Of a DNA stretch of 64,000 nt, positions 1 through 64,000 are shown piece by piece. How positions within the stretch are numbered: the stretch's first letter is position 1; the number at the start of each line of letters is the position of its first letter. A program made the translations under genes and the position numbers. The notes beneath the pieces are model-generated. The model had not been told where the DNA came from. It worked only from the letters and a program-made list of their open reading frames with translations, and ran no database searches. The stretch lies in sequence record NC_049851.1; one strand, given 5' to 3'.

Positions 1-120
1 AGCATCTGCTGTGTGGCAGGCACCGACCATGAAGTACGCGATCTGAAAATCATGGTTTTGTCGATTAGTTTTGTATTGCATAAGTCCTAATTTTAGAGTA
101 TCACACAACAGGAGAAAATC

Positions 121-1062
121 ATGCTGCTCTTCAACCCACTCTGGAACAACATAAACAAACCGTGGGGCGTTGGGCGTGCCGTGTTCGGTGGTGGTTCAAG
201 TTCTGCATTCAACGGCACGAACGTTATCCGCCAGTACACGTTTGCGACCAACACGTGGGCATCGTCCACGACCCTGACATTCGCCCCATACTACGTGGCC
301 GCAGGCGGCAACGAAACTGAAGCGATCTTCGGCGGCGGTCAGGTCACAACTCCGTCGCCGGGTCCAACCAACACCACCAACAAGTACAACTACAACGCAA
401 ACGTCTGTGCAGTTGGAACTAACTTGGCCCGAACGCGGTCGAACGCGGCTGGTACAGCAGACGCCAACAATGCTTACTTCTTGGGCGGGGCTGGTGTCAC
501 GATCACCGAACTGTACAACTTCTCGTCAGACACCGTTAGCGATGGCGGCGCTATCAACAACCCTCCCTACAAGCAAGGGGCAGCGGCCGGTAATGACACG
601 CAAGCTGCTATTCTTGGGGCCGACAGCGGAGCGGGTGCCAACAACGTTACAATCTACAACTACGCTGCTGGCTCTACGAGCCCGGGCCCCAGCCTCGCAA
701 ATGGCTTGCAGAGCAGCAGCGCCTGCGGGCTCCCAAGCATGGGCCTGTACGGCGGTGGTTACGATAACACGGCCGCTGCGCGTACTGCTGCCACGTGGAA
801 GTACACGTACGGTGCGGGCACCCTAGTTTCTGGGACCGCGCTTAGCGTACCGCGTAACCTGCTGGCCGCCACTAACTCCGACAAGACCGGAGTGTTCGGC
901 GGTGGTATCGGTGATGCCAACGGATCGTATTACTCCACGGTCGACCTGTACGCGTTTGCCACAGACACGGTAACAACAGGCGCGAGTCTTGGGACTCCCA
1001 CAAACGACTTGGCTGCGGCCTCGTCTCCTAACGGTGGACTCACGCCCCCGACAACGCCTTAA
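121..1062 (+). CDS. Kelch-like six-bladed beta-propeller protein, probably virion/adhesion-associated
   Basis: Six ~48-aa repeats (AVFGGG, AIFGGG, AYFLGG, AAILGA, GLYGGG, GVFGGG, each followed by Y-x-Y/F and G-x-x-L); RBS AGGAG upstream. Confidence 0.65.
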   Translation: MLLFNPLWNNINKPWGVGRAVFGGGSSSAFNGTNVIRQYTFATNTWASSTTLTFAPYYVAAGGNETEAIFGGGQVTTPSPGPTNTTNKYNYNANVCAVGTNLARTRSNAAGTADANNAYFLGGAGVTITELYNFSSDTVSDGGAINNPPYKQGAAAGNDTQAAILGADSGAGANNVTIYNYAAGSTSPGPSLANGLQSSSACGLPSMGLYGGGYDNTAAARTAATWKYTYGAGTLVSGTALSVPRNLLAATNSDKTGVFGGGIGDANGSYYSTVDLYAFATDTVTTGASLGTPTNDLAAASSPNGGLTPPTTP

Positions 1063-1331
1063 TGCCTGTTGCTATAGAGGTAGGGGAATGCGATGGACTT
1101 CCACGCACCCCTTTCCAGCGGAGACGAGAACTCAAACTCCGGATCACCCACGGCTCCGCGCACGGCCGCCAGAATGATGTCACCACACGGGGAACCAGCA
1201 GCGCGCAGCATCAGCAGGTTGCTGATAAACGAGCCCCACAGTTCCGCAGGCGCGTGCGAATAGCCCGGCTTGAGCGGTGCTTCGCTTTCCGTGAATACCT
1301 GATCTGCAATCATGTCGACTCCCATAAACAA
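1059..1331 (-). CDS. hypothetical protein
   Basis: ORF directly downstream of a sigma70-type promoter; exact start uncertain. Confidence 0.55.
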   Translation of the reverse strand: MFMGVDMIADQVFTESEAPLKPGYSHAPAELWGSFISNLLMLRAAGSPCGDIILAAVRGAVGDPEFEFSSPLERGAWKSIAFPYLYSNRH

Positions 1332-1340
1332 AGAACCCCC

Positions 1341-1369
1341 AGTCTAGCTGGGGGTTTTTCATTTGTCAA
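1341..1369 (-). promoter_or_regulatory. sigma70-type promoter overlapping a hairpin
   Basis: TTGACA-17 bp-TAGACT on the minus strand; inverted repeat AACCCCCAG/CTGGGGGTT at 1334-1356. Confidence 0.7.
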
Positions 1370-1375
1370 CCGCTT

Positions 1376-2113
1376 TTACAGCGACGCGTCGAGATAGCCG
1401 TACTCGTAACCGACCCCCGCCAAAGTGAGCGAGAACCCCATCGAGAAACGAAATGCCACGTATTTGGCGGTTCGTTCAATGTCGGGATAGCGGTCTTCCT
1501 TCAGCTGGGCCGGAGGCCCCTTATAGACACGCGTACGGTGGAAGTCACCGATGCTGATGGCGCTCACGGTCATGGCTTCGGTCGGGTCAAGAACCTCGTT
1601 CTCTCGCGTCTCGTTGAGGGTGATGCGCTGAATGCCACAGTCGAAGTTGGAAATCAGATCGAGAAGATCGTCATTCTGTGCCACGACCGCATAGGTGTTC
1701 GGGGTCGTGAGACGCGACGCCAGATCACGCGAAGTCGCTTCGACGATTGGGGTGCGCCCCTGACGGATCAGGTTCATGGCCATGCGCTCGACGCCAATGC
1801 GTAACGAATCGACCAAACCCGTGATCCTTTCGCGGGTCTTGGTTTCGTCGTCACTGTACAGAAACGCCGGACACACGCTGACGTGAACGGTCTTGGTTTC
1901 GCTGGTTTCAGCAACCTGCTCGATCCGCGTCGGGCTTATGACACGATAGGTGCCGGGCGTTGCGACCACGGGTGCTCCGGACGGACGGAACAGTGAAAGA
2001 ATCTTCGACGACGCTACGTTAGCATCGATCTCGTCACAGAGGATTTCCGCAACGTGTTCATACTTCTGCTTGTGTAGTAGTTCAACTACTTGGTCTACGG
2101 TACTGGGACTCAA
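1376..2113 (-). CDS. hypothetical protein, weak capsid (HK97-fold)-like pattern
   Basis: 245-aa ORF with phage-like codon usage; fold suggestion by eye only. Confidence 0.55.
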   Translation of the reverse strand: MSPSTVDQVVELLHKQKYEHVAEILCDEIDANVASSKILSLFRPSGAPVVATPGTYRVISPTRIEQVAETSETKTVHVSVCPAFLYSDDETKTRERITGLVDSLRIGVERMAMNLIRQGRTPIVEATSRDLASRLTTPNTYAVVAQNDDLLDLISNFDCGIQRITLNETRENEVLDPTEAMTVSAISIGDFHRTRVYKGPPAQLKEDRYPDIERTAKYVAFRFSMGFSLTLAGVGYEYGYLDASL

Positions 2114-2163
2114 TGTCGCTCCTGATGTGGAAAGGGGCCCGGTTTCCCGAGCCCCGTTGCGTT

Positions 2164-3630
2164 TTACAGCACGATCAGGTCAGTGTTGTGCGCGTAAGGC
2201 TGCGCAAACCGCTTTGCCAGTTCGGCCCCGGCTTCGGCCGCCGCACGCACCTCACTGAACGTCTGCTCGTTGAACAGCTTGCCGTCTTCGTAGACAGTGC
2301 GCAGGATGTTTTCCCGAGCCCCGAGTTCCGACGACTGAATGACTTCGAGGATGCCGCTCTCGTTGCGGACCACCGCGAGGTGCCCCTTGAGCGACTTCTT
2401 CGACGACGCAGTGATCGGGTCCTTCATAATCCCGGTCCATGCCTCGCGGCCATTCGTGACAGCACTTGCCTTCTGGGCGTGACCCAGTACATCCCGGTTG
2501 GTGGCTTGAAGCAGTGCGCCACCCATGCCGAATGCTACGTTCTCGGCACTGAACCCATGGAGTTCGAGGGCCCGCAGAATCGCGATGATCGAATCACGGT
2601 TCACACCGTCACCCTGAATCACACGCACGCTCGGATGGAGCACCTTGAAGCCCTTGCTGTTGGTCGTCGTCCCGAAGCTTGCGGCCAGCGACTTGACGCA
2701 GTACAGCACCACGGAAACCGGGTCTCCCGAGTCCGGGCGAATGACGACACGCCCACCCTTCGACAAGACCTTCTCCTTCAACTGCTTGCCCCAGATGTTG
2801 TCGACAGCATTGTAGATGTCGTATGCATCCGAGACGCAGGCATACACGCGCCCTTCCCCACCGAACTTGTCGATCATGTTCGAGTAGGCGTCGGCTTCGC
2901 GGTCGCGACCCCACGAAGTCACCGTGAAGTGCTCCATGGCCGGGATCGAGAAACCAGCGGCAGTTTCGTCGTAGTAACGACGAGCCGCCACCAGTGCCGG
3001 AACCGTATCGGTCCCGAGGAAGTTCACGAGGTGGGCCATGCCACCCAGTGCTGCCGTTTGCACCGACGATGCGCCACGTGCTCCGAAGTCGTGCAGCATA
3101 AACTTAACTGCGGACTCAGGATCGTCACACGTGCGGTTGAGAAACGCGCGCAGGTCCTGCTTGATGTGCCACGAGAGCGTTGCGACAGCCGTTGCGTACC
3201 ATACAGCGCGCAACAGTCGCGTCTCCATGAACTGACCGAGTTCTGCGAGTCCCGGAGCCGTGTTCCGCACTTGGTAATACGGGACGTGGTTCGGGACGAG
3301 CGTACCCTCGGGCAGAGCCGAAATGCTCACGGGCGGAAGACCACCGTGCTCGTTGACGATACGCATGAACTGCTCGTACGGGAACGTTCCCGAGTGAGCC
3401 ATCGCGATATCACGAGCCTCTTCTACTTGTTCGCGCGTCAGCGGGTTTGCCACGATATTCCGCAACTCTGCCTGAAGGCCGAAGAAGATGGAAGCGCGGT
3501 ATTCCTTGTCCGACCGTGCCGAGCAGTACGACGATGCGAACTGGACTCCGGCCGGAAGCTGCTCCGAATGGCTCCATTTGTAGCTGTCGGTGTCGAGCGC
3601 GAACGAGATAGCGAGATTGGTATTTTCCAT
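2164..3630 (-). CDS. nadV: nicotinamide phosphoribosyltransferase (NAMPT)
   Basis: Motifs DTDSYKWSH, HDFGARG, SIPAMEH, VSDAYD, IRPDSGDP, VIQGDG, FGMGGALLQ; start set at ATG 3630 behind GGAG. Confidence 0.95.
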   Translation of the reverse strand: MENTNLAISFALDTDSYKWSHSEQLPAGVQFASSYCSARSDKEYRASIFFGLQAELRNIVANPLTREQVEEARDIAMAHSGTFPYEQFMRIVNEHGGLPPVSISALPEGTLVPNHVPYYQVRNTAPGLAELGQFMETRLLRAVWYATAVATLSWHIKQDLRAFLNRTCDDPESAVKFMLHDFGARGASSVQTAALGGMAHLVNFLGTDTVPALVAARRYYDETAAGFSIPAMEHFTVTSWGRDREADAYSNMIDKFGGEGRVYACVSDAYDIYNAVDNIWGKQLKEKVLSKGGRVVIRPDSGDPVSVVLYCVKSLAASFGTTTNSKGFKVLHPSVRVIQGDGVNRDSIIAILRALELHGFSAENVAFGMGGALLQATNRDVLGHAQKASAVTNGREAWTGIMKDPITASSKKSLKGHLAVVRNESGILEVIQSSELGARENILRTVYEDGKLFNEQTFSEVRAAAEAGAELAKRFAQPYAHNTDLIVL

Positions 3631-3707
3631 GATTTGCAACTCCTGTTGCTGAAAGGTTGAGAAACCGTGTGCTCTTGCTCACGGGTACTACGGCACTGCT
3701 CACGCGC

Positions 3708-4031
3708 TCACTCTTGGAGTCGCGCTTCTTCTGACGGCAGGCCAATGTCTTTTGCACCGGCCGCCGCCAACTCCTTGATCCTGTTGATCGTTGTTTCCTT
3801 CATGGAGACATACGAACGCCTTCCGTCTTCCGTGCGCACGGGCACCAGACGCGACTTCGGGAACTTGTTGATAGCGCAGTCCATCGCATCGTGGATGATA
3901 GGTGTCGGGGCCGTTCGGAGACCACGACATGCTGCCTGATCCTTCGGCATGAACTGCCACGCAGGCGGCCCATCGATGATTCGGATTTGAGCGTTGTCCG
4001 GAAATTCGAAAGTTGCCACGCACACCCCCAT
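3708..4031 (-). CDS. Bro-N-like DNA-binding protein
   Basis: FEF..QIRIIDG.P.WQF..KD.A...GL and V.T.DG.R...E pattern resemble the Bro-N domain; has its own promoter. Confidence 0.5.
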   Translation of the reverse strand: MGVCVATFEFPDNAQIRIIDGPPAWQFMPKDQAACRGLRTAPTPIIHDAMDCAINKFPKSRLVPVRTEDGRRSYVSMKETTINRIKELAAAGAKDIGLPSEEARLQE

Positions 4032-4049
4032 GAATTAAACAGTACAGCT

Positions 4050-4078
4050 ATTCTGCCAGACTTCGGTCGATCAGTCAA
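4050..4078 (-). promoter_or_regulatory. sigma70-type promoter
   Basis: TTGACT-17 bp-CAGAAT. Confidence 0.5.
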
Positions 4079-4081
4079 ACA

Positions 4082-5188
4082 TTAATCGACAGGGATGAGA
4101 TCGATCATCTTCTGGACGATGAAGAAGTGGTCGCTGTACATTTCCTTCGGGTCCAGCAGGCCGAGCGGCACCCACCGAACTTCCGCGAAGTCGTCGTCGG
4201 CCTTCACCTCGATCAGCTTCTCTGCGTCGTTCAGCAGGTACAGGTAGGCGTGCGTGACGATACGACCACGCGTCTCGCCACGGTTCGGGTCCGAGAACAC
4301 ATGCTTGAATCGGAAAGCCAGCTTCATCGTGTCACGGCTCACCCGAATGCACGTCTCTTCGACAGCTTCACGGCACGAAGTGTTGAAGATGGTTTCGCCT
4401 GCGTGGGCAAACCCACCCGGCAGCGCCCACAGGCCCTTGCCCGGATTGAACTTGCGTCGCCCCAGCAGAACGTGGCCACTCTGGATGATCACCGAGTCTG
4501 CCGTCGTCATGATCGGCGCGTAGCTCTTGCCCTTGCCATCGCGACCACGGTAGCCGTGCTCTTCCAGATACTCCTTCGAGAACTTGATCTCGGCGTTGAG
4601 CGCGTCGATCACGTCGAGGTGTGCCCAGCCCCAGTGTTTGAGATAGGATTTCACTTCCGGATGCACGAGTTCCGTGATATCCGTGATGCCCTGTTCCCAA
4701 CACTGACCGCCACCGAACAACAGGTTGCGGACCGTCGTTGCGTCCAGCACTTCTCCGTTGACATTGAAACTGTTGACGCAGCGCGAATCCCACTGCGGGA
4801 ACTTCTTCAGGTAGTAGGACGAGTCGTCCTTCGAGTGGCCGATCAATCGGACCTCGACCTCGTGACCGCCAGCCCGAATCATCTGCACGTAGCGGTCGAC
4901 CTCGCGATGCACGGCCGCCATCCACTTGAAGTCGTTCTCGTGGAGGAAGTCGTCCAGCGTTTCGAACGCGATCTTGCTCACATTCTCCTGCTCACCATAG
5001 ACGGCGCGAAGCATGTCGATCACTTCGCATGCGGTCCACGGATTCTTGACGGTGCGCGGACGGTTTGCCGAGCCCACCAGAACCAACGTCAGGTCCGAGA
5101 TCGCAAGACTCGTATCGATGATCTGCTGGTGGCCGAGGTGGAGAGGGCGAAAGCGGCCGATGAAGACCGAAAGTTTCTTGATGCTCAT
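4082..5188 (-). CDS. nadM: bifunctional NMN adenylyltransferase / ADP-ribose Nudix hydrolase (NadM-Nudix)
   Basis: FIGRFRPLHLGH (HxGH), GSAN, KNPWT; Nudix box GGFAHAGETIFNTSCREAVEET. Confidence 0.93.
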   Translation of the reverse strand: MSIKKLSVFIGRFRPLHLGHQQIIDTSLAISDLTLVLVGSANRPRTVKNPWTACEVIDMLRAVYGEQENVSKIAFETLDDFLHENDFKWMAAVHREVDRYVQMIRAGGHEVEVRLIGHSKDDSSYYLKKFPQWDSRCVNSFNVNGEVLDATTVRNLLFGGGQCWEQGITDITELVHPEVKSYLKHWGWAHLDVIDALNAEIKFSKEYLEEHGYRGRDGKGKSYAPIMTTADSVIIQSGHVLLGRRKFNPGKGLWALPGGFAHAGETIFNTSCREAVEETCIRVSRDTMKLAFRFKHVFSDPNRGETRGRIVTHAYLYLLNDAEKLIEVKADDDFAEVRWVPLGLLDPKEMYSDHFFIVQKMIDLIPVD

Positions 5189-5259
5189 GTGCAACTCCTG
5201 TTGCTAGTGGGTTAAAAGCGAGGCTCTTGCCTCACCTACTCTTTACTACGGGGCCCAGT

Positions 5260-5520
5260 TTAAACCGAAACCCCAAGAAGTTCAAGCTCACCTTTCGTGA
5301 TCTTGATCTTCAGTCGCGTAACCGCCAGTTCCTTCTGGGCACTACGGATGTCGTAGGCCGCGCGGTACGAGATTTGGGACGATTCGTTGAGAAGGTCGAC
5401 GAGCGCCGTGGTGTCGGCCTCAAGCCCGACCTCGATGATCGAGAGTTTGCGCAGGCGGCGCTTCAGGATCGCGATCTTGAATTTCTTGAACATATGAAAA
5501 AGCCCCTGTGGTTTAGACAA
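5260..5520 (-). CDS. hypothetical coiled-coil protein
   Basis: ORF downstream of promoter TTGACG-16-TAGAAT (5527-5554). Confidence 0.55.
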   Translation of the reverse strand: MSKPQGLFHMFKKFKIAILKRRLRKLSIIEVGLEADTTALVDLLNESSQISYRAAYDIRSAQKELAVTRLKIKITKGELELLGVSV

Positions 5521-5545
5521 GGGCTTATTCTACAGCAACAACGTT

Positions 5546-7444
5546 TTACGTCAAGTACTTCGTGGTGAATTGCGCCCACGTCATGGCTTTCGATCCAGCC
5601 TTCTCGATCTTGCCCACGAACTTCGCGCCTTCACGGTACAGCAGCACCGTCATCTTCGAGCCGTAGGGCACAACCGTGCCGCCCAGACTTTCGACTTTGG
5701 CCTCTTCGTCCTTTGAACGGTAGCTCGTCCATGCGACGTTGACGCCCGCCAACTTGGTGCCTGATGCCTGCTTCTTCTGCGGCAGATCGCCGTCGATCTT
5801 GATCATGCCTTTGAGCGGCCGATACCATTTGCGGAACTCATACACGCCCTTGACCAGAACTTCGATGGTGGCGTGTTTGAACCCACGAATCTTCCCGACC
5901 TCGTTCCAGATGCCGTGCCTGTCGAGGTTGCAAAGCGTTTTCATGCTCATGCCTGCCTCTTCAAGCTGTGCCAGTTTCCGGACACCCATACCGCCTTCGG
6001 TGAAGCAACCGCTTGCCACCATCAGGGACTTGAGCGAGACCGGAGCGCATAGCACACGCTTCAGTTCCCGCATCATCTTCGGCCACTGTGCCTTTCCGAA
6101 CTCGGCAATGCATCCAGCCTCGAACGCCGATGGCAGCGGCTGTGTCGCCACCTGCACCAACTTGTCGGTCGTCGTGATGCCCATATCGTACAGCTTGGCC
6201 AACGACTTCTCCGCGAACTGCTCGATGCCGAGCGTCGTGCAGAAGAAGTGCAGGCGACGCACGTCTGTCACCGTCGTGTCATTGTCGAGTGCATACACGA
6301 ACCGACCACGGAACTCATACGGGCCCGGGGGCGGCGTCCATGCCGCGCGCTTGACCGTCCCCACGATCTTCGGGATCACGTCGCCCGAGCGCAGAATCCG
6401 GACAAGCGCCCCCACACCGATACCCTTCTCCTTCATCCACGTTGCATTGTGGGCCGTTGCCTGCGTTACAGTCACACCGTCGATCTCAATAGGTTTGATC
6501 TTGATCTTCGGTTGCCAGCGGCCGAGGCGCGTCTTCTTCCACTGGATGGCAATCACCTCTACCACATCGGCGTTTGCTTCGTCATTGACCTTGAACGCGA
6601 ACATTCGCTTTGGCTTGTCCGCGCTATCGTAGTCCATCACGAAGTCCACGGGGCTCACAACAAACCCGTCCAGCCGGTATGGGCTCAGGTAGCGCGCCTT
6701 GTTAAGCTGCTCCGTCAGGTACGCAGCATCCAGCTTGTCCAGACGGCCATAGGTAACGACCTCGAACCCCCACGTGTCTGCGTTCTTGAGGCTGCGCAGC
6801 AACAGCGTTTCGTCCGCATTCGGGTATATGCCGAGCACGACCAGTGACACGTCCTTGAGAGCCCGTGACGACCACGACCGGTTGAACAGGCCGTTGACCA
6901 TAGCCCGTGCGTTCTCGAACCCGTTCTCACCTGCTGCCTGCTTGCTGTACTTCTTCTGGAACTTCTCGTCGGCCATCAGGGCTTCGAGGCGCAACACGGT
7001 CTGCGCCTTAGTCGGGATAGTGGCCGGGATACGCTTGTATTCCACCAGTTTCGGGATCAGGTACGACACGTCGCGCCCAACCTCACCGTCACCACGGGTG
7101 ATCAGCATTCTGGGCTTGCGGCCCTTATACACGAGTTGCAGGCTCGTGCCGTCCAGCTTAGACATCCCGAAGTACTTGGTGGTCGAGGGCTCGCGCTTTG
7201 CGAACTTGGGCACGTCTTCCGGATACGCCTTTTCCAAGCTTGGCATAAAGTGCACGAGTTCGACCGCTTCCTTCTCGTCCGCTATACGTACGCCAGTCTG
7301 GTCGAGTTCTTTCCAGTCCGGCGCACGTTTGCGAAGCTGGTCTTCGAGGTGATCGAATTCCGGATCGCTGATAATCTCCTTCTCTTCGTTGTAGTACGCC
7401 CACTTGGCGCGCACGTACAACTCCTTCATTTCAGAAAGCTTCAT
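5546..7444 (-). CDS. ligA: NAD-dependent DNA ligase
   Basis: YYN..EIISDPEFDHL, MPSLEK, KLDG adenylation motif, TRGDGEVG, RSGDVIPKI, C-terminal BRCT-like region; start at ATGA overlap 7441-7444. Confidence 0.93.
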   Translation of the reverse strand: MKLSEMKELYVRAKWAYYNEEKEIISDPEFDHLEDQLRKRAPDWKELDQTGVRIADEKEAVELVHFMPSLEKAYPEDVPKFAKREPSTTKYFGMSKLDGTSLQLVYKGRKPRMLITRGDGEVGRDVSYLIPKLVEYKRIPATIPTKAQTVLRLEALMADEKFQKKYSKQAAGENGFENARAMVNGLFNRSWSSRALKDVSLVVLGIYPNADETLLLRSLKNADTWGFEVVTYGRLDKLDAAYLTEQLNKARYLSPYRLDGFVVSPVDFVMDYDSADKPKRMFAFKVNDEANADVVEVIAIQWKKTRLGRWQPKIKIKPIEIDGVTVTQATAHNATWMKEKGIGVGALVRILRSGDVIPKIVGTVKRAAWTPPPGPYEFRGRFVYALDNDTTVTDVRRLHFFCTTLGIEQFAEKSLAKLYDMGITTTDKLVQVATQPLPSAFEAGCIAEFGKAQWPKMMRELKRVLCAPVSLKSLMVASGCFTEGGMGVRKLAQLEEAGMSMKTLCNLDRHGIWNEVGKIRGFKHATIEVLVKGVYEFRKWYRPLKGMIKIDGDLPQKKQASGTKLAGVNVAWTSYRSKDEEAKVESLGGTVVPYGSKMTVLLYREGAKFVGKIEKAGSKAMTWAQFTTKYLT

Positions 7445-7632
7445 TCCACAATCCCGTTGTCTTCGACATGCTTCACGAATTGCGTGATCTCGGTCCACGC
7501 GCGATCAAACTTCGGATCGCTGTTCCAGTAGGTGCCAAGCAACGCATCCATTTCGCCCTTGGCACGCGCCCACGCTTGTGCGCGCATCGTCTTGAGTAGT
7601 TGTTCGTTACAGATGGACAATCGTTTCTCCAT
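7441..7632 (-). CDS. hypothetical protein (63 aa)
   Basis: ORF translationally coupled to the ligase (ATGA overlap). Confidence 0.55.
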   Translation of the reverse strand: MEKRLSICNEQLLKTMRAQAWARAKGEMDALLGTYWNSDPKFDRAWTEITQFVKHVEDNGIVE

Positions 7633-7637
7633 AGTCA

Positions 7638-7663
7638 AAGGGCGGCTCCGAAGAACCGCCCTT
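7638..7663 (-). terminator. rho-independent terminator-like hairpin
   Basis: AAGGGCGG/CCGCCCTT stem just after the ACP-like gene. Confidence 0.55.
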
Positions 7664-7669
7664 GGGGGC

Positions 7670-7921
7670 TTACACCTCTGCGTGTTCCTCGATGTACTCC
7701 GCAAACTGCTGCGGCGTCTGGAGCGTCACGGTCTCGGTGTTGTACTGCTCTTCACCGAAGCTCATGCTGAACTCGTCTTCGAGGGCCATCAGAAAGTCGG
7801 TCAGGTCGAGATCGTCGAAATGGTTCAGAAGTTTTGTGCCCGGAACCACGATCACCGCGTCGTCGCGCAGCAGGTCTTGGGCTTCTTGCATTACGACCGT
7901 CAGAATCTGATGAAAATCCAC
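7670..7921 (-). CDS. acyl carrier protein-like protein lacking the phosphopantetheine-attachment serine
   Basis: 83 aa, acidic; FDDLDLTDFLMALEDEF matches ACP DSLDxxExxMALEEEF with S->D; GTG start behind AGGAA. Confidence 0.75.
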   Translation of the reverse strand: MDFHQILTVVMQEAQDLLRDDAVIVVPGTKLLNHFDDLDLTDFLMALEDEFSMSFGEEQYNTETVTLQTPQQFAEYIEEHAEV

Positions 7922-7956
7922 TTGCTTGTTTCCTTTGCTTCGGTTGATGGTTGGTG

Positions 7957-8409
7957 TTACTTGATGCCGAGGATTCGGCGGTCTTCGGCACTCAGGCCGT
8001 CCAGCAGTTCTTTACGACGGACCGCGTCCCGCTTCTGCGCGTCACGCTGTTCTTCCAGATACGCCATCGACCGGTCGAAAACCTCGAACTCCCAGTCTTC
8101 GGATGCCACGTTGATGAACTCCGTGGTTTCTTCGGTGTGGCTGAAGTTGCCTTGAACGTCAAGGCATACCATCGGGAATTCAATGTCGAAGCCCGGATAC
8201 AGAAGCGTTGCGCCGTACGCGAACGGATTCTTGATCGCGAATCGCACGTCGAAGCCGAGTGCGGCAGCGCGTACCATGGCCGCCCAGACGCGCGGCTCGT
8301 TGGCCTTCAACTTCTCTTCACGTTCGCGCTGGGCCGCGTCCACCATAGCCTGCGTCTCGGCCTTGGTGCGCATGCTGCGGGCACGCGGGGTCACTTTCTT
8401 AGTTGCCAT
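7957..8409 (-). CDS. hypothetical protein
   Basis: 150-aa ORF with RBS. Confidence 0.65.
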   Translation of the reverse strand: MATKKVTPRARSMRTKAETQAMVDAAQREREEKLKANEPRVWAAMVRAAALGFDVRFAIKNPFAYGATLLYPGFDIEFPMVCLDVQGNFSHTEETTEFINVASEDWEFEVFDRSMAYLEEQRDAQKRDAVRRKELLDGLSAEDRRILGIK

Positions 8410-8417
8410 GATGCTCC

Positions 8418-8822
8418 TTATGCGAGGGTCGCGATGTGGCCAGCGTGCTTATGGCGCGGCGTATTCACGCAGCCTTCAGCACGAATCCGGTTGGTCAGGT
8501 AGTCGTCGGCCAGCACATGCATGACGTGCGAGCACGTGACATAGGTGTGCGGGCTGTCGTACGACTTCTGTCGCGCGATCTCGGAGTCGAGACGGTCGCG
8601 TTCGACTGCGTAGGTCCAACCGTCCGGCCGCGCGAACCCGTCTTCGTGTTCCGTCCACTCGATGGCCAGAACCACGGTCCCGGTGATCGGGTGGCCGACC
8701 GCACACTCGGGGGCCGGTTGAATCTCCGACTTGATGCGGTCCGTTGCCGGGCTCACAATCTCGCGTTGATGACGACGGGCTGCTCGGTGAGCCTCTTCTT
8801 CGGCCATTGCAAAATTCATCAT
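8418..8822 (-). CDS. hypothetical protein
   Basis: 134-aa ORF coupled to the upstream gene. Confidence 0.6.
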   Translation of the reverse strand: MMNFAMAEEEAHRAARRHQREIVSPATDRIKSEIQPAPECAVGHPITGTVVLAIEWTEHEDGFARPDGWTYAVERDRLDSEIARQKSYDSPHTYVTCSHVMHVLADDYLTNRIRAEGCVNTPRHKHAGHIATLA

Positions 8823-9499
8823 CGTTTGTCCTCCAGATAGGTGATGGGGCTGTTGCTGTTTTTGAGTGCCGTAGCCAGTCCGAGGCGCGTCAAAGCTGCC
8901 TGAGCGTACGACGTGATTTCGGTCTTTGCCTTCGACAGCGTGTTCTCGATGTACTCACCGAATTGACGCAGCACGAAGTTCAGGTTCGACTTCACGTTCA
9001 TGCGAGCCGACTCGACGTGCCCCAGCAATTCGTCGCGCTGCTTGGAAGACAGCTTCGCTTCCCCCAGCTTCTCGGCCAGCACATCGAGCGCGTCCAACGC
9101 GTTCTGTGCGTACTTCCGTGTGTCAGCCCGGAACTTCGGTGCGACCTCAGCAATGTGCGGAATCTGCGGAATCGACTGCCCGTTGTAGCGGGTCAGCGTA
9201 CACGGAACGCCGCTGCCCAGACCCATACTCGACACCAGCGACGCGAACTGGGCTTCCGACATCACGACCTCGATCAACTGGCCCGTATGCGACTGCATGT
9301 GCTGGTCTTCAGCGTAGCGTCGATACTGTTTCGACATGTTGATCGTCAGCGAGATCGAGTGCTGGTGCTCGAAGTCCGAGCCGTACAAATACTGGGTGCC
9401 GGAGCGGCGCGTGATCGCGATCTGGGCAAACGCAGGATGCTCGTAGCGGATACGATCACCCTCGTTGAACTCCTTCACGTCTTCGAATTGCGTTGCCAT
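8819..9499 (-). CDS. hypothetical phage protein
   Basis: 226 aa, RBS GGAGG, promoter TTGACG-17-TAAAAT at 9527-9555. Confidence 0.7.
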   Translation of the reverse strand: MATQFEDVKEFNEGDRIRYEHPAFAQIAITRRSGTQYLYGSDFEHQHSISLTINMSKQYRRYAEDQHMQSHTGQLIEVVMSEAQFASLVSSMGLGSGVPCTLTRYNGQSIPQIPHIAEVAPKFRADTRKYAQNALDALDVLAEKLGEAKLSSKQRDELLGHVESARMNVKSNLNFVLRQFGEYIENTLSKAKTEITSYAQAALTRLGLATALKNSNSPITYLEDKR

Positions 9500-9537
9500 G
9501 AATCCTCCTTGGTATACAGTGACGCTATTTTATTCTA

Positions 9538-9939
9538 TCAGTCGCTATGCGTCAACCGTTCCCAGTCACGCTTCGTCGGGGACCACGTGTAGCTATTGTC
9601 GTCGCCCGATGCGTAGAAATCGAGAGCGCGAAGCGCGCCCGCGCCGTAGCCAGCGTTCGTGAACGACTGTGCGAATGTAGCACCACCCAAGATGACCCTG
9701 CGGTGACCGTCGAGCCAGTACAGCGTGTACTTGGACGGGTAGTCGGAGGATTCCGGCGTCGCCATGTTCAGGATCGACACGTCACTGATGACGTTGGCTT
9801 CGGCGTATGCTTCGGCCTCTTCGTAGCTGTCGAAGGGCATCGCGTCTGCAATGTCCAGCGTGTGGCTGTGGTGGGATTGGAAGCCCTCCGGGTACGTGAC
9901 GAATCCGAGGCTTGCTTCGTAGAGGTAGTGAGTGGTCAT
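9538..9939 (-). CDS. hypothetical protein
   Basis: RBS GGAG; promoter TTGCCT-17-TATAGT at 9970-9998. Confidence 0.65.
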   Translation of the reverse strand: MTTHYLYEASLGFVTYPEGFQSHHSHTLDIADAMPFDSYEEAEAYAEANVISDVSILNMATPESSDYPSKYTLYWLDGHRRVILGGATFAQSFTNAGYGAGALRALDFYASGDDNSYTWSPTKRDWERLTHSD

Positions 9940-10011
9940 GGCTGCTCCTGTTAAGTTGTCGATGTGAGAACTATACAGGTCGATTTAATTCAAGGCAAGC
10001 AAAAAATGAAA

Positions 10012-10032
10012 AACCCCGCACTGGGCGGGGTT
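10012..10032 (-). terminator. rho-independent terminator
   Basis: ACCCCGC/GCGGGGT stem followed on the minus strand by TTTTTCATTTTTT. Confidence 0.75.
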
Positions 10033-10040
10033 CAGATGGT

Positions 10041-10217
10041 TTAGGCGACGGCCTCGACCATGCGGCGGTTCAGGAAAAGCGGCTGCTCCTTGCCCACAAA
10101 CTGCACGGACACGTAGCTGGGTGGGGCCGAATCGTCTTGTAGGATCACGCCAACCTTGTGTTCCGGAAACGATTCTGCTGCTGCACCCACCAACTTCACT
10201 TGATCACCAACTTTCAT
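10041..10217 (-). CDS. small SH3/KOW-like protein (58 aa, absent from the ORF track)
   Basis: MKVGDQVKLVG...KVGVI...VSVQF..; hand translated. Confidence 0.55.
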   Translation of the reverse strand: MKVGDQVKLVGAAAESFPEHKVGVILQDDSAPPSYVSVQFVGKEQPLFLNRRMVEAVA

Positions 10218-10219
10218 GA

Positions 10220-10582
10220 TTATTGCCTTTCTAAAACAGAGTTGAACGAGCAGGCAAGGTACGCGAGCAGCAGTGACCCAATCATGGCAAGCACATGGGC
10301 ACCTGCGTACACAAGGTATCCGATGTCAAGGGCTATGAGCCCAACGAGTATCAGAAACACCCCGACGTTCCACGGGTGACGAAGCTCACGCCTTTCTTCA
10401 TCTGGTAGATGCCGAAAACCAACGCCCAAAAAGAACGAGGCAGTACCGTCGACGAAGAACAGGGCAAACAGAAAAATCCAGTAGCCCCATTGGAGGTGTG
10501 CGGAGATCGCACACGCGGTCAGCAGCAGCCGGGTAGCCGCGAAGCTGAACCTCTTCACCCACCATCCTACAAACGACCGCAT
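10220..10582 (-). CDS. multi-pass membrane protein
   Basis: Four hydrophobic segments; start moved to ATG 10582 behind GGAG. Confidence 0.6.
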   Translation of the reverse strand: MRSFVGWWVKRFSFAATRLLLTACAISAHLQWGYWIFLFALFFVDGTASFFLGVGFRHLPDEERRELRHPWNVGVFLILVGLIALDIGYLVYAGAHVLAMIGSLLLAYLACSFNSVLERQ

Positions 10583-10673
10583 AAACCAACTCCATAGCTG
10601 AGTTTCGATCACATGGCTCGGACCGAGCCCGCGACTTAGAGAGGTGGAACTCTCCACCCTCTATTTACTGCAA

Positions 10674-10709
10674 CGTCAACCGGCCCCACCATGGTGGGGC
10701 CGGTTGACG
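10674..10709. repeat. perfect 36-bp palindrome
   Basis: CGTCAACCGGCCCCACCATGGTGGGGCCGGTTGACG equals its own reverse complement. Confidence 0.95.
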
Positions 10710-10780
10710 CGATTTTGACACTTATTACAGCAAACATGTGGGAAAAACAGATTCCCAATTTTATTTTACACTAAACCTCC

Positions 10781-11698
10781 ATGGAGAAAGTTATGGGAAC
10801 GTCAAAATGGGACGCCGCTTCTATAGCGGCCGAAGCAAAGCACTACACACAACCGACAGAATTCCGTCGAGGGTCCCATGGCGCGTACGTAGCGGCTCAG
10901 CGCCTAGGGATACTGGACGAGGTGTGCAAACACATGACGTTCAGACGCAAGCTCACGAAGGAGCACGTACTGAATGTCGCGCGTTCATACAAAACCCGCG
11001 TGGACTTTGCGCGCGGTGCAGAATCGGAATACGGGACCGCTCGAAAGAACGGATACCTAGATGAAGCGTGTGCACACATGCAACGAAAACTCAAGTGGAC
11101 CGAATCCAGTGTAGCAGCAGAGGCCGCAAAGTACACGAAGCGCTATGACTTTGAACTCGGCAGTCCGAACGCCTACAGCGCAGCCAAACGACTTGGCATC
11201 TATGATCAAGTATGTAGCCATATGGAATACAGCAAGCGGCATAGACTGACGCTCACGGAGATTCGCAAAATAGCAAAAACGTACAAGACGCGCAAGGAAT
11301 TCCAGACCGGTGACACCAGCGCGTATAACTGCGCAATCCGCAACGAGTGGCTTGATTCCGTGTGCGCCCATATGGAACGCGGGGCTACCGGCTTCAACAA
11401 TGACAAGCCCGGCACACTATACCAGATACTTCTCACGACTCCTACGGGCACGCGTCTATGGAAGATAGGCATTACGAACGGTCCCGTCACCAAACGGCTT
11501 GCTTCAATGGGCGTTCCACGGAACGTACACGCCGAAGTTGTGTGCACCGTGCATTTCCAAAACGGCAAGGAAGCACGACAACTAGAAACAAAGCTGCACG
11601 CACGAGGAAAGCGTCGCGGAGTGCACTACCAAGGCGAGCCCATCCTACGCAGCGGCAACACAGAATTGTTCCTGAAGCCGCTGATTAAACTCACGTGA
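10781..11698 (+). mobile_element. free-standing GIY-YIG-like (T5orf172-type) homing endonuclease with four N-terminal repeats
   Basis: Four ~47-aa repeats (A..Y..R.EF..G...AY..A.R.G.LD.VC.HM) then GTLYQI..KIGITN..KRL..ELF; inverted relative to all neighbours. Confidence 0.65.
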
Positions 11699-12290
11699 GG
11701 TTGTGGTGATAGGTAACCTCGTTGTTGCCGATCAATTCCTTGATCTCACGGAAGGAGAACGGACGATACTCACCCAGCACCTTGATGGAATTGTCCCAAC
11801 CAATGTCAAAGATGCGGCGTTTGCTTAGCTCGGCCATCGATTCACCGTAACCGCTACCGTGCAGATGACCATGCAGCATCCACGATCCATGCTTCGCTTT
11901 ATTCCAAGCAAGTTCGGGGTGGTGGTTGAGCACAATGTTCACGCCGTCGTGCTTGATGTACAGGCGATGCTCGTGCACTTCCTTGAACAAACCGGACGAT
12001 TTGTAGAAATCGACCAAACGGTCGTCGTGATTGCCACAGATCAGGAATTTGTTCGGTGTTTCGATCCGTTCGATCAAAGCTGCTGCTTCCCACTTGGAAC
12101 CGAACGCAATGTCGCCACCGAAGTAGATGACGCCACGCGGACCTACCGTCTCGTTGATACGGGACACGATCCACTGGTTGTGGCTGGGCATGTCGCTGAA
12201 CAGGATACCGCGACGCGTGTACTGTAGGATCGCGTTGTGGTTGAAATGCAGGTCTGCCGTGAACCACGGCCCGTTGTCTTTTTGTGTCAT
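11691..12290 (-). CDS. calcineurin-like metallophosphoesterase
   Basis: FTADLHFNH, GGD, GNHD, HGHLH motifs. Confidence 0.85.
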   Translation of the reverse strand: MTQKDNGPWFTADLHFNHNAILQYTRRGILFSDMPSHNQWIVSRINETVGPRGVIYFGGDIAFGSKWEAAALIERIETPNKFLICGNHDDRLVDFYKSSGLFKEVHEHRLYIKHDGVNIVLNHHPELAWNKAKHGSWMLHGHLHGSGYGESMAELSKRRIFDIGWDNSIKVLGEYRPFSFREIKELIGNNEVTYHHNLT

Positions 12291-12326
12291 GTTGCCTCCT
12301 TATTCAAGGTATTGCAGTTTAATCAG

Positions 12327-12755
12327 TCACACGCGCTCGCGCAATCCTTTCTCCCAATTGCACGGGCCGCACATGGTCGTCATGTTATGTTGCGCATCGG
12401 CCCCGCCATTAGCACGACTCACCGTGTGATCGTGCGTGAAGATCACTTCTTCACCGTCACGAAAGCCCCACATGTTCATGTGGAACGGACCATCCGAGCC
12501 TTTCTTGGTGGCCGTGCGCTCAACCGCGAAATGGGTGGCTTCCAGACCGCATGACGAGCACGTGGTGCCATGGTTGGCGAAGCAGCGCAGACGCTTGCTG
12601 GTCGTGTGGACCTCCAGACCGGGGGCGACTTCAGTGCGGCGCTCTTTCTCCCGCAACTTCATGTCAGCGACGATGGCGCGGAGGCCGGTGCCCAGTTCGA
12701 GAGTGGCGATACGTTCGTAGTTGCCGCAGCGATTGCTGATTTTCGAGATTTGCAT
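12327..12755 (-). CDS. HNH endonuclease
   Basis: CSSC...DHTVSRANGGADAQHNMTTMCGPCN; start at ATG behind GGAGG. Confidence 0.8.
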   Translation of the reverse strand: MQISKISNRCGNYERIATLELGTGLRAIVADMKLREKERRTEVAPGLEVHTTSKRLRCFANHGTTCSSCGLEATHFAVERTATKKGSDGPFHMNMWGFRDGEEVIFTHDHTVSRANGGADAQHNMTTMCGPCNWEKGLRERV

Positions 12756-12784
12756 TTTGGGCCTCCATAAATTCGATGACCCAA

Positions 12785-12821
12785 AGTATAAAGGGGCTGA
12801 CAGTTTCCCGTCAACCCCTTT
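12785..12821 (-). promoter_or_regulatory. sigma70-type promoter embedded in a hairpin
   Basis: TTGACG-18-TATACT; stem AAAGGGGCTGAC/GTCAACCCCTTT. Confidence 0.55.
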
Positions 12822-12825
12822 CACA

Positions 12826-13191
12826 TCACAGGTACGCGATCCGGATTCGGAGCACGAGGCGAACCGCCAAGTCGAAGATCACGGTCGCTGCCGCGATCTC
12901 GGGGTGGCTCCCGAACTGTACCAGTGTCGCGACGGCAACGGCCTGCGCAATCAACTGGAGAAGCATCCAAGCCTGCTCGTCGCGGCTGTTCTCGTAGCCA
13001 TCAACATCGTGCTTCAGGTTATACGGGAACGTGAAGAACGCGTAGAACAGGGTGAGCGCCGGATAGCCGAACCCCACGATCAGGTACGCGACCTCCACCA
13101 TATGAGCGGCCGGGAGACCGAAGCCCACGACGTAGGCGATGAAGAACGCGAATGCGATGAACGCGGCGCGGAACGTGTCTTTCGTCAGCAT
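12826..13191 (-). CDS. membrane protein
   Basis: Four hydrophobic helices. Confidence 0.6.
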   Translation of the reverse strand: MLTKDTFRAAFIAFAFFIAYVVGFGLPAAHMVEVAYLIVGFGYPALTLFYAFFTFPYNLKHDVDGYENSRDEQAWMLLQLIAQAVAVATLVQFGSHPEIAAATVIFDLAVRLVLRIRIAYL

Positions 13192-13193
13192 AG

Positions 13194-13664
13194 TTACTCC
13201 TTGGTCGGGACAGCAGCCAGCGCAGTGCGCACCAGCGCGCTTGCCTGACGGCCATCGAACTTGCCGGTGTGGTTCGTGTTCAGAAACCCCATCAGCGAGC
13301 CGATATCGGCCCTGACGCCGGAATCCAGCGCGCCCTTGATCGCGGTCACGATTTCCGTCTGGCTCATCTGTGCCGGGGCGTAGCGTTCGAGGACGATGCG
13401 CTCCTGAGCCAGTGTCGTGAGTTGGGCTGCACGCTCTGCGGTCAGGCCGTGCAGGTCGGCACCGATGGCTTCGCTCGTTTCCTTGTTGCGGTCCATGAAC
13501 TTCTTGACCAGCGCTACGGTCTCGGCGTCCGTTGTCTGCTCACGCTGCTTGTTCTTGGCGATGGTACTGGCTTCGCCCAGCAGCGTGGTCAGCAGCGTCG
13601 CTTCCACCGTGTTCTTGGCCTTGCGAGCCGCCACTTGGTCCTGCTTGATTTGTTCGATGAGCAT
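13194..13664 (-). CDS. GatB/YqeY domain protein
   Basis: LIEQIKQDQVAARKAK..ATLLTTLLGE..E..VLERYAP.QMS..EI..I......DIGSLMG. Confidence 0.8.
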   Translation of the reverse strand: MLIEQIKQDQVAARKAKNTVEATLLTTLLGEASTIAKNKQREQTTDAETVALVKKFMDRNKETSEAIGADLHGLTAERAAQLTTLAQERIVLERYAPAQMSQTEIVTAIKGALDSGVRADIGSLMGFLNTNHTGKFDGRQASALVRTALAAVPTKE

Positions 13665-13674
13665 GTTTTCTCCT

Positions 13675-14901
13675 TTATCCCTTGATACACATGACTTGCT
13701 TGAGGGTGGCCACAACGTCGACCAGTTCCGACTGCGCTTCCATCACCGTGTCGATGTCCTTGTAGGCACCCGGGATTTCGTCCAGAACACCGCCGTCCTT
13801 ACGGCACTCGACGCCCTTGGTTTGTTCCGCGAGGTCTTGCTCCGTGAACACCTTCTTGGCCTTCGTGCGGCTGAACTTGCGGCCTGCGCCGTGCGAACAC
13901 GAACAGTAGGCCGCCGTATGGCCCTTGCCACACACGATGAACGACTTCGCGCCCATCGAGCCCGGGATGATCCCGAGTTGGCCCTTCTGCGCCGACACCG
14001 CGCCCTTACGCGTCACCAGCATCGAACGGCCATCGTGCACTTCTTGCGACAGGTAATTGTGGTGGCAGTTGATCGCCTGATCGACGAGCGTGAACGCCGG
14101 GAGCTTGCGGCGCAGTGCACGCAACGTCAACAGCAGCATGAAGTCGCGGTTGAGTCGTGCGTATTCCTGCGCCCACGACATGCCTTCCACGTACTCGTCG
14201 AACTCGGGCGTCCCGGCCTCGAACCACGCGAGGTCCTTGTCGGCCAGTTGCATACCCTTGATCGATGCGTTGCGGGCAGCGAGTTCCGTCGAGATTTTCC
14301 CGATGATGTTGCCGATCCCGCGCGACCCCGAGTGCAGCATCACCCACACGTTCTGCTCGGTGTCGACGCACAGTTCGATGAAGTGGTTGCCGTTGCCGAG
14401 CGTGCCCATCTGCTTCGGAAGCTTGGCCTCGTCGAACTTGCTGCCGATGCGCTGACGCACCTTCAGGCCGTCGAATCGCGCGAACAGGACGTCGCGTGCT
14501 GCTTCCAGCGCACGACCCTCGTTCCCTTCGTGGAAGAAGCGGACTTCGCGCTTGTGCGTGTCGAAGCCGACCGGAACATCGCGCTCGATTTGAAGGCGCA
14601 CGTCCCGGAGCGAGTCCGGAAGTTGGTGAGCCTTGAGCGAGGTCTTGACCGCACACATGCCGCAGCCGATGTCGACGCCTACCGCAGCCGGGATCACAGC
14701 CGCGTTCAGCGGTATCACGGAGCCAACCGTGGCACCGAGGCCAAAGTGCACGTCGGGCATGACGGCCATCGGACCTGCCAAGATCGGCAGGTTCGTGATG
14801 TTTTGAATCTGCTTCAGCGCTTCCTGCTCGACTTCCATTTCACCGGTCCAGAAGCGGGCCTTGCCGCCCATCATTTGACCGTACAGTTCGTTCTGTTGCA
14901 T
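13675..14901 (-). CDS. rtcB: RNA ligase RtcB
   Basis: MPDVH.G.GATVG, GVDIGCG, GTLGNGNHFIE, HSGSRG, HHNY, RKGA, IPGSMG, HGAGR, DEIPGAYK. Confidence 0.95.
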   Translation of the reverse strand: MQQNELYGQMMGGKARFWTGEMEVEQEALKQIQNITNLPILAGPMAVMPDVHFGLGATVGSVIPLNAAVIPAAVGVDIGCGMCAVKTSLKAHQLPDSLRDVRLQIERDVPVGFDTHKREVRFFHEGNEGRALEAARDVLFARFDGLKVRQRIGSKFDEAKLPKQMGTLGNGNHFIELCVDTEQNVWVMLHSGSRGIGNIIGKISTELAARNASIKGMQLADKDLAWFEAGTPEFDEYVEGMSWAQEYARLNRDFMLLLTLRALRRKLPAFTLVDQAINCHHNYLSQEVHDGRSMLVTRKGAVSAQKGQLGIIPGSMGAKSFIVCGKGHTAAYCSCSHGAGRKFSRTKAKKVFTEQDLAEQTKGVECRKDGGVLDEIPGAYKDIDTVMEAQSELVDVVATLKQVMCIKG

Positions 14902-14911
14902 ACCTTCCTCC

Positions 14912-15373
14912 TTACGAGTCTTGTTCGAGTGCGCCCGAATACGCGTTCCGGACACCGATGCAGCGTGCGATGGCCGCCATGTCGTTGTTCCAGTACTTCC
15001 CGTGGTCGATCATGTCGATCATGGGGTTCGTGGACCAGAAGATGCCCGCGCATTTGTGCGGCTCGCGGTTGACCGGGGCCTCACGGTCGATGACTGCTGC
15101 GTAGTACATCATGATCAGCTTGTCGCCAGACACATGCGTGTCCGACGCGAAGTGCATGGCCATCGGGTCGGTCTCGCGCAATTCGACGCCAACCTCTTCA
15201 CGCATTTCGCGGATGATCGCGGCTTTCGGGTCTTCGCCTTCTTCGATAACGCCACCGGGCAGCACAAAGAAGTCGGAGCCCGGGTCCTTGATGCGGCGCT
15301 GGAGCAGTACGTCGCCTGTTCCCTTGTCGATCAGGACGCAGGCGACGCCCGCGATGTGCTTCGGAATGGTCAT
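14912..15373 (-). CDS. Nudix hydrolase
   Basis: GGVIEEGEDPKAAIIREMREEVG Nudix box. Confidence 0.88.
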   Translation of the reverse strand: MTIPKHIAGVACVLIDKGTGDVLLQRRIKDPGSDFFVLPGGVIEEGEDPKAAIIREMREEVGVELRETDPMAMHFASDTHVSGDKLIMMYYAAVIDREAPVNREPHKCAGIFWSTNPMIDMIDHGKYWNNDMAAIARCIGVRNAYSGALEQDS

Positions 15374-18300
15374 GGTTTCTCCTTGAGAGTTCCGGAGAAT
15401 CGCCACGAGAACCGTGCGGCCTCGAAGCGATCCCGAAAGTAAAAGACAGGGCTGAGTCGGTTACCGTCCTTGCCGCGCCCGTGTGCAAAGCACCACGAGT
15501 ACTGCGTGAACCCCGACTGACGAACGAATGATAACGCGTCATCCAGCCATGTGTCAATCACCAAATGCTCGTCGTGGACGCGGGGAAACACAACGGAGTA
15601 CCAGCCGTGAGCATCGACGTAATCGAAGTCGATGGCACGAGGCTCGAACGGATTCCAAGCTTTAGGCGGTGCCATTACCATCCCCCTTCAGAACTTGGTG
15701 TGGCAGCACGATCTTGATTCGTGTCTTGTGTGCCTTGGCCATGCATTTCATGATGCCCTGCATGACCTTCTTGCGGAGCGTAGTCTGGGCCACCAGCGTC
15801 GGAGGCTCGGCCTCGGGATGCGTGCGTTCGTATTCGAGCGCCTGTGCCACGATCCGCGAGTCCTCGGTGAACCTCTGCTTTGTCATACGCGTGACGGTTG
15901 CCATGTACATGTGGATAGCCATTATTCGGATACTCCACCGCCGATAAAGCGAACATGGATGTGGTCGCCGGGAAGCCACAGCACGTGGTATCCGGTGGCA
16001 CGCAACGCGGCTTCTACCTCTCCGCGATCTTGCGCAGTGTCTGCGGGTATGACGACATCGACGCTGTTAGCGTAATGCGGGCTGTCATACAGCGCCTTCT
16101 CGATTGCCCGTTCGATGATACGGAGCGACCGGGTGACCGTGCTCGTCTCCATGATCTCGCGTGCCTCTCGTGCATGAATCATTGAACCTCCTAAACAGAA
16201 AGAGCCCGTATGTCGAATAGACTTCGGGCTCTTGTCAATCACTCGCGGTCTTGTTCCCAGACCAGTGCGTCGGCCCGGCCCGTGAACACGAGCCACGCAC
16301 AACGCAGGCGTTCACGCAGGTTGCCGATCAGGCCGTGGTGGAACGGGAGCGAACGCGCGGGGCTCCAGAATACGTAGCCATCGATGCGTCGGATTTCGGC
16401 AGCGACACGCGGTTCCTTGGGGTTCGTGTCTTCCACGTGCAGGTCGTGTCGATAAACGACTACCGGGTGTTGGTTCATAAGTCTTCTCCTTCGCTTTACG
16501 TGATGCGCACGGGCACCGCTGACGAGTTGTAGTACTCGCGTTCATACGTGTCGGTGCCGCCCCAACCACCGCTCGCTTCGTAGCGCAGCATGATCGGGAG
16601 GCCGACGCGCAGGTAGCCGTAGCCATCGATGTCCTCCGGACGAATCCAGCCGTACTCGTGTTCGTGTTCTGCGTCGATGAAGACGCTGATCCAGTCGTGA
16701 AAGTGTTCGAACACACCTGCTTCGTGGTTGACACCTGCCCGTACGTGGAGCGTGAAGCCGCCCTCAGCGTCTTCCTCGATCCGGGTCTTGGCCCCAGCGT
16801 AGTACTCGCGGGTGCCCTTCGGCGGATGGTCCTCATCGAACCACGCGACGGCTGCGTTATGGAGCACCCACTCACAGCGCTTGTGCTGGAACAACTCGTG
16901 CTCCGGCAGCGCGGCAGGCCGCTCCGCGTTCCCCATCATCCAGTCGATGATAGGACGCACGAGCGGCGCGTCTGCGAACGAGATCGGGATCGTGGCGTAG
17001 CAGATGGTGTAGTGACTCACTTGTTGCACTCCAGAACATTGTCGAAGCGCTCCAGCAGATCGCGAATGTAATCCTTGGACTGAACCAGCGCGTAAATCAC
17101 ACGGCTGTCCGCGACCTCTTCGGTGAAGTCGTTGATGACCGTTGCGCCGTTGATACGGGCCCCGAGCAAGTTGCCGAATGCCAGACGGGCCGAGTTCAGG
17201 TCTTCGAATTCCTTCAGGTCCACGTTCTCTTCGTCACTCGCGAACTGGAGAGCGATCTCGTGGGCACGACAGGCACCTGCGCTGTCGAAGACCTCGTGGT
17301 CATCCGATACATACTGCACTTTCATCGTTTCTTCCTCCGTGTGCCATAGGCACCTGAAAACTGTTGATGGAATGTCTTGCGGCGTATTTCTTCGTCCGCA
17401 GATTGACACGCTGCAATTGAGTAGAGAGATTGCGTCACCGCCTTGTTTACGACGCATGTGTCGATGCCGAGAACACGTCCCAGACCACGAGCCACACCGG
17501 GCCCAGCACCAACCACTACTACCCGCTTCATGCCGGGTCCTTCACGTACTTTGGCGATTTCGGATTGCAGAGCGGGCACAGGTCCTGCCCCTCGCTCGCG
17601 TCGGGCCCGATCTTCCAACCATCGCGTCGTGCTGCTGCCTTGCAGCGCGCTACTGTATCTGCATCGAAGTACTCGTGTGGGAAGTAGTTGTACGGATGCT
17701 TGCGTCCCGAATCGCAGTAGAGCGCGATAGACGCGCCGCTCGCCATCATGATACCACCTTCGACAGCAGCTTGATTGCCCTGTCCAGCTTCGAGCCCTCA
17801 CGGCGACGGCTCGTCATTTCCGTGTGCTGGAGCACGAGGCGCAGTGCGTCGACCTCGACGGTGGTCAAAATCGTGATGGGGTTGCCCGTGGGCTTGGCCT
17901 TCCGGGCGATCTTGGACTTGGAGGAACTGATCCACAGATCGTCTCCATCGTCATCCAGCTTGGCCTGATACTTGATGGCGGCTTCACGAATCTCATCGAG
18001 CGTGAAGTCACTCAGCTTCTTCTTCGCCAAACAGGACTCACGGGTTGCCCACGCGTAGCGCAAACTCACCTTCGACGACTGCTTGTAGTTGATACCCGGG
18101 ATCAGGTACTCGGTGATTCCGCGCCCGATCTGGGGACCCGTCAGCCCTTTCAGTGCAGCGTCGAACGCGTTCATGCGCAGAACTACTTCATCGGTCACAT
18201 GTTCCATTTTCCCTTTCCTCCCAGATAGCGCGGGCCAGCGCCAGACGGTTACGGCCCATGTCAGTCAGTCGATACGAGTACACCCACTTCGGGAATCCCA

Positions 18301-20146
18301 TGCTGGAGAACCCGTCACCGATACCCGTGGTATGACGCGTAAGGTAACCCATGCTGCGCGCTTTTGCAAGGTCTCGTCCGAGACGCGGGCAGTTGTCGGC
18401 ACCGAAAGGCATCACGTTGAACGGGGCGTCTGTGCGCTCGATGTACCTGTCGACGACATAGCGGTTCAGGACATCGGCCTCACGCTCGTGATCCACCAAG
18501 TCCAGAACCACGTCGATACGATCAGCCAGTGTCATTGCCATCGCAGCGCCTCTGCTTCGGTATCGGTGACGGGGATCGCGTCGACCAGATCGTAGGCAAC
18601 TTCTTTCGCCTCCATCACGTCCATGAATTTGGCCAGCGTGCTACCGACCCACGTACGCCGCTTGCCGTTGACTCGGTACACAACTTTCAGTTCCATACCA
18701 GCAGCCCCTTACAGGTGTTGAGCGGCCATGCGGCGCGCGGCCTCACGGATGCTGTTTTCGATGACTACGGCCTTAACCTCGCCTTCGAACTGCTCGTGCG
18801 CTTGCGCATGGATTGTCTTCGCGTTGATGCCGCAGCGCGCGAGATCGAATGCGAAGGCGACGATGCGCACATCGAAGTTGTCGACCTTGGTGTTGGCAAT
18901 GCTATGCAGCGAGGAAGAGGTCATACTTGGTCTCCTTTTCAAGAACCCTGTAACCGTTGACAAAATAGTGGGTGGGCGTTCGCGCACCCTTGATCTGGAC
19001 GATGACACGCACCGACTCGTGCGAACGTGGGCGGTACTCCAGCAAGTGGGCTTCGCGACCGTCGCGGGTCACGATGCGCGCACCAGTCGAAGCCGCGTCC
19101 ACGTCAAAAGGCAAAAGCCGAATCGTCATCACCGACCTCCATAACGAGAGAAGACAGTGTACAACGATTCGGCTTCGGGTGCAACTTATTCGTAGAAGAT
19201 CACGATGTCGACCACATCACCCTTCCCACTGGAGTGCGCGTAGTACCGGAACTGCGTGCCATCGTAACTCAGGTCCCAGTCGTGCATTCGGTCGTCGATG
19301 AAAACCGTACGATGATGAACCTTGCCCATTTCGTTCAATCCTTGCTCATCGAGCAAAAGACAGATCGAATCGACACGGCCTTTCACACACTTTGGCAACT
19401 CGTACCACTGGAAGCTGTCGTTCTGGACGCCCGTGACGATCACGCACTTCATTGCTTGCCATGCCTATAGAGGTGGCAGTGCGCTTCGTACGCTTGGCGT
19501 GCGAGCCCGATGGCCGCGTCCAGTTCGCGCGACGCGTGGTCCACGTGCAGCGTCGAAGACAGGACACCCTTGGTCTCGACCGTGAGTTTCGCCTTATACG
19601 TCAGCGTCTTGTCGTCGACCGAGATCACGAGCGCTGCGCCGTTCTTCGTGTCGTCGAACAGGACATACTCACCATCAACCTTGTCCTTGTAGACACTATC
19701 GGCAACGACACCGCCGATGGTCGAGTACAGGACAGTCATGCCCTTCTGGATCAGGGCCTCGCGCCACGCGGTGTGGAACGCGCGCAACTCGCTGTTCATT
19801 TCGGTAACACGTTCGCGTGCCTTCTTGCGGATGCTGTCGAGAACGGGGGTGTCGATACGCATTAGCTGCTCTCCTTGTCAAACTTCATGATGTCGATGTG
19901 TACGCCGATGGCTTCGTAGCTCTGCGATGCGTACACGGCCACGGCGTCGTCTACGATCAGGTACTCGTAGACGAGTTCCCCACCGTCTACCGGACGGCCC
20001 GTCAGGTAGACCACAACGTCTTCCAGCTTTGTGCCGTTCACGTTGGGCTTACGTGCGTACTGCGTGGCACCCTTCTCGATCCACCACTTGACACCCTGCT
20101 CGTTGATGAACATGGGTTCCGTATTGCGCAGATTCATGAAGCTCAT
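15370..20146 (-). other. run of small hypothetical ORFs (15370-15681, 15662-15922, 15922-16182, 16239-16478, 16496-17029, 17017-17325, 17322-17531, 17528-17749, 17746-18207, 18188-18541, 18532-18696, 18709-18924, 18902-19132, 19186-19452, 19449-19862, 19862-20146)
   Basis: Tightly packed with ATGA/TAATG overlaps and RBSs; internal promoter TTGCAC-17-TACACT at 19156-19184; 18188-18541 ends in a wHTH-like YRLTDMGR. Confidence 0.6.
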
Positions 20147-20439
20147 GCAGCCTCCTGTTGTGTTGCGGACGTGGCACATACCCACTCACTGGGTACGAAC
20201 CTGATACGTCCTTGAGGTGAAGTCAAGAACAGGGCCATGGCCGGGCTTATCTCCCGACCCTCCCTGCTCGGCGCTGGGTCACACTTCTCGAACCCGAGTT
20301 CCGGGTTGAGCGAATCGTCTAGATCACGGGCTCTCTCCCAACCGTTAAGCCAGAGGGAACGCGCGACGCCGGATTCAGGATTTTCATGTTGCCGTACACC
20401 ATCCCAGTATGCCTCGTAACCGGCGCGACGTGCGCCCAC
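20143..20439 (-). CDS. ribosome modulation factor (Rmf)-like protein
   Basis: RAGYEAYWDG....ENP......RSLWLNGWERA matches the RMF pattern GY.AG..G.....CPY....RS.WLGGW. Confidence 0.5.
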   Translation of the reverse strand: MGARRAGYEAYWDGVRQHENPESGVARSLWLNGWERARDLDDSLNPELGFEKCDPAPSREGREISPAMALFLTSPQGRIRFVPSEWVCATSATQQEAA

Positions 20440-20441
20440 GG

Positions 20442-20693
20442 TCAGCCTTTATGCTCGTCTGCAACCACCCGGAACTCCTTCAGGTGCTCCGCGTCCATGA
20501 GGCGCACGATCCGGCTCACTCTGGCGGCCACGGATCGGCATCGCGACTGATACTCGTCGAGGCGATCGATCTCGCTCGCGCTGCGCGACGTGAAGGCCGC
20601 GCGTTCTGCCCACCGGGCTTTATCATAGGCGACACCAGCGATGAAGAGCAGGTCAGCCTTACTGAGTTCCTTGTTCAGATCGATACTGCTCAC
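20442..20693 (-). CDS. hypothetical protein, paralogue of 20690-20923
   Basis: DLNKELS..DL..A...Y..AR.AERA. Confidence 0.65.
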   Translation of the reverse strand: MSSIDLNKELSKADLLFIAGVAYDKARWAERAAFTSRSASEIDRLDEYQSRCRSVAARVSRIVRLMDAEHLKEFRVVADEHKG

Positions 20694-20923
20694 AGTACAC
20701 CTCCGATTTGGGGCAACTTAGCGGCATCACGCAGACGCACTGCGCGGCTAAGCTTGTCTGCCAAACGACGCCGCTTGCACGCCTCTTCCAAGAACGGCAG
20801 TTCTTCTTTGGCAGTGGGGGCTTCGTACCCTGCGCGCTCGGCTCGGCGGGCATCGGCGTAGAGGATGTTGGCGGCCAGAATGAGGTCGCTCGTGCTGAGT
20901 TCCTTGTTCAGATCGAGTTCCAT
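20690..20923 (-). CDS. hypothetical protein, paralogue of 20442-20693
   Basis: Same motif; promoter TTGCAA-16-TACAAT at 20951-20978. Confidence 0.65.
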   Translation of the reverse strand: MELDLNKELSTSDLILAANILYADARRAERAGYEAPTAKEELPFLEEACKRRRLADKLSRAVRLRDAAKLPQIGGVL

Positions 20924-20994
20924 GCAATCTCCTAATCAGTTGATGCACGTATTGTACACGGATCACACACAATTGCAAGCGGGAAACACAAAAC

Positions 20995-21025
20995 AAAAAA
21001 GCCCGGCGGGGGACCGGGCTTTTTC
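20995..21025. terminator. bidirectional terminator
   Basis: A6-GCCCGG/CCGGGC-T run. Confidence 0.75.
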
Positions 21026-21048
21026 TTATGCTCGTGGCGCGACGTGTA

Positions 21049-21405
21049 TTACAGCGGGGCTGCGCCCGTCGGGAACGGATACGGCGACGACGGGATCGGC
21101 TTGGCGGTGACGACCGCTGCGTCTGCCGGGGCCGAGACGTTGATCGGTTGCGTGCCAGCCGGAGCCTTGGTGTTGACCGCGATGCCTGCCGGGACCGTCG
21201 ACGGTTGTGCCGTGAACGTGTTGCTGCCGATCACGAGCGTCGTTTCGGCTGCGACGCCTGCGTTCGTGAGCGCACGCGCCTTGCTGCGGACCAGACCGTT
21301 GGCCATCAGGAACTTGACTGCCGGTTCTTTTGCCGTGAAGCTCTGGCTCTTGGCCGATGCGGTGCCTGCGTTGACCGTGACGTTCAGGATGTTCTTCGTG
21401 CTCAT
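21049..21405 (-). CDS. Ala/Thr/Pro-rich hypothetical protein
   Basis: 118 aa, strong RBS AGGAG, biased codon usage suggests high expression. Confidence 0.65.
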   Translation of the reverse strand: MSTKNILNVTVNAGTASAKSQSFTAKEPAVKFLMANGLVRSKARALTNAGVAAETTLVIGSNTFTAQPSTVPAGIAVNTKAPAGTQPINVSAPADAAVVTAKPIPSSPYPFPTGAAPL

Positions 21406-21460
21406 TTGCTTCTCCTTTCAGGTTGGTTGGTACTACTCTCTCACTACAGGCTGAAGTCTA

Positions 21461-24387
21461 TCAGCCGAACAGCTTGCTGTAAAGCTCTTTTTCCTCTGCT
21501 GCTACACGCGCTGCCTCACGCGCTTCTTCGATCTGACGCCGGATGTCCGACACGATGCGTCGCTTCTGGTGCTCGATGAAGACTTCCAGTTCGTTAAGCG
21601 GGAACACGATGTTCGCGAACACTTCCCGCACACGGCCATCGCGGTCGATGGTACGGAACGTGACGGTGGTATCGCTCTCGATATCCGCCTCCACAGTGTA
21701 CCACGAGAATTCCTTGATGTGGCCGAAGCCGCAGTAGATAGCACCACGTTCTTGTGCCCAGCGTGCCGTTTCCTCGCCTACGAAACCGAGGGTGCCGTAC
21801 ACCTCGTTCAGCGTGTTGCGATTCTGCCGCACGAATGTCGAGAACAGACCATGACGGTCGCTCTTGTCACGCACCCGAATCGGGAACAGTTCTTCGCGCA
21901 CCGCCGCGATAAGCTCTTGGTCAACTTCCACCGTCTTGCTCCTTGTCGTTAAGTCGATGAAGTGAATTATACAGGTTCTGAAGATCAGTGCAAGTGTTTT
22001 TCACTTTCTTTTTACTACACTCCCTTAATCAGCTTCGGGGTATCGTGTGCGCGATTCACATCGCAGTGTACAGCCTCACCGCGCTCGAAGCGTCGGTAGT
22101 GATGCCACATGCAATGTGGACATTCAAGTATGAGGTCCCCCGTCACGTCGCGCCCCAAGCTGACTCGGAACCAGCGACCACAGTGCTTACAGTAGTGGTG
22201 GTCGATCATTTGCGGTGCGCTTTTGCTTTCTTTTTCGACGCATGGGTGTGAACGCGTTCAGGCTTCACGTTCCGGGCACGAGCAACGGTCGCGGCACGAG
22301 CCTTCTGGAGTGGCGGGGCCACGTACTGCTTCTGCTCTTTGCAGAATACGCGATCTTCCGAGGTGTACTGACCAGCAGCGTCGACGGAACGTGAGTTCGG
22401 GGCCACGATCTGCGTCATGGACGCAGCAGCCTCGTCACACACCTGCTTCGACGTGTACTGCTGCGAGTTCGGGACCTGCGTCTCCTGCATCTTGAACGCT
22501 ATCTTCCCGTTCAGCAGGAGGACCGTGGCGGTTGTCAGGATGTACGTGGTTAGCGTCATCCGAACAACTCGCGCAACGTGGGAACGAGGTCCGCGTACTT
22601 GAGGGTGTCGATCTCGCGGATCAACACGTCTTCACCGATGTCCGAATAGACTTCGGCGCGGATGCCCTTGCTCTTGAGGAATTCAGCCAGTCGGTTGGCC
22701 TCGGCAACACCGCGACTGTCGGGACGGAACGTCTGGATCACGATCATCGTGTTGTCGTCCACACGCTCGCTGGCAAAGCGCTCGCGACGGTGGGCGCACG
22801 AGGGCCCGGGCAGGCAGTGACCACCGGTCATGAAGCAGCGGAAGCCGTTGTTCGTAACACCGGTTTGAGCCACAACGACCTCACGCAGCGGGCACTCAGC
22901 AGCGTCGTAGCCCGGGTGGTTGTGGAACGGTGCGGAGCCCGGCAGCAGAGTCGACGAACACGGCAGGTCTTCGTTACGGATCGGGTTCATGGAAAGTTCT
23001 CGAAAGTTGGGATACCCGAATCATAGCGCAGCAACACATGAAACGCAAGGGCCAAAAGAAAAACCCGGCACTGGGCCGGGTCTGGTTACTGCTCGACTGA
23101 TTCGTACTTCACGAGAAAGGCGCGAGTCACACGCGAGCGATATGCTTGACCGCCAGTGCGTTGCGCCGCTTTCTCTGCCGCACCCATGGTCTTGAAGACC
23201 GCGAGGTATCCGTCGACACACAGGTGGGGCTTTCCGGACGAGGGGAGGATGTGAATGCCCTCACCGCGCTTTAGGCCCCCGCGCATCAGGCGCTCAGGTC
23301 AAGGCCACGTGCCTTGAAGAAGTCGTGGATGATCTCCAGACCCTCGGCCGCTTGCTTGTAGCCTTCTGCGGCCAGTGCCTCGTTGCGGCCCGGCAGCGCA
23401 TCATCCATCTTGCGGAAGCCGAGGCGCAGGAGCGTCAGGCCCTCGGCCCAGTCGCGGATGACCGGGAAACCTGCGGCGGTTGCCGCGTCTTGTTCTTTCT
23501 GGTTGTACGGCTGAACGTTCATCTTGATTCCTTGTTGAAGGGCGCAGAGTTTGGCCCAAAAGTCGGGGTCGGGTGCCGGGTCTGGCTTCGGCGTCCCGTC
23601 CTCGTTAAAACAGTAGAAGCCGCCTTCGCAACCTAGTGCGAGACAGCCTCCGGGTTTGCAGTCTTTCACTCTTGTACCTCGAAGAACATATTGGCGATTG
23701 CTTCGCATGTGCGGTACGCCACCTCGTTCGGGGACGCAGGCACGAACGGGTCGACCGCGCGACCGCGAACGTTAATGTGCAGCGTGCCGTCGTCCTTGAA
23801 ATTGAGAATGGTGCCCCGATTTGCGAGCACGACGCGCGCGAAGTCATCGCCCATGACCAGCGGATTGAAGTAGCGCATGCGGCCCGTCTCATCCCTTACG
23901 TGCACGGCAACTGCGTCACGCACGCGGTACGTCATGTAGTCGAATCCAGATGCCCGGCAGCAGGTCCGGATCACCGAGATATCATGCTGGCTGTGGGAAA
24001 CCTTCATGCGCTCACCGCTAACGTTCCGTCGTCTTCGGGCCACTCGTCGGCCTCCGACGGCCCCGCGCCATCCTCGTCACCGAAGTCGGCGTCATCGTCG
24101 AGGTGCTGCGTCTCGACATCGGTCACGTGGTCGGCTTCGAACGTGATGAGTTCGGGCATCGAGCCGAGGTAGTAGTCGGTGTAACCCATCCACCCCTTCT
24201 GCGCCGAACCCGAGCCCGGGTAGATGTCAGCGTAGGTCAGGAAACACGGGTGCTCGTACCCGGCCCAATCGCCCTCTGCGATCAGCGGGCTTGTGCCGTC
24301 CGGACCCACACCGATCTCGACGGCTACCAGACGATGGATCGTGTCACCCCACGAACCGGCCTTGTACTCATGAATCAGCTTCATCAT
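21461..24387 (-). other. run of small hypothetical ORFs (21461-21931, 22015-22209 zinc ribbon CKHC/CPHC, 22206-22559, 22556-22990, 23086-23286, 23286-23708, 23666-24043, 24004-24387)
   Basis: Coupled ORFs; promoters TTGCAC-16-TATAAT (21966-21993) and TTGCGT-17-TATGAT (23020-23048); terminator ACCCGGC/GCCGGGT near 23061-23081. Confidence 0.6.
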
Positions 24388-25379
24388 TCCTCCAGATAGG
24401 TTTTCAGCTTCGCGAAAAGCTTAGTGACTTGATTCTCGGTGAAACCAAAGTGTTCACGTGCGCGCTCAATGTAACGGGTGTAGTCCATTGAGTCAACAGC
24501 GGACGCATTGTCACGCTTTAGAAATTCCGAGAAATCTCGATCATGGTGTCCAGCACAGATCAGAAGAAACCGTTGCACATCGGGCCGCATGTTTTTCGAA
24601 AGCTGGACCAACGTCGTAAGGCTGTCGCGCAAGCCGCCCATGTACTGATCAGGAGCCGCCATATTCGAAAGCGCTTCGGTCGTAACCAGCCTCGATTCAA
24701 ACTCACCTTTGTCGCCACCGCTCTTTAGCTGAAGGCGCTGACGGCTCGGATTCGTGTGATACGAGATCAGCGTCTTACCCGTGTTCGAGATCGTGGTCTT
24801 GGCCACGTTCGTGATGTGCAATTCCGAGTCGAAGCGCGGGTACTTCAGATACATGGCACGCAGCGCCTGCGTCGTCATGTCGTTCTTCAGGTCCTCGCGC
24901 TTCAGCCCGAAAGCAGGCTTCATCAGGAACTTCATCTTCTTATTCATGAACTTTCCAATGTAGCCGGATCGTTCAAGTTCCTCGATCACTCCGTAAACCT
25001 TGGCCTGCCACGTTGCCAACCGGTACGCTGGGTACTTGAAGGGCAGATGGTTCAGGTTGAGACGACGAAGAAACCTAGCATCGTCCGCGTCGATCTTGAA
25101 ATCGATGGCACGGGGCTTCTCTCCACCCATGCGATGGCGGAAATATGCCCATGCGTACAGCTTGCAATTGCAAAGCACGTAACCCGTGGCCCCTTGCAGG
25201 TCGATACCAATGCCTTCGGCACGGATAACGGCCAACACGCGGTCCACGGATTCGGGTTCGATCTCACGCAACGTCGCGACCAGTGAATCTTGGTCGCGTC
25301 GCCCAAACAGGTAGGCGAAGGTCGCGCCTGCAAGCACGGGGAAGTTCTCTTCCCTGAAACCGAAAATCTCCTTGAGCAT
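24384..25379 (-). CDS. putative divergent sigma factor-like protein
   Basis: YIGKFM..K.KFL...F.LKREDLKNDM..QALRAM...PRFD..LH.TNVAK.TI.N resembles sigma region 2 / T4 gp55-type. Confidence 0.4.
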   Translation of the reverse strand: MLKEIFGFREENFPVLAGATFAYLFGRRDQDSLVATLREIEPESVDRVLAVIRAEGIGIDLQGATGYVLCNCKLYAWAYFRHRMGGEKPRAIDFKIDADDARFLRRLNLNHLPFKYPAYRLATWQAKVYGVIEELERSGYIGKFMNKKMKFLMKPAFGLKREDLKNDMTTQALRAMYLKYPRFDSELHITNVAKTTISNTGKTLISYHTNPSRQRLQLKSGGDKGEFESRLVTTEALSNMAAPDQYMGGLRDSLTTLVQLSKNMRPDVQRFLLICAGHHDRDFSEFLKRDNASAVDSMDYTRYIERAREHFGFTENQVTKLFAKLKTYLEE

Positions 25380-25411
25380 GACCTACTCCCTACACTACGT
25401 TGATGAAGCGC

Positions 25412-26530
25412 TTACTCGCCCGTCTTGAGCAAATACGAATTCGAAATCGCCTTAAAGCTGAAACCCGACTCCGCATGCTTGTAAACCTTGCCTTCAGCGG
25501 GCTTGCCGTTGATGCCCTTGTGCTCGGCGCGTGCCAGCAGATCGGCCTTCGTCTTCGCGATGTCGTACAGGCGGAAGTGGCCACCGACCGGAACGTGCTT
25601 GATGCCGAGTTCCTGAGCCAGATGCTCGACCTGAACCGGCGTCAGGTATTCCTGCGCGTCAATGTCCCACACGTCGTACAGGAAGAACGCGTGCGTGTCT
25701 GCCGGGAAGCCTTCGAAGTTCGACTGGATCGACGAACCGCACATTTCACCTTGAAGCGCGAGCGAGCGGCCGAGTGCTGCCGTCTTCTCCAGAAGTTGCT
25801 CCTGACGCGCAATGCGCCAGAACATGTTGTCTTCGGTCTCGACGAGATCGAGGTTGCGCGAGCACACGCTTTGCACGAGTTCCGGAAGCGCACCGTTTTC
25901 GTCAGCCTTTGCAAAACCAGCAAAGTACGGGCTGCTCGGAAGCAGAGTGTACGCGGTCAGCGACGAGCCGTCCATCTTCGTCGTTTCTTGGAAGACCTCT
26001 TCGCCCCACTTCTCGAACAGATCGCGGATGTTCTGCACGCGCTCCTGATCGGTCTTCGGGATGAAGTGCGGGAAGTTGCCGCGTGCGGTGCCGCGCAGGT
26101 TCGCGGGCAGCACCTTTTCCCACTTGACGATGCCCAGCGTTTCCGTCAGATCGACTTCAGCGATCTGCTCGTCGGTCAGGTCGGCCGCGCGATACGTCTT
26201 GTCCTCGACGCTGAAGTCGCTCAGTTCGGGGTACAGCGACAGCGGGAGCAGCAGGCCCTGCGAGAGTTGGCCTTTCAGCTTCATCGACTTGATGCGGGCA
26301 CCGCGCTTGCCCTCGAACGTGATGAAGCGCGGTTCGAGGAACGCATAGCGCTCGTCGTCGGCCGACAGGAACGAGTCGATTTCGAAATAGACGCCGATAT
26401 CGCCCACCTTGAATTCACCCTTCTTGACGACGCATTGCCAGCCGTCGATGAGGGCGAGTTCGATGAGATCGGCACCCGTGATCGGTTCGAGTGCGGTGAC
26501 GCGACGGAACGTTGCGAGTTTGCGAGTCAT
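25412..26530 (-). CDS. ATP-dependent RNA ligase, DRB0094 family
   Basis: RKLAT...I.GAD.IE...IDGWQCVVKKGEFKVGD..VYFEIDSFL; motif I TKMDGSS; QGE; EGKVYK; FKAISN.YLLK. Confidence 0.88.
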   Translation of the reverse strand: MTRKLATFRRVTALEPITGADLIELALIDGWQCVVKKGEFKVGDIGVYFEIDSFLSADDERYAFLEPRFITFEGKRGARIKSMKLKGQLSQGLLLPLSLYPELSDFSVEDKTYRAADLTDEQIAEVDLTETLGIVKWEKVLPANLRGTARGNFPHFIPKTDQERVQNIRDLFEKWGEEVFQETTKMDGSSLTAYTLLPSSPYFAGFAKADENGALPELVQSVCSRNLDLVETEDNMFWRIARQEQLLEKTAALGRSLALQGEMCGSSIQSNFEGFPADTHAFFLYDVWDIDAQEYLTPVQVEHLAQELGIKHVPVGGHFRLYDIAKTKADLLARAEHKGINGKPAEGKVYKHAESGFSFKAISNSYLLKTGE

Positions 26531-26551
26531 GTGTTTGTTGCCTCCTTGGCG

Positions 26552-27250
26552 TTAAACGTTGAATGCGATTTCGTCGGTGCGCTTGCGCCGACGCGTTGCC
26601 TTACCTTCTGCCGGTGCCTCGTCCTTCGTCAGGAACCACTCGGGGACCGCATCGAGCGACGGCGGTTCATACGCTTCGACGACGCTCGACTTCTTGATCA
26701 CCTTGTTCGACGGATCGAACACCAGACCTTGCTCGCGCAGGGACGCGCGTTTCTGCTTCCACTGCGAGAACGTGAGCAGCGAACCCGATTCGATGGACTC
26801 GGGGGGCATGTACATCGTGAACGACTTGCCGCGCTGCTGGCGGTCGGGGGAGCCGATCAGAATAACCTGCCCCTTCGACGTATAGCCCGCGACGTAGCCC
26901 ACCAGATAATTCGACACGTACTCGGTGCCGACGCAGAAGTAGAACTTCTGGCCCGGTTCGTACTGCTTTTTCTTCTGACGCAGGAGCGCGGTCGCGATCC
27001 GGCGTTGCTTCGGATTCCAGTTTCGGAACAACGTCACGAATTGCACGAACTGATCCGAGTTACCGCAGAGTTGCGTGGCGTCAGGCGTGTAGCAGGACGG
27101 GGCCACGGCCCCGGCCTTAATGCCTTCATCCTTGCAGATTTTCTCGTGGTCACTGTGGCGGTGTGCTTCCCAATGGAGGCATTCGCCACAGCGATAGCTG
27201 TCGGTCAACGCCTTGGGGAGCGCGGAAGTCAGCGAGTCTTTCTTTTGCAC
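26552..27250 (-). CDS. hypothetical protein with N-terminal Cys cluster
   Basis: CGECLHW..C..C; promoter TTGACA-17-TAGACT at 27308-27336. Confidence 0.65.
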   Translation of the reverse strand: MQKKDSLTSALPKALTDSYRCGECLHWEAHRHSDHEKICKDEGIKAGAVAPSCYTPDATQLCGNSDQFVQFVTLFRNWNPKQRRIATALLRQKKKQYEPGQKFYFCVGTEYVSNYLVGYVAGYTSKGQVILIGSPDRQQRGKSFTMYMPPESIESGSLLTFSQWKQKRASLREQGLVFDPSNKVIKKSSVVEAYEPPSLDAVPEWFLTKDEAPAEGKATRRRKRTDEIAFNV

Positions 27251-27332
27251 TTTGCGTCCTTTCGTGGTTGGTGTCAGAAAGGGGCCCGCAGACCCCGAAT
27301 TAACAGCAGTCTATTACAGCAAGACTTGCGTG

Positions 27333-27665
27333 TCAAGCACCAACGATACGAGAGGTCGGGACTTTGATGCCCGTGGTTTTCGTCACGTAGCTCGCGATCA
27401 GGTCTTCCGGGCACTGGCGCACGAACAACACCATGTCGTGCGGCATCGGGAACTCGTCGAGAGCGCCGAACACCTTGTGGTTCGAGAGGTACGGCGTGAG
27501 CATGACGCCGGTAGCGCCGTTGGGGCCCACGCCCGGGACCGCATGAAGTTCGAACGGCTTGTCGAGGCCGAGTTGCTTGTCGTTCTCGCCTGCGTAGCGT
27601 GCGATCACGGTCTGGCCGTTCTTGAGGTGGACCGCGATCACGGGCTGTTTCTGTGCTTCACTCAT
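27333..27665 (-). CDS. Sm/Hfq-like fold protein (putative)
   Basis: VIAVHLKNGQTVIARY......L.L.KP pattern. Confidence 0.45.
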   Translation of the reverse strand: MSEAQKQPVIAVHLKNGQTVIARYAGENDKQLGLDKPFELHAVPGVGPNGATGVMLTPYLSNHKVFGALDEFPMPHDMVLFVRQCPEDLIASYVTKTTGIKVPTSRIVGA

Positions 27666-28131
27666 TACCGAAATTTCTCCTATACATGTTTTCTAGTGCG
27701 AGATAGAGGATGGATTCACGCGACTTGCACTTGGGGTACACCTTCTTGAGCCTGTCGACCATCGCCTTCTGCTTACCGGTCAGTCGCAACATCACGAGCG
27801 CCGGTTTATTCGGATCGCCCTTTGTCGCGGCCCACGCATTGTACACGACGGTCGCAAGTTCGAGCAATCTAGTTGCAGCCTTAGCAGGTTCCCCCTTCAG
27901 CAAATCGAAGTGCGGTTTGCCGGACTGGAGACGCAGTGCGATAGCGTGCACACGGTTGTGGTGGTCAGCGCAAAGGGTGACGGTGGGGCCGTCGGTGCCA
28001 CCGAAGTTACGGGGCACCACGTGATGCACTTCCCGGGATGCGGGTCCGGGCGGGACCGAATCCGTAAATCGCTGCTCGCACACATAGCAGTGCGGAAGGA
28101 TCACGTGTTTGACTTGTTGGTCAGCCGCCAT
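27658..28131 (-). CDS. HNH endonuclease with possible C-terminal ribbon-helix-helix
   Basis: CYVC..EVHHVVPRNFGGTDGPTVTLCADHHNRVH. Confidence 0.8.
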   Translation of the reverse strand: MAADQQVKHVILPHCYVCEQRFTDSVPPGPASREVHHVVPRNFGGTDGPTVTLCADHHNRVHAIALRLQSGKPHFDLLKGEPAKAATRLLELATVVYNAWAATKGDPNKPALVMLRLTGKQKAMVDRLKKVYPKCKSRESILYLALENMYRRNFGNE

Positions 28132-28630
28132 AGGACTTGGCGGTGTCTTGGTAATAGTCCGAGGACGGAGCATACCGGTAGTCGCGCGTAAGCTGCACTT
28201 CGTGGCTGAACGTGAGCATGCGACGGTCGATAGTGCCAAGCACGTGCGTGATGCTGTTGACGAACGTGCGGACGTGGCGCTTGAGCGGGACCATATGCGG
28301 CACCAGCACCATGTGCGGGAAGTAGAGATTCCCGTAGAACTCGTTCGGAGCCTCTTCGCGCAGGTCTTGAGCCCGAGTCAGCAGATCATCGCTGGACAGC
28401 GGCAGGATCAGCGACGAGTCACCGAGGGCCGTGTCGTACCAGATGCCCATATAGCCGGGCCGTGCACGATACACTGCACCCGTGTCGTCGAGCTTCATTT
28501 CGGTCTCGGAGATATTGAGCGAGACATAGGCCGCATCGAAGTTCACCTCGAACGGGCAACCGTTGAACACGGTGCGCAAGTAGTCCAGAGTTTCGTTCGT
28601 GGGAAGGGCCATCGTTTCGTACAGTTTCAT
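28121..28630 (-). CDS. 2H phosphoesterase-fold protein, Acb1/T4 57B-like, with degenerate catalytic motifs
   Basis: ETLDYL, GYMGIW, SSLILPLSS..L..R, YFPHMVL line up with Acb1 segments recalled from memory. Confidence 0.55.
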   Translation of the reverse strand: MKLYETMALPTNETLDYLRTVFNGCPFEVNFDAAYVSLNISETEMKLDDTGAVYRARPGYMGIWYDTALGDSSLILPLSSDDLLTRAQDLREEAPNEFYGNLYFPHMVLVPHMVPLKRHVRTFVNSITHVLGTIDRRMLTFSHEVQLTRDYRYAPSSDYYQDTAKSYGG

Positions 28631-28640
28631 TCATTCACCT

Positions 28641-29621
28641 TTAACAGAAGCCCCAGTTACGCAGTTGCAGACTGCGACCGGAGAAAGCGGACGCGAAATC
28701 GTCCAGTTCAGACTCACGCATGATCCAGTACCACGAGGCACCAGCGTGCGGCATGGGACGCGAAGTCACGGTCGCGTAGCGCTGTTTCGTTTCCTTGCGG
28801 ATTCGCTTGAGCACTCCATCGACAGTGAGGTTCGATTTCGGGTTGATGCTGATCAGAACCTGATCGCGCAGCACCACGTAGCCACCCAGACTGTCGAACT
28901 TGAACCCCCGGGCACGCAGTATCCGGTCGTCCATGATCGTAGCCGGAACGGGCACCACGGAAGTGCGGCCCATAGTGAACGCGTGATCCGGATTGCACTT
29001 GGGCAATGAGTCACGTGCCCCAGTGACCGAGTTTATCACGTCCCCCAGATTGGAGGCAAATACAGGGTCTTTCAACTCGGACTCGGACAGGCGATCACCA
29101 GGGCCGTCATCGCGGTCACCGGATAGCAGCAGACTCTGTTCTTGCAGACGGGCAACCGACGCGCGGTACAGGTCTTCGAGCAGAGAACGCCATTTGCTGA
29201 TGGCGGACAAATCGACAGAACTTTCGTTCAATTCACCAAGGTAGGCAATTTCGCGAAGGCTTGTCAATTCGTTCTTGACTGCGCGCAGCGCGACGCTGGT
29301 GCCCTGCGGCAGGCCACGTGCACGGAACTCGCGTACGGCCTTCAGCGCGTCGGTCAGGCGCTTCATCTGGCGCTCCTTGCTGACGGAGCCCATGCCCGGA
29401 AGTCGTCGGAACGCAGTATTCGAATCGTCGAGCAGTGCTCGGATGTCGTCCACTCGTTTTTGCAGCCCGTCAATGATCTGGCGGGGCTCCTTACCGTTCT
29501 TCGATCCGAGTTGCAGCATCGGTATCAGCTTACCAAGCTGAGACTGGTTCTTCGCAGTCAGGCCGTTGCGCGCCTGCATGCGGTCGAACGTCGAATCGAC
29601 GACGCGCTGATTGTTTTCCAT
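28641..29621 (-). CDS. hypothetical protein
   Basis: 326-aa ORF. Confidence 0.7.
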   Translation of the reverse strand: MENNQRVVDSTFDRMQARNGLTAKNQSQLGKLIPMLQLGSKNGKEPRQIIDGLQKRVDDIRALLDDSNTAFRRLPGMGSVSKERQMKRLTDALKAVREFRARGLPQGTSVALRAVKNELTSLREIAYLGELNESSVDLSAISKWRSLLEDLYRASVARLQEQSLLLSGDRDDGPGDRLSESELKDPVFASNLGDVINSVTGARDSLPKCNPDHAFTMGRTSVVPVPATIMDDRILRARGFKFDSLGGYVVLRDQVLISINPKSNLTVDGVLKRIRKETKQRYATVTSRPMPHAGASWYWIMRESELDDFASAFSGRSLQLRNWGFC

Positions 29622-29662
29622 GGATAGCGTGAGTCCCTATGAAATTCAGGTGTATAAACGGC

Positions 29663-29699
29663 AGAAGGGGGCTCTGCGTCAACCACAGAGCCCCCTTCT
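29663..29699 (-). terminator. strong hairpin terminator
   Basis: 14-bp stem AGAAGGGGGCTCTG/CAGAGCCCCCTTCT after the H1-like gene; the loop contains TTGACG on the minus strand. Confidence 0.7.
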
Positions 29700-29731
29700 T
29701 AGCTTAGCGCTTCAGGCGCGGCGTCCGATGC

Positions 29732-30202
29732 TTACAGCAGGTCGTACGTTTCGCCCTTCGTTGCTGCGGCCTTCGGAGCCTTCGCTGCCTTTGCCGGTGC
29801 TGCCTTCGGTGCAGCGGCCTTCTTCGCTGCCGGTGCAGCCTTCGCTGCCTTCGGTGCCTTTGCCGGAGCGGCGGCCTTCGCTGCCTTTGCCGGAGCGGCT
29901 GCGACCTTGCGCTTCGATGCCGGAACGTCGGCGTCCGATGCCTTCGCCTTCTTCGCGACCGGAGCGGCCTTCGCTGCCTTTGCCGGTGCTGCCTTCTTGG
30001 CGGCCGGTGCAGCCTTCGTCTTTGCTGCTGCGGCCACGGCCGTCAGCTTCGCGACTTGTGCTTCCAGCTTGGCGATCTGCTTGGCTTGCGCGCCGATGGT
30101 CTTCTCCGATGCTGCTGCGCCCTTTGCTGCGTCCTTCAGGATTGCCGAGACTGCCGGTGCTGCTGCGACCTTCGTTGCTGCTGCCTTTGCGATACGTGCC
30201 AT
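29732..30202 (-). CDS. histone H1-like Lys/Ala/Pro-rich DNA-binding protein
   Basis: Repeats of AAPAKKAA/KAAKAAP; start MARIAKAA at 30202. Confidence 0.8.
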   Translation of the reverse strand: MARIAKAAATKVAAAPAVSAILKDAAKGAAASEKTIGAQAKQIAKLEAQVAKLTAVAAAAKTKAAPAAKKAAPAKAAKAAPVAKKAKASDADVPASKRKVAAAPAKAAKAAAPAKAPKAAKAAPAAKKAAAPKAAPAKAAKAPKAAATKGETYDLL

Positions 30203-30367
30203 GATTGTACTTCCTTCTAACGAGTTGATGAGGTTTTGAAGAGGTGCCGAATTCGTTTCGACTACACTCTCTTTACTACAGGTTGAAATTGCGTTTTGTG
30301 CAATCCCGAAAAGAGAGCGTAGTATCTCACACTTCCGGGAAGCACACAACAATTATTTCAACTTTCT

Positions 30368-31771
30368 TTACAGGGCGTTGCTGAAAAGCGACACCTTGTC
30401 CGACTGCTTGAAACTGCGCTTCGCGCTCTTGGCCACGTCGACTGCCGAGCGGGCCAGTGCTACCACCGGCTCCGAGTTCGGGATCGTCGGGATCACGACT
30501 GCGATAGCGGTGCTGCCGCCTACCTTGATGAACGACTGCTCGCCCACCTTGAACGGTTGCAGCAGACCCAGTTCCGAGAAGCGAACCTTGCCAGCGCTTT
30601 CCAGCGCCTCTTCGTGAACGTCAAGCGTCGTGCCGTCGAAGAAGTTGACCCGGACGATCCCTTCGGCCACGCGGGTCACCACTTGGCCGAGGCCCTGCAC
30701 CGAGTGGCGGACGGCGGCACCAAGTGCGAAGCCGGTTTCCGGATAACGCGGGTTCGTCAGGTTCAGGCCCATCGGGTCCAGAATCTGGGTTCCCGTGTTC
30801 TGGATCACGGCATCGTCCGTCTCGCTGACGCCGCCCACGATCACCAGAACGTCGCCGACCGTATCGCCCGGGTACGTGGCGAACAGCGCCTTCGAGATCG
30901 TGCCACCGACCGTACCGTCCTTGGTCTCGACTTGATCACCGATCAGGAAGCCGTAGCGTGCGGCGAGAACGTCTTCGGCACTCCATTCGGTTCCCCGGCT
31001 GGTCTGCTGGAGCGACAGCGGCTTGATCAGGGCTTCCGGGGGCACACCCTCGATCTCGACACCCTTCGACAGGACGCGGGTCTGAGCAGCCGTGTACGGA
31101 TTGCCTTCGAGGCCGACCGGAGTGCCAGCGTCTTGTGCCAGCGTCACGCCCTGAGCCGTGACAGCCGCCACGTAGAAGAGGCCGACAGCATCCTGAACGC
31201 CCGTGCCGAGGGCGGCGGTCGACGTGCGGTCGACGAGAACCAGATCGTCGAGAGCGATTCCCAGCTTTTCGAGGCGCTTTTCGACACGGCGCAGAGCCTT
31301 TGCGTCGGAGTTCAGGCTGTCGGCCGTTGCTCCGGCATCGATTGCGAGGAAGTACGGGAGTGCTTCCTTGTTGTCGACGATTGCGTACAGCTTGTCACGC
31401 TTGACGAATGCGAGAACACGCGCGCCGTCGATCTTCTGGCCCGGCTTGAAGCCGCGCTCGATTGCCTCTGCCTCGGCGGCCCGCAGATCGACGTTTGCCG
31501 CCTTGATCTCTTCTTCGCTCAGCTTGGTAAGGCGACCGAAGTCGTCATCCGTCGACACGATCAGTTGAACCGAGAGGTCCGTGTAGTCAGCGATGATCAC
31601 GTTCGTGGTTCCAGCCTTCTTGTCGTTCAGGACTTCGAGGACGAGGACCGGAACCGCGCCGAGCGTGACGCCGTTACCGTCTGCGTGATACCGGGCCGAC
31701 ACCAGACCATGGACCGTACCGACCGTGATACCGTACTGCTCTTGAACCTTCTTTTCAAACTTCTTCGACAT
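30368..31771 (-). CDS. protein with tandem SH3/KOW-like barrels (putative)
   Basis: Repeated G(F/I)xxG(D/Q)xV motifs: YGITVGTV, RGFKPGQKI, LGIALDDLV, YGFLIGDQV, TGFALGAAV. Confidence 0.5.
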   Translation of the reverse strand: MSKKFEKKVQEQYGITVGTVHGLVSARYHADGNGVTLGAVPVLVLEVLNDKKAGTTNVIIADYTDLSVQLIVSTDDDFGRLTKLSEEEIKAANVDLRAAEAEAIERGFKPGQKIDGARVLAFVKRDKLYAIVDNKEALPYFLAIDAGATADSLNSDAKALRRVEKRLEKLGIALDDLVLVDRTSTAALGTGVQDAVGLFYVAAVTAQGVTLAQDAGTPVGLEGNPYTAAQTRVLSKGVEIEGVPPEALIKPLSLQQTSRGTEWSAEDVLAARYGFLIGDQVETKDGTVGGTISKALFATYPGDTVGDVLVIVGGVSETDDAVIQNTGTQILDPMGLNLTNPRYPETGFALGAAVRHSVQGLGQVVTRVAEGIVRVNFFDGTTLDVHEEALESAGKVRFSELGLLQPFKVGEQSFIKVGGSTAIAVVIPTIPNSEPVVALARSAVDVAKSAKRSFKQSDKVSLFSNAL

Positions 31772-31888
31772 GCTTCTGTTTCTCCGTTTCGGATTAAAGC
31801 CAGATGTTTGGATCGGGTATCTGGCACATCCCGTTTGCAACAGCGAGGATTGAACTATATCAAGCACAATCCTCACCGTCAACTCCTT

Positions 31889-33406
31889 TTACACAACTTT
31901 GAACTTTTGCGACGCCTTTGCAGATTCGTACGCGCGGTCCTTCTCGATTGCGGGTATCAGGCTCTCCAGATCGGCCAGAATCTTGCCCTTCGGCTTCTTC
32001 TGCCACGAGCCGAGTTGCTTCAGGTGGGCTTGTTGCTCCTTCAGCTTGATCTTCATCTGCTCTTGATCCATGCGCGACCACCGACGCGTCGGCAGATCGA
32101 GAAGCTGCTTGGCCTGTTCAGCCGTCACCTTCATCAACTTGACGAGCATCGCGTCCGGGTCTTTCGCTTTAAGGGCCTTCATCAGCGAATCGACGTGATC
32201 GACAGCGTAGATCAAGAGTTCCGTGTACGCAATAGCGGCCTCTTGCTTCTTGATCCGGTACGCCAACGATTTCAGTTCGAGTTCGGTGCGCAATTCGAGC
32301 CACTTCTTCAGCAACTCAGGAATCGAGAGCGATAGGAAGTGGGTTTCAAAGTCGATCTTGCCATCGTTCTCGATGACTTCGCGCAGCGTCACGTTGATCT
32401 TGAACGAACGGTTCTGAAGCGTGGCCTTTCGTACCTTCTCGACGAATTTGTCAAACTGCGCGTAGTTGTACGCGGGTTTGCACTCGATGGAGTAGGTGGT
32501 GCTCCCCTTCGAGTTGTAGCAGCGCTGCGTCTCCGGGAACGTGCGTACCTTCTGCACGAACTTCTCGATGTTGGTGCCCGGGGGCCAATCACTGATCGTG
32601 ATCCGCTTGTTATCGCGGTCGATATCGAGCAGAGATTCGAACTGCACCTTACCCTTGCTCGTCTCGAACATGGAGAGCCAACCCTTCTGGTTCTCCTTGG
32701 TCTTGACGAGTTGGCCACCGTACTTGTGCGAGTACTTCAGCGTCTTCGCGTAGTCACGCGCCGTCAGGTCTTCACCCTTCAGCATCCGTTGCAGGATCGC
32801 TACCACGGATTCCGGTGTGAACGTCGGCAGGTGCGTCGTGATGCCGACGCCGATACCCTCACCGCCGTTCAGCAACACGTTCGGAAGCTGGGCCGGAAGC
32901 GTCACCGGCTCGATCTCCGAATCATCGAAGTTCGGGACGAACGTCGTCACGTCCTTGTGGATGTAGTCCGGTTGCATGAACGACAGCCCGTACTGGCTCA
33001 TGCGTGTGTTCGTGTATCGCGCGGCTGCTGCACCGTCGACCATCGAACCCCAGTTGCCGTCACCCAGCATTGTCGGGCTGCTCTGGTTCACGAGCGTGAC
33101 CAGTGCATCGTATGCCGCGCCGTCACCGTGCGGGTGGTACTTACCGATCACGTCACCAACGAGACGAGCCGATTTGATGAAACGCTTCTCCTGATGGGAT
33201 GCAGCCCACAGGATACGGCGGTGCACTGGTTTCAGGCCGTCGAACAGGTCGGGAACCGAACGGTCGAGGTTCACGGTCACGCCGTAGACCTTCATGTTGC
33301 GGTTGCCGAAATCGCGCAGCGTCTCGTGGCCGAGGTTGCGGTCTTCACCGGGGGCCCGGGCCGAAGCCCCCTTCTTCGTCTTCAACGTATCCTTCTTCGT
33401 TGCCAT
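31889..33406 (-). CDS. gyrA: type II topoisomerase subunit A (GyrA/ParC-like), no C-terminal pinwheel
   Basis: RSVPDLFDGLKPVHRRILW, KSARLVGDVIGKYHPHGD, AAARYT (catalytic Tyr); only 505 aa. Confidence 0.92.
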   Translation of the reverse strand: MATKKDTLKTKKGASARAPGEDRNLGHETLRDFGNRNMKVYGVTVNLDRSVPDLFDGLKPVHRRILWAASHQEKRFIKSARLVGDVIGKYHPHGDGAAYDALVTLVNQSSPTMLGDGNWGSMVDGAAAARYTNTRMSQYGLSFMQPDYIHKDVTTFVPNFDDSEIEPVTLPAQLPNVLLNGGEGIGVGITTHLPTFTPESVVAILQRMLKGEDLTARDYAKTLKYSHKYGGQLVKTKENQKGWLSMFETSKGKVQFESLLDIDRDNKRITISDWPPGTNIEKFVQKVRTFPETQRCYNSKGSTTYSIECKPAYNYAQFDKFVEKVRKATLQNRSFKINVTLREVIENDGKIDFETHFLSLSIPELLKKWLELRTELELKSLAYRIKKQEAAIAYTELLIYAVDHVDSLMKALKAKDPDAMLVKLMKVTAEQAKQLLDLPTRRWSRMDQEQMKIKLKEQQAHLKQLGSWQKKPKGKILADLESLIPAIEKDRAYESAKASQKFKVV

Positions 33407-35997
33407 TACTTCGCCTTCTTCGATGCGACCTTCTTAGCCGCAGGTTTAGCCGTTGCTGCTTCCTTCTTTACTGCAACCTTCTTGGCAGCAGGTTTGGCCG
33501 GAGCCTCGTCTTCGTCGGCCGCGCTGTCGCTCGGGAGACCCAGCATCTGGCGTCGGTAGTCCACGTCGTCGGCCATCAGCTTCACGAAGTCCACGTGATC
33601 AGCGTCGCCTAGCGGCTTGATCTTGATCATGTGTCGCGTGTCCGGGTCCATGATGAGAGTCCGAATCAGACCTTCGTTCATTTCCCCGTAGCCCTTGACG
33701 TGGCGCACGTCCACGTTCTTGATGCCCTTGGCGGCCAGCTTGCGCTGCACTTCACCGAGCGTCGCGCCCACGAACAACTCGCCCTTCGCCTCGGCGTAGA
33801 ACTCCGGTGCGTTTGCCACGTACACCATGCCGCGCTCGAACAGGCCGGGCAGGAACTTGTACATCAGCGCCAGAAGCAGGCTGTTGATGTGACAGTTCGC
33901 GCTCATGATACCGGAAGGAAGCATGAAGTGGTGATACTTCGGGACCGTCAGGCAGTACACGGGCACCGGCTCCGCTTGCTCCTGCACACGCAGTTTCGAG
34001 ACGGCCACGAAACCAAGGCCCGTGCTCTTGTCCTGCTTGTTCCAGTCGCGCTTGTCCAGCTTGTCGTTGTACGGGTAGTACAGGCGGTCACCGATACGCA
34101 TGTCGCGCGCACGGCAGAACGCGAGGTCCGCGTTGCCCGGGAACGGGAGCAGTTCGCGACCACGGTTGGCTTGCGTCCGGATCACCACGAATTTGTGGTC
34201 TTCGCTAACGCGGTACTTCGTGCCGTGTGCCTCGATTGCCACCAGCTTCGTGACGTTGCGAACCAGCGACGCCGTTGCAGGTGCCCAGATTTCGCGGCCG
34301 TGATGGAAGACCGGGACCTCGAAGCCGTTCGGGTTGCGCGACAGCGACTCGATGCTCACCTGATGCGGTTCGGCACCAAGATCACCGTCATCCTGACGAC
34401 GTACAGTGATCATGGTTTCCCCGACGAACGGGCCGTCCGGGTCCGGGTCGGCCAGACAGATGATCTTGCCGACTTGCAGCTTGGTCATCGGGTCTGCGGC
34501 GTTCACGTCGTAGCCAATCGCGGCCAGAATGTTCAGAATTTCTTCTGATTCGAGAGCCTTTTCCGGTTGGCGCAAGGCGTTCAAAACCTTCCCACGCAGG
34601 GGCAGAATAGCCTGATACGGGAAACGGGCTTCCCGTACCTTACCGGCCGCCGAATCCCCTTCCAGCAGGAACAGTTCGCGATGCTCGACCTTGGTCTTCA
34701 GGTCGTACGACGCGTACTTGGCAGGCAGGCCCTGACGCTTGATCTTGTTCAGGTCCGTAGCCGCCTTTTTAGACATCACGAACTTGGTCTTGAGTTCGGA
34801 GACTCGCGACGCACGATCCGCGATGCGTTGTGCCAGCGCCTTGTTCCCGTTGAAGAACTTGGTCGCGGCCTCCACGAGCATGGCCTCGAAGGGCTCACCC
34901 GCCCGGTCGTCTGCAAGCTTCGCCTTGTCCTGCGACGTGAACGTTGCCTTCGACAGGTACATGTTGACGAGGCCGACCATGCCATCCTTCAGATCGGGCT
35001 CGCGGAACGCGGGGACTTCTTTGGCCTTGCCGTCGACCTTGATCTTCTTGGTCTTGATCCACGGCTTGAGTGCAGTGTACAGCGCACCCGACACAGCATC
35101 GACGTGCTTACCGCCGCTCGATTGGTGCAGGCCGTTCGTGTAGCCCTTGACCTGATAGCCTTCTGCGTTCGTGAACGCGACGATCACGTCCGCCAGCGCC
35201 GACTTGTATTCGAACATGTCGCGCTCGCCTTCGCACTTCAGTTCGGTCAGCGTCTTTTCGATGTACTCGACAGGGCCGCGCTTGCTGAAGAACTCCTTCA
35301 TGCCCTTCGCGTTGCCGATGGAGACGCGGAAGCCCGGCGTCAGATAGGCTGCGAGTTCAGCCCATTGCGTCGCGACCGATGACGGGAACGACTTGGCGCT
35401 GAACACCTTGTAGTTCGGGAGAACCTTGATCAGCGTGCCCTTCTCAGCCTTAGTGCCGTCCCACTTCTTGGGGGCGGACTTCAGCTTCGTGACTTCGGTA
35501 GCCAGATGGCCGTTCTTGAACGCGATGTAGTACCACGAACCTTCGAAGAAAGTCCACACTTCCATCGAATCGGACAGCGCGTTCGTGGCCTTGACGCCTA
35601 CGCCGTGCGTGCCGCGCGAGGCCGCGTATGCGGCATCCGCCTCGAACTTGCCGGACGTGTGCAGTTCCCCGAAGATGGCCTGCATCGTCGGCGTCTTGAT
35701 GGTGGTCTTCTTGCCGTTGATCACCATGCTGTGCGTCTTGATACCCTGCGGGATACCGTTCGCATCGTCGGACACCCAGAAGGTGCCGTTGTCCGCAAAC
35801 AGCGTGACGCTCGTGCCACGGCCCGCCAAATGCTCGTCGATTGCGTTGTCCAGCATTTCCCGGACGATGACCCAGAGCGCCGAGGCATCGGTGCCCCCGA
35901 TGTACATGCCGGGATTTTTTTGAATGTTTTCAGGAAAGCGCAGGGTGTTGATGTCTGCGCTATCGTATTTCTTGGACTGCTTCTTCACTTCAGCCAT
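33406..35997 (-). CDS. gyrB: type II topoisomerase subunit B (GyrB/ParE-like) containing an intein
   Basis: GMYIG, EMLDNAIDE, DDANGIP, SRGTHGVG, LLEGDSA, PLRGKVLN, DPDPDG, KGYGEM. Confidence 0.92.
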   Translation of the reverse strand: MAEVKKQSKKYDSADINTLRFPENIQKNPGMYIGGTDASALWVIVREMLDNAIDEHLAGRGTSVTLFADNGTFWVSDDANGIPQGIKTHSMVINGKKTTIKTPTMQAIFGELHTSGKFEADAAYAASRGTHGVGVKATNALSDSMEVWTFFEGSWYYIAFKNGHLATEVTKLKSAPKKWDGTKAEKGTLIKVLPNYKVFSAKSFPSSVATQWAELAAYLTPGFRVSIGNAKGMKEFFSKRGPVEYIEKTLTELKCEGERDMFEYKSALADVIVAFTNAEGYQVKGYTNGLHQSSGGKHVDAVSGALYTALKPWIKTKKIKVDGKAKEVPAFREPDLKDGMVGLVNMYLSKATFTSQDKAKLADDRAGEPFEAMLVEAATKFFNGNKALAQRIADRASRVSELKTKFVMSKKAATDLNKIKRQGLPAKYASYDLKTKVEHRELFLLEGDSAAGKVREARFPYQAILPLRGKVLNALRQPEKALESEEILNILAAIGYDVNAADPMTKLQVGKIICLADPDPDGPFVGETMITVRRQDDGDLGAEPHQVSIESLSRNPNGFEVPVFHHGREIWAPATASLVRNVTKLVAIEAHGTKYRVSEDHKFVVIRTQANRGRELLPFPGNADLAFCRARDMRIGDRLYYPYNDKLDKRDWNKQDKSTGLGFVAVSKLRVQEQAEPVPVYCLTVPKYHHFMLPSGIMSANCHINSLLLALMYKFLPGLFERGMVYVANAPEFYAEAKGELFVGATLGEVQRKLAAKGIKNVDVRHVKGYGEMNEGLIRTLIMDPDTRHMIKIKPLGDADHVDFVKLMADDVDYRRQMLGLPSDSAADEDEAPAKPAAKKVAVKKEAATAKPAAKKVASKKAK
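33895..34431 (-). mobile_element. 179-aa mini-intein, class-3-like (N-terminal Pro, block F Cys)
   Basis: DG|PFVGETMITV ... SEDHKF ... PVYCLTVPKYHHFMLPSGIMSAN|CHINSLL; removal restores DG-(C/S)HI.LL. Confidence 0.85.
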
Positions 35998-35998
35998 T

Positions 35999-36790
35999 TC
36001 AGGCGTCTACCTCGAAGTTATTGGGGTTGAACTGCGGTACACGCATCAGTTGGCAAATGGCGGGAAGCACATTCGACACTTCTGCGTATCGAGCACGTGT
36101 CGAGAGCGTGGGAACGAATTCACCGCCCTGCTTGACGGCCACGTTCACATGCACATAGCCGTGCTCGTGCTCGAATTTCGGGTCCTGCCCCGGACGTGCG
36201 GGCAGCGTGCGGGAACGCTCGTTGAAATTGTCCATCTTGAAGGTGATGCGCATACCACCGAGCGTGAGCGCCGCAACTTCTTGATCTGATTCCGGTTTCT
36301 CGTTGAGCCCGATGACCGGAATCTTGGCCGGATCATGCCAGTACGTGACCTTGACCACAGCCTTACTGCGTGCTTCCGCGTACTCGAAAGTCATGCGGTA
36401 GCCCCAGCGATCAAAGAAGTCGAGCAGCGCGTCGTGCATGCGGTCGACCGAGGCACGTGCCTTCGTGAACGCCGGGTCCTTCATCGAGACCTCGAACTCC
36501 ATGTCGCGACTCCGGATCGTGCAGTCGCACGTATCGGCCTTCTTCTTCCACGTCGTTCCAACCTTTTCGAGGAACGGTTCGAGGATTTCAGTTCGGAACG
36601 AGAAGCCCACACCGCGAATGCCGTGAGGGTCCGTCACGAGCTTGATCGTGGGGAGGAAGTCCTCATGAAAGATAGTGAGCGGTATGCCGACCGCAGCCAG
36701 TACCTTGTACGATTCCGAATCTGCCGGAATCAACCACTGTTTGTTCTGGGCCAATCTGATTGTGATCGGCTCACCGTTCTCTACTGTCAC
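35999..36790 (-). CDS. hypothetical protein
   Basis: 263 aa, adjacent to the topoisomerase genes. Confidence 0.7.
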   Translation of the reverse strand: MTVENGEPITIRLAQNKQWLIPADSESYKVLAAVGIPLTIFHEDFLPTIKLVTDPHGIRGVGFSFRTEILEPFLEKVGTTWKKKADTCDCTIRSRDMEFEVSMKDPAFTKARASVDRMHDALLDFFDRWGYRMTFEYAEARSKAVVKVTYWHDPAKIPVIGLNEKPESDQEVAALTLGGMRITFKMDNFNERSRTLPARPGQDPKFEHEHGYVHVNVAVKQGGEFVPTLSTRARYAEVSNVLPAICQLMRVPQFNPNNFEVDA

Positions 36791-37098
36791 GCGGAAACCT
36801 CCTGTCGGGATTCTAGGGCAAAGTAAAAGCGCTCGCGGAACGCTTCGTCCTCTTGAGCAACTAGGGCCAGAATTTTGGCCTCGGCCTGAGCGTCACGCGC
36901 ATCGCGCGCAGCTAGTACCTGTCTCGCCATTCTATTCGCTTTACCAACGATTGTAAAGCGAATTTCACGTGCTGGACAATCTTCGTTGCCTTTGGAGAAG
37001 TGACAAGTCGAGTACGCTTTTGCCTCAGATGGGTCAAGATGCTTGCATGTTTTGCACTTGCGCGAATACAGTTGAAGGTATTCCAGTCTCTGTTCCAT
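36787..37098 (-). CDS. Cys-containing hypothetical protein
   Basis: CKTCKH..TCHF..CP. Confidence 0.6.
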   Translation of the reverse strand: MEQRLEYLQLYSRKCKTCKHLDPSEAKAYSTCHFSKGNEDCPAREIRFTIVGKANRMARQVLAARDARDAQAEAKILALVAQEDEAFRERFYFALESRQEVSA

Positions 37099-37186
37099 TT
37101 TGGTCCTTAAACGGAAAATGGGTGGAGGGAACTAAATCCCACCACCCGATCCTAGATCGGGTTACCCCGATCAGACGAACCGCCGA

Positions 37187-38014
37187 TTAGAACAGTTCTT
37201 CGTCTTCTTCGTCTTCGTCGTCTTCGTCTTCCGACTCGCCGTCGTCTTCGTCGTCTTCTTCGTCTTCGTCGTCACCATCTTCGGTGTCGTCTTCGTCGTC
37301 CTCGTCGTCTTCCGACTCGCCGTCGTCTTCGTCGTCTTCGTCTTCTTCCTCGTCTTCTTCGACGACCTTCTTGCCCTTGGCCGGGGCCTTCTTGCCCTTC
37401 TTCGGAGCCGGTTCGTCGTCTTCGTCGTCTTCGTCGTCTTCGTCTTCTTCCTCGTCCTCTTCTTCGTCTTCTTCTTCGACGACGGCGACCTTCTTGCCCT
37501 TGGCCGGTGCAGTGGCCTTCTTGCCCTTGGCCGGTGCCGGTGCTTCCTCTTCGTCGTCTTCGTCTTCTTCCTCGTCGTCACCTTCCGGTTCGACCGGGGC
37601 CGCTACCGGTGCCGGGGCCGCGAGGCCACCAGCGACCGACGACGATACGAATTCCGGACGCAGTGCGATCAGCGGGCCTGCTGCCGTCTTGTAGATCGTG
37701 ACGCCACGCTCTTCGTTGTAGTCCATGCCTTCGACGTTGCCGACGAATTCCATGGTCTCGTAGAAAATCGTGGTGCCGAGGCATGCGATGACCGACGCAC
37801 GCGGAATCACGAGACCGCCTTCAGCGTAGTACGCTGCGCTGTCCGGCTTCTTCGAGGCCACTGCCTTGTTCGTGACGCGAACGAAGACTTGACCTTGCGG
37901 TGCTGCTGCTTCGACTGCCAGCTTTTGGGCTTTTGCCTTCACTTCTGCGCCCTTTGCCTTCGTTGCTGCTGCCTTCGTGGTCTTTGCCGGTGCTGCCTTT
38001 GCTGCCTTTGCCAT
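37187..38014 (-). CDS. hyper-acidic low-complexity protein with a basic N-terminus
   Basis: C-terminal ~120 aa of D/E tracts interrupted by PAKGKK blocks; start MAKAAK at 38014. Confidence 0.8.
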   Translation of the reverse strand: MAKAAKAAPAKTTKAAATKAKGAEVKAKAQKLAVEAAAPQGQVFVRVTNKAVASKKPDSAAYYAEGGLVIPRASVIACLGTTIFYETMEFVGNVEGMDYNEERGVTIYKTAAGPLIALRPEFVSSSVAGGLAAPAPVAAPVEPEGDDEEEDEDDEEEAPAPAKGKKATAPAKGKKVAVVEEEDEEEDEEEDEDDEDDEDDEPAPKKGKKAPAKGKKVVEEDEEEDEDDEDDGESEDDEDDEDDTEDGDDEDEEDDEDDGESEDEDDEDEEDEELF

Positions 38015-38214
38015 GCTCTGTTTCCTTTCGGGTTGAATTATCGCGGCTTCACGTGATAGCCGCAATCTTGATACAACGTATTTACTACAACTTCCGAATC
38101 AGGGCTGGTGATACGACACTGATCAACAGCGCCGCATCGCGAATCCCAATCTATCCTGCGGATTTAGCGGGGAGCGGACTCTACACTAAATCAGTGTTCT
38201 GTGTCAACGACTTT

Positions 38215-38862
38215 TTATTCGTCGTCGGTGTCGACCGCTCGGCCACGGCGCAGCTTCGGGGGAGCCTGCACGTTCTTGAACGCGGCAGGCAGGAAGCGGG
38301 ACGCACGCTTGAACATGCGGGTCACCGGATCGAGTTTCGTGAGTTCGACCGATTTCACGAGGCCGGACTTCATCGTCACTTCTTGGAAGACCTGCGCAAC
38401 GCGCGCCGTGATCGTGCCGTCTGCCGACTTCTTCGCGGCGCGAATCACGACCTTGAAGGTCTTGTCGGCCGGGAGACGCATGCTGCCCTTGATGCCTTCG
38501 GCACGCTCGCTCGCCTTGCCCGGGAACTTCTTGTCGTTCGTCGGCTTGAACGTGACGGCCGAGAGTCGCGACTGAATGCCGATGACGGTCGGCATGTCGT
38601 ACGACGCCATGTTTCGCTTCTTCTTGGCTTCAGCATCCGGGTTGTAGCGACCGATGTAGCGAGTTGCCACGATCTCGGAACCGAGAAGGCCGTCTGCTTC
38701 GGTCTTTACCACGACCTCCACGTAGTGTGGCGTGAAGTCTGCGGGGACGGGGAATGTGGGGAGCGGAGTGCGGGCCGGTCGAGTGCCGCCCGTGCCTTCA
38801 GCGACTTTCGTCGCACGCGTCGCCTGCGCTTTCGCAAGCGACTTCTTCTTCGTTGTTGCCAT
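38215..38862 (-). CDS. basic hypothetical protein
   Basis: Start MATTKKK behind AAGGA. Confidence 0.65.
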   Translation of the reverse strand: MATTKKKSLAKAQATRATKVAEGTGGTRPARTPLPTFPVPADFTPHYVEVVVKTEADGLLGSEIVATRYIGRYNPDAEAKKKRNMASYDMPTVIGIQSRLSAVTFKPTNDKKFPGKASERAEGIKGSMRLPADKTFKVVIRAAKKSADGTITARVAQVFQEVTMKSGLVKSVELTKLDPVTRMFKRASRFLPAAFKNVQAPPKLRRGRAVDTDDE

Positions 38863-39544
38863 TGATCCTTCCTTTACGGATGTGGTTGAGTTCAGCTTGC
38901 AGCGTGACCACGAGTTCAGCAAGACGCCTAGACGCAAGGCTTTTCGCAACATCGCGTTTGCCTTGTTGAAGGAGTCGAGCGATAGCGAATTCCGGCGTCG
39001 CCTGCAATATCGAGGTCGATACCACGGGACGCTGAATTTCTTGCTCGGCCCATTCGATGCCGGGGCCCTGCATCCACGCCAGATCGTGCCCATGCTCCAG
39101 CATGAGCCGTGTTTCGAGCAGGAATGTGAGATCACGCAGCAGATACGCTGTCTTTACTAGCTGGAACAATTCTGCGTCCCCGCCGTGGTCCGGATGAACT
39201 AGGGTCCGGACTTTTCGATACGCATCTGCAACCAGTTCCGTCTCTGCGTTGTACAGTTGTTCGGTGCCGAAACTGATGTACCCGGCTGCGGTTACGGGTT
39301 CGTGCGCCTCACGCACTGGCATACCGCGAGTCGCAAGCCGTATTTCGCGCCGGAGCCGCACGACAGTATCGTGACGCTCGTCTTCTTCATACAGGCTATT
39401 TACGGCGCGGAGAACAGAGGCGTGGAGGCGGTAGTACCGCTCGCGCGCAACCTTGATCTGTGCGCGCAGCGCGTGAAATCGAGCAATAGCAGCTATGTCG
39501 ATTTTGTTCGGGATCGCGAGCGCGGTCCCCGTGGATTTTTCCAT
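38798..39544 (-). CDS. J-domain (DnaJ-like) protein
   Basis: AYRKVRTLVHPDHGGDAELFQLVKTAY with HPD motif. Confidence 0.75.
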   Translation of the reverse strand: MEKSTGTALAIPNKIDIAAIARFHALRAQIKVARERYYRLHASVLRAVNSLYEEDERHDTVVRLRREIRLATRGMPVREAHEPVTAAGYISFGTEQLYNAETELVADAYRKVRTLVHPDHGGDAELFQLVKTAYLLRDLTFLLETRLMLEHGHDLAWMQGPGIEWAEQEIQRPVVSTSILQATPEFAIARLLQQGKRDVAKSLASRRLAELVVTLQAELNHIRKGRINGNNEEEVACESAGDACDESR

Positions 39545-39578
39545 AGTCGATCCTAAAACTGCTATTTACTCGAAGCCG

Positions 39579-42500
39579 TTACTGCGGCTCTTGCTTGACC
39601 GAGGCACCCGGCATGTTGCTCGCGATCCAGTTCTGGGCCTCGATTGCGTTGTTGAACGTGCGGATCGCGTGGCGGCTCTTCACGACCTCACCGAATTCGT
39701 TCTGCGATTCGGCTTTCTTGTCGGTGTCGAGCAGAGGAATCCATTCCTTCTGGCCCGGATTGCGGATCATGACGATCCAGTGCGGCGCGCTGTACTGGAC
39801 AGCGGCTTCGATCACTTGAGCCTTACGGCCACCGACGATGCGTGAGAACAGGGACATGAAACCTCCTTCAGATGTAAAGTTCGTTGTCTGCGGACTTGCC
39901 AGCATAAACCTTATCGGTTTTGATGTCAAGCAACTCGATCAGGTCGATGTTCAGGTGGTCGGCAAGCGTAGCCACCACTTCGACGAGACGTTCGTACTTC
40001 TCTTCGATGCCGGGAGCACGGTACTGGTGATCCTTGGCGTTCAAATGCTCGTGGAGCACCTGTGCCGAGGACGAGAAAATCTCCACGCCGTCGTCATACA
40101 CATGCTTGTACGTATAGCTCATGCTTCCTCCTTAACGCTTGACGCGGAAAACAACGTCTTCAGCATCAGAGACCGCGCGCTCGCGTTCCCGACGCCAAAA
40201 TTCCGATTGCAGGGGTTGGTGTTCGTCATCGACCTCGACGTTTTGGGGCTCGGCGCGTGTTCGGACCACGGCACCCACGCCACCGCCAGCAAGAAACGCT
40301 GCCAGATTCGTGAGAAGGATCATGAGAACGAGAACCACCATCGAAAGCTGGCGCTGGGCCAGAGTGCCTTCGAGGGATACCATGTTCCAGACCTGTACGC
40401 CGACCGTCAGGATAGCGCCGATTACGTACGCAACCTTAAAGCGTTTCCAGTTCATTAGAACTCCTGCTCGCGTTCCAGCGGCAGCACCTTCCAGTCGTCG
40501 CTGTCGTTGGGGTTGACAGTGCCGCACATACTGTAGTCCTCGTGGTTGATCGGGGTACACACTTCACCGAACTCGCGCTTGAACACCGGGCGGTATTCCA
40601 GCGGCCGACGGCCTTCGCTCGGACCTTCCGTGTACACAAGGCTCTCGCCCTTGTACAGGAAGAAAAACTGGCCGTTGATCTCGACACCGAGTTCAGCGTT
40701 GCTGTTGACCACCCACTTTACGTCTTCGGCAGTGAGGCGGACAGGCGACAGGCGCGGGCGCAGTGCATCGACGACAGCGTTCACGACCTCGAAGCAGGCT
40801 TCACGGCCCAACTGGACGCGCGCGTTCAACGAGAGTTCAGGGAACGGGAGTTTCATGCCGTTGACGATGTGTGCCAACTCTTCGATTTCGGCCTCGGACA
40901 GGGTTTGACCGGGCGGTACGTCCAGATCGGTCAGCGCAGCCGCAACGTGCTCCAGTTGATAGCGTGCTTCGTTGATAATGGAGCGTGCTTCGTAGAGGTC
41001 CATATGTTTCTCCTTGAATTTGTCAGTCCGAGTATTCTGCCGGATGCTTACTGCGTTGTCAACCGTTTTGTTCGATTTCCTCGCGGTGTGCTTCGGCCTG
41101 CACCTTCAACTTGGCCTGCACCTGATCTGCGTAGTGTTGCAGGTCTGCGTGCGACTGGAGAAGGCGCGTCAGCGCCGTAGCCAGCTTTTGTTCGCCATAG
41201 GTACACGTGCAGTCCGAAAGTTCGACGGCCACGGCGTTCAGGAACGACAGATCGTCGTTTTTCAGTACGGGGTACGGGTATTGCATGTTTCTCTCCTTTA
41301 CGCGGGAAGGGTCCAGTCGTCGTTCATCATGCTCACGATAAGCGGGAAGCACTTGGTCTCGCGTCGGTGGCACGCGTTCTCCGCACCACAGCCATGATGG
41401 CACTTACCACCATCTTGGCAGTAACCGGCTTCGCGCAACGAGCCCTGCACGTTTGCGATGTACTGCTGCATTCTAGCAGACAGTCCAGTGTAACGCAGGG
41501 ACCGCAGTTGGCGGACCATACGATACGCCGCATCCGTGAGTTCAGTGCGATTCTCCAGAGGTTCCGATAGGTATTGGCATGTCGGGTCCTCGATGATGCG
41601 CGTCGTGATCTCGATCTCGTTTTCAAGTTCGGCAACACGGCGGCTGCTGAACGTGATGCGCCCGAACTTCCACGATTGGTACATGGCCTCGACCACGCGA
41701 TTCGTGAACGTCTCGCACTCGCTCTGTACGAATGCGATGTCGGGATGGGTCACGAGTTCGGGGATCGCGTCGATCAGGGCGTGCAGGACTGCTGGATCGT
41801 CTTCGATTTCTTGACGGAACTCTTCGCGGGTGTTCAGTTTCGTCATTGTGCGGCCCGGAACGATTCGAGAAGGATGCCGAACTCGCGGACGCGGCGGCGC
41901 GCATCTTCCGCGAACTCATCGCCCATGCGAAGACGTGCGACCGGCGTATCGAAAGCGCCAGTGAACGCGGCGAACGTGTCGTGCCACGTGGTGACCAGAT
42001 CGTCGAGCGTGATCGGTGCGACATCGAGGATACCGGCCTCTGCCTTAGCCTTGATCCACTCCGAGTTCAGGTACTCACGGCCCGGCCCGTAGGTGTCGCC
42101 GTCACGGAGTGACAGCATGTAGCCATCGGGACTCTTCTTGTCGAGATACGCTTCCATATGCGCGACGTACCGCGCCTCGAACTGTGCGCGCACCTCGTTG
42201 TAGCGCTCCTGATCCTCAGCCTTCAAATTCAGCATCTTCAACTTCCTCCACTTCGTCAGTTTTGCGGAACCACGGGAGCGCGAACACGAGAAGCACGAAC
42301 GCGGCCCATGCGTATGGGGTGTACCACGGCCAGACCTCCGATTCAGTGTAGGCAAAAACGCCCGAGATCGAAAGCAGTCCGAGAAGCATAACCAAGATTT
42401 GCATTTCAGTCAAGACTTTCGTCATTTCGTGCATAGCGCACAACGACCTTCGTGCGTTTGAGAACCGGGACACGGCGTCGTGCCGCCCGGATCATGTCGC

Positions 42501-43226
42501 GCATGGCCGGAATATCGAGGTCATTCACGTCCTCCGGATCAGCCTCGTAATCGAACTCGACGACCTTCACATACCCTTCGGCGCTATCGAAGTGCGAGGT
42601 CTCGCCCCCGAGTTCGGCTTCGAGACGACGCGCGAAGATCGCGGATTGGGCCTCCAGTTCGGCCAGTTCCTGACGCATGTCCCGGATTTTGCGCTGGACC
42701 TTGTGAAGTTGATCCCCGAGTTCCTGAGCCCTCCTGCTGGTTGCGTGATTCATTTACTACCTCCGTTCATAAAGTTCGTGTGCACGCACTATAACACGCG
42801 TGCGCAAAAGAACGCAAGCACAAAATGAAAAACCCCGGAAACCTTTCGGGTCCGGGGGCTTGACCATCAGACAAGGATGTTCATCTGGTGGTAGTTGATG
42901 CGGTCACGCAGGCGCGCGATCTCGTTCATGGCGTTGACGAGAGCGACTTCGACCGGAGACGGGTCGAGGCTGATGCCGTACGGAGCGGGGCTTGGCTCCG
43001 ATCCCACGCAGTTCTGCAACTCGGAGAATTCCGACTGCGGGAGATACGGTTCGAGCGTGTTCCGGAGTGTCGAAAGTGCAGAGTGCGTGCTGCTGATCTC
43101 GACTTCGAGATTGGCGAGCAGGTTGCCGAGTCGCGTGCTCTCCGCACCCGCATTCGACGTTGCTTTTGCGGTCGACATGGCTGTCGACGGCCCGGTTGAG
43201 CATTGCGCGTTCTGTAGTTTGTACAT
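39579..43226 (-). other. run of small hypothetical ORFs (39579-39857, 39868-40122, 40132-40455 membrane, 40455-41003, 41059-41286, 41298-41846, 41843-42235, 42216-42425 membrane, 42406-42753, 42867-43226)
   Basis: Coupled ORFs with RBSs; promoter TTGACA-17-CAGAAT at 41034-41062; terminator near 42830-42860. Confidence 0.6.
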
Positions 43227-43230
43227 TTGC

Positions 43231-43749
43231 TTAGGTTTCCTGTTTGAGTCGTTCGAGAAGCGATATCGCTTCCTCAAGACTGTTGATGTAGTTGCTGATG
43301 GAGCAATCGTCGAATATGGCGCTGTAGAAGTCAGCGACCAGCGGATGCGGCTCCAACGCAATTACTCGGTACGAAAGTGCCCACACCTCTTCCGAGAACG
43401 TGTCATTCGCGTACATGCAGTCGACGACATGCGCAGGATTCTTCAGCACGAACAGCGATAGCCTGTCGAGTTCACGACGGAGATACCAGAGCGCCTTGTC
43501 GATATCCTGACGTGCCTTACCCTTGTCACCACGACGATACACGTACTTGAATGCGTTACCGACGTTGAAAAGCATTAGCTCCGCAATGTCTACGCATTCT
43601 ACTCCACTCGGATGAGTGTTGTAGTGCTTCGGGTGATTGACATGTTCGTAGTCCGGATGATGTACTGTCAACGGCACTGCCGTGTTAGGCGGCAGTACCA
43701 TCGACTCCGGGACCGCGAACGGATGCCTCTTTGGAATTTCAAAATTCAT
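43231..43749 (-). CDS. DUF3310-domain protein
   Basis: VNHPKHY...GVECVDI....FNVGNAFKY.YR.G.KG...QDI.KA.WYL. Confidence 0.8.
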   Translation of the reverse strand: MNFEIPKRHPFAVPESMVLPPNTAVPLTVHHPDYEHVNHPKHYNTHPSGVECVDIAELMLFNVGNAFKYVYRRGDKGKARQDIDKALWYLRRELDRLSLFVLKNPAHVVDCMYANDTFSEEVWALSYRVIALEPHPLVADFYSAIFDDCSISNYINSLEEAISLLERLKQET

Positions 43750-43765
43750 CCGTCGTCCTCAGCTA

Positions 43766-44491
43766 TTACTTGCCCTTTGCCGCGTCCTTCTCGGCATAGC
43801 GTGCGATGCGCGCCTGAAGCTGCGCGCTCGTCTTCGGCTTGTCCTGAAGAATCTTGGCCAGATAGCGAACTTCGCGACGCGAGAACTTGGCGCGGGCCCG
43901 GATCGCGTTCAGAGCGCCGATATCGGTCTCGTTACGCAGGCGATCTGCCCACATCGAGAAGCTGGCCTTCAGACCGTTCTCGTCGAGTTCCAGACCTGCT
44001 TGTGCTGCCTTCGCCACGTTGACCGTGCTGTAGCCGTCGTCGGCACCGAACACTTCCACGTCGTCGGTAAGGATCGTATTGTCCTCGCCTCGGATTTCGA
44101 GTGCCGATTGGTTGATCGACTTCGGAGCGCCTTGATCCTTCACGTGCTTGTCAGCGTTCAGGAGGCGACGCTCTTCTTCGACTGCGCCTTCTTGGTTCAT
44201 CATGCGCGCGGCCGTAGCCTCGTCGATGAGTGTGATCAGGCCGTTGATGACTGCCGTGCGGAACTGCGTCGATTCGAGCACGCGCTTGCGGCCGAAGCGT
44301 GCAGCCGCGTCCATCGGAAGCCACGTCTGGCGGATGACCAGCGGGTCCGACTTCGCGCCGTTTGCTTGCGGGATGTCGAGCACGACGTTGCCGCTCAGTT
44401 CGTATTTCGAGGACGCGGCGCTGTTCACGCACCAGACGGGACCGATCGGTTGTGCGTCCAGATCGGACAGGGAAAGACGTTTGATACCCAT
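43766..44491 (-). CDS. hypothetical protein, paralogue of 47089-47712
   Basis: GP.W.VN..NG..SDP..I..TWLP.D. Confidence 0.7.
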   Translation of the reverse strand: MGIKRLSLSDLDAQPIGPVWCVNSAASSKYELSGNVVLDIPQANGAKSDPLVIRQTWLPMDAAARFGRKRVLESTQFRTAVINGLITLIDEATAARMMNQEGAVEEERRLLNADKHVKDQGAPKSINQSALEIRGEDNTILTDDVEVFGADDGYSTVNVAKAAQAGLELDENGLKASFSMWADRLRNETDIGALNAIRARAKFSRREVRYLAKILQDKPKTSAQLQARIARYAEKDAAKGK

Positions 44492-44587
44492 AAGTACTCC
44501 AAAATGTTTTGTTTGCGGGGCGGTCCGCTTGTGTGTTTCAGGTTTTGCTTATTTTGTGAGTAGCATTGATTATTTACTACACACGAT

Positions 44588-46059
44588 TTACTCGGTGATT
44601 TCCTTCTTGAGCCGTTCGGTAACCACACGAATCACTATAGGCTGAAGTTCTTCGGACACCGTAGGAAGTCCTACAAGCAGCGCGTAATCGTTCATCGTGA
44701 GTTCCGTGTCATCAGAAAACGACGGATCATATGCGCACCGCCCAGTCTCCCGATGCTTCCACATGCAACCCGTGCCAGCGGGCAGCGGGCACACAGAGGT
44801 CACCAACTGCTTGTCGATCATCGCGCAGTAGGTTCCAATTTCTTGTTTCTCTTCCATGATTCGTTAGGATTTCTAAGTACCGAGCGTACGAAAAAGCCCG
44901 GTTTCCCGGGCCCGCTTAGAACAGGTAGTAGACGATGTTGGACTCGTCTGCCACGCGAATGAAGTCTTCAAACCGCAGTTGCAGTGTGTCGGTCTTCATG
45001 TAGACCAGATTATTGACTGCAAGCCGCAATTCTCGATCCTCGACCCACGCGTCTGGGTCGATGAGCATCAGCACACTGATCTCGCTCAGGCGGTCGATGA
45101 TAGCGTACCAGTCGGCATCGGCAATACCAATGTGATCTGCACCGAACTCTTTGACAAGCGCTTGTACCGATGTGCAGACAAAGAATCGGCGGTGCACCAG
45201 CGGCACAACGTAGGCCGTGATGCCGGGCTGAGGGACAGGGCGCGGGACCTCGGTGACGCGAATGAAGTCTTCCATGATCAGTCGTTCTTGGCGTGGCAGG
45301 CAGCGGTATCACCGCCGAAGTGGAGGCTCAGGATGTTGAAGGGGATGGTGCCAAGCGTCGCGCGCGTCTGCTCCATGCGACCGAACACGTAGCCTTCTTC
45401 CATCGGCTTCAGTTGGTACGGCGTGAAGTTTAGGAACATGATGACGTTGCGGTCACGGAACTCGTCATATGGAAGGCCCTGCTCACCGACGCGGATTTCG
45501 AGAAATTCGAGATCGGGATATGCCTCGCGATTGTCACGTAGGAAGTACTGGGCCGTTCCTACCTCGTTGTTGACGACTACTACAGTCAGCTTCTCTTCGA
45601 GGCCAAGGGCGGCGTTAGCGGCAACCGCTTCGAGGATATTCTTTTGTTTGGTCATTTGCGTACCCATTATTCGACTCGGAGAATGAGGTATTCTGGCGGC
45701 AGGTGCGATGCATACGACGCGGACAGTAGGCTGTTGTATAGGCCACGCACGATGCCTAGATTGAATTGATCTGGGTCGACACACGCGTCGAATATGACTA
45801 GCACGCGGCTAGTGCCGCGAACACGTGAGTCGGTGAGGGCGTCCGGATGGCACTGCATCAGGCCCAAATCGGACTCTTCCTTGAACTCGGACCCGAGCGC
45901 GTTCCATACGGAACAGTCGCGTTCGGACACGAGCAGGATTTCGAACACCACGCCCTCTGGAATGGCCTCGGACTTACGCACTGCATCGACGACCATGCGA
46001 GCACGTGTAACCGCAGTTTCCATCTGATAGGCGGGTTCGTAGAATTTGCTGATGTTCAT
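44588..46059 (-). other. hypothetical ORFs 44588-44857, 44916-45275, 45278-45655, 45667-46059
   Basis: ORF track plus RBSs. Confidence 0.6.
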
Positions 46060-47078
46060 TTCACTACCTTGTTGAGGATGCGTTTTCTGGTCATCGCGAT
46101 TTGCTCGCGCATGCTCTGTTCAACGTCGAGTGCTTCGAGCCACACGTCGAAGAAATCGTCTACCTGAATCACGAGTTCTTCAGCGTTGTTCAGGTCTTCG
46201 GTCAGGACGGCCCGCAGGTCTTCCTTCGACCGGAAATTCTTGACGATTACGATGTTCTGGCGTCCTGCATAATCTGCGGCGCTCACGTCAGCACCGTCCT
46301 GAATCACGAGCTTCACCAGATCACGCTTGCCCCGAGGAATCGTTGCGAGATCGTCTCGACAAGAGATCACCACCGTATGCAACTTGAAACGAGGATCGTG
46401 CTCGATCAACTCAATTTCGTTGTCCGTATCGTTACGGTAGTTGATGTGATGGAAGTACTTGGGCAGCGACTCACCGAAGTTCGTCTGGTACAGGGTGCCG
46501 GAATAGTGCGTGTTGCGGACGCTGTGTGCGGTATGCAGGTGACCGCCAACCGCAATCAGTTTCGACTTCGGTGAGCCTTCCTTCTTGTGTACGCGCCCAC
46601 TGTCAGTCTTCGACCCGTACACCTCGTTGTGGAACACGTTGAGGTGGCCCGGCTGGAATGCGGTGCTCGGGTACGGAAGGAAATTGACGAGTGCCCGGTC
46701 GATCTTGACCTGCGTCGGCTCCGTGTAAAGCCGGAAGTTCGGGAGTCCGAACAGGATGAGCAGTTCGAGTGAGTGGCCGTTCTCCGCAAGTTCTGAGAAC
46801 ATGTCGTGGTTGCCCAAGATCACGTGGAACTCGATGTCCGGATACTCGTTGAGCAGGGCCACAAGTTCGCGCATAGCCTGATACGACATCCGCGTACCGT
46901 TGCACACGTCACCATACAGGAACAGCTTGTCGATCCCGTTCTCCTGCGCGTACTTTATCGGGCCACGTCGGACTTCGTTCAGGATCACGCGATCCGAGTT
47001 CTCCACGTACTTCGAGAGGCCACCGTCACCGGTCTGGTCTGACAGGTGAAGGTCACCAACTCCTACAAATTCAGCCAC
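46056..47078 (-). CDS. Mre11/SbcD/T4 gp47-like recombination nuclease
   Basis: GDLHL, YGDV, LGNHD, GHLH motifs; 340 aa. Confidence 0.8.
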   Translation of the reverse strand: MAEFVGVGDLHLSDQTGDGGLSKYVENSDRVILNEVRRGPIKYAQENGIDKLFLYGDVCNGTRMSYQAMRELVALLNEYPDIEFHVILGNHDMFSELAENGHSLELLILFGLPNFRLYTEPTQVKIDRALVNFLPYPSTAFQPGHLNVFHNEVYGSKTDSGRVHKKEGSPKSKLIAVGGHLHTAHSVRNTHYSGTLYQTNFGESLPKYFHHINYRNDTDNEIELIEHDPRFKLHTVVISCRDDLATIPRGKRDLVKLVIQDGADVSAADYAGRQNIVIVKNFRSKEDLRAVLTEDLNNAEELVIQVDDFFDVWLEALDVEQSMREQIAMTRKRILNKVVK

Positions 47079-47088
47079 TCAATACTCC

Positions 47089-47712
47089 TTAATAATCGTA
47101 ACTCATGATATGGGCAGTCACAGGCCAGCGCGGCTGGACACGACGGCTTGCCGTGATGCTGTCGAACCTCTCCTGCTCGGCTTTGGCCTCCGGCGTTTCG
47201 AGGATTGCGGCAGCGCGCTCAGGGCTCACGACAGTGACGAGTTCCAAGTCTAGGAGACGCTGGAACGATTTGTTGTTGCGAAGGTCCACGATGGGAAGGC
47301 GGATATCGAGCGGGAGCCACGTGGCCGGAATCTTGAACGGGCTGGTTTCGCTGCCGTTCGGGTTGTAGCGCTTGACGAGCAGGTCTGCGAACTGACAAGG
47401 CGAGTGCGCAACATAGCCGCTCGTGTTCGACGTGTTGATCACGAAGAACGGGCCGTGATAATCCGGGTTGAGCAGGTTGTCGATAGCCTGCCCTTTCGTC
47501 CAGTCTTTGATAGGCGCGTGTGTAGGATGATCTTTGAGGCGCAGGAACTTCAGCAGCCGTTCGAGACGACGCGGAATGTATGCGTCACCGATACCCATCT
47601 TCGTGGCATCGAGCGGTACGAATTCGGGGAAGGCCGCGAGCGCCGGGCGCACTTTCTCGCGGCTGTAGAAACCATTCTCACCGAACGTCGTCGGGTTGTT
47701 GCTGTGACTCAT
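47089..47712 (-). CDS. hypothetical protein, paralogue of 43766-44491
   Basis: GPFFVIN..NG..TSP.KIPATWLPLD. Confidence 0.7.
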   Translation of the reverse strand: MSHSNNPTTFGENGFYSREKVRPALAAFPEFVPLDATKMGIGDAYIPRRLERLLKFLRLKDHPTHAPIKDWTKGQAIDNLLNPDYHGPFFVINTSNTSGYVAHSPCQFADLLVKRYNPNGSETSPFKIPATWLPLDIRLPIVDLRNNKSFQRLLDLELVTVVSPERAAAILETPEAKAEQERFDSITASRRVQPRWPVTAHIMSYDY

Positions 47713-47748
47713 GGTCGCCTCCTTGGGCGTGTAATTGATTACTTCACA

Positions 47749-49656
47749 TTATTTACTAGACTCCTTTTCGGCGCGTGCCCGGGCCAGAGCCTGAATTTCT
47801 GCGACCTGCGCGAGCGCCGTGTCCGCAGTCTCTGCATCACCTTTCTGCTTGGCACGTGTCGCCTTCACCCGCAACTTGTTGATCAGCGTCGACTCGTCCT
47901 TAGTGAGTTCAAGTTTCACGCGTTTCTTCGGAGCTTCGGCCTGCACGACCTCCCGCTGAGCCTGCTTGAATTTGTTGTAGTTCCACATCATGTACTCACC
48001 GCGATTGATCATGGCCTGATGCATGAGCGTCGGCGCATGGTTGTAGCGATGGTGCAGCTTTTCTGCCAGACCAAGTGTCGGGACGATGGCCAGCATCGGG
48101 CTCTCGCTGTCGTGATCACGAATGTTTCCACGACCTAGACACTGGATTGCGCGGTCCACCACATAGTCCTCGTCCGGATCGTAGCCCGGCGTACCATCCT
48201 CGTGAGGACGGCCCAACAGGAACTGAAGCAGTCGACCAAGTTGGGGCCACGGGTTGATGGCCGCGTGAAAGACCACGGCATTACAGCCCATGTACTTGTT
48301 GATACCGGGCGCGCGAGCGTGCGACATAAAGCGCATCATCTTGCGGTTGTACTCGTACTTTTCACGATGGCTCTCGTTGATGAAGAGCAGAGCCTTGTTC
48401 TCGCGTCCGTGTTTTGCGCGCCACTGGCGAAGTACGGACTCCGATTGATCAAGCAACCACTCCATGATGTCGATGTGTGCGTGCGCATTCTCCGTGATGT
48501 AACGCACGATGTCACGATCCTCCTGCTTCGTGTCACCGTAGAACTCGGGATCACGATGACGACCGACCGCACGCTGGATGTCAGTCGTGTTGAGGCCAGT
48601 ACGCTGCATCCAGTTCCCGAGTTTCGTGATCTGGTCCTTCGGCAGAATGAACCCGAAGTCGTACTGACGGATGGCGGGGACGCGAGAGTCACGGAGCAGC
48701 GGCACGATCACCAACTTCTCGTAGCGCCGGGCAATCCGCTCCATCGACGCCGTGTACCCAAGCTTCGTGTACTCGTTGAGGAACTGTCGGCTCACGTCGT
48801 TGAGGATCGCGTCTTCCCACTTCAGCAGGTGGTACATCTGCGAGTTCGTGAAGTCGGCGGCCATGATGTATACGTGCCGGAATCCGACGAACGGAAACGA
48901 GGGAAGCGAAATCTGAATCATCTTGCGCGCACTACCCTTACCCTCGAACAATCCATACGCACGCGTACGCGCAACACCGTCCTTCGTCGAGAGCGATGCG
49001 TGCAGATCGTCAAGCACAGCAAACTGCCGGGCCGCCGCCTTGCCGTTCAGCTTCGTGACCTTCTGGTTCTCTGGTATGTCGCGCGGGACCAGCGTACTGA
49101 TACCAGATGCCTCGTCCCCATCGAGTATAAGTGGATTGATGTCGAACAGGCGCTCCATGTAATTCTGGGTGTCGGCGTCCAGCTTGATCTTCTCCACGAT
49201 CTCGGCCCACTTACGGGCTTCATCGAAAATGACAGTGGTGTGCCGGAACATCGGGCTGGACTGTAGAGATAGGAAGCCTGCGTGGGTCATGAACAGAACG
49301 CACCCCGGGGTGAATGCGCGTGATTGCTTACCGTCGTTAGTGAATCCGTTCAGGATGTTAACGATTTGGTGCATGACGGATGTACTTGAATTGGCGCGCG
49401 CGTTATCACGCGAGTATGCGATACGAAGCATGAACCGCTCGCCCGGCGTGAGACCGGCCCGCAGTCGACGGTAAGTTTGACGAAGAAGCTGTCGAGAGGA
49501 CGCGACATAGAAAACGTAACGCGACTTACCACGCTCACCGTTGAGCCAAGTGCGGACGTGACGAGCCATGAACTCGCAAGCGGCCTCGGTCTTGCCGGTG
49601 CCGGGCGGTGCGTCCACGTAATTGATGATCAGCGGTGATTTCGATTCTTCCATCAT
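47749..49656 (-). CDS. P-loop helicase-like protein
   Basis: Walker A DAPPGTGKT, Walker B VIFDEA, C-terminal QCLGRGNIR motif-VI-like. Confidence 0.7.
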   Translation of the reverse strand: MMEESKSPLIINYVDAPPGTGKTEAACEFMARHVRTWLNGERGKSRYVFYVASSRQLLRQTYRRLRAGLTPGERFMLRIAYSRDNARANSSTSVMHQIVNILNGFTNDGKQSRAFTPGCVLFMTHAGFLSLQSSPMFRHTTVIFDEARKWAEIVEKIKLDADTQNYMERLFDINPLILDGDEASGISTLVPRDIPENQKVTKLNGKAAARQFAVLDDLHASLSTKDGVARTRAYGLFEGKGSARKMIQISLPSFPFVGFRHVYIMAADFTNSQMYHLLKWEDAILNDVSRQFLNEYTKLGYTASMERIARRYEKLVIVPLLRDSRVPAIRQYDFGFILPKDQITKLGNWMQRTGLNTTDIQRAVGRHRDPEFYGDTKQEDRDIVRYITENAHAHIDIMEWLLDQSESVLRQWRAKHGRENKALLFINESHREKYEYNRKMMRFMSHARAPGINKYMGCNAVVFHAAINPWPQLGRLLQFLLGRPHEDGTPGYDPDEDYVVDRAIQCLGRGNIRDHDSESPMLAIVPTLGLAEKLHHRYNHAPTLMHQAMINRGEYMMWNYNKFKQAQREVVQAEAPKKRVKLELTKDESTLINKLRVKATRAKQKGDAETADTALAQVAEIQALARARAEKESSK

Positions 49657-50340
49657 GGTCGGTCGGTCGTCGGTTCCTGTAATTGATCTTGGGGGTCACC
49701 TGTATGGGACCCATTGGTAATTTATTTACTGCACTCAGTTCATCACACGAGTGTAACAGTTTTTGGTTTCACGATCAAGCCCTCGACCACGAGTGGGCGC
49801 AGCCCCGAGTGGGCAGCGTGGAGCGCGAGCGACACGCATTCCCAAACCGTCAAGCATCCAAGCTGTTGAGCACGCTGAGGGTCAGGGGAGCATGGATCGC
49901 TGCGCTCTCCATGCGAACCGCGTGCTGCGCACGGGTTTTTCCTTCCTGAAGAGAAGAAAAGGCTATGTAATTGAAAAGTCATAGCATCCATATAGATAGT
50001 ACGGCCGGGGCAGACTTTCAATTACATGGATCGGGACCAAAACGAGCCAAAAATCGCAGTTTTTCGCTACTTTCCTGACTTTTGTCGATTTTTCACACTT
50101 TTCTTCATTAAAAACACGTGTAATCAGGGCTTGACAGCGGCCGTATGTCCCATATACATTACGCGCACGCTATATCGCGCAATATGACGCGCGCCCAACA
50201 GGAGGATATGATGCACTATGACGAACATTACGCGCGTGCTGGCCGGTCGGCATAAGCTCGCAAGACCGATAAATAAAGGTCGCATCATGTTGACCCAGTT
50301 CGACGTTCCGTGTTAGCATCTGTTCATCACTGACAACCCG
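49657..50340. other. AT-rich divergent intergenic region
   Basis: No credible ORF; T-rich tract 50060-50115; promoter-like TTGACA-18-TACATT at 50131-50160 (+). Confidence 0.6.
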
Positions 50341-50351
50341 AGAGGTGCAAC

Positions 50352-51738
50352 ATGAAAAACAAACTGCAACGTCTTCCGTGTATCGTGTCGATCAAGAACG
50401 AGGGCAAGTACGCAACGCTCTCGCTCATCACTGGCAAAGACAAGTTCGAGGTCATGGTCGATCCGAAGGCGCTCGGTCAACTGCTGATGGGCACGAACCT
50501 GCTCACGTACACGCAACACACGAAAATCTAAGGAGGTGGCTCAATGGCTACGAAAACTGGTTCGCGCTCTGCACTCCTGCCGTCCGTGACGCAGACACCG
50601 GCTCCCAAGAAGCCGAAGTTGAGGACCCCGGTCTACGTCGACCGCGAGAACCGCGTGCTCACCGTCGACTCGCGCGTCAAGACCTACCTGCGTCCGCTGT
50701 CCAAAGGCATCAGCGAAAAGGGCACGGTCGTCGCCATCGACGAGCGCGGTCTCTCGGTCAAGATCGACGGCGTGCGTGAGGTTCGCGAGTACACGGTCGA
50801 GGAAGCGGCCGAGAAGCTGATCTTCACGGGCATGAAAAAGAAGAAAGTTCGTTACGCGGAAGATTGCTCGACCGACGAGCGTGCCCGGGCATCCGTCGAG
50901 ATCGGGCGCTCCGGAATTCTGGTCGATCTGTATCTCGACGACCGGTCTGTGACGATTAATATCGAGCCTGAGCACGTTATGCGCGCGCTCGAAGGTCGTC
51001 CCCTAGGCGGGGTGATCCCGCAAGCACGCGCTCGTGTTCGCACCTACTCGGCGGTCTCGGAATGAGCACGCGTAGCAACAAGAAGATGAGTCGTGGCCTC
51101 AACGGGGAAGTAATCGATCACAAGCGTTACATCAAGACTTACCGCTATCAGGTGATGCGGGTCATTCGCGACATCGAGAACGGGAGCGTGAACGAAGAGG
51201 ACATGGCAAAGCTTCGCAACTTTTGTCAAATGTCGATCACGTTGATGGAACACGCGCCGATTTCGCAAATTCAGGCAGCGTGGCGCGACACCGAGATCAT
51301 GGCGTTCGCGCACGATGCAGTTGACGACGTGCAGGACACCGGTGTAGTATTGCGCGGTCCCGATCAACCGGCTCGGTCAGGCTGCATCCCCGAGTCCTTT
51401 CGCAAGGAGTGAACATGGAGAACGAACAACGCGTTGAGTTTGTCGAAGACTGGGCATCGGTGCTTCCCGAGCGCATTCGCAACCATAACAAGGACACCAT
51501 CGATAAAATCTCGATGGTGCTCGACGACGACAGTGTGTATGCGAAGCTGCACATTCCGATGAAGGAAGGTGAGTACGTGCAGGAGGTGGATGTCACGCAC
51601 CTGCATCCCGAACTTCGTGCGCGTCTCGCGCTCTCCCTGTTTCGTGACGCACTGGAACTCACGCGCAAGGCCCGACGTGAAGGCCGCCGTCAAGTCCGCA
51701 AGCTCATCAACGAAGCACTCAACCCCATGTACGACTAA
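50352..51738 (+). other. small early-type ORFs 50352-50531, 50544-51065, 51062-51412, 51409-51738
   Basis: RBSs GAGG/AGGAGG; coupled starts and stops. Confidence 0.6.
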
Positions 51739-51749
51739 GGCAGGAAACC

Positions 51750-51896
51750 ATGGAAGATCAACCCATCAAACTCACGGAAGCTGAGACCGAACGCTTCCTC
51801 GAAACACTGAAATCGCCGCCCCCGCCGAACGCGGCACTCGTCGAGGCGATGCGCAAATACCGGGAACAGGAGGAAGCAAGTGGCCGAAATCAATAA
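51750..51896 (+). CDS. 48-aa DUF1778 (AtaR/TacA antitoxin) C-terminal-like peptide, absent from the ORF track
   Basis: MEDQPIKLTEAETERFLETLKSPPPPNAALVEAMRKY...; RBS AGGAAA. Confidence 0.65.
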   Translation: MEDQPIKLTEAETERFLETLKSPPPPNAALVEAMRKYREQEEASGRNQ

Positions 51897-52125
51897 CGAC
51901 CGCTACATGATCTATCAGGACAGCGACACGGACTACTGGCTCGCGTACATAAAGCTGGGCCCGGACCCGGGCATCACGGTCAACGTCACGCACGTGCCTG
52001 AGCCCAATCGCGAGACCTTCGTGAAGCTGCTGCGTGATCAGATCATCCGGGCCGCAGAATCCGCGTTCAAGCGCGGGTCCTATGACGCAAAACTTGGAGT
52101 GCGTATGGCGCTCCGACTCGACTAA
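51880..52125 (+). CDS. hypothetical protein
   Basis: GTG start behind GGAGG. Confidence 0.6.
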   Translation: MAEINNDRYMIYQDSDTDYWLAYIKLGPDPGITVNVTHVPEPNRETFVKLLRDQIIRAAESAFKRGSYDAKLGVRMALRLD

Positions 52126-52134
52126 GGAGGACGC

Positions 52135-52413
52135 ATGAAAAAGTTTATCGCACTGGCGGTCGTCGCCGTCACCCTCGCTGGGTGCGGCCCGGAGCCCGAC
52201 ACCCCGCTCGGCGGTGTCCAATACACAGAAGGTCGCTTCCAAGTCGCACGCGTCGGCGTCTTCCGCGACGAACTCGCGTACGGTGACAAGCGCGGCATCT
52301 ACACGTTCGTCGACACGAAGACAGGCAAGGAGTACGTCGGTGTCTCGGGCATCGGCATCGCGGAGACGGGTTCGCACTCCAGCGGCAAGACCCAGACGCA
52401 GGACGAGCGATGA
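52135..52413 (+). CDS. lipoprotein
   Basis: MKKFIALAVVAVTLAG|C lipobox. Confidence 0.75.
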   Translation: MKKFIALAVVAVTLAGCGPEPDTPLGGVQYTEGRFQVARVGVFRDELAYGDKRGIYTFVDTKTGKEYVGVSGIGIAETGSHSSGKTQTQDER

Positions 52414-53483
52414 GCGCTACTCCACTCTTTCTCGACGACGCTCCGCACCTGACGCCACTCGGTTTCGCAAATCGTCTCTACGTCGATAGCGTCCAGCACT
52501 CGATGCTGCGCCTGAATCGCGAGCGTACTGCCTACCATGATATGCCCGTCTACGGTGTGGATGAGGTTCAGAAACTTCTGCGCTACGCACAGGAAATGCG
52601 TGATCTGGCGGACCGTTTGCAGAGTGGGCGCTGATGCCGATCTACAGAGAAGGTATCGATCTTGACCAGTATGTCTCGACTTGGGACGAACCGGACAGCG
52701 TTGAGGGTTTAGGCTACTGCTACCGATACACGGACGTGAAGTACAGTCCGGGTGTAGACGAGTGGGATGATCCGCTTCCACGCTCGCCCGGGACCCACTT
52801 GGGCATTCACGTGCACGAATACAAGGTGCTGCGTGAAACCAAGTGCGGCTTCTGGTTCTACGACACTTACGAGGGCCGTGAGCGCTTCATCAACAACTCG
52901 TGGACCAAGAAGCATGCGCTCCGTTCGAAGGAAGCGGCACGCGATTCGTATATCGCGCGCAAGGAAAAGCAGATCACGCTGCTCAAGCGTCAGATAATCG
53001 ACGCCGAAGAGTTCTTGCGCATGGCCCGTGACCAACAAGCGCGCGGCGTCGCCCAATCTATCTGGAGGTAACATGGGTCTGGAATACTACGCACTGAACC
53101 ACGCACGCGCCGAAGCCGTGTCGTTGGGTCGCCTCGGCTTTCGCTTCGACGCGTTGCTGAACGTGACGGACCAAGCGGAGTTCGAGCGTGCGTGTTTCGA
53201 ATCGCTGGTCGCGTCCGGTTTCGACTATGCACGCGCTGCCGAGTTCGCACACGACTTCTACGATTTCGGGGCCGACGAAATATGGAACGACGGACAGGAC
53301 GTGTACGAATATTTCTCGTGCTACCGCGTGGTCGACGCGCTCGACCACGAAGAGATCGGGAGCAAGCTCGGTGACTACTTCGTGCGGTCCGGTATGCTTC
53401 CGGTCGAGGCCCTGAGTCTGCGTCACCCGCGCGTGCAGATTGTGCTGGGCCGAGCCAAGATCACGCAACCCAATTTGAATTGA
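52410..53483 (+). other. hypothetical ORFs 52410-52634, 52634-53071, 53073-53483
   Basis: Coupled ORFs with RBSs. Confidence 0.6.
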
Positions 53484-53487
53484 CCTG

Positions 53488-53516
53488 TTGACGGTGTAGT
53501 AAAGACAGCGTATAGT
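53488..53516 (+). promoter_or_regulatory. composite promoter for the tRNA cluster
   Basis: TTGACG-17-TATAGT with GTAGTAAAGA inside the spacer. Confidence 0.75.
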
Positions 53517-53525
53517 TCAGGACTC

Positions 53526-53602
53526 GGGCGGTTAGCTCAGGGGTTAGCAGCGTTCGGCTCATAACCGAGGGGTCGCGGGTTCGAATCCCGCACCGCCCAC
53601 CA
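53526..53602 (+). tRNA. tRNA-CAU (Met, or Ile2 if lysidine-modified)
   Basis: Cloverleaf; TTCGG-CT-CAT-AA-CCGAG; TTCGAAT; encoded CCA. Confidence 0.9.
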
Positions 53603-53658
53603 CACAGAATAGGAGGCAATCATGAGTAGATTCTAGTGAACCAACTGGAGGTGTTCTC

Positions 53659-53946
53659 ATGAAAGCAAAAGCGTTTTACCATCGTGTTTGTAACTACGGC
53701 CCGGGCGGCTACCACTGCCCGTGCTGTGGTCCCGCACCGAGCATGCGTCGTAAGGAGCGTCAGCAACAACGACGCAAGTTCCATCGACTGCTTGACGTTC
53801 TGGACAAGTTTGACACCGAAGTCGAAATCGAATACGACAACCTCGTGCTCAACGATTTCGACGACGAGCGTCACGACTACTACAACGGCTGGGGCGGTGA
53901 TCCCAGCCTGCACGATGAGTGGAAGGATTGGAAGAAGGCAGCTTGA
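53659..53946 (+). CDS. hypothetical protein with CPCC motif
   Basis: RBS GGAGG. Confidence 0.6.
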   Translation: MKAKAFYHRVCNYGPGGYHCPCCGPAPSMRRKERQQQRRKFHRLLDVLDKFDTEVEIEYDNLVLNDFDDERHDYYNGWGGDPSLHDEWKDWKKAA

Positions 53947-54010
53947 CCGTACTGCACCGCAAAGCCTTAGATGCGGTGTGCCGCGAGAACGTGAGCGGTG
54001 CAGTGCACCT

Positions 54011-54096
54011 GCCCGGGTGGCGGAATTGCTAGACGCGACGGACTCAAAATCCGTTGGCCCTAGGCCGTGTGGGTTGGAGTCCCACCCCGGGCACCA
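54011..54096 (+). tRNA. tRNA-Leu(CAA) with C19/G56 elbow
   Basis: ACGGA-CT-CAA-AA-TCCGT, long variable arm, CCA. Confidence 0.9.
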
Positions 54097-54098
54097 TC

Positions 54099-54137
54099 GC
54101 GAGGGTGGCGAAATTGGTAGACGTGGCGAAATTGGTA
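54099..54137 (+). pseudogene. 5' fragment of a tRNA-Leu with a 15-nt direct duplication
   Basis: GCGAGGG-TG-GCGAAATTGGTAGACG; GTGGCGAAATTGGTA at 54105-54119 and 54123-54137. Confidence 0.8.
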
Positions 54138-54177
54138 ATCCCCAATTTTATTTCAGTAACCAACGTGGAGAAGATTC

Positions 54178-54888
54178 ATGCTAGAACTGAAAAACGACAT
54201 GCCGATTTTGGCCAAGAAGTTGTCCGGTGTGTATGGTCACGAGATTCGTATCATCGGGCCGTACGTGGACAAGAGAAACGGGCGTAAGCTCGTGGACATA
54301 AAGGGTGCGCCCCGTTCCTCGGGAATTAACAAAACCGTGCAGCTTGCACGTGCGCGCCTAGAAGTAAAGCTTGGTCGACGCCTTGTCGATGACGAGACTG
54401 TCGACCACAAGAACAACGATTGCACGGATGACCGTCCGAGCAATCTTCAGTTGCTGACGCACGCAGAGAACTCGGCAAAGCAGACGAAGGAAACGCGTAG
54501 TCGCTCGGCTGAAGCGTCTCGCACCGCCGAGGCGCGTTCCGCTAACAGCAAACGCAATACAGGTGAGAAGAATCAAGCTGCCGTCCTTACCGATACTGAA
54601 GTGAAAAGGTTTCGCACACTTTTCAGTAAGGGTAAAATGACGGTCAAGCAAATCGAAGATGCGTCGGAGTTGACAAATCGTTCGGTTCGTAATATGCTTG
54701 ACGGCCTGTCGTACAAAACGGCAGGCGGACCGCTCCGCATAGCAGGCTCTGTTGGTCGCGCATCCTCGTTGTCAGAGAAGCACAGGCAGTACATAGCGAA
54801 TCACGCAGAACTGTCAGCCGCGCAGATTGCAGAAGAACTTGACGTGAGTAGGTATGCAGTGATACGATACCGACGCACGCTTAACTAA
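54178..54888 (+). mobile_element. HNH homing endonuclease
   Basis: LARARLEVKLGR.L...ETVDHKNND.TDDRPSNLQLLT.AEN plus a C-terminal HTH-like region. Confidence 0.85.
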
Positions 54889-54889
54889 C

Positions 54890-54976
54890 GGGAGTGTGCT
54901 GGAATTGGTAGACGGAACGGATTTAGATTCCGTAGGCCGCAAGGTCGTGTGGGTTCGAATCCCATCACTCCCACCA
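54890..54976 (+). tRNA. tRNA-Leu(TAG)
   Basis: ACGGA-TT-TAG-AT-TCCGT, variable arm, CCA. Confidence 0.92.
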
Positions 54977-55006
54977 CTACACGAAATTTTAGTTAAAGGT
55001 ATTTAA

Positions 55007-55246
55007 GTGCCGCCAAGCATCGAACAGGTAAAACTTATACTCAGATCAGCAGCATTGTCTCCGAGCAGCAGTCAGTTGTCTATTTCTGGCTTTGACGATA
55101 TCATGAAGGCAGCAGAGGAAGCCTATTGTGGAGATAGCCGAGCCATGCTCACAAACGTCCGGGAAATTGCCTTGCAGTTTCCGGACAATACGATGATGAT
55201 GACGATTTTGGCGCTGTATTCTGAATCCATGCTGAGTATGCATTAA
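55007..55246 (+). CDS. hypothetical protein (79 aa)
   Basis: GTG-start ORF, lower GC than the flanks. Confidence 0.45.
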   Translation: MPPSIEQVKLILRSAALSPSSSQLSISGFDDIMKAAEEAYCGDSRAMLTNVREIALQFPDNTMMMTILALYSESMLSMH

Positions 55247-55260
55247 GCGCAATCCCCACA

Positions 55261-55310
55261 GTCCTGCCGGTCGAAAGGCCGTGAGGGTTCGAATCCCTTT
55301 CCTCGCACCA
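55261..55310 (+). pseudogene. 3' fragment of a tRNA-Leu
   Basis: GT-CCTGC-C-GGTC-GAAA-GGCC-GT-GAGGG-TTCGAAT-CCCTT-TCCTCGC-ACCA; TCCTCGC pairs with GCGAGGG at 54099. Confidence 0.85.
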
Positions 55311-55404
55311 CTTTGGATTGTAGGCGTAAATCGAGCGGGACTTCCCCACCCACTCGATTAGGTATGGTACACCTTATAGACCGTCGCCTACAATCCAAAG
55401 TGGT
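55307..55404 (+). ncRNA. unknown structured RNA, 20-bp perfect closing stem
   Basis: ACCACTTTGGATTGTAGGCG (55307-55326) / CGCCTACAATCCAAAGTGGT (55385-55404), internal hairpin AATCGAG/CTCGATT. Confidence 0.55.
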
Positions 55405-55477
55405 TGTGGTAAAGATGTAGTGTGCTTTGCCTTTGAAGCGCGGGCGCTGTGGTTCTCAGGCCACGACAGCGCCCAAC

Positions 55478-55553
55478 GCCGGTTTAGCTCAGTTGGTAGA
55501 GCAGCGCCCTTGTAAAGCGCAGGTCACGGGTTCGAGCCCTGTAACCGGCACCA
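55478..55553 (+). tRNA. tRNA-Thr(TGT)
   Basis: GCGCC-CT-TGT-AA-AGCGC; CCA. Confidence 0.92.
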
Positions 55554-55574
55554 CTAAACAATAACAACGAGGTT

Positions 55575-56138
55575 GTGATGAATACGCATGAGGCTTACGA
55601 GATCGTCGATAGACTGACGCCGGTATCGGTCAGGAACCTCGAAGACGCGTACGTACGGTTCATGGAAATGGCGCTTCTGGTCGATCCACACCCGGAGACT
55701 GAAGACCGGGCCACACGGGATCGTGAGACATACACTGAATTCCTGCTACCGCCCGACGAGAACGGCAATCCCGTGATTTCGGTCCCGGGCATGCACCAGT
55801 TTCTGTCCAAGATCACGGGCCATCCACTACAAACCTGCGTAGCCTTCGACTATGTTGACTTCCATCGCGTGCACGGCACGACGGTAGAGGACGCGGAACT
55901 CGCTGGCTACGTTTAAGGACGGACCATGGAAGAAGACGCATACAGGTTCAGTGTGGCAGCGCTCAAAAGCGAGTACGACGCTGAACTGCTCGAACTGCGC
56001 AAGACAGTGCTTGAAGGTCGCGGTGACGTTGCTGGGTTTATCAAACTCAAGGAGTCGCTTGACTCAAGGCTGAAGGACCGCGTTAGCGCGGTTACTGGCG
56101 CACGCAGTCAAACACAGAACAAGTTGCTGTACAACTGA
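55575..56138 (+). other. hypothetical ORFs 55575-55916 and 55926-56138
   Basis: ORF track, RBSs. Confidence 0.6.
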
Positions 56139-56144
56139 ACAAGA

Positions 56145-56221
56145 CTCCGCTTAGCTCAGCCCGGTAGAGTACGTGATTTGGGATCACGGGGTCGCAGGTT
56201 CAAATCCTGTAGCGGAGACCA
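56145..56221 (+). tRNA. tRNA-Pro(TGG)
   Basis: CGTGA-TT-TGG-GA-TCACG; C1:G72, A73, CCA. Confidence 0.92.
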
Positions 56222-56239
56222 CACAACATAGGAGGTGTC

Positions 56240-57512
56240 TTGGAAACCACTTACGACTACAGCCTTACGTTCGACCTGACTGACATCATCGTGTTCGTTC
56301 TGATCGCGATCATGATCAAGATGGTCATCGACATCGTGCGTGAGCGCATGCGAATACGCAGGCTCCGACGCGACATGGGGGCAAACGGCAATCTTCCGTG
56401 CATCACGATCTCGGGTAACGACGATGTGTCGATCTCGGGTCTTGTGTACGAAGGGCGGCCCATCCCCTCGGTCGATATCAAGAACAAAGCGCTGTTCGTC
56501 GACGGTCAGTTCAAGCGCCGCCTCGCCCGCAACAGCCGTGTCTACAACCGTGGCATCGGAATCTTCGCGGACGGCAAGTACATGGGGTAATACCATGCGC
56601 AGTATCTTTCACATTTCGGTCGGCTCCGATAACTGGAACCCGACCGAGGACGAACTTGCGGGCATCGTCCGCAAGTTCAAAGAACTGGAAGCAAAGCAGG
56701 GTCAGCGTCAACAGCTTCCCGATACCCGCAAGATCATCCACATCAGTGTGGGTGCTGAGGATTGGACGCCTACCGCAGACGAACTGTTGGCCATCGTCAA
56801 TCAGTTCCAGTATGCAGACCTCGATCCGCTCGGTGGGTGGATTGCGACGCGTCACGGTATCAAAGTCACTGACATCGAGACCGCCGCACAGCCCACGCTG
56901 GTGGTGAACGGCACGACCCACGAAAGCGAGGCTCGTGCTTCGCTACGTCAGGACTCCATCGACCGGCTTGAGGCCATCCGCGAAAACCTGCGTACGTTCA
57001 AGCTGAGCACGCTCGATGTCGACACACTGATCAATCGGTTGTCGACGTATCAACTTTAACCGAAAAGCTTAGGACAACAAATGAAACAACTCAACACGCA
57101 ACGCCGCTTCGAATGCCTGACACCGGAAGGTACATGGGTCTCCGTGCACTGGGAGCAACTGGAACCGGGCGACATGATCCGCCTCCTGCCCGCTGTCGGC
57201 ATCACCGAGGACGTTCCGCCGACCGACGTATTCGTCGTCATGGACACGCCTACCGTGAACGTGCGTTCGGTGAACGAAATCCGTGCCGAACAAGCAGCCG
57301 CAGCGCAGCGTGAAGCGCTGGCCAACACGGAAGGTGTCGATGCTATCCAAGCAGCGCAGCGCGATATCGACGCAGCCGTCGAGCAGATGAAGCCGGTAAC
57401 AGAGGCCGTGGCAAAGGTGGCGCACGCAGTAAAGGCCAAGAAGACGCCGAGCCCGAAGGTTCCGGCACCGGCACGCAAGCCGCGCACGCGCAAGGTCGCG
57501 ACGCCGAAGTAA
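56240..57512 (+). other. hypothetical ORFs 56240-56590 (N-terminal TM), 56595-57059 (internal repeat), 57081-57512 (basic tail)
   Basis: ORF track, RBSs. Confidence 0.6.
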
Positions 57513-57624
57513 TGGCCGTGTAGTAAATAGGTTGGGTGAGCGCGGAAACGCAATCCCCAATTTGAGTTGTACAGAAAACTAGTGCTGGTTGCCGGATGCA
57601 GTTGTTACCCGGAACAGCACACGC

Positions 57625-57714
57625 GGATGGGTGCCCGAGTGGCTAAAGGGGGCAGACTGTAAATCTGCCGGGCCTCAGTGTCCTACGTTGGTTCGAATCC
57701 AACCTCATCCACCA
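57625..57714 (+). tRNA. tRNA-Tyr(GTA)
   Basis: GCAGA-CT-GTA-AA-TCTGC, long variable arm, CCA. Confidence 0.92.
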
Positions 57715-57767
57715 GAACATAAGCAGGAGCCCTGAGCATCAGGGCATCAGGGCAACAAGGAAAAGCA

Positions 57768-58049
57768 ATGCCGATTAAGCCGCTGTATGACAAGGTGGTG
57801 GTGCGTACCACCGACACAGACCGTACGACTGTAGGGGGCATCGTGATCCCCGCTGCTTCGCTCAAGGCGAATCAGGCTGTCGTGGTCGCTGTCGGTGACG
57901 GCCACCTTATGCAAGACGGTACGCTTCGACCGCTGTCCGTGAAGGCAGGCGACGTTGTGTACCTCTCGCATGAAGGCTCCGAGATCGAAGTCAACGGTGA
58001 AAAGCTTCGCGTCTTCATCGAAGGCGATCTGATAGGAGTCCTCAACTAA
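57768..58049 (+). CDS. groES: co-chaperonin GroES
   Basis: IKPLYDKVVV, GGIVIP, VVAVGDG, VKAGDVV, GSEIEVNGE. Confidence 0.92.
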   Translation: MPIKPLYDKVVVRTTDTDRTTVGGIVIPAASLKANQAVVVAVGDGHLMQDGTLRPLSVKAGDVVYLSHEGSEIEVNGEKLRVFIEGDLIGVLN

Positions 58050-58058
58050 GCAGTACAT

Positions 58059-58135
58059 TCCCCGTGAGCAAGCTAGGCGACTGCACCGGACTGTTAATCC
58101 GGCATTGCGTGGTTCGAATCCACGACGGGGAGCCA
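58059..58135 (+). tRNA. tRNA-Asn(GTT)
   Basis: CCGGA-CT-GTT-AA-TCCGG; CCA. Confidence 0.92.
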
Positions 58136-58139
58136 ATCA

Positions 58140-58242
58140 TGAATAGGTCATGAGTAAGGCAGATCACTCAATCCGGAAACTCAAAAGGTAATCCGGGTAG
58201 CAATGAGCATCCTGTAAGCCGAGACGATGATTGACTTATTCA
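58140..58242 (+). ncRNA. unknown structured spacer RNA
   Basis: Closing stem TGAATAGGTCA/TGACTTATTCA with internal hairpins TGAGT/ACTCA and CCGGA/TCCGG. Confidence 0.45.
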
Positions 58243-58244
58243 GA

Positions 58245-58320
58245 GCGCGGGTAGCTCAGTTGGTAGAGCACCGGACTGAAAATCCGGGTGTCGCTGGTTC
58301 GAGTCCAGCCCTGCGCACCA
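58245..58320 (+). tRNA. tRNA-Phe(GAA)
   Basis: CCGGA-CT-GAA-AA-TCCGG; CCA. Confidence 0.93.
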
Positions 58321-58322
58321 GC

Positions 58323-58438
58323 GTTGTGATCGAGTGAAAATCGTAGGAAGGGGCCGATTACCCTGACCGCAATCTGTAGGTGGACCGGCTGGCCCTCATC
58401 CTGCTAGTGTAGATTTTTCCCATGTGGTTTCGATCAAC
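58323..58438 (+). ncRNA. unknown rod-like RNA
   Basis: Nested stems TGATCGA/TCGATCA, GAAAATC/GATTTT, GTAGGA/TCCTGC, GGGGCC/GGCCCT separated by bulges. Confidence 0.45.
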
Positions 58439-58539
58439 TAATCATTGTGTGGTTGTAGCGCACTAAATCAGACGGCCGGGCTCCGGAGCCCGCGTACCAT
58501 ACCACCCCGGATGGAAACCGTTGAATATTCCGGGTCGAT

Positions 58540-58616
58540 AGGGGTGTAGCCAAGTTGGTTAAGGCAACGGATTTTGATTCCGTCATGCGTAGGTTCGAAT
58601 CCTACCGCCCCTTCCA
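58540..58616 (+). tRNA. tRNA-Gln(TTG)
   Basis: ACGGA-TT-TTG-AT-TCCGT; discriminator T; CCA. Confidence 0.9.
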
Positions 58617-58694
58617 GAACACGCAGTACTGCTGCCTCCCCCTGCGGTGAAATCCCGAAGGACTTGCGGGCAGCATCGAATAATCAGGACTCCA

Positions 58695-59021
58695 ATGAAC
58701 GCAATCAAGAACGCGACCGCAACAACCTTCGACGCAGATGTCATGAAGGGTGAAGGTCTCATCCTCGTAGACTTCTGGGCACCGTGGTGCGGCCCGTGCA
58801 AGATGCTGGCTCCGACACTGGACAAGATCGCACAAGAGCGCGACGACCTCCAGATCGTGAAGGTCAACGTCGACGAGGAATCCGAGAACGAAGTCGCAAA
58901 GACGTTCGGAGTCCGTGGTATTCCGTCACTCATGCTCGTGCGAAACGGTGCAGTGATCGCGCAACGCGCTGGAGCACTGGCCAAGTCGCAACTGGAAGCA
59001 TGGATCGACGCGAACAAGTAA
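58695..59021 (+). CDS. trxA: thioredoxin
   Basis: LVDFWAPWCGPCK, VRGIPSL. Confidence 0.95.
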   Translation: MNAIKNATATTFDADVMKGEGLILVDFWAPWCGPCKMLAPTLDKIAQERDDLQIVKVNVDEESENEVAKTFGVRGIPSLMLVRNGAVIAQRAGALAKSQLEAWIDANK

Positions 59022-59029
59022 CAAGCAGT

Positions 59030-59102
59030 CCTGAGTTAGCTTAGTGGCAAAGCAGCCGGGGTCTGGCGATGGACTACGGTTCGATTCCGTAACTCGGGGC
59101 CA
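59030..59102 (+). ncRNA. tRNA-like RNA lacking a canonical anticodon loop
   Basis: Acceptor CCTGAGT/ACTCGGG-G-CCA, D arm GCTT/AAGC, T arm TACGG-TTCGATT-CCGTA; anticodon arm GCCGG-GGT-CTGGC. Confidence 0.75.
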
Positions 59103-59287
59103 AGATTTCTGCACCGTGGGTTGACCTCCACGGTGATCCGCTAGACGCGGAGGGTCACATCTGGGTATTGCACATGCCCGCTGGCGGTCACCAGCACCTC
59201 CTTGTCGCGCGACGACCGCGATTAATGGGCTACGTCGTATAAGTGGTTGGTTGTCCTGAGCGCACTAGGGCGTTCGGGGTAGTGCAG

Positions 59288-59331
59288 AAGGGTGATAGTC
59301 TGGGTAACCGGTCTATCACCCTTTTGTTTTT
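59288..59331 (+). terminator. terminator of the tRNA cluster
   Basis: AAGGGTGATAG/CTATCACCCTT stem plus T tract. Confidence 0.75.
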
Positions 59332-59379
59332 GGTTCGTGTTATACTGAGTAGGTAGTAAATAACCAAAGGAGGTGTCAA

Positions 59380-60582
59380 ATGAAACAAGTGATGATATTG
59401 GCGTCCCTGTTTCTGGCAAGCCTCGTGCTCACAATCGAGTTGCGGCTACACCAGATACCGTACTCGGACCTCGTGATGACGGCGTACACGCTGATCTTCT
59501 TCGCGGTCTGGGCGATGCTCGACTTCAAGGCCATGCGGAGGAAACAGGGTGACAGCAATTCGTATTGAATTCTCGGTGCAGAACATCGGGAACGTGGTGC
59601 GCGAGGCACTGCGCAGCAACCACCGGGTGACCGGAATCTTGGTTCCGCGCAGGCTTGCCGACAAGATTTACGCGTATGTGAGGTCTGAGCAGGTGCCCGG
59701 ACCGGGCCATCCGCTGTACGACCTTTTCAACACTCTCGACGTGAACCACAAGATCGAGGATCGCGTGTACCAGTCCTTCGGTTCGATCATGGGGATTCCC
59801 ATGTACATCGAGCCGTGCATGGTGCCGGAAGAAATCAAGCTGGGAGAGTTCGAGGCGATCCTATACACGACGGCGTTTGCGTAACGTGTGTTAGTGCTGT
59901 ACAATCCGGGTCCCGCAGTAAATAGTATGGGGTAGCAGAAATCGGTCTGCTGCCCCGTTTCCATTTCCAAGGAGGAATTGATGAACGTAACCCGCCAAGT
60001 ACTCGAACTCGCGCTCGCACAAAACGCGGAGACGCAATCGCGCGTGTCACCCGTTTCGGAAAGCGCAGAGGACCGTGCCCGATTTGCCCGTGACTTCCAG
60101 ACCGTGAGCCTTAGTCTGGGGCAGCGCACTGGCATCACGACCGCAGTCATCGCCACTGCAACCGAAGAGGACGTGATCGTATCTCGCATCCCGAACCAGT
60201 ACCGAGCAGTGGCCCGCGCCCACGTCATGAGCCATCAGGCGTTCCGCTGCACTGAGGGTGTGAAGTTCCGACGTATCTTCATCGACTGCCCGGTGCTGTT
60301 CGACGGCTTCTCCGAATTCGTGAAGTACGTGCACTCTGTCATGGTTCCGGGCCAGCAACTGGTCATCGTCGGCGCAAGCGTACTGTGAGCGTCGCCCACA
60401 AGAACGCCGAGATCATCTGCGCGTGGGTGAACTGGGCCCGCATCCAATACCAATCACCGACGACGGACGAGTGGTGCGACGTGCCTGCCGCTGTCGATAT
60501 GGAGGACGAGTACTTGAAGCCAAACCCGATCCATCCGGACTATGCGTGGTTCCCGAACTGGCGCGTGGTCAAACAGGAGTAG
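59380..60582 (+). other. hypothetical ORFs 59380-59568 (membrane), 59549-59884, 59978-60388, 60385-60582
   Basis: ORF track, RBSs, AGTAAATA motifs upstream at 59353 and 59915. Confidence 0.6.
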
Positions 60583-60585
60583 TTG

Positions 60586-62199
60586 ATGCTCAAACCCGTC
60601 AAGATGAAAAATGCGGTGCGTTGGCTTGTAGTCGACGCAGCCGCACGTGTTCGTCTTCCGGCTCGCGAACTCATGGACCTGCATGCGTGGTCCCGTAACT
60701 GGCGTGGTGGCGCACCTCGCGCCCTGTTCTCTGCGGCTTGCAACTGGCTCGAAGAGGAACAGGGCCGCTCGTGGTATCGAGACGATCAGTACCGGCTTCC
60801 ATATCCGGTGCCCGATCAGGTGGAGAAGCGGTGGGGTATGGTCTACGACATGATCGGGGCCTTTCTCGTCGACGAAGCAAAGGACTTCTGGAACAAGCTG
60901 GGCGACACGAATGAGATTGATCGTTCACTGTACAGTGCGGTAGACCTGTTCGGATCGGAAGATCAGAATCAGGAAGTGCGAGAGTTTGAACGGCCTGACA
61001 TACCTTGGAATGACGAGCAAAACTCGGCAATCAGGGACGTGATGCGCTGGTACTCGGACAAGGGTCGGGCACCGATCTTCAGGCTGTTCGGGTATGCTGG
61101 TACTGGTAAGACTCAGTTGATCAAGGAGATAGCGTGGCGCATCGAGAAAGGTGAGGGGGTCAAGAAGGGCTCCGTACTGTTTGCGGCGTACACGGGTAAG
61201 GCAGCGGCCGTCATGCGCAGCAAGGGCTGCGTTGGGGCCACGACATTGCACTCTTTGATCTACCGGCCGAAGATGGATCGTGTCACCGGCAAGATCAAGG
61301 GGTTCTCGCGCAACGAGGAAAGCCCGCTGCGGTACGCCTCGATCCTGATCGTCGACGAAGTGTCGATGGTGAACGAAGACATGGCGCTGGACATCCTGAA
61401 GTACGGGGTGATGGTGCTGGTCGTCGGTGACCCGTTCCAGTTGAAACCGGTTAAGGGCGAAGGCTACTTCGTGCGCGGCCGTGCCGATGTCATGCTCACG
61501 AAGATCGAGCGACAGGCTGAAGAGAATCCGCTGATCTGGTTGTCGATGCGACTGCGTGCGAAAAAGAAGCTGAAGCCCGGGACCTACGGTTCGACGCGGA
61601 TTCATGCTATAGGTACGCAGATTGATGACGAGCACGTGATGACCGCTGACCAGATGCTGTGCGGTATCCACCGTACGCGTCACGCGCTGAACCGGAAGTA
61701 CCGTACGCTTGCTGGCTACTTCGATCAGGAATCTGAATTCCCGGTCAAGGGTGAACGACTCCTGTGCAAGAAGAACAACAAGCAGACAGGCGTGCTGAAC
61801 GGAACGCAGTGGCATTGCTCGCGCCCGCGTATCAAGCCGATCAAACGGTTGAAGAACCCGAAGAACCCGGCTGCTGGTTACGAGGTGACACGTCTCGAAG
61901 GTCTGTACTTCAAGGCCCGGTCGCTCGACCTGTTCAACAGCGACGGTGCACCTATGATCGTGGACACGGTGTGTTCGCTCCACCACTTCGATCACAACCT
62001 GCCAGAGCCTCCGTGGCAAGACATTCAGGGCACCGACACGTGGACGTTCGCATACACGCAGACGGGCCACAGCGCTCAGGGCAGTCAGTGGGACAAGACG
62101 CTGATCGTCGACGAATCCGACGTGTTCCCGGATCAGAAATGGGAGCACTTCTACACGCAGTTGACACGGACCGCCGTGTCGGCAGAGATTTACCTTTAA
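60586..62199 (+). CDS. Dda/RecD-like SF1B helicase
   Basis: GYAGTGKT, AAYTGKAA, TTLHSLIY, IVDEVSMV, VGDPFQLKPV, QGSQW. Confidence 0.88.
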   Translation: MLKPVKMKNAVRWLVVDAAARVRLPARELMDLHAWSRNWRGGAPRALFSAACNWLEEEQGRSWYRDDQYRLPYPVPDQVEKRWGMVYDMIGAFLVDEAKDFWNKLGDTNEIDRSLYSAVDLFGSEDQNQEVREFERPDIPWNDEQNSAIRDVMRWYSDKGRAPIFRLFGYAGTGKTQLIKEIAWRIEKGEGVKKGSVLFAAYTGKAAAVMRSKGCVGATTLHSLIYRPKMDRVTGKIKGFSRNEESPLRYASILIVDEVSMVNEDMALDILKYGVMVLVVGDPFQLKPVKGEGYFVRGRADVMLTKIERQAEENPLIWLSMRLRAKKKLKPGTYGSTRIHAIGTQIDDEHVMTADQMLCGIHRTRHALNRKYRTLAGYFDQESEFPVKGERLLCKKNNKQTGVLNGTQWHCSRPRIKPIKRLKNPKNPAAGYEVTRLEGLYFKARSLDLFNSDGAPMIVDTVCSLHHFDHNLPEPPWQDIQGTDTWTFAYTQTGHSAQGSQWDKTLIVDESDVFPDQKWEHFYTQLTRTAVSAEIYL

Positions 62200-62208
62200 G
62201 GGGGCAGC

Positions 62209-63099
62209 ATGTCCAAACTCGTAACCGTGCAGATCAAGCCACGGTCGTTTCTTCAGAAGAAGTTCTCCGCTGGTCGCATGTGGTTCTTAGCCGAGCCCAT
62301 CACCATTGACGGGGTGCACAACGGCAACTACGAGGTTGCTATCGCGGGCGGTCGGCACGTGATCAGTGGCCGTAGCCTGAACGTTCAGACGTGGACCACT
62401 AACGAGGAACCAGTAGAGTTGCTGACGCGCCTAAACGGCTACATCTACTCGACGACACCGGGTCATGGTGACTTGATACTGCGGCCCGAGGACATCCAGC
62501 CTCCGTCACCGCCCGAGCGTACGTTCGTCATGATCGACATCGAGAGTCTGGGGCTGCGCGTAGGATCGCCTGTCCTTTCTATCGGTGCGTGTGCCATGCA
62601 ACGCGGTCTCGGCATCATCGACGAATTCAGCGTCGTGCTCGATCTTCAAGAGCAACTGGACAAGGGCGCTAAGGTAGAGGCCGACGCCTTCTACTGGTGG
62701 CTGCGCCAGCCCGAAAAGCCGCGTCTGGCCATCGCAGGCCCCGACGTGAAGTACTCGACGCTGGAAGAGGCGCGCGAGCAACTGACCCACTTCTGGGCGC
62801 GCGTAGAGGCCCACCCGTGCGTCGTGGATGGCAACGTGTTCGCGATGGCCCTAGGCAACGACTTCGACCTAGCACAACTCGACCTGTGGTTCAATGGCAA
62901 CGTGCCATGGCACTACCGCGACAAGGTGTGCCTGCGCGCCCTGATCAACACGCACCCGAACTCGGTGGTGTGGGATAGCGAGGACAACTTCGGCAAGGAT
63001 CGCGAGGACCTGCACACTGCGCTCGGGGACGCGAAGGCCCAATCCCGGATGCTCATGCGCATGATCGCCCGACATCCCGAAATCTCGCAGGTGGTGTGA
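62209..63099 (+). CDS. DEDDh 3'-5' exonuclease with N-terminal extension
   Basis: MIDIESLG, GNDFDL..L, HTALGDAKAQ. Confidence 0.82.
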   Translation: MSKLVTVQIKPRSFLQKKFSAGRMWFLAEPITIDGVHNGNYEVAIAGGRHVISGRSLNVQTWTTNEEPVELLTRLNGYIYSTTPGHGDLILRPEDIQPPSPPERTFVMIDIESLGLRVGSPVLSIGACAMQRGLGIIDEFSVVLDLQEQLDKGAKVEADAFYWWLRQPEKPRLAIAGPDVKYSTLEEAREQLTHFWARVEAHPCVVDGNVFAMALGNDFDLAQLDLWFNGNVPWHYRDKVCLRALINTHPNSVVWDSEDNFGKDREDLHTALGDAKAQSRMLMRMIARHPEISQVV

Positions 63100-63326
63100 T
63101 GACGAAGAAACAGAAGGCTCCGGGCCTGCGTCTGCAACTGCTGTCGGACGGCAGCACCGCCCAGTACCTCGAAATCTCGAAGCTGGCGACGCCGCACGTC
63201 GAGAAGGAGTTCATCCACTTCGACAAGCTGCCGGACGGCACGTGGCGTCTGCTCATCAACGTGCGTGACGAGAACGGCAAGCAGATTGCGACGCCGGACA
63301 TCCACATCATGGAGATCATGCGGTGA
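63096..63326 (+). CDS. hypothetical protein
   Basis: Coupled ORF. Confidence 0.55.
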   Translation: MMTKKQKAPGLRLQLLSDGSTAQYLEISKLATPHVEKEFIHFDKLPDGTWRLLINVRDENGKQIATPDIHIMEIMR

Positions 63327-63688
63327 GCGAGGATAGCAGTGACTGGGTAGGCGTCGATTTTGATTCGACGCTTGCTTATCTGGACGAGTGGCAAGGAAAG
63401 TTTCACCTTGGCAAGCCTATACCGGCCATGGTAGCATTCGTCCGCAGTTTGCTCGAACAGGGCAAGGAAGTGCGTGTGATGACGGCCCGGGTGTGCCCGG
63501 ACCCCGACTACACTGAAGAAGAACTCGAAGAGATTCATCGCCTAATCGAGGATTGGACTGAAGAGCATATCGGCACTCGCTTGAGCGCCACGTGTATGAA
63601 GGACCGGTACATGATCGCGCTCTTCGACGATAAGGCATTTCACGTGACCCCGAACACGGGGATCGTTCACATACCGGAGGATGAATGA
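63323..63688 (+). CDS. HAD-family phosphatase (DxDxT)
   Basis: WVGVDFDSTL, VMTAR, K, FDDK. Confidence 0.75.
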   Translation: MSEDSSDWVGVDFDSTLAYLDEWQGKFHLGKPIPAMVAFVRSLLEQGKEVRVMTARVCPDPDYTEEELEEIHRLIEDWTEEHIGTRLSATCMKDRYMIALFDDKAFHVTPNTGIVHIPEDE

Positions 63689-63930
63689 AGTCCATTAAAT
63701 TCCAACGGCGCTGTAGCAGCGGCACGGAGTTTTACGAAATGCCGCTGGAAGAGGGCAACTACGGCATCGTCTACAACGGTGGTCCCACACTCGGTATCAA
63801 GTTCTTCTCCGACGACGGCACCGAATGCCTGTACGTCGAGTTGCCGAAACACGCTGCCGACAAGATGGCCGAGTACATCACTCAGGCCGACCGCAACCAT
63901 CAACTCTACAAAAACCTGAAGGAAATCTGA
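63685..63930 (+). CDS. hypothetical protein
   Basis: Coupled ORF; the next ORF starts at 63930 and runs off the window. Confidence 0.55.
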   Translation: MKSIKFQRRCSSGTEFYEMPLEEGNYGIVYNGGPTLGIKFFSDDGTECLYVELPKHAADKMAEYITQADRNHQLYKNLKEI

Positions 63931-64000
63931 TGTTCAACGTCGACCCGCATTACGAAGCAAAGCACATTATTCGCGACACGTTCGAGCCTGACCACGCCGA

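What the first reader, a model, noticed from the sequence alone, without database searches (positions are those of the whole stretch)
7670..7921. Acyl carrier protein mimic with the catalytic serine replaced by aspartate
Seen: ACP size, acidity and helix II signature (DDLDLTDFLMALEDEF, ..TPQQFAEYI), but DSL reads DDL. Known: that Ser is the only 4'-phosphopantetheine attachment site, so the protein cannot carry acyl groups. ACP also has non-metabolic partners such as SpoT and MukB. Inference: a non-modifiable decoy that occupies ACP-binding surfaces, for example blocking AcpS/Fab enzymes, SpoT-dependent (p)ppGpp signalling, or ACP-dependent toxins or defence proteins.
Basis: partly seen in the sequence, partly recalled or inferred. 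Interest (0 to 1): 0.7.

Follow-up and report, generated by a model that had tools for sequence, protein, structure and literature searches.

The report
Serine-less acyl carrier protein look-alike
A giant Burkholderia phage carries a small, conserved copy of the bacterial acyl carrier protein that has lost the serine holding its cofactor (an acidic residue replaces it), so it cannot carry fatty acids and probably works only by binding other proteins; what it binds is untested.

Summary
Window 7670-7921 (minus strand) is an 83-aa gene of Burkholderia jumbo phage BcepSauron. The identical gene in BcepSaruman is already annotated "acyl carrier protein-like protein". Sequence similarity to ACP is weak (Pfam PP-binding 13.8 bits, below its cut-off). 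The fold is clearly ACP: two independent models give TM 0.7-0.8 to dozens of solved ACPs.

The cofactor-attachment serine is Asp37. This is not a sequencing error. The only orthologue, 52% identical and in a syntenic sister phage, has Glu there. The gene is under purifying selection, and its acidic docking helix is almost invariant. The phage has no phosphopantetheinyl transferase, ketosynthase or adenylating enzyme.

The "decoy of host ACP partners" part remains inference. A predicted complex with host AcpS gave only weak support (0.58 against a best control of 0.06) and may reflect memory of solved complexes.

The same Asp/Glu replacement occurs in other phage ACP-like proteins, including a second ACP-like protein of BcepSauron itself and two in Pseudomonas phage Lu11. 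This scan had already noted such cases in Lu11 and in Aeromonas RIIB proteins. I rate it a new variant of a known kind, of moderate interest.

The parts
7670..7921 (-). CDS for the 83-aa serine-less ACP-fold protein. It equals BcepSaruman_119, annotated 'acyl carrier protein-like protein'; the BcepSauron record calls it hypothetical.
   Evidence: ORF; annotation; fold; orthologue P0002.
7811..7813 (-). Codon GAT for Asp37, which occupies the position of the 4'-phosphopantetheine serine of ACP (DSLD reads DDLD).
   Evidence: Sequence; alignments; no variation at this codon in related contigs.
7769..7816 (-). Residues 36-51, DDLDLTDFLMALEDEF. This is helix II, the acidic recognition helix of ACPs. 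Twelve of its 16 residues are invariant between the two orthologues.
   Evidence: helix 37-51 in the AF2 model; these residues form the predicted interface with AcpS.
7931..7935 (-). Shine-Dalgarno-like AAGGA, 9 nt upstream of the GTG start.
   Evidence: Read directly from the sequence.
7639..7662 (-). A 10-bp (up to 13-bp) GC-rich hairpin with a UUCG loop, 8 nt after the stop codon and without a U-run. It may be a 3' end, a stabiliser or a weak terminator. The sister phage has a GGCGC/GCGCC hairpin followed by TTTTT at the same place.
   Evidence: MFE -23 kcal/mol, z -2.1; L002 10253-10282.

Best explanation
The gene encodes a diverged descendant of a fatty-acid-synthase-type acyl carrier protein. 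It has kept the four-helix fold and the acidic helix II/III docking face. It has permanently lost the serine that receives 4'-phosphopantetheine, so it cannot carry acyl groups.

Most likely it is a protein-binding module made during infection. It would occupy the ACP-docking site of one specific host protein that tolerates or prefers unmodified ACP, and so inhibit or redirect that protein. Candidates are holo-ACP synthase AcpS and the glycerol-3-phosphate acyltransferase step that apo-ACP is known to inhibit.

The Asp/Glu at the former serine site keeps a negative charge where the phosphodiester of holo-ACP would sit, and it also suits the first turn of helix II.

Shown here: the fold, the loss of the serine, its conservation, and the absence of carrier-partner enzymes in the phage. 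Inferred: that the partner is a host ACP client, and which one.
For: - **Fold.** ESM Atlas model TM 0.77-0.80 to ACP clusters. AF2 pLDDT 85 with canonical helix positions. All 50 listed Foldseek PDB hits are carrier proteins, 48 of them ACPs and two DltC. All NCBIfam hits are AcpP-type models.
- **Serine loss is ancestral and kept.** Asp in BcepSauron and BcepSaruman, Glu in the syntenic sister phage. dN 0.41 and dS 1.08. The two SNPs seen in close variants are both synonymous.
- **Docking face is the conserved part.** D36, L38, D39, L40, D42, F43, M45, L47, E48, D49, E50, F51, F55, G56, E57 and E58 are invariant, while helix I is free to vary. Identity to a Burkholderiaceae AcpP is 44% over residues 36-80.
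- **No carrier partners.** The complete phage genome has no PPTase (PF01648), ketosynthase (PF00109) or adenylating enzyme (PF00501).
- **Predicted complex with three copies of B. cenocepacia AcpS.** ipSAE 0.58 against a best control of 0.06. The interface uses residues 33-34, 37-38, 41-42, 45-46, 57 and 60-64. The tool's verdict was 'weak support'.
- **Aromatic content.** It is about twice that of Ser-bearing ACPs: 9.6-14% against 4.1 +/- 1.6% in 97 hits. This fits a filled core with no acyl cavity.
[quoted passage not shown] 1995).
- **Recurrence.** Asp/Glu at this site recurs in other phage ACP-like proteins. Asp and Glu are at least two mutational steps from any Ser codon.
Against: - No binding, expression or phenotype data exist.
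- The complex score is in the range the tool itself calls more often wrong than right unless the guess was likely beforehand. It may only reflect likeness to solved ACP-AcpS complexes.
- Blocking AcpS would act slowly, because the existing holo-ACP persists.
- Some ACP partners need the modified serine (IscS: PMC13343975).
- Host ACP is extremely abundant, and both orthologues start with weak codons (GTG, TTG). General competition is implausible.
- Asp and Glu at the first turn of a helix are also what simple helix stability would favour, so the acidic residue need not be a phosphate mimic.
- The family has a 2-residue deletion before the motif and a 4-residue insertion after helix III. These could retarget it to a non-ACP partner.
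Confidence: 0.45

Rival explanations
1. It is an adaptor or subunit for phage-encoded proteins. In this reading the ACP fold is a docking handle inside a phage complex, much as ACP serves as a structural subunit of respiratory complex I or of EmbC and MmpL5, and it does not target host ACP clients.
For: - BcepSauron has at least two more proteins with degenerate carrier-like domains: a 273-aa protein with two PP-binding-like domains (30.4 bits) and a 617-aa protein with four or more repeats.
- ACP-like domains in other phages are fused to extra domains: Lu11 gp353, Vibrio phage 277E43-1 P0098, and a BFVD hit to an Aeromonas 'lysis inhibitor'.
- Solved structures among the fold hits show ACP as a structural subunit.
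- The position between the 150-aa gene and the ligase block is syntenic in both phages.
Against: - No partner was identified.
- The neighbouring genes have no recognisable family.
- No fusion links the neighbours to ACP-like domains elsewhere.
- In the known structural roles, ACP usually binds through its acyl-phosphopantetheine arm, which is absent here.
- The conserved face is the one that host enzymes recognise.
Confidence: 0.25
2. It is a generic polyanion: a DNA or nucleic-acid mimic, or an acidic virion-internal or ejected protein. The ACP ancestry would then be incidental.
For: - Net charge is -17 in 83 residues.
- Many small acidic phage proteins are DNA mimics (general knowledge).
- An ACP was detected in virions of Erwinia jumbo phages by mass spectrometry (PMC7760394).
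Against: - Canonical ACPs are just as acidic, so the charge is inherited and not new.
- Conservation is concentrated on the specific helix II/III motif and not on charge alone.
- No known DNA mimic has this fold (my knowledge, not tested).
Confidence: 0.1
3. It is a decaying relic of a captured host acpP gene with no present function.
For: It scores below every curated ACP threshold, and its defining residue is lost.
Against: - It is retained in synteny across phages whose neighbouring proteins are only 33-87% identical.
- dN/dS is about 0.38, and close variants differ only by synonymous changes.
- The reading frame, RBS and fold are intact.
Confidence: 0.05
4. It is still a carrier that uses non-canonical chemistry on Asp/Glu or on another residue.
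For: Only the constancy of a carboxylate at the site across lineages, plus the NAD-salvage genes nearby.
Against: - No modifying enzyme was found.
- No precedent is known to me.
- The Vibrio phage homologue has Asn at the site.
Confidence: 0.03

Closest known systems
Bacterial type II FAS acyl carrier protein (AcpP; Pfam PF00550, TIGR00517)
   Same: - Size of about 80 aa, strong acidity and the four-helix topology.
- A helix II motif D-x-L-D...M-A-L-E-D-E-F.
- 44% identity to a Burkholderiaceae AcpP over the C-terminal 45 residues.
   Different: - Ser is replaced by Asp at the attachment site.
- A 2-residue deletion before the motif and a 4-residue insertion after helix III.
- About twice the aromatic content.
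- Scores below all curated cut-offs.
- It is encoded by a phage that has no FAS or PPTase genes.
Engineered obligate apo-ACPs (E. coli S36T/S36A, Synechococcus S39A)
   Same: They are non-modifiable ACPs with an intact docking helix. Over-expression is growth-inhibitory, which is attributed to inhibition of glycerol-3-phosphate acyltransferase (PMC4736557; S36T is non-functional in PMC3340395).
   Different: - Those are laboratory point mutants of the host protein.
- This is a natural, long-diverged phage gene with an acidic residue rather than a neutral one.
- Its toxicity has not been tested.
Other phage ACP-like proteins with Asp/Glu/Asn at the serine site (Pseudomonas phage Lu11 gp353 and a second Lu11 ORF, BcepSauron 273-aa protein domain 1, metagenomic P0076 and P0098, Vibrio phage 277E43-1 P0098)
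   Same: They share the ACP-type helix II with D-[D/E/N]-x-D, and most are in large phages. They also share raised aromatic content.
   Different: - Only 15-19% identical to the BcepSauron protein.
- Several carry extra N- or C-terminal domains.
- Their genomic neighbourhoods are different.
- Whether they share one origin is unresolved.
Canonical phage-encoded ACPs (PHROG 5934; e.g. Caulobacter phage CcrBL10 gp195c, Erythrobacter phage R6L ORF32)
   Same: They are small stand-alone phage ACP homologues of unknown role (PMC5463345). PHROG 5934 is a weak hit (E 0.001).
   Different: They keep the DSLD serine and so could in principle be loaded by host AcpS.

Membership tests
Acyl carrier protein / PP-binding (PF00550, TIGR00517) | Four-helix carrier-protein fold | tested here: met
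   ESM Atlas model TM 0.77-0.80. AF2 pLDDT 85. All 50 listed Foldseek PDB hits are carrier proteins, 48 of them ACPs and two DltC, at TM 0.6-0.8. Caveat: the AF2 alignment contained ACPs, but the Atlas model is alignment-free.
Acyl carrier protein / PP-binding (PF00550, TIGR00517) | Score above the curated family threshold | tested here: not met
   PF00550 scores 13.8 bits against a 20.8 cut-off. TIGR00517 scores 23.1 bits against 70.45.
Acyl carrier protein / PP-binding (PF00550, TIGR00517) | Conserved Ser of the DSL motif at the N-terminus of helix II (the 4'-phosphopantetheine attachment site) | tested here: not met
   The residue is Asp37 here and Glu in the orthologue.
Acyl carrier protein / PP-binding (PF00550, TIGR00517) | Acidic recognition helix II | tested here: met
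   D36, D39, D42, E48, D49 and E50 are conserved.
Acyl carrier protein / PP-binding (PF00550, TIGR00517) | Actual phosphopantetheinylation and acyl carriage | not testable with these tools
   This needs mass spectrometry. It is precluded in principle by the missing Ser, and the phage has no PPTase.
Natural 'apo-ACP-like' inhibitor of host ACP clients (functional class, not a curated family) | Binds a host ACP-client protein through helix II | tested here: inconclusive
   The predicted complex with AcpS scored 0.58 against a best control of 0.06. That mark was reached by 51 of 78 solved complexes and 2 of 108 mismatched pairs, but scores of 0.60 or under are weak.
Natural 'apo-ACP-like' inhibitor of host ACP clients (functional class, not a curated family) | Inhibits growth, lipid synthesis or AcpS when expressed | not testable with these tools
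   This requires an experiment.
Phage serine-less ACP-like proteins (proposed grouping) | ACP-type helix II with Asp, Glu or Asn at the serine position, encoded by a phage | tested here: met
Phage serine-less ACP-like proteins (proposed grouping) | Common descent of the serine-less lineages | tested here: inconclusive
   The free tree needs 4 changes. Holding all ten serine-less rows together is not rejected (AU p 0.92). The alignment has only 82 columns and the branches are long.

The most novel reading that the evidence does not exclude
Ser-to-Asp/Glu ACP look-alikes form a widespread, possibly single, phage family of 'pseudo-ACPs'. The carboxylate would mimic the phosphodiester of holo-ACP. 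Large phages of Burkholderia, Pseudomonas, Vibrio and Aeromonas would use them, stand-alone or fused to other proteins such as RIIB, to engage one common host hub that normally reads the state of ACP. That would make them a new class of host-takeover or counter-defence module.
Probability: 0.3. Interest if true: 0.75.

Novelty: new variant of a known kind. Interest (0 to 1): 0.55.

Why it matters
ACP is among the most connected proteins in a bacterium. It serves fatty-acid, lipid A, quorum-signal, biotin and lipoate synthesis, and it also touches SpoT, MukB and IscS.

A natural, evolutionarily maintained ACP that cannot be loaded would be a ready-made probe for which of these contacts a phage finds worth hitting. 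It would also be a template for protein inhibitors of AcpS or lipid synthesis in Burkholderia.

The function of phage-encoded ACPs in general is still described as unclear (PMC5463345). The serine-less forms narrow the question to protein binding alone, and simple pull-down and toxicity assays can test that.

Tried and rejected
- **Sequencing error or recent mutation.** Rejected. The codon is the same in BcepSaruman and in contigs of two further public runs (X1, X2), the orthologue has Glu, and GAT is at least two steps from any Ser codon.
- **Single-sequence AF2.** It gave a poor model (pLDDT 51). An alignment was needed.
- **Search for more relatives.** A full-library phmmer of 1.84 billion representatives found only the sister-phage orthologue and one tandem true ACP. 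Scans of viral and metagenome contigs returned only Ser-bearing ACPs.
- **Gene fusion or fission links.** I compared the 150-aa upstream neighbour with the extra domains of the Lu11 and Vibrio ACP-like proteins and found none. Lu11 gp353 shares no neighbourhood with this gene.
- **Family searches on the neighbours.** The 150-, 63-, 134- and 133-aa neighbours gave nothing. The 226-aa neighbour matched only a PHROG of unknown function (phrog_6452) and two sub-threshold Pfam families. The 150- and 63-aa neighbours and the gene itself gave nothing in PADLOC.
- **Non-coding signals.** No Rfam family and no consensus promoter or terminator around the gene.
- **RNA evidence for expression.** No run of an infection was found. 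The one possible RNA run held nothing on this stretch.
- **Independent loss versus single origin of serine-less ACPs.** The tree cannot decide.
- **Predicted-complex references.** ACPS_BURCJ and ACPS_BURCA were not held, so ACPS_BURCH was used.
- **Literature.** Searches found no paper on serine-less phage ACPs.

Full report
**What and where.** The window is part of Burkholderia cenocepacia jumbo phage BcepSauron. The window's genome is a 262,653-bp virus record, and the window corresponds to 62,001-126,000 of it. Best matches are BcepSauron and BcepSaruman, genus Sarumanvirus.

The finding's coordinates, 7670-7921 on the minus strand, are an 83-aa ORF. It has a GTG start and an AAGGA ribosome-binding site 9 nt upstream. 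In BcepSaruman the identical gene (252/252 nt) is annotated "acyl carrier protein-like protein". In the BcepSauron record it is "hypothetical protein". The gene lies in a long array of co-directional genes:
- Downstream are a 63-aa gene, an NAD-dependent DNA ligase, a bifunctional NMN adenylyltransferase/NUDIX protein and a NAMPT.
- Upstream are unknown small genes and then an HNH, YqeY, RtcB and NUDIX block.

**Is it an ACP?** By sequence, only weakly.
- Pfam PP-binding gives E 0.071 and 13.8 bits against a 20.8 cut-off.
- TIGR00517 gives 23 bits against 70, although all seven NCBIfam hits are AcpP-type models.
- In phmmer against the PDB, all 60 listed hits are ACPs, but at E of 0.014 or worse.

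By structure, clearly yes.
- The alignment-free ESM Atlas model (pLDDT 0.83) matches ACP clusters at TM 0.77-0.80.
- AlphaFold2 with a nine-sequence alignment gives pLDDT 85, with helices at 3-17, 37-51, 57-60 and 70-80.
- All 50 listed Foldseek PDB hits are carrier proteins, 48 of them ACPs and two DltC, at TM 0.6-0.8.
- Single-sequence AF2 failed.

**The serine.** Every alignment places Asp37 (GAT, window 7811-7813) on the serine of the DSLD motif at the start of helix II. An exhaustive phmmer over 1.84 billion representatives found only two relatives.
- The first is P0002, 81 aa and 52% identical. It reads FDELDL, with Glu at the site.
- The second is a tandem true ACP with DSLD.

P0002 lies in the same gene order (NUDIX, RtcB, YqeY, HNH, then the 153-aa gene, the ACP-like gene, ligase, NMNAT and NAMPT) in a sister jumbo phage. 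The serine was therefore lost before the two phages diverged. Their neighbouring proteins are 33-87% identical.

Several results show the gene is maintained.
- dN is 0.41 and dS is 1.08.
- Two natural close variants differ only at synonymous third positions, K30 and T29, and have no change at codon 37.
- The invariant residues cluster on helix II and the following loop and helix III: D36, L38, D39, L40, D42, F43, M45, L47, E48, D49, E50, F51, S52, F55, G56, E57, E58, Y60 and N61. Helix I varies freely.

The next-nearest sequences, from viral and metagenome contigs and Caulobacter phage CcrBL10, all keep DSLD.

**Can it be a carrier?** The complete phage genome has no match to PPTase (PF01648), ketoacyl synthase (PF00109) or AMP-binding enzymes (PF00501). 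The control genomes gave matches in each search. With no serine at the only position that PPTases modify, the protein cannot be a canonical carrier.

The serine-less proteins also have about twice the aromatic content of Ser-bearing ACPs. Values are 9.6% here, 11.1% in the orthologue and 14.3% in the Lu11 domain, against 4.1 +/- 1.6% in 97 Ser-bearing hits, only one of which reaches 9.6%. This fits a filled core rather than an acyl-chain cavity. I could not inspect side-chain burial in the model.

**How it most likely works.** What is conserved is precisely the surface through which ACP docks on its client enzymes. [quoted passage not shown] That is a direct precedent for a non-modifiable ACP acting as an inhibitor.

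I tested one candidate target. A predicted complex with three copies of B. cenocepacia AcpS places helix II (residues 33-34, 37-38, 41-42, 45-46) and 57 and 60-64 in the canonical site between two AcpS protomers. The score was 0.58 against a best control of 0.06. That mark was reached by 51 of 78 solved complexes and 2 of 108 mismatches, but passes at 0.60 or under are rated weak, and memory of solved ACP-AcpS complexes may explain the result. It shows that the surface is still ACP-like, not that it binds.

Several points argue against a general decoy.
- At least IscS needs Ser36, since S36T abolishes binding (PMC13343975).
- Host ACP is very abundant (general knowledge; PMC3340395).
- Both orthologues use weak start codons, GTG and TTG.

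I therefore favour a specific, high-affinity host target (confidence 0.45) over bulk competition. The main rival is an adaptor role within phage complexes (0.25).

**The acidic replacement recurs.**
- Within BcepSauron, a 273-aa protein has two PP-binding-like domains (30.4 bits, above the cut-off). The first reads GLDEND, with Glu at the site. A 617-aa protein has four or more degenerate repeats.
Gp353 ends in an ACP domain reading GVDDLD (26.4 bits), and a second Lu11 ORF reads LADETD.
- A compost-metagenome fragment that closely resembles the C-terminal part of Lu11 gp353 has GVDELD. Asp and Glu therefore interchange within that group, as they do between BcepSauron and its sister phage.
- Two more metagenomic proteins read DDELD (P0076) and PDDLD (P0098). 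The latter lies in a phage-like array of small genes.
- Vibrio phage 277E43-1 has Asn (FDNLD) plus a 100-aa C-terminal extension.

Of the six serine-less cases not found through words of the query, five are acidic. Asp and Glu need at least two nucleotide changes from any Ser codon, so mutation bias does not explain the pattern. Two explanations remain, and I cannot separate them:
- The carboxylate mimics the phosphodiester charge of holo-ACP.
- A carboxylate is simply favourable in the first turn of a helix.

Whether the serine-less lineages share one origin is also open. The free tree needs four changes, but a tree that holds all ten together is not rejected and even scores better (AU p 0.92). 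There are only 82 columns and the branches are long.

**Novelty.** The ACP-like nature of the gene is already in GenBank. I found no paper that notes serine-less phage ACPs or assigns them a function. Phage ACPs in general are called functionally unclear (PMC5463345). This scan has reported the same theme before on other DNA, in Lu11 and in Aeromonas RIIB N-termini. I rate it a new variant of a known kind, with interest 0.55.

Noticed in passing
G000:C1:221439-222338 (+), outside the window; locus L013 1189-2010: A 273-aa BcepSauron protein has two PP-binding-like domains (Pfam 30.4 bits, above the cut-off). The first reads GLDENDRQEL, with Glu at the serine site. The second reads INSAD, with the Ser kept but the preceding Asp lost.
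   Followed up: partly
G000:C1:250642-252573 (-), outside the window; locus L016 1201-3054: A 617-aa BcepSauron protein is built from at least four degenerate carrier-protein-like repeats (for example ...GWGSVDMEMAWQELSGVFGIDIP...). It has no Pfam or PHROG family. It may represent an expansion of ACP-like modules in this phage.
   Followed up: partly
window 2164-7498 (-): An NAD block lies next to the finding. It contains NAMPT (2164-3639), a bifunctional cytidylyltransferase-like/NUDIX NMN adenylyltransferase (4082-5194) and an NAD-dependent DNA ligase (5546-7498). The first two look like a phage NAD+ salvage pair of the kind proposed to counter NAD-depleting defences (my knowledge; function not tested).
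   Followed up: partly
window 7639-7662 (-), and L002 10253-10282: A strong UUCG-loop hairpin sits 8 nt after the stop codon of the ACP-like gene and has no U-tract. The sister phage has a short GC hairpin followed by TTTTT at the same place. The gene may therefore end a transcript or carry a stabilising 3' structure.
   Followed up: partly
Protein P0002 / locus L002 (sister phage; UniRef A0A8S5UIU0, 'Myoviridae sp. ctu2j3'): The sister phage's orthologue is on record in 848 contigs. These include short contigs in assemblies labelled Salmonella, Enterococcus, Staphylococcus, Listeria, Helicobacter, Vibrio and Pseudomonas. That pattern suggests a widespread laboratory or reagent contaminant rather than true hosts.
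   Followed up: no
window 10781-11698 (+): This is the only gene on the opposite strand in this stretch. It encodes a 305-aa protein with four N-terminal repeats of about 45 aa and a C-terminal MUG113/T5orf172-type domain (Pfam 24.1 bits). It is probably a mobile nuclease-like insertion.
   Followed up: partly
Lu11 NC_017972 262440-262706 (gp354) and G000:C1:245152-245373 (-): The gene next to Lu11's serine-less ACP-like gp353 has a 53%-identical 45-residue match in BcepSauron. The match is not beside the window's ACP-like gene. It lies in the 219-252 kb region that holds the other ACP-like repeat proteins.
   Followed up: no
window 8819-9499 (-): A 226-aa neighbour belongs to PHROG 6452 (unknown function, E 7.5e-44). 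It has a sub-threshold Pfam match to Wadjet JetA (E 0.005, 15.9 bits against 26.2), which is probably coiled-coil noise.
   Followed up: no

Follow-up and report, generated by a model that had tools for sequence, protein, structure and literature searches.

In T4, Pnkp and Rnl1 repair the tRNA-Lys cleaved by the PrrC anticodon nuclease, an example of phage enzymes healing and sealing a tRNA after its breakage by an abortive-infection nuclease. RtcB ligases join a 3'-phosphate or a 2',3'-cyclic phosphate to a 5'-OH, and homing endonucleases occur in phage tRNA clusters, SegB of T4 being one example. Provisioning of tRNAs and RNA repair by jumbo phages have already been described by Iyer, Anantharaman, Krishnan, Burroughs and Aravind in 2021 (PMC7824862). 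According to the available text of that paper, BcepSauron and BcepSaruman carry RtcB, Rnl1 and Rnl2-type ligases, and phages carry "any combination" of ligases, i.e., the systems are modular and not fixed. Phage tRNAs that evade tRNA-targeting defences differ from the host tRNAs in the anticodon loop (PMC10264068; PMC11555353), and orphan antitoxins serve phages as counter-defences, such as the DarG-like proteins (PMC11825919, PMC10760071), Dmd of T4 against RnlA (PMC8266594) and TifA against ToxN (PMC9391042).

The window analysed here comprises 64,000 nucleotides of the Burkholderia jumbo phage BcepSauron (positions 62,001-126,000 of record NC_049851.1) and is part of its early/middle gene region. 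Taken singly, the components (Table 1) are real and far beyond chance, although the matches of gp148 and gp221 are weak, and their grouping as a single unit is not itself an observation. In both components and logic they agree with the systems in the available text of PMC7824862, in which phage tRNAs, together with RtcB and ATP-dependent ligases, Nudix proteins and phosphoesterases (HAD, calcineurin-like, HD, 2H), counter host attacks on the translation apparatus. However, YqeY, which BcepSauron carries, has no occurrence in that text, and neither a DUF1778-type peptide nor a tRNA-like element, both present here, is described in it. An earlier note on this DNA had proposed multiple counter-measures against host attack on tRNA, which is reasonable and, for the tRNAs and ligases, has been published for BcepSauron in the same text. 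We consider it somewhat probable that these genes represent a collection of separate modules, each acquired on its own, by which translation RNAs are kept functional in the infected cell, and not one co-evolving system.

Table 1. Features of the BcepSauron window (positions counted from the first nucleotide of the window)
Feature	Position	Strand	Evidence
gp126, calcineurin-type metallophosphoesterase	11691..12290	-	phrog_547 E=1.4e-43
gp127, HNH endonuclease	12327..12755	-	Pfam HNH E=7e-5
gp128, small hydrophobic protein in the RtcB row	12826..13191	-	no family match
gp129, YqeY/GatB-tail-like protein	13194..13664	-	Pfam YqeY E=1.7e-14
gp130, RtcB RNA ligase	13675..14901	-	Pfam RtcB (PF01139) E=1.8e-119
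gp131, Nudix hydrolase, first gene of the RtcB row	14912..15373	-	Pfam NUDIX E=1.1e-17
gp148, weak Rmf/CrpP-like N-terminal 40 aa and 58-aa tail	20143..20439	-	Pfam RMF E=4.4e-4
gp160, Rnl5-type ATP-dependent RNA ligase	25412..26530	-	TIGR02306 E=1e-56
gp198, 48 aa, stand-alone C-terminal half of a TacA/DUF1778 antitoxin	51750..51896	+	PF08681 TacA1 26.3 bits
Nine tRNA genes and interspersed small ORFs	53526..58616	+	ARAGORN and Rfam, 43-75 bits
Inserted cassette: HNH endonuclease gp205, foreign tRNA-Leu(TAG) at 54890-54976, gp206	54178..55246	+	comparison with relatives
Scar, 3' part of ancestral tRNA-Leu(TAG)	about 55259..55311	+	comparison with Saruman
Perfect 20-bp hairpin and inner stem	55307..55404	+	folding, shuffles
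tRNA-like element	59029..59102	+	RF00005 40.3 bits, threshold 29
Structured spacer, terminator hairpin at its end	59103..59322	+	fold z=-4.7, 0/200 shuffles fold as well
gp221, minimal HAD-like phosphatase candidate	63323..63688	+	DFDST motif I

The RtcB gene row and the other RNA ligases

The Nudix, RtcB, YqeY, gp128, HNH and metallophosphoesterase genes form a co-directional row with consecutive gaps of 2-70 nt, in which the Nudix gene is separated from that of RtcB by 10 nt on the same strand. Gene order, protein and RNA identities and intact catalytic motifs are directly observed. The RtcB protein matches its family profile over the full length (positions 1-426, 400.2 bits against a cut-off of 27), and its motifs PDVHFG, DIGCG, GNGNHF, HSGSRG, HHN and SHGAGR align to those of Thermus thermophilus RtcB (PDB identifier 2EPG), with the metal-binding Asp, Cys and His residues and the GMP-accepting His of the SHGAGR-type guanylylation motif all present. 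With this row, the phage could directly rejoin tRNAs or rRNA after cleavage by metal-independent nucleases, i.e., at breaks with 2',3'-cyclic phosphate and 5'-OH ends. The YqeY protein gp129 spans positions 2-143 of the 143 in the PF09424 profile with 54.6 bits (cut-off 27). It has 100% identity to its BcepSaruman counterpart and is probably a tRNA-binding helper in this row. In unrelated phages, YqeY is encoded inside the tRNA cluster of Ceto and directly after that of RSP15, and in phiM7 and Vibrio phage 2.275.O it is found close to peptidyl-tRNA hydrolase and macro domain genes.

The metallophosphoesterase gp126 has no Pfam match at E<=0.01, but carries the motifs DLH (DxH, residue 13), GD (59), GNHD (86) and GHLH (GHxH, 141) and matches a known structure (PDB identifier 1XM7) with E=3e-6, and we regard it as a candidate RNA 3'-end healing enzyme. 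The HNH endonuclease gp127 is probably a mobile insert beside the phosphoesterase gene; the same pairing of metallophosphoesterase and HNH genes is seen in phiM7. The other phosphatase candidate, gp221, has only the DFDST motif and weak PHROG matches (phrog_415, E=3e-5, and phrog_1238) with no match in Pfam, and whereas RtcB, the second ligase, YqeY and gp126 are confirmed, its assignment to the HAD phosphatases is less certain.

That second ligase, gp160, scores 192 bits against the TIGR02306 profile (cut-off 151) and combines an N-terminal OB domain (PF21189, residues 5-97) with a nucleotidyltransferase domain (PF09414, residues 180-361). It aligns to the Naegleria RNA ligase NgrRnl (PDB identifier 5COT) with E=4e-80, its K-M-D-G corresponding to the K-L-D-G (KxDG) of that enzyme. 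By these similarities it is an intact Rnl5 ligase of the Naegleria/Deinococcus type (DraRnl/NgrRnl), and it is predicted to seal 3'-OH/5'-phosphate nicks in folded RNA. A third ligase, Rnl1 (at 228.8 kb in the record), and a nucleotidyltransferase are encoded elsewhere in the genome, about 103 kb beyond the window. The polynucleotide kinase profile used gave no match, and hence the ATP-dependent ligases could repair only breaks that already have a 5'-phosphate. BcepSauron differs from T4 in this respect and in the ligases themselves, as those in the window are Rnl5 and an RtcB, which needs no end healing, whereas the T4-type Rnl1 is located outside it.

An orphan TacA-type peptide upstream of the tRNA cluster

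The peptide gp198 is the newest piece of the window. [quoted passage not shown] Full-length DUF1778 proteins align to it at their C-termini, the invariant toxin-binding motif being kept, and its PDB matches are a TacA peptide (PDB identifier 7AK9_C) and a DUF1778 protein (PDB identifier 7ZG5_C). All plasmid matches obtained with gp198 by tblastn are DUF1778 genes beside GNAT genes. Unlike these bacterial relatives, which have a GNAT neighbour, neither gp197 nor gp199 has a GNAT match. The gene has a Shine-Dalgarno-like AGGCAGG upstream of its start codon, and its dN/dS of 0.30 indicates purifying selection. These profile, alignment, plasmid and PDB matches give good support to the earlier description of gp198 as a mimic of GNAT antitoxins. 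The probable role of gp198 is to bind and inhibit the GNAT toxins of the host, enzymes that acetylate aminoacyl-tRNA.

Of 121 host-family genomes, 35 encode DUF1778 antitoxins, and a TacT (GNAT) toxin acting on Gly-tRNA has been characterised in B. cenocepacia (PMC9177977), which makes a target of this family in the host plausible; the identity of gp198 to the nearest host-family antitoxins sampled is only 41-45%. The TacA1 profile found nothing in five other large phages, the genome of BcepSauron itself serving as the positive control (24.4 bits in a six-frame search with PF08681). As with the DarG-like proteins, Dmd and TifA, only the antidote half is present, the toxin and the autoregulatory DNA-binding function both being missing. 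However, gp198 is a putative antidote of fragment size from the TacA/DUF1778 family, whose GNAT toxins are not catalogued as phage defence: PADLOC v2 has no entry for GNAT/DUF1778 modules as anti-phage defence.

Turnover in the tRNA cluster and a tRNA-like element

ARAGORN and Rfam agree on nine tRNA genes in the whole BcepSauron genome, all in this cluster (Met-CAT, Leu-CAA, Leu-TAG, Thr-TGT, Pro-TGG, Tyr-GTA, Asn-GTT, Phe-GAA and Gln-TTG), near the start of which lies a promoter-like site at 53488-53516. The cluster would supply extra tRNAs, its genes being exchanged by recombination and homing endonucleases. Like the phages with evading tRNAs, BcepSauron has its own set that could replace depleted host tRNAs. 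However, the anticodon loops of seven of the nine tRNAs are identical to those of the host-family isoacceptor, and the departures lie elsewhere (C19:G56 in tRNA-Leu(CAA), U73 in tRNA-Gln, anticodon stems). Together with C32 in tRNA-Phe and A37 in Sauron's tRNA-Leu(TAG), these are isolated unusual features, and the altered recognition elements that the earlier note ascribed to replacement tRNAs are thus not general.

The sister phages Sauron and Saruman are 93% identical overall, yet their tRNA-Met, tRNA-Leu(TAG) and tRNA-Asn share only 65-75% identity, and an HNH cassette, a scar and indels are found at tRNA gene boundaries in relatives, from which we conclude that the tRNA genes turn over by cassette. 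The cassette of gp205 (with HNH_3 and HTH domains), the foreign tRNA-Leu(TAG) and gp206 is absent from BcepSaruman and the run X2 relative, and present in the run X1 and X3 relatives. Sauron's intact tRNA-Leu(TAG) is only 74% identical to Saruman's copy, whereas the partial sequence downstream of the cassette matches the 3' part of the intact gene in Saruman with 100% identity and, as a scar, is absent from Saruman. This comparison identifies it as a pseudogene remnant: the ancestral tRNA-Leu(TAG) was cut short by an HNH cassette bringing a replacement gene. As in other phage tRNA clusters with homing endonucleases, an endonuclease gene lies between tRNA genes and alleles of the region have been swapped between related phages; the case differs from that of SegB in the type of enzyme (HNH with HTH domains) and in that the insertion brought a foreign tRNA and left a truncated ancestral copy. 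The 20-bp hairpin, in the ancestral arrangement directly 3' of tRNA-Leu(TAG), has a minimum free energy of -50.3 kcal/mol (z=-8.5, 0/200 shuffles fold as well) and is 94.9% identical in Saruman, with an identical stem.

The cognate codons CCA, CTA, TAC, ACA and CAA are 1.45-1.9x commoner in phage genes than in genes of a host-family proxy, and with this partial enrichment a plain codon-supply role of the tRNAs stays open. It would form part of a housekeeping explanation, in which the tRNAs mainly supply codons used more by the 58% GC phage than by its GC-rich host, the ligases and phosphoesterases act in RNA processing or nucleotide metabolism of the phage itself, and gp198 is a leftover gene fragment with no role in counter-defence. 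The seven host-like anticodon loops, which are not obviously nuclease-resistant variants, agree with it, and so does the fact that we know of no defence target for BcepSauron and its host. However, the equally cognate ATG, TTG, AAC and TTC are not enriched over the proxy, the codons most enriched in the phage (AAA, TGT, ACT, ATA and GTA) have no phage tRNA, and the purifying selection, retained toxin-binding motif and ribosome-binding site of gp198 argue against a leftover fragment. RtcB and Rnl-type ligases are also not known to take part in the normal maturation of bacterial or phage RNA. Such a role likewise finds no support in the available text of PMC7824862, and we consider the housekeeping explanation unlikely.

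The earlier note had further read decoys or fragments of tRNA shape in the window. As a decoy, the 3' fragment was rejected, its perfect match to the Saruman gene marking it as the insertion scar, whereas the tRNA-like element at 59029-59102 is real. It has a 7-bp acceptor stem, G73, an encoded CCA and normal D and T arms in a cloverleaf layout, and keeps all nucleotides of the tertiary fold, but its "anticodon" arm is aberrant, with a 5-bp stem and a 3-nt loop (GGU) in place of a seven-nucleotide loop with U33 and an anticodon; ARAGORN makes no call. It begins 8 nt past the thioredoxin stop codon, and its single difference from Saruman, a G.U to G-C change in the stem of the anticodon arm, preserves pairing. 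Together with the downstream spacer (98.8% identical in Saruman), it is a probable non-coding RNA unit of ~290 nt. Such an RNA might work with the repair enzymes, either as a decoy or sponge for toxins that target acceptor ends or as a signal for RNase P processing by which the thioredoxin mRNA receives its 3' end. The tRNA-model score, the retained tertiary-fold nucleotides and CCA, the pairing-neutral substitution, the position next to thioredoxin and the 220 nt of folded RNA ending in a terminator favour this idea. On the other hand, neighbouring genes have likewise low dS (0.024 in gp214), and a recently shared block accounts for the high conservation, no relatives were found beyond the sister phages and close kin, and the element could be a decaying tRNA gene, so that a functional role of this kind is possible but on balance doubtful.

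Distribution and arrangement of the components

Among 50,697 phage records surveyed, RtcB occurs in 699, YqeY in 35, Rnl5 in 333 and the gp126 type in 1,469, while gp198 and gp148 are confined to Sauron and Saruman, and none of the eight other YqeY-bearing lineages tested has RtcB. The earlier note, which looked to co-occurrence across jumbo phages, had itself taken independent distribution of the components as evidence against its proposal; they are independently distributed, and a single layered system is therefore not supported. One of its parts, the RMF-like protein gp148, is weakened on other grounds as well. An RMF-like motif is visible in its sequence and the Pfam match (PF04957) was obtained in a scan of 55 proteins, but the NCBIfam Rmf/CrpP model NF041886 gives 17.2 bits, below its cut-off of 28, and only residues 3-38 of the 98 match, in contrast to an RMF-domain-only protein of ~55 aa. 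Its membership in the Rmf/CrpP family is doubtful, and it has no demonstrable link to tRNA.

The proposal that the tRNAs, decoy RNAs, both ligases with the phosphatases and YqeY, the TacA mimic and the RMF-like protein evolved and act together as one coordinated layered tRNA-protection system could appeal to the retention of all components in both sister phages, to gp198 being encoded on the same strand as the tRNA cluster and 1.6 kb upstream of it, to RtcB, YqeY and the phosphoesterase being co-directional neighbours, and to a loosely similar neighbourhood in phiM7, where YqeY, peptidyl-tRNA hydrolase, macro domain, metallophosphoesterase+HNH and Rnl5 genes lie within 12 kb. Joint retention in Sauron and Saruman is compatible with cooperation, but the pair is too close to be informative. 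Moreover, the components span 52 kb in two divergent gene blocks, with topoisomerase, helicase and recombination (replication) genes interspersed, and the further repair genes for Rnl1 and the nucleotidyltransferase are far outside the window. The tRNA fragment is a scar, the RMF-like match is sub-threshold, and the GNAT toxin characterised in B. cenocepacia acts on Gly-tRNA (PMC9177977), whereas the phage set has no tRNA-Gly. We regard joint evolution and action of all these parts as very improbable. The substrates and defence targets suggested above for the individual modules are predictions from their sequences. Thus, rather than a demonstrable single layered system, the tRNA genes, repair genes and antitoxin-like peptide of BcepSauron are best read as counter-measures that lie scattered and have been inherited separately, and this kind of counter-measure has been described for the phage before.

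Gene layout and distribution of the components

The window is 100% identical to positions 62,001-126,000 of the Burkholderia phage BcepSauron record (NC_049851.1 / MK552141.1; 262,653 bp, host B. cenocepacia), and in the deposited annotation it consists of two divergent gene blocks (see table). The earlier note had joined tRNAs, tRNA-shaped decoys, RNA ligases, phosphatases, YqeY, a GNAT-antitoxin mimic and an RMF-like protein into one layered tRNA-protection system. The genes so grouped span approximately 100 genes, including type II topoisomerase subunits, helicases and a recombination nuclease that have no connection to tRNA, and further RNA-repair genes, namely a third ligase (gp373, T4 Rnl1 type) and the nucleotidyltransferase gp377, lie ~103 kb beyond the window. 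The proximity of gp373 to gp377 marks a second RNA-repair island of BcepSauron.

Of the 50,697 phage records searched, 699 carry RtcB, 333 the Rnl5 ligase, 35 YqeY and 1,469 a gp126-type phosphoesterase, while gp198 and gp148 are restricted to BcepSauron and its sister phage BcepSaruman. Whole-record searches for RtcB, Rnl5 and YqeY revealed RtcB and a split copy of Rnl5 in Psa21, RtcB alone in phiCbK, YqeY alone in PA5oct and RSP15, and Rnl5 together with YqeY in phiM7. TacA1 could be found in none of these five phages, with BcepSauron's own genome being detected as the positive control, and none of the eight other lineages with YqeY that were tested has RtcB. Two positive associations were observed, namely the tight RtcB gene row and a recurrent link between phage YqeY and tRNA biology. 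Since the components are distributed independently across phages, which is the observation the earlier note itself had named as speaking against it, a single layered system is not supported and is largely refuted. The components are mostly real, two of them being weak or misread, and with moderate confidence we read them as a portfolio of independent modules for the protection of translation RNAs.

Iyer et al. list RtcB, ATP-dependent ligases, HAD, calcineurin, HD and 2H phosphoesterases and Nudix enzymes, and the umbrella idea, including its modular character, is already published for this phage (PMC7824862). The umbrella hypothesis therefore adds little, since a jumbo phage equipped with tRNAs and RNA-repair enzymes to withstand host attacks on translation has been described before for BcepSauron itself. 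YqeY has no occurrence in Iyer et al., and the portions of that work considered here do not cover a TacA-type peptide or a tRNA-like RNA (PMC7824862). The gain here is a sharper parts list, from which one 'decoy' has been removed as an insertion scar.

Positions and strands of the features discussed (window coordinates unless another sequence is named)
Feature	Sequence	Positions	Strand
gp123-gp193	window	10,041-49,656	almost all - (gp125, +)
gp148, RMF-like	window	20,143-20,439	
gp164	window	28121-28630	
gp185, 'nucleotide kinase'	window	43231-43749	
gp194-gp223	window	from 50,352 onward	+
nine tRNA genes	window	53,526-58,616	
region of sister tRNA comparison	window	53526-58135	
region of sister tRNA comparison	BcepSaruman (L003)	3978-7443	
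tRNA-Leu(CAA)	window	54011-54096	
20-bp hairpin with inner 7-bp stem	window	55307-55404	
gp210, 'portal protein'	window	56595-57059	
tRNA-Asn	window	58059-58135	
tRNA-Gln	window	58540-58616	
tRNA-like element	window	59,029-59,102	
spacer after tRNA-like element	window	59103-59322	
gp218-gp223 row	window	60586-64000 (gp223 runs past the end)	
gp373 and gp377	BcepSauron record	228776-231463 (228.8-231.5 kb)	
YqeY gene of Vibrio phage Ceto	L071	5001-5408	
YqeY gene of Ralstonia phage RSP15	L009	11995-12414	

RNA-repair enzymes, YqeY and the RMF-like protein

The ligases, phosphatases and YqeY proposed earlier could largely be confirmed by profiles and motifs. The RtcB gene row is co-directional and tightly packed, and comprises the Nudix protein gp131, the full-length RtcB gp130 (E=1.8e-119) with intact metal-binding and guanylylation motifs, the YqeY protein gp129 (E=1.7e-14), the small hydrophobic protein gp128, the HNH endonuclease gp127 and the calcineurin-type metallophosphoesterase gp126, in which all four metal motifs are present. 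The second ligase, gp160, is an equivalog-level member of the Deinococcus/Naegleria Rnl5 family (E=4e-80 with PDB identifier 5COT); its N-terminal OB domain precedes a nucleotidyltransferase domain in which the KxDG lysine motif is present. The annotated 'HAD' protein gp221, however, is weakly supported; it retains motif I (DFDST) and its profile matches are weak.

Other proteins of the window were also considered. The proteins gp161 and gp159, which flank Rnl5, obtain no family assignment from Pfam, PHROGs or NCBIfam profiles. Assignment of gp164 as a 2H/Acb1-like protein is unsupported: its sequence is devoid of any HxT/S motif and has no match in Pfam, PHROGs, NCBIfam or PADLOC. Likewise, gp185 was ruled out as a polynucleotide kinase as it carries DUF3310 (T7 gp1.7 type), and is a candidate nucleotide kinase. 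We also note a row formed by the Dda-like helicase gp218, gp219, the HAD-like gp221 and the HD phosphohydrolase gp223; gp219, annotated as an 'endonuclease', has an Rv2179c-like DEDD 3'-5' exoribonuclease domain (E=1.7e-24), and the row may represent a further RNA-end processing set.

The gene neighborhoods of YqeY in unrelated phages suggest a tRNA-linked role for the phage protein. For example, the YqeY gene sits within a large tRNA cluster in Vibrio phage Ceto and immediately after one in Ralstonia phage RSP15, and in phiM7 and Vibrio phage 2.275.O it is found near genes for a peptidyl-tRNA hydrolase and a macro domain protein. Phage YqeY is now connected to tRNA genes or enzymes in several unrelated phages. 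A co-occurrence of PF09414 with YqeY (5/5) was discarded, as the model also matches control genomes that lack an Rnl2-type RNA ligase.

The RMF-like protein gp148 matches RMF and Rmf/CrpP over residues 3-38 in two libraries, but at 17 bits it falls below the curated cut-off of 28 and it carries a 58-aa extension. We found no connection of gp148 to tRNA.

tRNA genes, cassette exchange and the tRNA-like element

ARAGORN and Rfam agree on the nine tRNA genes, and the whole BcepSauron genome has no additional tRNA gene common to both. The two sister phages are 93% identical overall, and the tRNA-Leu(CAA) and tRNA-Thr genes are 100% identical between them; tRNA-Met, tRNA-Leu(TAG) and tRNA-Asn are 75%, 74% and 65% identical, respectively, with unchanged anticodons. 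In BcepSauron the D arm of tRNA-Asn is unusual, and at 43 bits this gene scores lowest of the nine with the tRNA model; BcepSaruman has a conventional tRNA-Asn at this position. The 154-aa gp210, encoded among the tRNA genes, is annotated as a 'portal protein' and has no Pfam match; this annotation looks doubtful.

In BcepSaruman, 2 nt separate tRNA-Leu(CAA) from a tRNA-Leu(TAG) that leads straight into a perfect 20-bp hairpin, whereas in BcepSauron the HNH/HTH endonuclease gp205, a different tRNA-Leu(TAG) (74% identical) and gp206 are interposed. The 3' tRNA fragment of BcepSauron, placed earlier among tRNA-shaped decoys or fragments, matches the 3' portion of the BcepSaruman tRNA-Leu(TAG) with 100% identity. 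It is therefore a truncated ancestral gene left behind when the cassette brought in its replacement, and not a decoy. Contigs of two further relatives carry both cassette and scar; a third relative has neither, and the boundaries of its tRNA genes bear other replacements. The uneven tRNA identities between the two sister phages amount to cassette-like swapping of single tRNA genes, and the scar illustrates the cassette turnover of tRNA genes at homing-endonuclease sites in these phages. The hairpin is real (fold z=-8.5) and conserved in BcepSaruman. It begins at the ACCA terminus of tRNA-Leu(TAG), belongs to the 3' flank of the ancestral gene, and could serve as a processing site (an RNase III-like substrate) or give rise to a stable small RNA.

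Altered recognition elements, proposed as a feature of the replacement tRNAs, are isolated and not a general property. The reference for the phage tRNAs was the set of 52 tRNAs of one host-family genome with 60-63% GC; as this genome is a proxy and not that of B. cenocepacia itself, the results for loops and codons alike are approximate. The anticodon loop is identical to that of the same-anticodon proxy tRNA in seven of the nine, the differences being C32 instead of U32 in tRNA-Phe and A37 instead of G37 in the imported tRNA-Leu(TAG). Outside the loop, tRNA-Leu(CAA) has a swapped elbow pair (C19/G56 versus G19/C56), which is the same in both sister phages, and tRNA-Gln has the discriminator U73 in place of G73. 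The discriminator is a known GlnRS identity position in E. coli, and U73 may be relevant given the GatB-tail-like YqeY of the same phage. A codon-supply role of the phage tRNAs is partly supported: CCA, CTA, TAC, ACA and CAA are 1.45-1.9-fold enriched in phage genes relative to the proxy, but no phage tRNA corresponds to the codons with the strongest enrichment.

The tRNA-like element is real and scores 40.3 bits with the tRNA model. Its acceptor stem has 7 bp, G73 and CCA are encoded, U8, A14 and G18G19 are present, the T loop is normal, and the anticodon arm is made of a 5-bp stem and a 3-nt loop. In favor of a structured RNA, its single difference from BcepSaruman converts a G.U to a G-C pair within the anticodon-arm stem. 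Its 98.6% conservation was dropped as functional evidence, because the synonymous divergence of the adjoining genes from BcepSaruman is very low (dS of 0.024 for gp214 and 0.088 for gp215). The following 220 nt, which likewise favor a structure, are strongly folded (z=-4.7), end in a terminator hairpin and match no Rfam family, and distant DNA searches with the element and this spacer retrieved the sister phage only. Such an RNA, with a CCA end and no anticodon, might additionally soak up enzymes whose site of action is the acceptor end of tRNA.

gp198, a TacA-type peptide

The GNAT-antitoxin mimic of the earlier note survives as half a domain: the 48-aa gp198 exceeds the gathering score of Pfam TacA1/DUF1778, but its match is confined to profile positions 44-79 of 80, and the whole ribbon-helix-helix half is missing. 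In alignments with antitoxins of Burkholderia savannae and Cupriavidus plasmids it covers only their last ~45 residues, with L, RF, L, PP-PN-AL and AM being invariant. The only meaningful PDB matches are a peptide from the TacA C-terminus and a DUF1778 protein, and a word search retrieved just two short relatives. All four plasmid tblastn matches fall inside annotated DUF1778 genes, three of which are annotated or shown to adjoin GNAT acetyltransferase genes. We take gp198 as a real gene because its dN/dS with respect to BcepSaruman is 0.30, its core motif is unchanged and it has a ribosome-binding site; its dN is the highest among 20 neighboring genes.

DUF1778 antitoxins are present in 35 of 121 sampled host-family genomes, the closest of those sampled being 41-45% identical to gp198. 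An experimentally characterized TacT toxin exists in B. cenocepacia, and this GNAT toxin acetylates Gly-tRNA almost exclusively (PMC9177977). BcepSauron has no tRNA-Gly gene, a mismatch with the known toxin target that also speaks against a single layered system, and PADLOC does not catalog GNAT/DUF1778 modules as defenses. Orphan antitoxins of phages have established precedent (PMC11825919, PMC10760071, PMC8266594, PMC9391042), among which a TacA type would be new. It is possible, though on balance doubtful, that gp198 is a functional orphan antitoxin that retains only the toxin-binding C-terminus of TacA/DUF1778 and would switch off Burkholderia GNAT toxins, whose substrate for acetylation is aminoacyl-tRNA.

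As a candidate for a first orphan antitoxin of the TacA type, gp198 is cheap and can be tested directly. Should it act as one, the GNAT/TacAT modules, which have so far been studied in the context of persistence and plasmid maintenance, would be abortive-infection defenses as well, and their tRNA-acetylating toxins would gain a role in phage defense.

Follow-up and report, generated by a model that had tools for sequence, protein, structure and literature searches.

Acb1-type enzymes serve as the model for viral destruction of cyclic-nucleotide immune signals. The T4 enzyme (57B) carries a complete catalytic tetrad (H44, T46, H113 and T115) across its two H-x-T motifs, and a change to the motif-1 histidine alone (H44A) is reported to inactivate it (PMC9117128, in which inactive mutants figure in the assays only as negative controls). 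In 2H PDE-9, the catalytic histidines are H50 and H123, with the H50A variant having served as the apo form; surveys of viral 2H phosphodiesterases have retained only those candidates whose catalytic histidines are intact, 75 of 84 in the same study (Doherty et al., bioRxiv 10.1101/2025.08.21.671373). The ‘sponges’ Acb2, Acb4, Tad1, Tad2 and Sequestin, by comparison, bind without cleaving and coexist with a degrading enzyme; T4, for example, combines Acb1 with both Acb2 and Sequestin (PMC12265669). Known viral nucleotide sponges are usually oligomers with pockets at their interfaces, and in the literature searched we found no description of one derived from a degrading enzyme itself.

The window considered here is a stretch of 64,000 nucleotides from record NC_049851.1, the genome of Burkholderia phage BcepSauron (window position = record position - 62000). 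Within it, the open reading frame to which an earlier note had drawn attention is present at 28121–28630 on the minus strand and encodes the 169-amino acid protein gp164 (H1O17_gp164, YP_009904542.1), labelled ‘hypothetical protein’ in the record. The frame is full-length, with no stops, and a Shine-Dalgarno-like AGGTGA (28635–28640, minus strand) lies 4–5 nt upstream of its ATG, directly past the stop codon of gp165. The peptides that the note had set against T4 Acb1 (ETLDYL, GYMGIW, SSLILPLSSDDL..R and YFPHMVL) can all be found in the translation.

The likeness of gp164 to Acb1 exceeds chance only at the level of profiles and structure. As a single sequence it matched nothing in Pfam, PHROGs or NCBIfam (in Pfam not even at E <= 10, the gathering score of PF23474, the Acb1 family, not being reached), and produced only chance antibody matches in the PDB; a word-indexed protein search returned the Saruman orthologue as its sole match, and just one of the four closest relatives matched PF23474, weakly (E 0.17). 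A related-locus search with a 4-sequence alignment added one further locus, and when relatives were gathered by tblastn together with a full HMMER scan, 21 of 71 matched PF23474. Against the PDB, a 4-sequence profile found PDE-9 (9Q2G) at E 5e-5 and the 71-sequence profile found it at E 9e-15, along with the Acb1 of Erwinia phage FBB1 (7T26) at E 1.5e-5; alignment of the gp164 family to an Acb1/PDE-9/57B alignment with hhalign gave 98.75% and E 1.4e-16. The AlphaFold2 model of gp164 (pLDDT 96.1, pTM 0.89) gave 9Q2Y/9Q2G as its best Foldseek matches (E 1e-8, TM 0.73–0.78), followed by 7T27/7T26 (7T27 at E 3e-6) and then by CPDase, Usb1 and LigT, whilst BFVD structures named Acb1 superposed on it with TM 0.65–0.80. 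Also among the Foldseek matches, though very distant (TM about 0.5, 8–9% identity), was the central domain of the eukaryotic scaffold protein AKAP18 (AKAP7; 2VFK/2VFY), in which a 2H fold acts as an AMP-binding module and not as a known enzyme, and the HxT motifs are retained. From these comparisons gp164 is a homologue of Acb1 and 2H PDE-9, and it is predicted to keep the compact 2H fold with its central β-sheet cleft; the alternative that the note had allowed for, that this is not a 2H fold at all, runs counter to the profile, hhalign, Foldseek and BFVD results, each of which places the protein in the 2H/Acb1 group.

PDE-9, at 22–23% identity, is the best match by both profile and structure; the two proteins share a compact 2H core, and both come from RSL1-like jumbo phages. 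They differ at their ends: gp164 is without the 15-residue N-terminal lid of PDE-9 (the alignment starts at chain residue 20 and gp164 residue 6) and has a C-terminal extension of ~25 residues, absent from PDE-9, which is specific to the family, ends in a helix (residues 157–168) and bears a conserved aromatic at position 159. With Acb1 (T4 57B, 7T26/7T27, PF23474), gp164 has in common the 2H fold, the conserved order of segments, aromatics at the W74 and F107 positions and an S-x5-R motif after the fifth strand. T4-type Acb1 is shorter past motif 2 and has a C-terminal lid (145–152), the key residues of which were not found in gp164; the lid residues Y12 and W147 and the adenine-reading Glu (E141) of T4 Acb1 could not be placed on gp164, the terminal segments being ones that align unreliably.

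The clearest departure from both enzymes lies in the catalytic tetrad. Both HMM alignments and hhalign place Y35-V36-S37 of gp164 (28520–28528, minus strand; codons TAT GTC TCG) opposite H50-V-T52 of 9Q2G, and H106-M107-V108 (28307–28315, minus strand; CAC ATG GTG) opposite H123-L-T125, so that PDE-9's H50/T52 and H123/T125 become Y/S and H/V. Of the four residues, S37 and H106 are left and the other two have been lost, a His having become Tyr and a Thr having become Val; the tetrad that is complete in Acb1 is incomplete here, and the damage to the two HxT motifs falls where the note had placed it. Its overall reading, of an Acb1-like 2H protein with both motifs eroded and a possible role as a signal sponge, has thus gained partial support: family, fold and motif damage all stand, whilst the sponge is carried forward below as one tentative possibility. 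Since canonical 2H catalysis needs both histidines, we infer that gp164 is unable to cut cyclic oligonucleotides by the usual two-histidine route; by analogy with H44A and H50A, no canonical cleavage would be expected, and the protein is very probably a non-canonical, catalytically impaired relative of Acb1.

Such erosion extends across a sizeable family, with members in metagenomes and in jumbo phages that infect Burkholderia, Ralstonia and Achromobacter; it falls into at least 78 clusters (50% identity or less), over which length and secondary structure are preserved. The full HxT/HxT tetrad occurs in 6 of 71 representatives and is incomplete in the other 65; both histidines are present in 8, and 22 of the 71 have none of the four residues. 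At the column of position 35, His is found in 15 of 71 relatives; in motif 2, position 106 is His in 33 and position 108 is Thr or Ser in 17, whilst position 37 is Glu in 29. The motif pairs of the nearest relatives are F-V-E/F-L-V in RSL1, Y-C-A/Y-M-V in BCSR5 and R-V-T/Y-M-K in Motura, and among eroded members the four tetrad positions show ordinary entropy (26th–82nd percentile). Elsewhere the family is well conserved, with P10, Y54 (91%), F141 (94%) and E144 (92%) near-invariant, and Y65 (86%), R86 (82%), S80 (75%), D66 (74%) and W64 (62%; aromatic in 85%) following. From alignment-assigned cleft-wall positions, the base-stacking W74 of T4 Acb1 corresponds to W64, and F107 to F98/Y99 (W74 and F107 having been placed via a 152-amino acid 57B orthologue and the published T4 numbering), with aromatics there in 82–85% of the family; S80, R86, D66, Y54 and E144 are polar residues common to gp164 and to the intact members. 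The BcepSauron and Saruman genes differ by 6 synonymous changes and 1 non-synonymous change, and the gene is under purifying selection.

The genomes in question also encode an intact enzyme. An intact Acb1, separate from the eroded copy, is found in BcepSauron, BCSR5 and Motura: in BcepSauron this is gp269, a PDE-9 orthologue (41% identical) with both HxT motifs intact, and in BCSR5 it is the characterised 3'3'-cGAMP-cleaving 2H PDE-9 itself (QRE00328.1). The text supplementary files of bioRxiv 10.1101/2025.08.21.671373 contained no trace of QRE00122, the eroded BCSR5 copy. In a check on whether phages with an intact gene in the gp164 slot lack the second paralogue, the five contigs looked up that carry intact members were all of less than 2 kb. 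Taking together the loss of the tetrad within the family, the fixed genomic slot (see below), the purifying selection and the separate intact Acb1, we conclude that gp164 is a conserved, Acb1-derived pseudoenzyme rather than a decaying sole copy.

As to what this pseudoenzyme does, we tentatively favour, without reaching even confidence, a protein that binds a nucleotide-type ligand but does not cleave it. We consider this the likeliest mode for the old cleft because the stacking and polar residues are kept whilst the catalytic floor drifts. In such a scheme, the former Acb1 cleft would hold its ligand uncut, possibly a cyclic-oligonucleotide immune signal or a nucleotide bearing a 2',3'-cyclic phosphate, with gp164 acting as a stoichiometric sponge, or else as a sensor, and complementing the enzyme gp269 much as Acb2 complements Acb1 in T4. 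The proposed mode is that of the known sponges, whose folds are unrelated to that of gp164; for a 2H domain that binds a nucleotide, the AKAP18 central domain with AMP (2VFK) offers a precedent. Saying this, certain features of the family sit awkwardly with a binder: the Glu found so often at position 37 should repel phosphate, and is uneasy alongside ancestral phosphate binding; the cleft floor is variable and has not settled on a new conserved set of residues; the lid residues and the adenine-reading Glu of T4 Acb1 could not be placed, and the N-terminal lid of PDE-9 is missing; known sponges are mostly oligomeric; and the unvarying association with an HNH gene, to which we now turn, suggests a partnership of a different kind.

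Immediately upstream of gp164, across a 10-nt gap, lies gp165 (28641–29621, minus strand), a conserved 326-amino acid protein, and immediately downstream lies gp163 (27658–28131, minus strand), a 157-amino acid HNH-type nuclease (PHROG 144/589, HNH endonuclease), with an 11-nt overlap between its start and the stop of gp164. Homologues of gp163 have invariant CxxC, HH, C, H, H and DPNK elements, and with both catalytic and zinc ligands unvarying the protein is probably an active nuclease. The next gene, gp162 (27333–27665, minus strand), encodes a conserved 110-amino acid neighbour with homologues in RSL1 and in locus L006, and overlaps gp163 by 8 nt; the conserved block ends with gp161 (26552–27250, minus strand), a 232-amino acid member of PHROG 17701 (‘DNA topoisomerase’; E 2.5e-37), a homologue of which lies downstream in 7 of 10 loci, the contigs of L005 and L018 ending earlier and L014 giving no match. 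On its other side the block is bordered by topoisomerase II genes, whereas the PDE-9 gene adjoins tail genes. An HNH gene sits directly downstream of the Acb1-like gene in all ten loci; on the upstream side, each of the nine loci for which that flank was available has a gp165 homologue; overlaps like those around gp164 recur in L005, L014, L017 and L018. The order of the trio spans distant metagenomic loci and both states of the tetrad, and the slot stays the same in at least four phage genera; intact and eroded Acb1-like versions occupy one and the same genomic slot. Promoter and terminator scans over 25–36 kb gave nothing above chance.

Two further observations concern the surroundings of the block. 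A role for gp163 as a homing endonuclease was considered and rejected, as the gene stands in the same place in all loci. BcepSauron also has an elaborate RNA-repair set, with the RNA ligase gp160 three genes from gp164; RNA-repair linkage was rejected as a conserved feature, since gp160 stands beside the block only in BcepSauron and Saruman, with no ligase at this position either in the metagenomic loci or in RSL1, BCSR5 and Motura.

This arrangement brings us to the strongest alternative, namely that gp164 is not a sponge but, without catalysing anything itself, a subunit or regulator of a complex with gp163 and gp165 that processes nucleic acids, its 2H scaffold serving as a nucleic-acid-end-binding or protein-binding module within a DNA-metabolism block. 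We regard this proposal as possible but somewhat doubtful, and a role as partner to the HNH protein as nearly as likely as ligand binding without cleavage. It would account for the unbroken company of HNH and gp165 genes, for gene ends that overlap or all but touch, for an HNH partner with its catalytic and zinc ligands invariant and for a position between topoisomerase genes; drift in the catalytic floor is consistent with a function that has ceased to depend on that floor. Synteny alone is no proof of joint function, though: the 57B slot of T4-type phages is just as fixed, between the genes for a tail-fibre chaperone and a dNMP kinase, without 57B sharing its neighbours' function. Nor did gp165 offer any clue, with no match in Pfam, PHROG, NCBIfam or the PDB (an alignment-based PDB profile search included) and nothing at E <= 0.001 when its AlphaFold2 model (pLDDT 78) was run through Foldseek. 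In Saruman, moreover, a homing-endonuclease gene lies between the Acb1-like and HNH genes without apparent harm, so that strict translational coupling is dispensable; and S80, R86 and W64, residues conserved with the intact enzymes, have more the look of a ligand site than of an interface newly acquired.

An unlikely alternative is that gp164 remains an enzyme, a phosphodiesterase or transferase whose chemistry is residual or has changed. It would draw on H106 and S37 together with other conserved residues (Y35, Y54, D66, E144, R86 and R121), and its substrate would be a cyclic nucleotide, an RNA end bearing a 2',3'-cyclic phosphate or a derivative of ADP-ribose. The survival of half the tetrad in BcepSauron lends this some weight, as do the active-site-like conservation of Y54, E144 and R86 and the nearby RNA ligase with its accompanying repair set; furthermore, some 2H groups with intact motifs showed no activity on 18 messengers tested, meaning that the superfamily has substrates beyond those. 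Set against this, the residues in question do not hold even in the three nearest genera, where H106 is replaced by F, Y and Y, and Y35 reads F, Y and R; almost a third of the family (the 22 of 71 noted above) has no tetrad residue whatsoever; there is no other conserved His, Cys or Ser to serve as nucleophile; the polar residues that are conserved occur equally in intact members, where they cannot be the catalytic pair; and the ligase is not at the block in the other phages and metagenomic loci.

That gp164 is simply a functionless, decaying duplicate of the phage Acb1 gene, as its degenerate and variable motifs and the intact paralogue in the same genome might lead one to think, is highly improbable and close to refuted, given a full-length frame, a length and secondary structure held over 78 clusters, a very confident model, the predominance of synonymous differences from Saruman, and a slot and a set of near-invariant residues (P10, Y54, F141 and E144) that have both been maintained.

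Returning to our preferred reading, of a protein that binds a nucleotide-type ligand and leaves it whole, we can imagine, though we think it rather unlikely, that an entire Acb1-descended clade of phage proteins now holds on to immune nucleotides where it once cut them, the enzyme having become a sponge or ligand sensor. The two leading possibilities might even meet: as members of the Acb1-like family are wired to an HNH protein and to the 326-amino acid partner, it is conceivable that a nucleotide bound by a gp164-type protein controls the HNH nuclease, such that an alarm signal of the host might become the phage's own cue.

Whichever of these applies, a sizeable and conserved family retains the fold of Acb1 and has for the most part dropped its tetrad, in genomes that also encode an intact Acb1. 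Were proteins of this family to bind immune signals, they would provide the first sponge to have arisen out of the very enzyme that degrades such signals, and a component of anti-defence overlooked by activity-based and motif-based screens alike; were they instead to serve the HNH protein, phage DNA metabolism would have put the 2H scaffold to a novel use. Intact and eroded orthologues that share a slot also form natural series, a useful resource for studying how pseudoenzymes originate.

BcepSauron is a Burkholderia jumbo phage of 262.7 kb, in which gp164 (window 28121-28630, minus strand; window coordinate = record coordinate - 62000) is a 169-aa open reading frame annotated as H1O17_gp164, hypothetical protein. 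AGGTGA lies 4-5 nt 5' of its ATG, a gap of 10 nt separates its start from the end of the upstream gene gp165, and the downstream HNH gene gp163 starts 11 nt ahead of its stop, such that the two overlap; the window peptides quoted in the earlier note are all found in its translation. The window also carries a cluster of nine tRNA genes (53526-58616, plus strand: Met, Leu-CAA, Leu-TAG, Thr, Pro, Tyr, Asn, Phe and Gln).

As a single sequence, gp164 has no match in Pfam, PHROGs, NCBIfam or the PDB, and a word-indexed protein search returned only its orthologue in phage BcepSaruman (99% identical); homologues were found by tblastn in phages phiRSL1 (43%), BCSR5 (36%) and Motura (31%), and a full HMMER scan with a cut-off of E <= 0.001 gave 78 clusters, 47 of which reached E <= 1e-10. 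Against the PDB, a profile of four phage proteins matched 9Q2G ('Anti-CBASS protein Acb1', E 5e-5), and the 71-member family profile matched both 9Q2G (E 9e-15) and FBB1 Acb1 (7T26, E 1.5e-5), with 21 of the 71 members also matching Pfam PF23474 Acb1 directly; compared by hhalign with aligned PDE-9-type and T4-type 57B (Acb1) proteins, the family scored 98.75%, E 1.4e-16, over 132 columns. From the 71-sequence alignment AlphaFold2 gave a model of very high confidence (pLDDT 96.1, pTM 0.89), and in Foldseek this model matched the BCSR5 phosphodiesterase (9Q2Y/9Q2G; E 1e-8, TM 0.73-0.78), FBB1 Acb1 (7T27/7T26) and, after these, from the wider 2H superfamily, CPDase, Usb1, LigT, AKAP18 and the poxvirus cGAMP PDE; its best matches in BFVD were the RSL1 and Motura orthologues, followed by proteins named Acb1. 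Taken together, these profile, hhalign and model matches establish the fold of gp164 (as a predicted structure) and its homology to Acb1, bearing out the earlier claim of an Acb1-like 2H fold: by homology and modelled fold, gp164 is a member of the Acb1/viral 2H phosphodiesterase superfamily, with PDE-9 as the closest member.

9Q2G is the '2H PDE-9' of Doherty et al., with catalytic histidines H50 and H123 (bioRxiv 10.1101/2025.08.21.671373). In both HMM and hhalign alignments, Y35-V-S37 of gp164 stands opposite H50-V-T52 (motif 1) and H106-M-V108 opposite H123-L-T125 (motif 2), so that gp164 retains two of the four residues of the catalytic HxT/HxT tetrad; the erosion noticed in the sequence alone thus holds at the positions named, two tetrad residues being lost. 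We infer that loss of the motif-1 histidine and motif-2 threonine would abolish canonical two-histidine, metal-independent cleavage. In T4 Acb1 a single change of the motif-1 histidine, H44A, is described as catalytically inactive (PMC9117128), and its PDE-9 counterpart, H50A, was the source of the apo form (Doherty et al.). The H106 position is itself variable even in the nearest relatives, being F in RSL1 and Y in both BCSR5 and Motura. As gp164 lacks the defining catalytic feature of the Acb1 family, we class it, on its sequence, in an Acb1-derived pseudoenzyme family and not as an Acb1 enzyme; a search of the accessible literature, outside subscription journals, found no account of catalytically degenerate relatives of Acb1.

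That the erosion is family-wide is a solid observation. Of 71 representatives, 15 have histidine at the motif-1 position and 33 at that of motif 2; eight keep both histidines and only six the full HxT/S-HxT/S tetrad, such that zero, one, two, three or four tetrad residues are kept by 22, 23, 20, 0 and 6 members, respectively, with no representative keeping exactly three. Entropy at the four positions is ordinary among the 65 eroded members (26th-82nd percentile); Glu is the commonest residue at position 37, the motif-1 Thr site (29/71), and the inward-facing, alternate residues of the motif strands remain hydrophobic. Length and secondary structure are kept across the whole family, and residues outside the tetrad are strongly conserved in eroded and intact members alike: in the former, P10 (89%), T14 (82%), Y54 (91%), W64 (62%; aromatic 85%), Y65 (86%), D66 (74%), S80 (75%), R86 (82%), Y103 (aromatic 86%), P105 (88%), R/K121 (89%), S126 (82%), F141 (94%) and E144 (92%). 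T4 Acb1 residues were mapped via the 152-aa, T4-like 57B orthologue of Enterobacter phage Entb_43, whose numbering matches the published H44, T46, W74, F107, H113, T115, E141 and W147; base-stacking W74 falls opposite gp164 W64, and F107 opposite Y99/F98, with Y12, E141 and W147 lying in terminal segments where alignment to gp164 is unreliable.

Across ten loci, from four cultured phage genera and metagenomic contigs, a gp163-like HNH gene lies directly downstream of the Acb1-like gene in all ten, and a gp165-like gene (~320 aa) directly upstream in all nine that have the upstream flank. Where contigs extend far enough, a gp161-like protein usually closes the block and type II topoisomerase genes lie a few genes upstream. 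Two contigs carry an intact-tetrad gene in the same slot (P0063 and P0059), intact slot genes being known from very short contigs only; since intact and eroded versions share one slot, they are therefore orthologues. A quick distance tree of the family is star-like, and the wide scatter of partial tetrad states on it suggests that erosion was repeated rather than a single event.

The gp163-like HNH proteins keep their CxxC, HH, C, H and H ligands and a DPNK motif invariant. gp165 (window 28641-29621, minus strand) is a conserved 326-aa orphan with a helical N-terminal part and a C-terminal alpha/beta domain; sequence, profile and model searches, including the PDB, gave no relative with a known function or fold. 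N117, E118, W297, W299 and G324 are invariant, and several of its 27 relatives lie on contigs of 228-249 kb. The phiRSL1 counterpart, at the record start (locus L002:116-1097), corresponds to three annotated ORFs (ORF001-ORF003) instead of one and appears split by two breaks, which may be an artefact of sequencing or annotation. Between the topoisomerase genes and gp165, in a conserved position, sits gp166 (29732-30202, minus strand), a 156-aa, Lys/Ala-rich protein of low complexity with histone-H1-like AKAAAPAKK-type repeats. The RNA ligase gp160 (25412-26530, minus strand; PF21189 OB-fold, PF09414 RNA_ligase) lies within the otherwise conserved block in Sauron and Saruman only; in RSL1, BCSR5, Motura and the metagenomic loci, the gp161-like gene is followed directly by a ~320-aa gene. 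Saruman has an extra gene, absent from BcepSauron, for a 298-aa 'putative homing endonuclease' (L022:3000-3896; NC_049850.1 89455-90351), between the Acb1-like and conserved HNH genes, its start overlapping the Acb1-like stop by the same 11 nt as gp163 in Sauron.

BCSR5 encodes a second, intact family member, QRE00328.1, which adjoins a tail-fibre gene, is identical in sequence to the 9Q2G chain and is listed as 2H PDE 9 in the supplement of Doherty et al. Of 84 structural hits, those authors kept 75, described as 'with intact catalytic histidines'. QRE00122, the eroded copy in BCSR5, has no entry in their text-format supplementary files. In BcepSauron the intact PDE-9 orthologue is gp269 (NC_049851.1 167957-168469, outside the window; L012:3989-4501), with H-V-T and H-L-T motifs and 41% identity to PDE-9. 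It adjoins tail genes. RefSeq labels it 'RNA ligase' and GenBank 'prohead protease', an annotation that looks wrong. Motura gp183 is its counterpart, and gp269 itself matches ~1,380 phage records, mainly of T4-like phages; no PDE-9-type paralogue in RSL1 was among the matches listed.

Because gp164 keeps two Acb1 base-stacking positions and a Ser/Arg pair common to active enzymes, its old cleft would probably still bind a nucleotide-type ligand, and such binding without canonical cleavage leads us to favour a binding-only role. The strongest rival, which we consider only somewhat less likely, makes gp164 a partner, itself non-catalytic, of gp165 and the HNH nuclease within the DNA-metabolism block; the drifting cleft floor and the constancy and close packing of the three genes support it. 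Saying this, T4-type 57B is also fixed in a slot among unrelated genes, and this likeness cuts both ways, as does the separation of the Acb1-like and HNH genes by the Saruman homing-endonuclease gene. Residual or altered enzyme activity is improbable, since no alternative catalytic residue is conserved. That gp164 is a dead relic is scarcely credible and contradicted by the evidence for selection: the Sauron and Saruman genes differ at seven nucleotides, six synonymous and one non-synonymous, a pattern read here as purifying selection. We tentatively prefer the binding-only role, in which gp164 may act as a sponge or sensor complementing gp269, for which T4, where the enzyme Acb1 is paired with the sponge Acb2, provides a precedent (PMC12265669).

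What the first reader, a model, noticed from the sequence alone, without database searches (positions are those of the whole stretch)
33895..34431. Pro-initiated class-3-like mini-intein in the TOPRIM motif of phage GyrB
Seen: the intein starts with Pro (no N-terminal nucleophile), has Cys at block F position 4 (VYCLTV), ends S-A-N with Ala instead of the penultimate His, and has Cys at +1. It is 179 aa with no endonuclease. Known: class 3 inteins use a Trp-Cys-Thr triad and a branched thioester at the block F Cys; here the Trp position is Phe (DHKF) and Thr is Ser. It interrupts the DxDxDG metal-binding region, so splicing should be essential. Inference: a variant mechanism and a possible redox switch on replication; the phage encodes its own thioredoxin.
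Basis: partly seen in the sequence, partly recalled or inferred. Interest (0 to 1): 0.68.

Follow-up and report, generated by a model that had tools for sequence, protein, structure and literature searches.

The report
Class-3-type mini-intein in phage GyrB
The topoisomerase (GyrB-like) gene of Burkholderia jumbo phage BcepSauron is interrupted at its metal-binding site by a real, conserved 179-residue self-splicing intein that has no nucleophile at its first residue. It most likely splices through an internal cysteine, so it is a new natural variant of the known "class 3" inteins, not a new mechanism.

Summary
Window 33895-34431 (- strand) encodes a 179-aa mini-intein inserted exactly between the Gly of DPDPDG and the Cys of CHIN in the TOPRIM motif of the BcepSauron GyrB-like protein. 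The intein-less relative in phage BCSR5 reads DPDPDG-CHIN with nothing in between.

The model is a confident HINT fold (pLDDT 92.5), and every top structural match is an intein.

About 48 metagenomic and phage GyrBs, including Ralstonia phage phiRSL1, carry the same intein at the same site. Their residues are:
- Pro1, His B:10, Cys F:4, Ser G:5, Asn G:7 and Cys+1: essentially invariant.
- B:12: Phe 31, Trp 17, Leu 1.
- G:6: never His.

Sauron and Saruman differ by 8 bases in the intein, all synonymous.

These features fit the published range for class 3 inteins. The prototype itself starts with Pro1, its W-to-F mutant still splices, its penultimate His is dispensable, and Bvi IcmO has Cys+1. 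I read it as a class-3-type variant, not a new mechanism.

The redox/thioredoxin idea is untested, and co-occurrence does not support it: four other intein-bearing phage genomes lack a thioredoxin. The same site also holds a second Pro1 type, a related Cys1 intein with an HNH endonuclease, and a canonical class 1 intein. I found no published description.

The parts
33406..35997 (-). GyrB-like type IIA topoisomerase precursor gene (863 aa, BcepSauron_169), including the intein
   Evidence: ORF; translation. Pfam HATPase_c, DNA_gyraseB, Toprim and DNA_gyraseB_C, and NCBIfam gyrB/parE matches split in two stretches. 100% identical to MK552141 95406-97997.
34432..35997 (-). N-extein (residues 1-522), ending ...IICLADPDPDG (TOPRIM DxDxDG)
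   Evidence: The Pfam Toprim match covers 441-522, profile positions 1-69 of 96. The alignment to intein-less BCSR5 GyrB runs up to DPDPDG.
33895..34431 (-). 179-aa mini-intein (residues 523-701) with a HINT fold and no endonuclease domain
   Evidence: Translation; TIGR01443 above its cut-off. AF2 model pLDDT 92.5, and all top Foldseek matches are inteins, BIL or Hedgehog domains. 48 homologues sit at the same site. All 8 differences from Saruman are synonymous.
34429..34431 (-). Pro1 (block A:1), a non-nucleophilic first intein residue
   Evidence: CCG codon read on the DNA. Pro in 48 of 48 aligned family members.
34189..34197 (-). Block B: His B:10, Lys, Phe B:12 (H-K-F). Ser B:7 lies 9 bases upstream in the gene.
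   Evidence: His in 48 of 49 rows. B:12 is Phe 31, Trp 17, Leu 1. B:7 is Ser 32, Asp 13, Thr 3. The His aligns with the block B His of a solved BIL domain.
33952..33954 (-). Cys F:4 (residue 682, in VYCLTV), the proposed initiating nucleophile and first branch point
   Evidence: TGC codon. Cys in 48 of 49 rows; the exception is a decayed free-standing copy. It aligns with the Asp of VYDL in the class 1 Pho RadA intein.
33895..33903 (-). Block G: Ser G:5, Ala G:6, Asn G:7 (intein C-terminus)
   Evidence: Codons read. Ser in 48 of 49 rows and Asn in 48 of 49. G:6 is Ser 31, Ala 9, Gly 7, Lys 2, and never His.
33892..33894 (-). Cys+1 (residue 702), first C-extein residue and second branch point
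   Evidence: TGT codon. Cys in all intein-bearing relatives. The same position in intein-less clade members is H, Y, G, W, A, L, S or C.
33409..33894 (-). C-extein (residues 702-863): CHINSLL..., the rest of TOPRIM, the GyrB C-terminal domain and a Lys/Ala-rich tail
   Evidence: phmmer matches to solved GyrB/ParE chains start at residue 1-2. Pfam DNA_gyraseB_C covers 760-818.

Best explanation
The insert is a functional mini-intein that splices by the class 3 route.

Proposed steps:
1. Pro1 cannot undergo an N-S acyl shift, so the thiol of Cys F:4 (residue 682), helped by His B:10 and packed against Phe B:12, attacks the Gly522-Pro523 peptide bond. The N-extein moves onto a thioester branch at block F.
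2. Cys+1 (residue 702) takes the N-extein over by trans-thioesterification, giving the block G branch.
3. Asn701 cyclises and releases the intein, without help from a penultimate His.
4. An S-N shift forms the Gly-Cys peptide bond and completes the DPDPDG-CHIN TOPRIM motif of an active phage topoisomerase II B subunit.

Shown here: the insert, its exact boundaries, the HINT fold, conservation of every residue the route needs, purifying selection, and mostly vertical inheritance in one jumbo-phage GyrB clade.

Inferred: that splicing occurs, and the order of nucleophilic attacks. These rest on published class 3 biochemistry.
For: - Exact empty site in BCSR5 GyrB and in seven IMG/VR relatives.
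- Confident HINT model; all top structural matches are inteins.
- In 48 intact relatives that are only 25-68% identical to this stretch, Pro1, His B:10, Cys F:4, Ser G:5, Asn G:7 and Cys+1 are essentially invariant. The two splice junctions were picked as the most conserved stretches of the whole GyrB alignment.
- Cys+1 is kept only where the intein is present. Intein-less relatives have H, Y, G, W, A, L, S or C at that position.
- All 8 Sauron/Saruman differences in the intein are synonymous. Mean pairwise identity is 55% for the intein and 61% for the extein.
- Block B position 7 is Ser or Asp rather than the class 1/2 Thr, as in MP-Be (Ser62) and Msm DnaBi1 (Asp62).
- Literature: the class 3 prototype begins with Pro1, needs Cys F:4 absolutely, tolerates W67F partly, and tolerates loss of the penultimate His (PMC2807308). 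In Bvi IcmO, a natural Cys+1 cannot replace Cys F:4 (PMC5222942).
Against: - No biochemical data exist for this intein or any family member.
- Two of the three residues of the class 3 W-C-T signature are substituted here (Phe, Ser).
- Cys+1 is present, so a direct class-2-type attack cannot be excluded from sequence alone.
- No specific sequence or structural affinity to known class 3 inteins was detected. hhalign against MP-Be found nothing. The best solved relatives are class 1 (Pho RadA); the class 3 AceL NrdHF intein ranks 44th.
- A related same-site intein has both Cys1 and Cys F:4, so Cys F:4 could in principle be an inherited non-initiating residue.
- I could not read model coordinates, so thiol-to-junction distances were not measured.
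Confidence: 0.7

Rival explanations
1. Class-2-like splicing. Cys+1 attacks the Gly-Pro junction directly, as in KlbA inteins, and Cys F:4 plays only the coordinating role that Asp F:4 has in class 1/2 inteins.
For: Cys+1 is invariant in the family and is the usual nucleophile for N-junction attack in other classes. There is no Trp B:12 or Thr G:5 in this intein. No detectable affinity to known class 3 inteins.
Against: In the only tested natural Cys+1 intein with Cys F:4 (Bvi IcmO), Cys+1 could not start the reaction (PMC5222942). According to PMC2807308, Asp is the common F:4 residue of standard inteins and the Ala1 KlbA (class 2) inteins lack the WCT triplet. Cys at F:4 is invariant across sequences as little as about 25% identical. 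B:7 is Ser or Asp, not Thr.
Confidence: 0.15
2. The intein is a selected redox switch. Under oxidising conditions Cys F:4 and Cys+1 (or another Cys) form a disulfide, which holds the topoisomerase as an inactive precursor. The phage's own thioredoxin reduces it and licenses replication.
For: There are two invariant catalytic cysteines. The class 3 Msm DnaBi1 intein is reversibly blocked by a disulfide at its F:4 Cys (PMC6195587). BcepSauron encodes a thioredoxin.
Against: phiRSL1 and three near-complete intein-bearing jumbo phages have no PF00085 thioredoxin, so the pairing is not conserved. The only other intein cysteine (residue 627) is not conserved. Any two-cysteine intein is oxidant-sensitive in vitro, which does not show a selected function. 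Nothing here measures redox behaviour.
Confidence: 0.1
3. The insert no longer splices. It is a decayed intein tolerated as an insertion domain, or the gene is dead.
For: The Pfam intein model scores below its cut-off. The penultimate His and Trp B:12 are missing. Free-standing decayed copies of this intein family exist (P0046, P0053).
Against: All catalytic residues are invariant in 48 relatives, whereas the decayed free-standing copies have lost them together. Only synonymous changes separate Sauron and Saruman in the intein. Cys+1 is conserved only with the intein. A 179-aa insert between DxDxDG and HI would split the TOPRIM fold.
Confidence: 0.04

Closest known systems
Class 3 inteins, prototype mycobacteriophage Bethlehem 'DnaB' (terminase gp11) intein (Tori et al. 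2010, PMC2807308)
   Same: Phage origin. Pro at position 1. Cys at F:4. His B:10. Ser at B:7. Asn at the C-terminus. The penultimate residue is not critical.
   Different: Here B:12 is Phe (Trp in a third of relatives), G:5 is Ser rather than Thr, G:6 is never His, and +1 is Cys rather than Thr/Ser. This is a mini-intein with no LAGLIDADG domain. The host is the GyrB TOPRIM motif rather than an ATPase P-loop. No detectable specific sequence similarity.
Burkholderia vietnamiensis Bvi IcmO class 3 mini-intein (Tori and Perler 2016, PMC5222942)
   Same: A mini-intein without an N-terminal nucleophile, with Cys F:4 and a natural Cys+1, so both branched intermediates are thioesters. Burkholderia-associated.
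   Different: Bvi IcmO has the full W-C-T signature and sits in a plasmid IcmO protein. [quoted passage not shown] Here a whole family of about 48 has it.
Msm DnaBi1 class 3 intein, an oxidative-stress sensor (Kelley et al. 2018, PMC6195587)
   Same: A class 3-type mini-intein in an essential replication protein, with a catalytic F:4 Cys that can be trapped by a disulfide.
   Different: The disulfide partner there is a non-catalytic Cys48 inside the intein, and it has W-C-T with a Ser/Thr +1. No redox data exist for the phage intein.
Same-site relatives found here: a Cys1 + HNH full-length intein (L050:3013-4356), a second Pro1 type (L045:3466-3945), and a canonical class 1 intein in P0057
   Same: All are inserted after DxDxDG of phage GyrB. 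The L050 and L045 types also have Cys F:4 and Cys+1. L050 shares blocks F/G (hhalign 87%) and is 33-64% identical to the Pro1 intein of P0055.
   Different: L050 starts with Cys and carries an HNH endonuclease. L045 has Trp B:12 and ends C-H-N. The P0057 intein has Cys1, Asp F:4, H-N and Ser+1.

Membership tests
Intein (HINT splicing domain) | HINT fold | tested here: met
   AF2 model pLDDT 92.5, pTM 0.87. The top 50 Foldseek PDB matches are inteins, BIL or Hedgehog domains, best E 7e-9.
Intein (HINT splicing domain) | In-frame insertion absent from orthologues, with the conserved host motif restored on removal | tested here: met
   BCSR5 GyrB reads DPDPDG-CHINSLL. Seven IMG/VR relatives have an empty site.
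Intein (HINT splicing domain) | Curated sequence models | tested here: inconclusive
   TIGR01443 intein_Cterm scores 21-22 bits against a cut-off of 15.6 (met). Pfam PF14890 scores 25.3 bits against a cut-off of 35.8 (not met).
Intein (HINT splicing domain) | C-terminal Asn followed by Cys/Ser/Thr at +1; His at block B:10 | tested here: met
   Asn701, Cys702 and His601 are each conserved in at least 48 of 49 rows.
Class 3 intein | No Cys/Ser/Thr at intein position 1 | tested here: met
   Pro1 here and in 48 of 48 aligned relatives. The prototype also has Pro1.
Class 3 intein | Cys at block F position 4 | tested here: met
   Cys682. Invariant in intact relatives. Aligned with the class 1 Asp F:4.
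Class 3 intein | Trp at block B position 12 | tested here: not met
   Phe603 here. Across the family: Phe 31, Trp 17, Leu 1. The W67F mutant of the prototype keeps about half its activity at 30 C.
Class 3 intein | Thr at block G position 5 | tested here: not met
   Ser699, invariant in the family. A conservative change; mutating this Thr has a minor effect in the prototype.
Class 3 intein | Ser or Thr at +1 | tested here: not met
   Cys702, as in Bvi IcmO, which splices by the class 3 route.
Class 3 intein | Absolute requirement for Cys F:4 and formation of the block F branched thioester | not testable with these tools
   Needs mutagenesis and thiolysis assays.
Class 3 intein | Sequence or phylogenetic affinity to established class 3 inteins | tested here: inconclusive
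   hhalign against the MP-Be intein gave probability 0.5%. Profile and fold searches put class 1 Pho RadA first and the class 3 AceL NrdHF intein at rank 44. No intein-wide tree was built.
Class 2 (KlbA-type) intein | No N-terminal nucleophile (KlbA inteins begin with Ala1) and no class 3 triplet, so no Cys at F:4; the usual block B Thr7/His10 activates the N-junction; Cys+1 attacks it directly | tested here: not met
   Pro1, Cys F:4 and Ser B:7. Only Cys+1 fits.
Class 1 intein | Cys/Ser/Thr at position 1 | tested here: not met
   Pro1.

The most novel reading that the evidence does not exclude
[quoted passage not shown] The series consists of:
- a Cys1 + Cys F:4 intein with an HNH endonuclease,
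- its Pro1 mini-intein relatives with W/F-C-S and no penultimate His,
- a second Pro1 type ending C-H-N,
- a canonical class 1 intein,
- empty sites.

If Pro1 forms arose from a Cys1 ancestor that already had Cys F:4, this lineage would show how class 3 chemistry evolves. That transition has been argued to be improbable (PMC7664689). The double-thioester Pro1 family might also have been kept for tens of percent of sequence divergence because it gates phage topoisomerase activity on the redox state of the infected cell.
Probability: 0.15. Interest if true: 0.65.

Novelty: new variant of a known kind. Interest (0 to 1): 0.42.

Why it matters
The GenBank records call this gene only 'type IIA topoisomerase', and I found no paper describing an intein in it. 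It matters for four reasons:
- It adds an unannotated family of about 48 class-3-type inteins in a new host protein and site, the GyrB TOPRIM motif.
- It shows that the W-C-T signature used to recognise class 3 inteins is too narrow. F/W-C-S with a non-His penultimate residue and Cys+1 is a stable natural combination.
- It gives experimenters compact 160-190-aa Pro1 inteins that leave a Gly-Cys junction.
- It offers, at a single insertion site, related Cys1 and Pro1 inteins for testing how the class 3 mechanism arose.

For phage biology, the replication topoisomerase of BcepSauron, BcepSaruman and phiRSL1 needs a post-translational maturation step.

Tried and rejected
- Single-sequence phmmer of the intein against PDB gave only noise. 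A family profile was needed.
- hhalign of the family profile against the class 3 prototype (Bethlehem gp11 intein, L021:7680-8702) found nothing usable, so no claim of common descent with known class 3 inteins is made.
- The search for related loci with the single intein found one locus. With the full-length alignment it chose the splice junctions as patterns, so it returned only intein-bearing loci. An N-extein-only alignment gave the unbiased survey.
- An alternative N-terminal boundary at Cys514 (IIC|LADPDPDG) is rejected, because intein-less relatives keep the DPDPDG stretch.
- Thioredoxin co-occurrence: tested and not found.
- No other intein or second copy exists in the BcepSauron genome.
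- Earlier notes of this scan near the site concern other genes only.
- The model's coordinates are not exposed to scripts, so the Cys F:4 to junction and Cys-Cys distances could not be measured.
- The spliced protein was deliberately not assembled. The exteins were searched separately by reference.
- The second big protein search, the read-mapping tools and the complex predictor were not used, because they could not bear on protein splicing.
Full report
**Source.** The window is part of Burkholderia phage BcepSauron, a 262.6-kb jumbo phage of B. cenocepacia. The region 33406-35997 is 100% identical to MK552141 95406-97997, annotated only as 'type IIA topoisomerase'. The sister phage BcepSaruman is 99% identical there.

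**Observation.**
- The minus-strand ORF 33406-35997 gives an 863-aa GyrB-like protein.
- It has the domains HATPase_c, DNA_gyraseB, Toprim and DNA_gyraseB_C. The NCBIfam gyrB/parE models match in two separated stretches.
SEDHKF ... VYCLTV ... GIMSAN, followed by CHIN. I checked the key codons on the DNA.
- The Pfam Toprim match stops at residue 522, profile position 69 of 96.
- The C-extein, searched alone by reference, aligns to solved GyrB/ParE chains from its first or second residue.
- The intein-less GyrB of Burkholderia phage BCSR5 (47% identical) reads ...DPDPDG|CHINSLL... with nothing in between. The boundaries are therefore exact.
- I did not build the joined (spliced) sequence. The exteins were handled separately.

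**It is an intein.**
- TIGR01443 (intein C-terminal region) scores above its cut-off. Pfam Intein_splicing matches below its cut-off.
- An AlphaFold2 model of residues 517-707, made with a 49-row alignment, has mean pLDDT 92.5 and is an all-beta HINT domain.
- All leading Foldseek matches in the PDB are inteins, bacterial intein-like domains or Hedgehog autoprocessing domains. Pho RadA intein is best at E 7e-9.
- A family profile aligns the VYCL motif with VYDL of the class 1 Pho RadA intein, and the His of HKF with the block B His of a BIL domain. This fixes Cys682 as F:4, His601 as B:10 and Phe603 as B:12.
- No endonuclease domain is present, and the phage genome holds no other intein.

**It belongs to a conserved family.**
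- A word search restricted to the intein region found 40 GyrB-like proteins of 826-1362 aa, 47-100% identical in the intein. Nearly all come from metagenomic contigs, many over 200 kb, plus Ralstonia phage phiRSL1.
- The exhaustive representative search added more distant members at 28-38% identity.
- Residue counts across 49 aligned rows:

| Position | Residues |
|---|---|
| Gly-1 | 48 |
| Pro1 | 48 |
| Thr A:6 | 49 |
| His B:10 | 48 |
| B:12 | Phe 31, Trp 17, Leu 1 |
| B:7 | Ser 32, Asp 13, Thr 3 |
| Cys F:4 | 48 |
| Ser G:5 | 48 |
| G:6 | Ser 31, Ala 9, Gly 7, Lys 2 (never His) |
| Asn G:7 | 48 |
| Cys+1 | 48 |

- The single exception row is a free-standing 180-aa decayed copy that has lost all of these residues together.
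- The splice junctions were the most conserved stretches of the whole GyrB alignment.
- Mean pairwise identity is 55% in the intein and 61% in the exteins, and the two are correlated (r = 0.48).
- Sauron and Saruman differ at 8 intein bases, all synonymous.

**Unbiased site survey.**
- I used an alignment of N-exteins only and fetched 32 IMG/VR loci. In the clade with at least 46% N-extein identity, the site after DxDxDG holds:
  - this Pro1 family (9 loci);
  - a second 160-aa Pro1 type (PVSADT..., Trp B:12, YCLDI, ending C-H-N|C; 4 loci);
  - a 448-aa intein that starts with Cys, carries an HNH endonuclease, and also has Cys F:4 and S-S-N|C (L050; Pfam PF14890 39.9 bits and HNH_3);
  - or nothing (7 loci).
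- In the empty sites, the residue equivalent to +1 is H, Y, G, W, A, L or S, and C in BCSR5. Cys at +1 is therefore kept only where the intein needs it.
- A maximum-likelihood tree of the N-exteins (quick IQ-TREE, 22 rows, 503 columns; duplicate contigs and the more distant hits L055-L062 were left out) puts the nine Pro1-family GyrBs in one supported group (SH-aLRT 97). One intein-less member lies inside it: L042, with Trp at the +1-equivalent position, a residue whose codon is one base change from a Cys codon. This fits one gain, vertical descent and an occasional precise loss.
- Another metagenomic GyrB (P0057) has a canonical class 1 intein (Cys1, Asp F:4, H-N|S) at the same site.
- The L050 intein is most similar to the Pro1 intein of P0055 at this site: 33% over the N-terminal half and 64% over blocks F/G. 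It is less similar to P0055's two class 1 inteins. It also shares blocks F/G with the family profile (hhalign 87%). Cys1 and Pro1 forms are thus close relatives.

**Mechanism.**
- With Pro at position 1 no acyl shift is possible, so either Cys F:4 or Cys+1 must attack the Gly-Pro bond.
- Published work on class 3 inteins covers every unusual feature seen here:
  - the prototype MP-Be DnaB intein begins with Pro1;
  - Cys F:4 is absolutely required;
  - W67F keeps roughly half activity at 30 C and is rescued at 15 C;
  - the penultimate His matters little;
  - B:7 is Ser (PMC2807308).
- The Bvi IcmO intein has a natural Cys+1, yet Cys+1 cannot replace Cys F:4. The order is block F branch first, then block G branch (PMC5222942).
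- I therefore take the class 3 route as most likely (0.7). The class-2-like route is the main rival (0.15).
- Against over-confidence: I found no specific sequence or fold affinity to solved or prototype class 3 inteins, and no experiment exists.

**Redox idea.**
- The class 3 Msm DnaBi1 intein is reversibly blocked by a disulfide at its F:4 Cys (PMC6195587), so sensitivity to oxidants is plausible here too.
- BcepSauron does encode a thioredoxin (window 58707-59009, +).
- However, phiRSL1, three near-complete intein-bearing IMG/VR jumbo phages and BCSR5 all lack any PF00085 match.
- The only other intein cysteine is not conserved.
- The thioredoxin link is therefore not supported, and the switch remains speculation.

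**Novelty.**
- Literature searches for BcepSauron or phiRSL1 with 'intein', for 'GyrB intein', and for intein + GyrB + Toprim found no description. The database records do not annotate it.
- Absence from the searchable library is not proof of absence.
- It is best filed as a new natural variant of class 3 inteins: F/W-C-S instead of W-C-T, no penultimate His, Cys+1, and a new host site.

Noticed in passing
L002:5570-6635 (BcepSaruman; corresponds to window ~35930-35997): Saruman has a 1043-bp insertion at the 5' end of gyrB. The original first 23 codons remain upstream, fused to or followed by a 302-aa ORF of unknown function (only weak HTH hits). The working gyrB restarts with a diverged, recoded copy of the same N-terminal codons. 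It looks like a mobile cassette or free-standing homing-endonuclease-type insertion with flank co-conversion.
   Followed up: partly
L004:938-1480 (phiRSL1 ORF332): An HNH endonuclease with an AP2 domain is annotated immediately upstream of the intein-bearing gyrB of phiRSL1. It could mobilise the endonuclease-less intein allele, but this is untested.
   Followed up: no
L045:3466-3945, L050:3013-4356, P0057 residues ~910-1051: The same GyrB site holds three other intein types: a 160-aa Pro1 intein with Trp B:12, Cys F:4 and a C-H-N|C end; a 448-aa Cys1 intein with an HNH endonuclease that also has Cys F:4 and S-S-N|C; and a canonical class 1 intein.
   Followed up: partly
P0055, P0054, P0051, P0048, P0010 (metagenomic GyrBs of 947-1362 aa): Some relatives carry two or three inteins in one GyrB. 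Besides the Pro1 intein, class 1 inteins sit after EGDSAGG and after the ATPase-domain ...SRG motif.
   Followed up: no
P0046 (180 aa), P0053 (177 aa): These are free-standing ORFs homologous to this intein family. They have lost Pro1, His B:10, Cys F:4 and the terminal Asn together, so they are orphan, catalytically dead HINT proteins.
   Followed up: no
L042 (IMG/VR 3300050821_002122): This is the only intein-less GyrB inside the Pro1-intein clade. It has Trp where the others have Cys+1, a residue whose codon is one base change from a Cys codon, as expected after a precise intein loss and release of constraint.
   Followed up: partly
window 58707-59009 (+): A phage thioredoxin gene (PF00085, 104 bits). 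It is absent from phiRSL1, BCSR5 and three related IMG/VR jumbo phages.
   Followed up: partly
window 33409-33530 (-), GyrB residues ~823-863: The GyrB C-terminus carries a Lys/Ala/Pro-rich, histone-H1-like tail (AKPAAKKVA repeats) beyond the conserved GyrB C-terminal domain. The gyrB stop overlaps the gyrA-like start by one base (ATGA at 33406).
   Followed up: no
L039:1501-3641 / L015:1901-2600: In one IMG/VR relative, the N-extein region that should hold a class 1 intein after EGDSAGG has 13 stops in the expected frame. It may be a frameshifted or intron-containing element. Not resolved.
   Followed up: no
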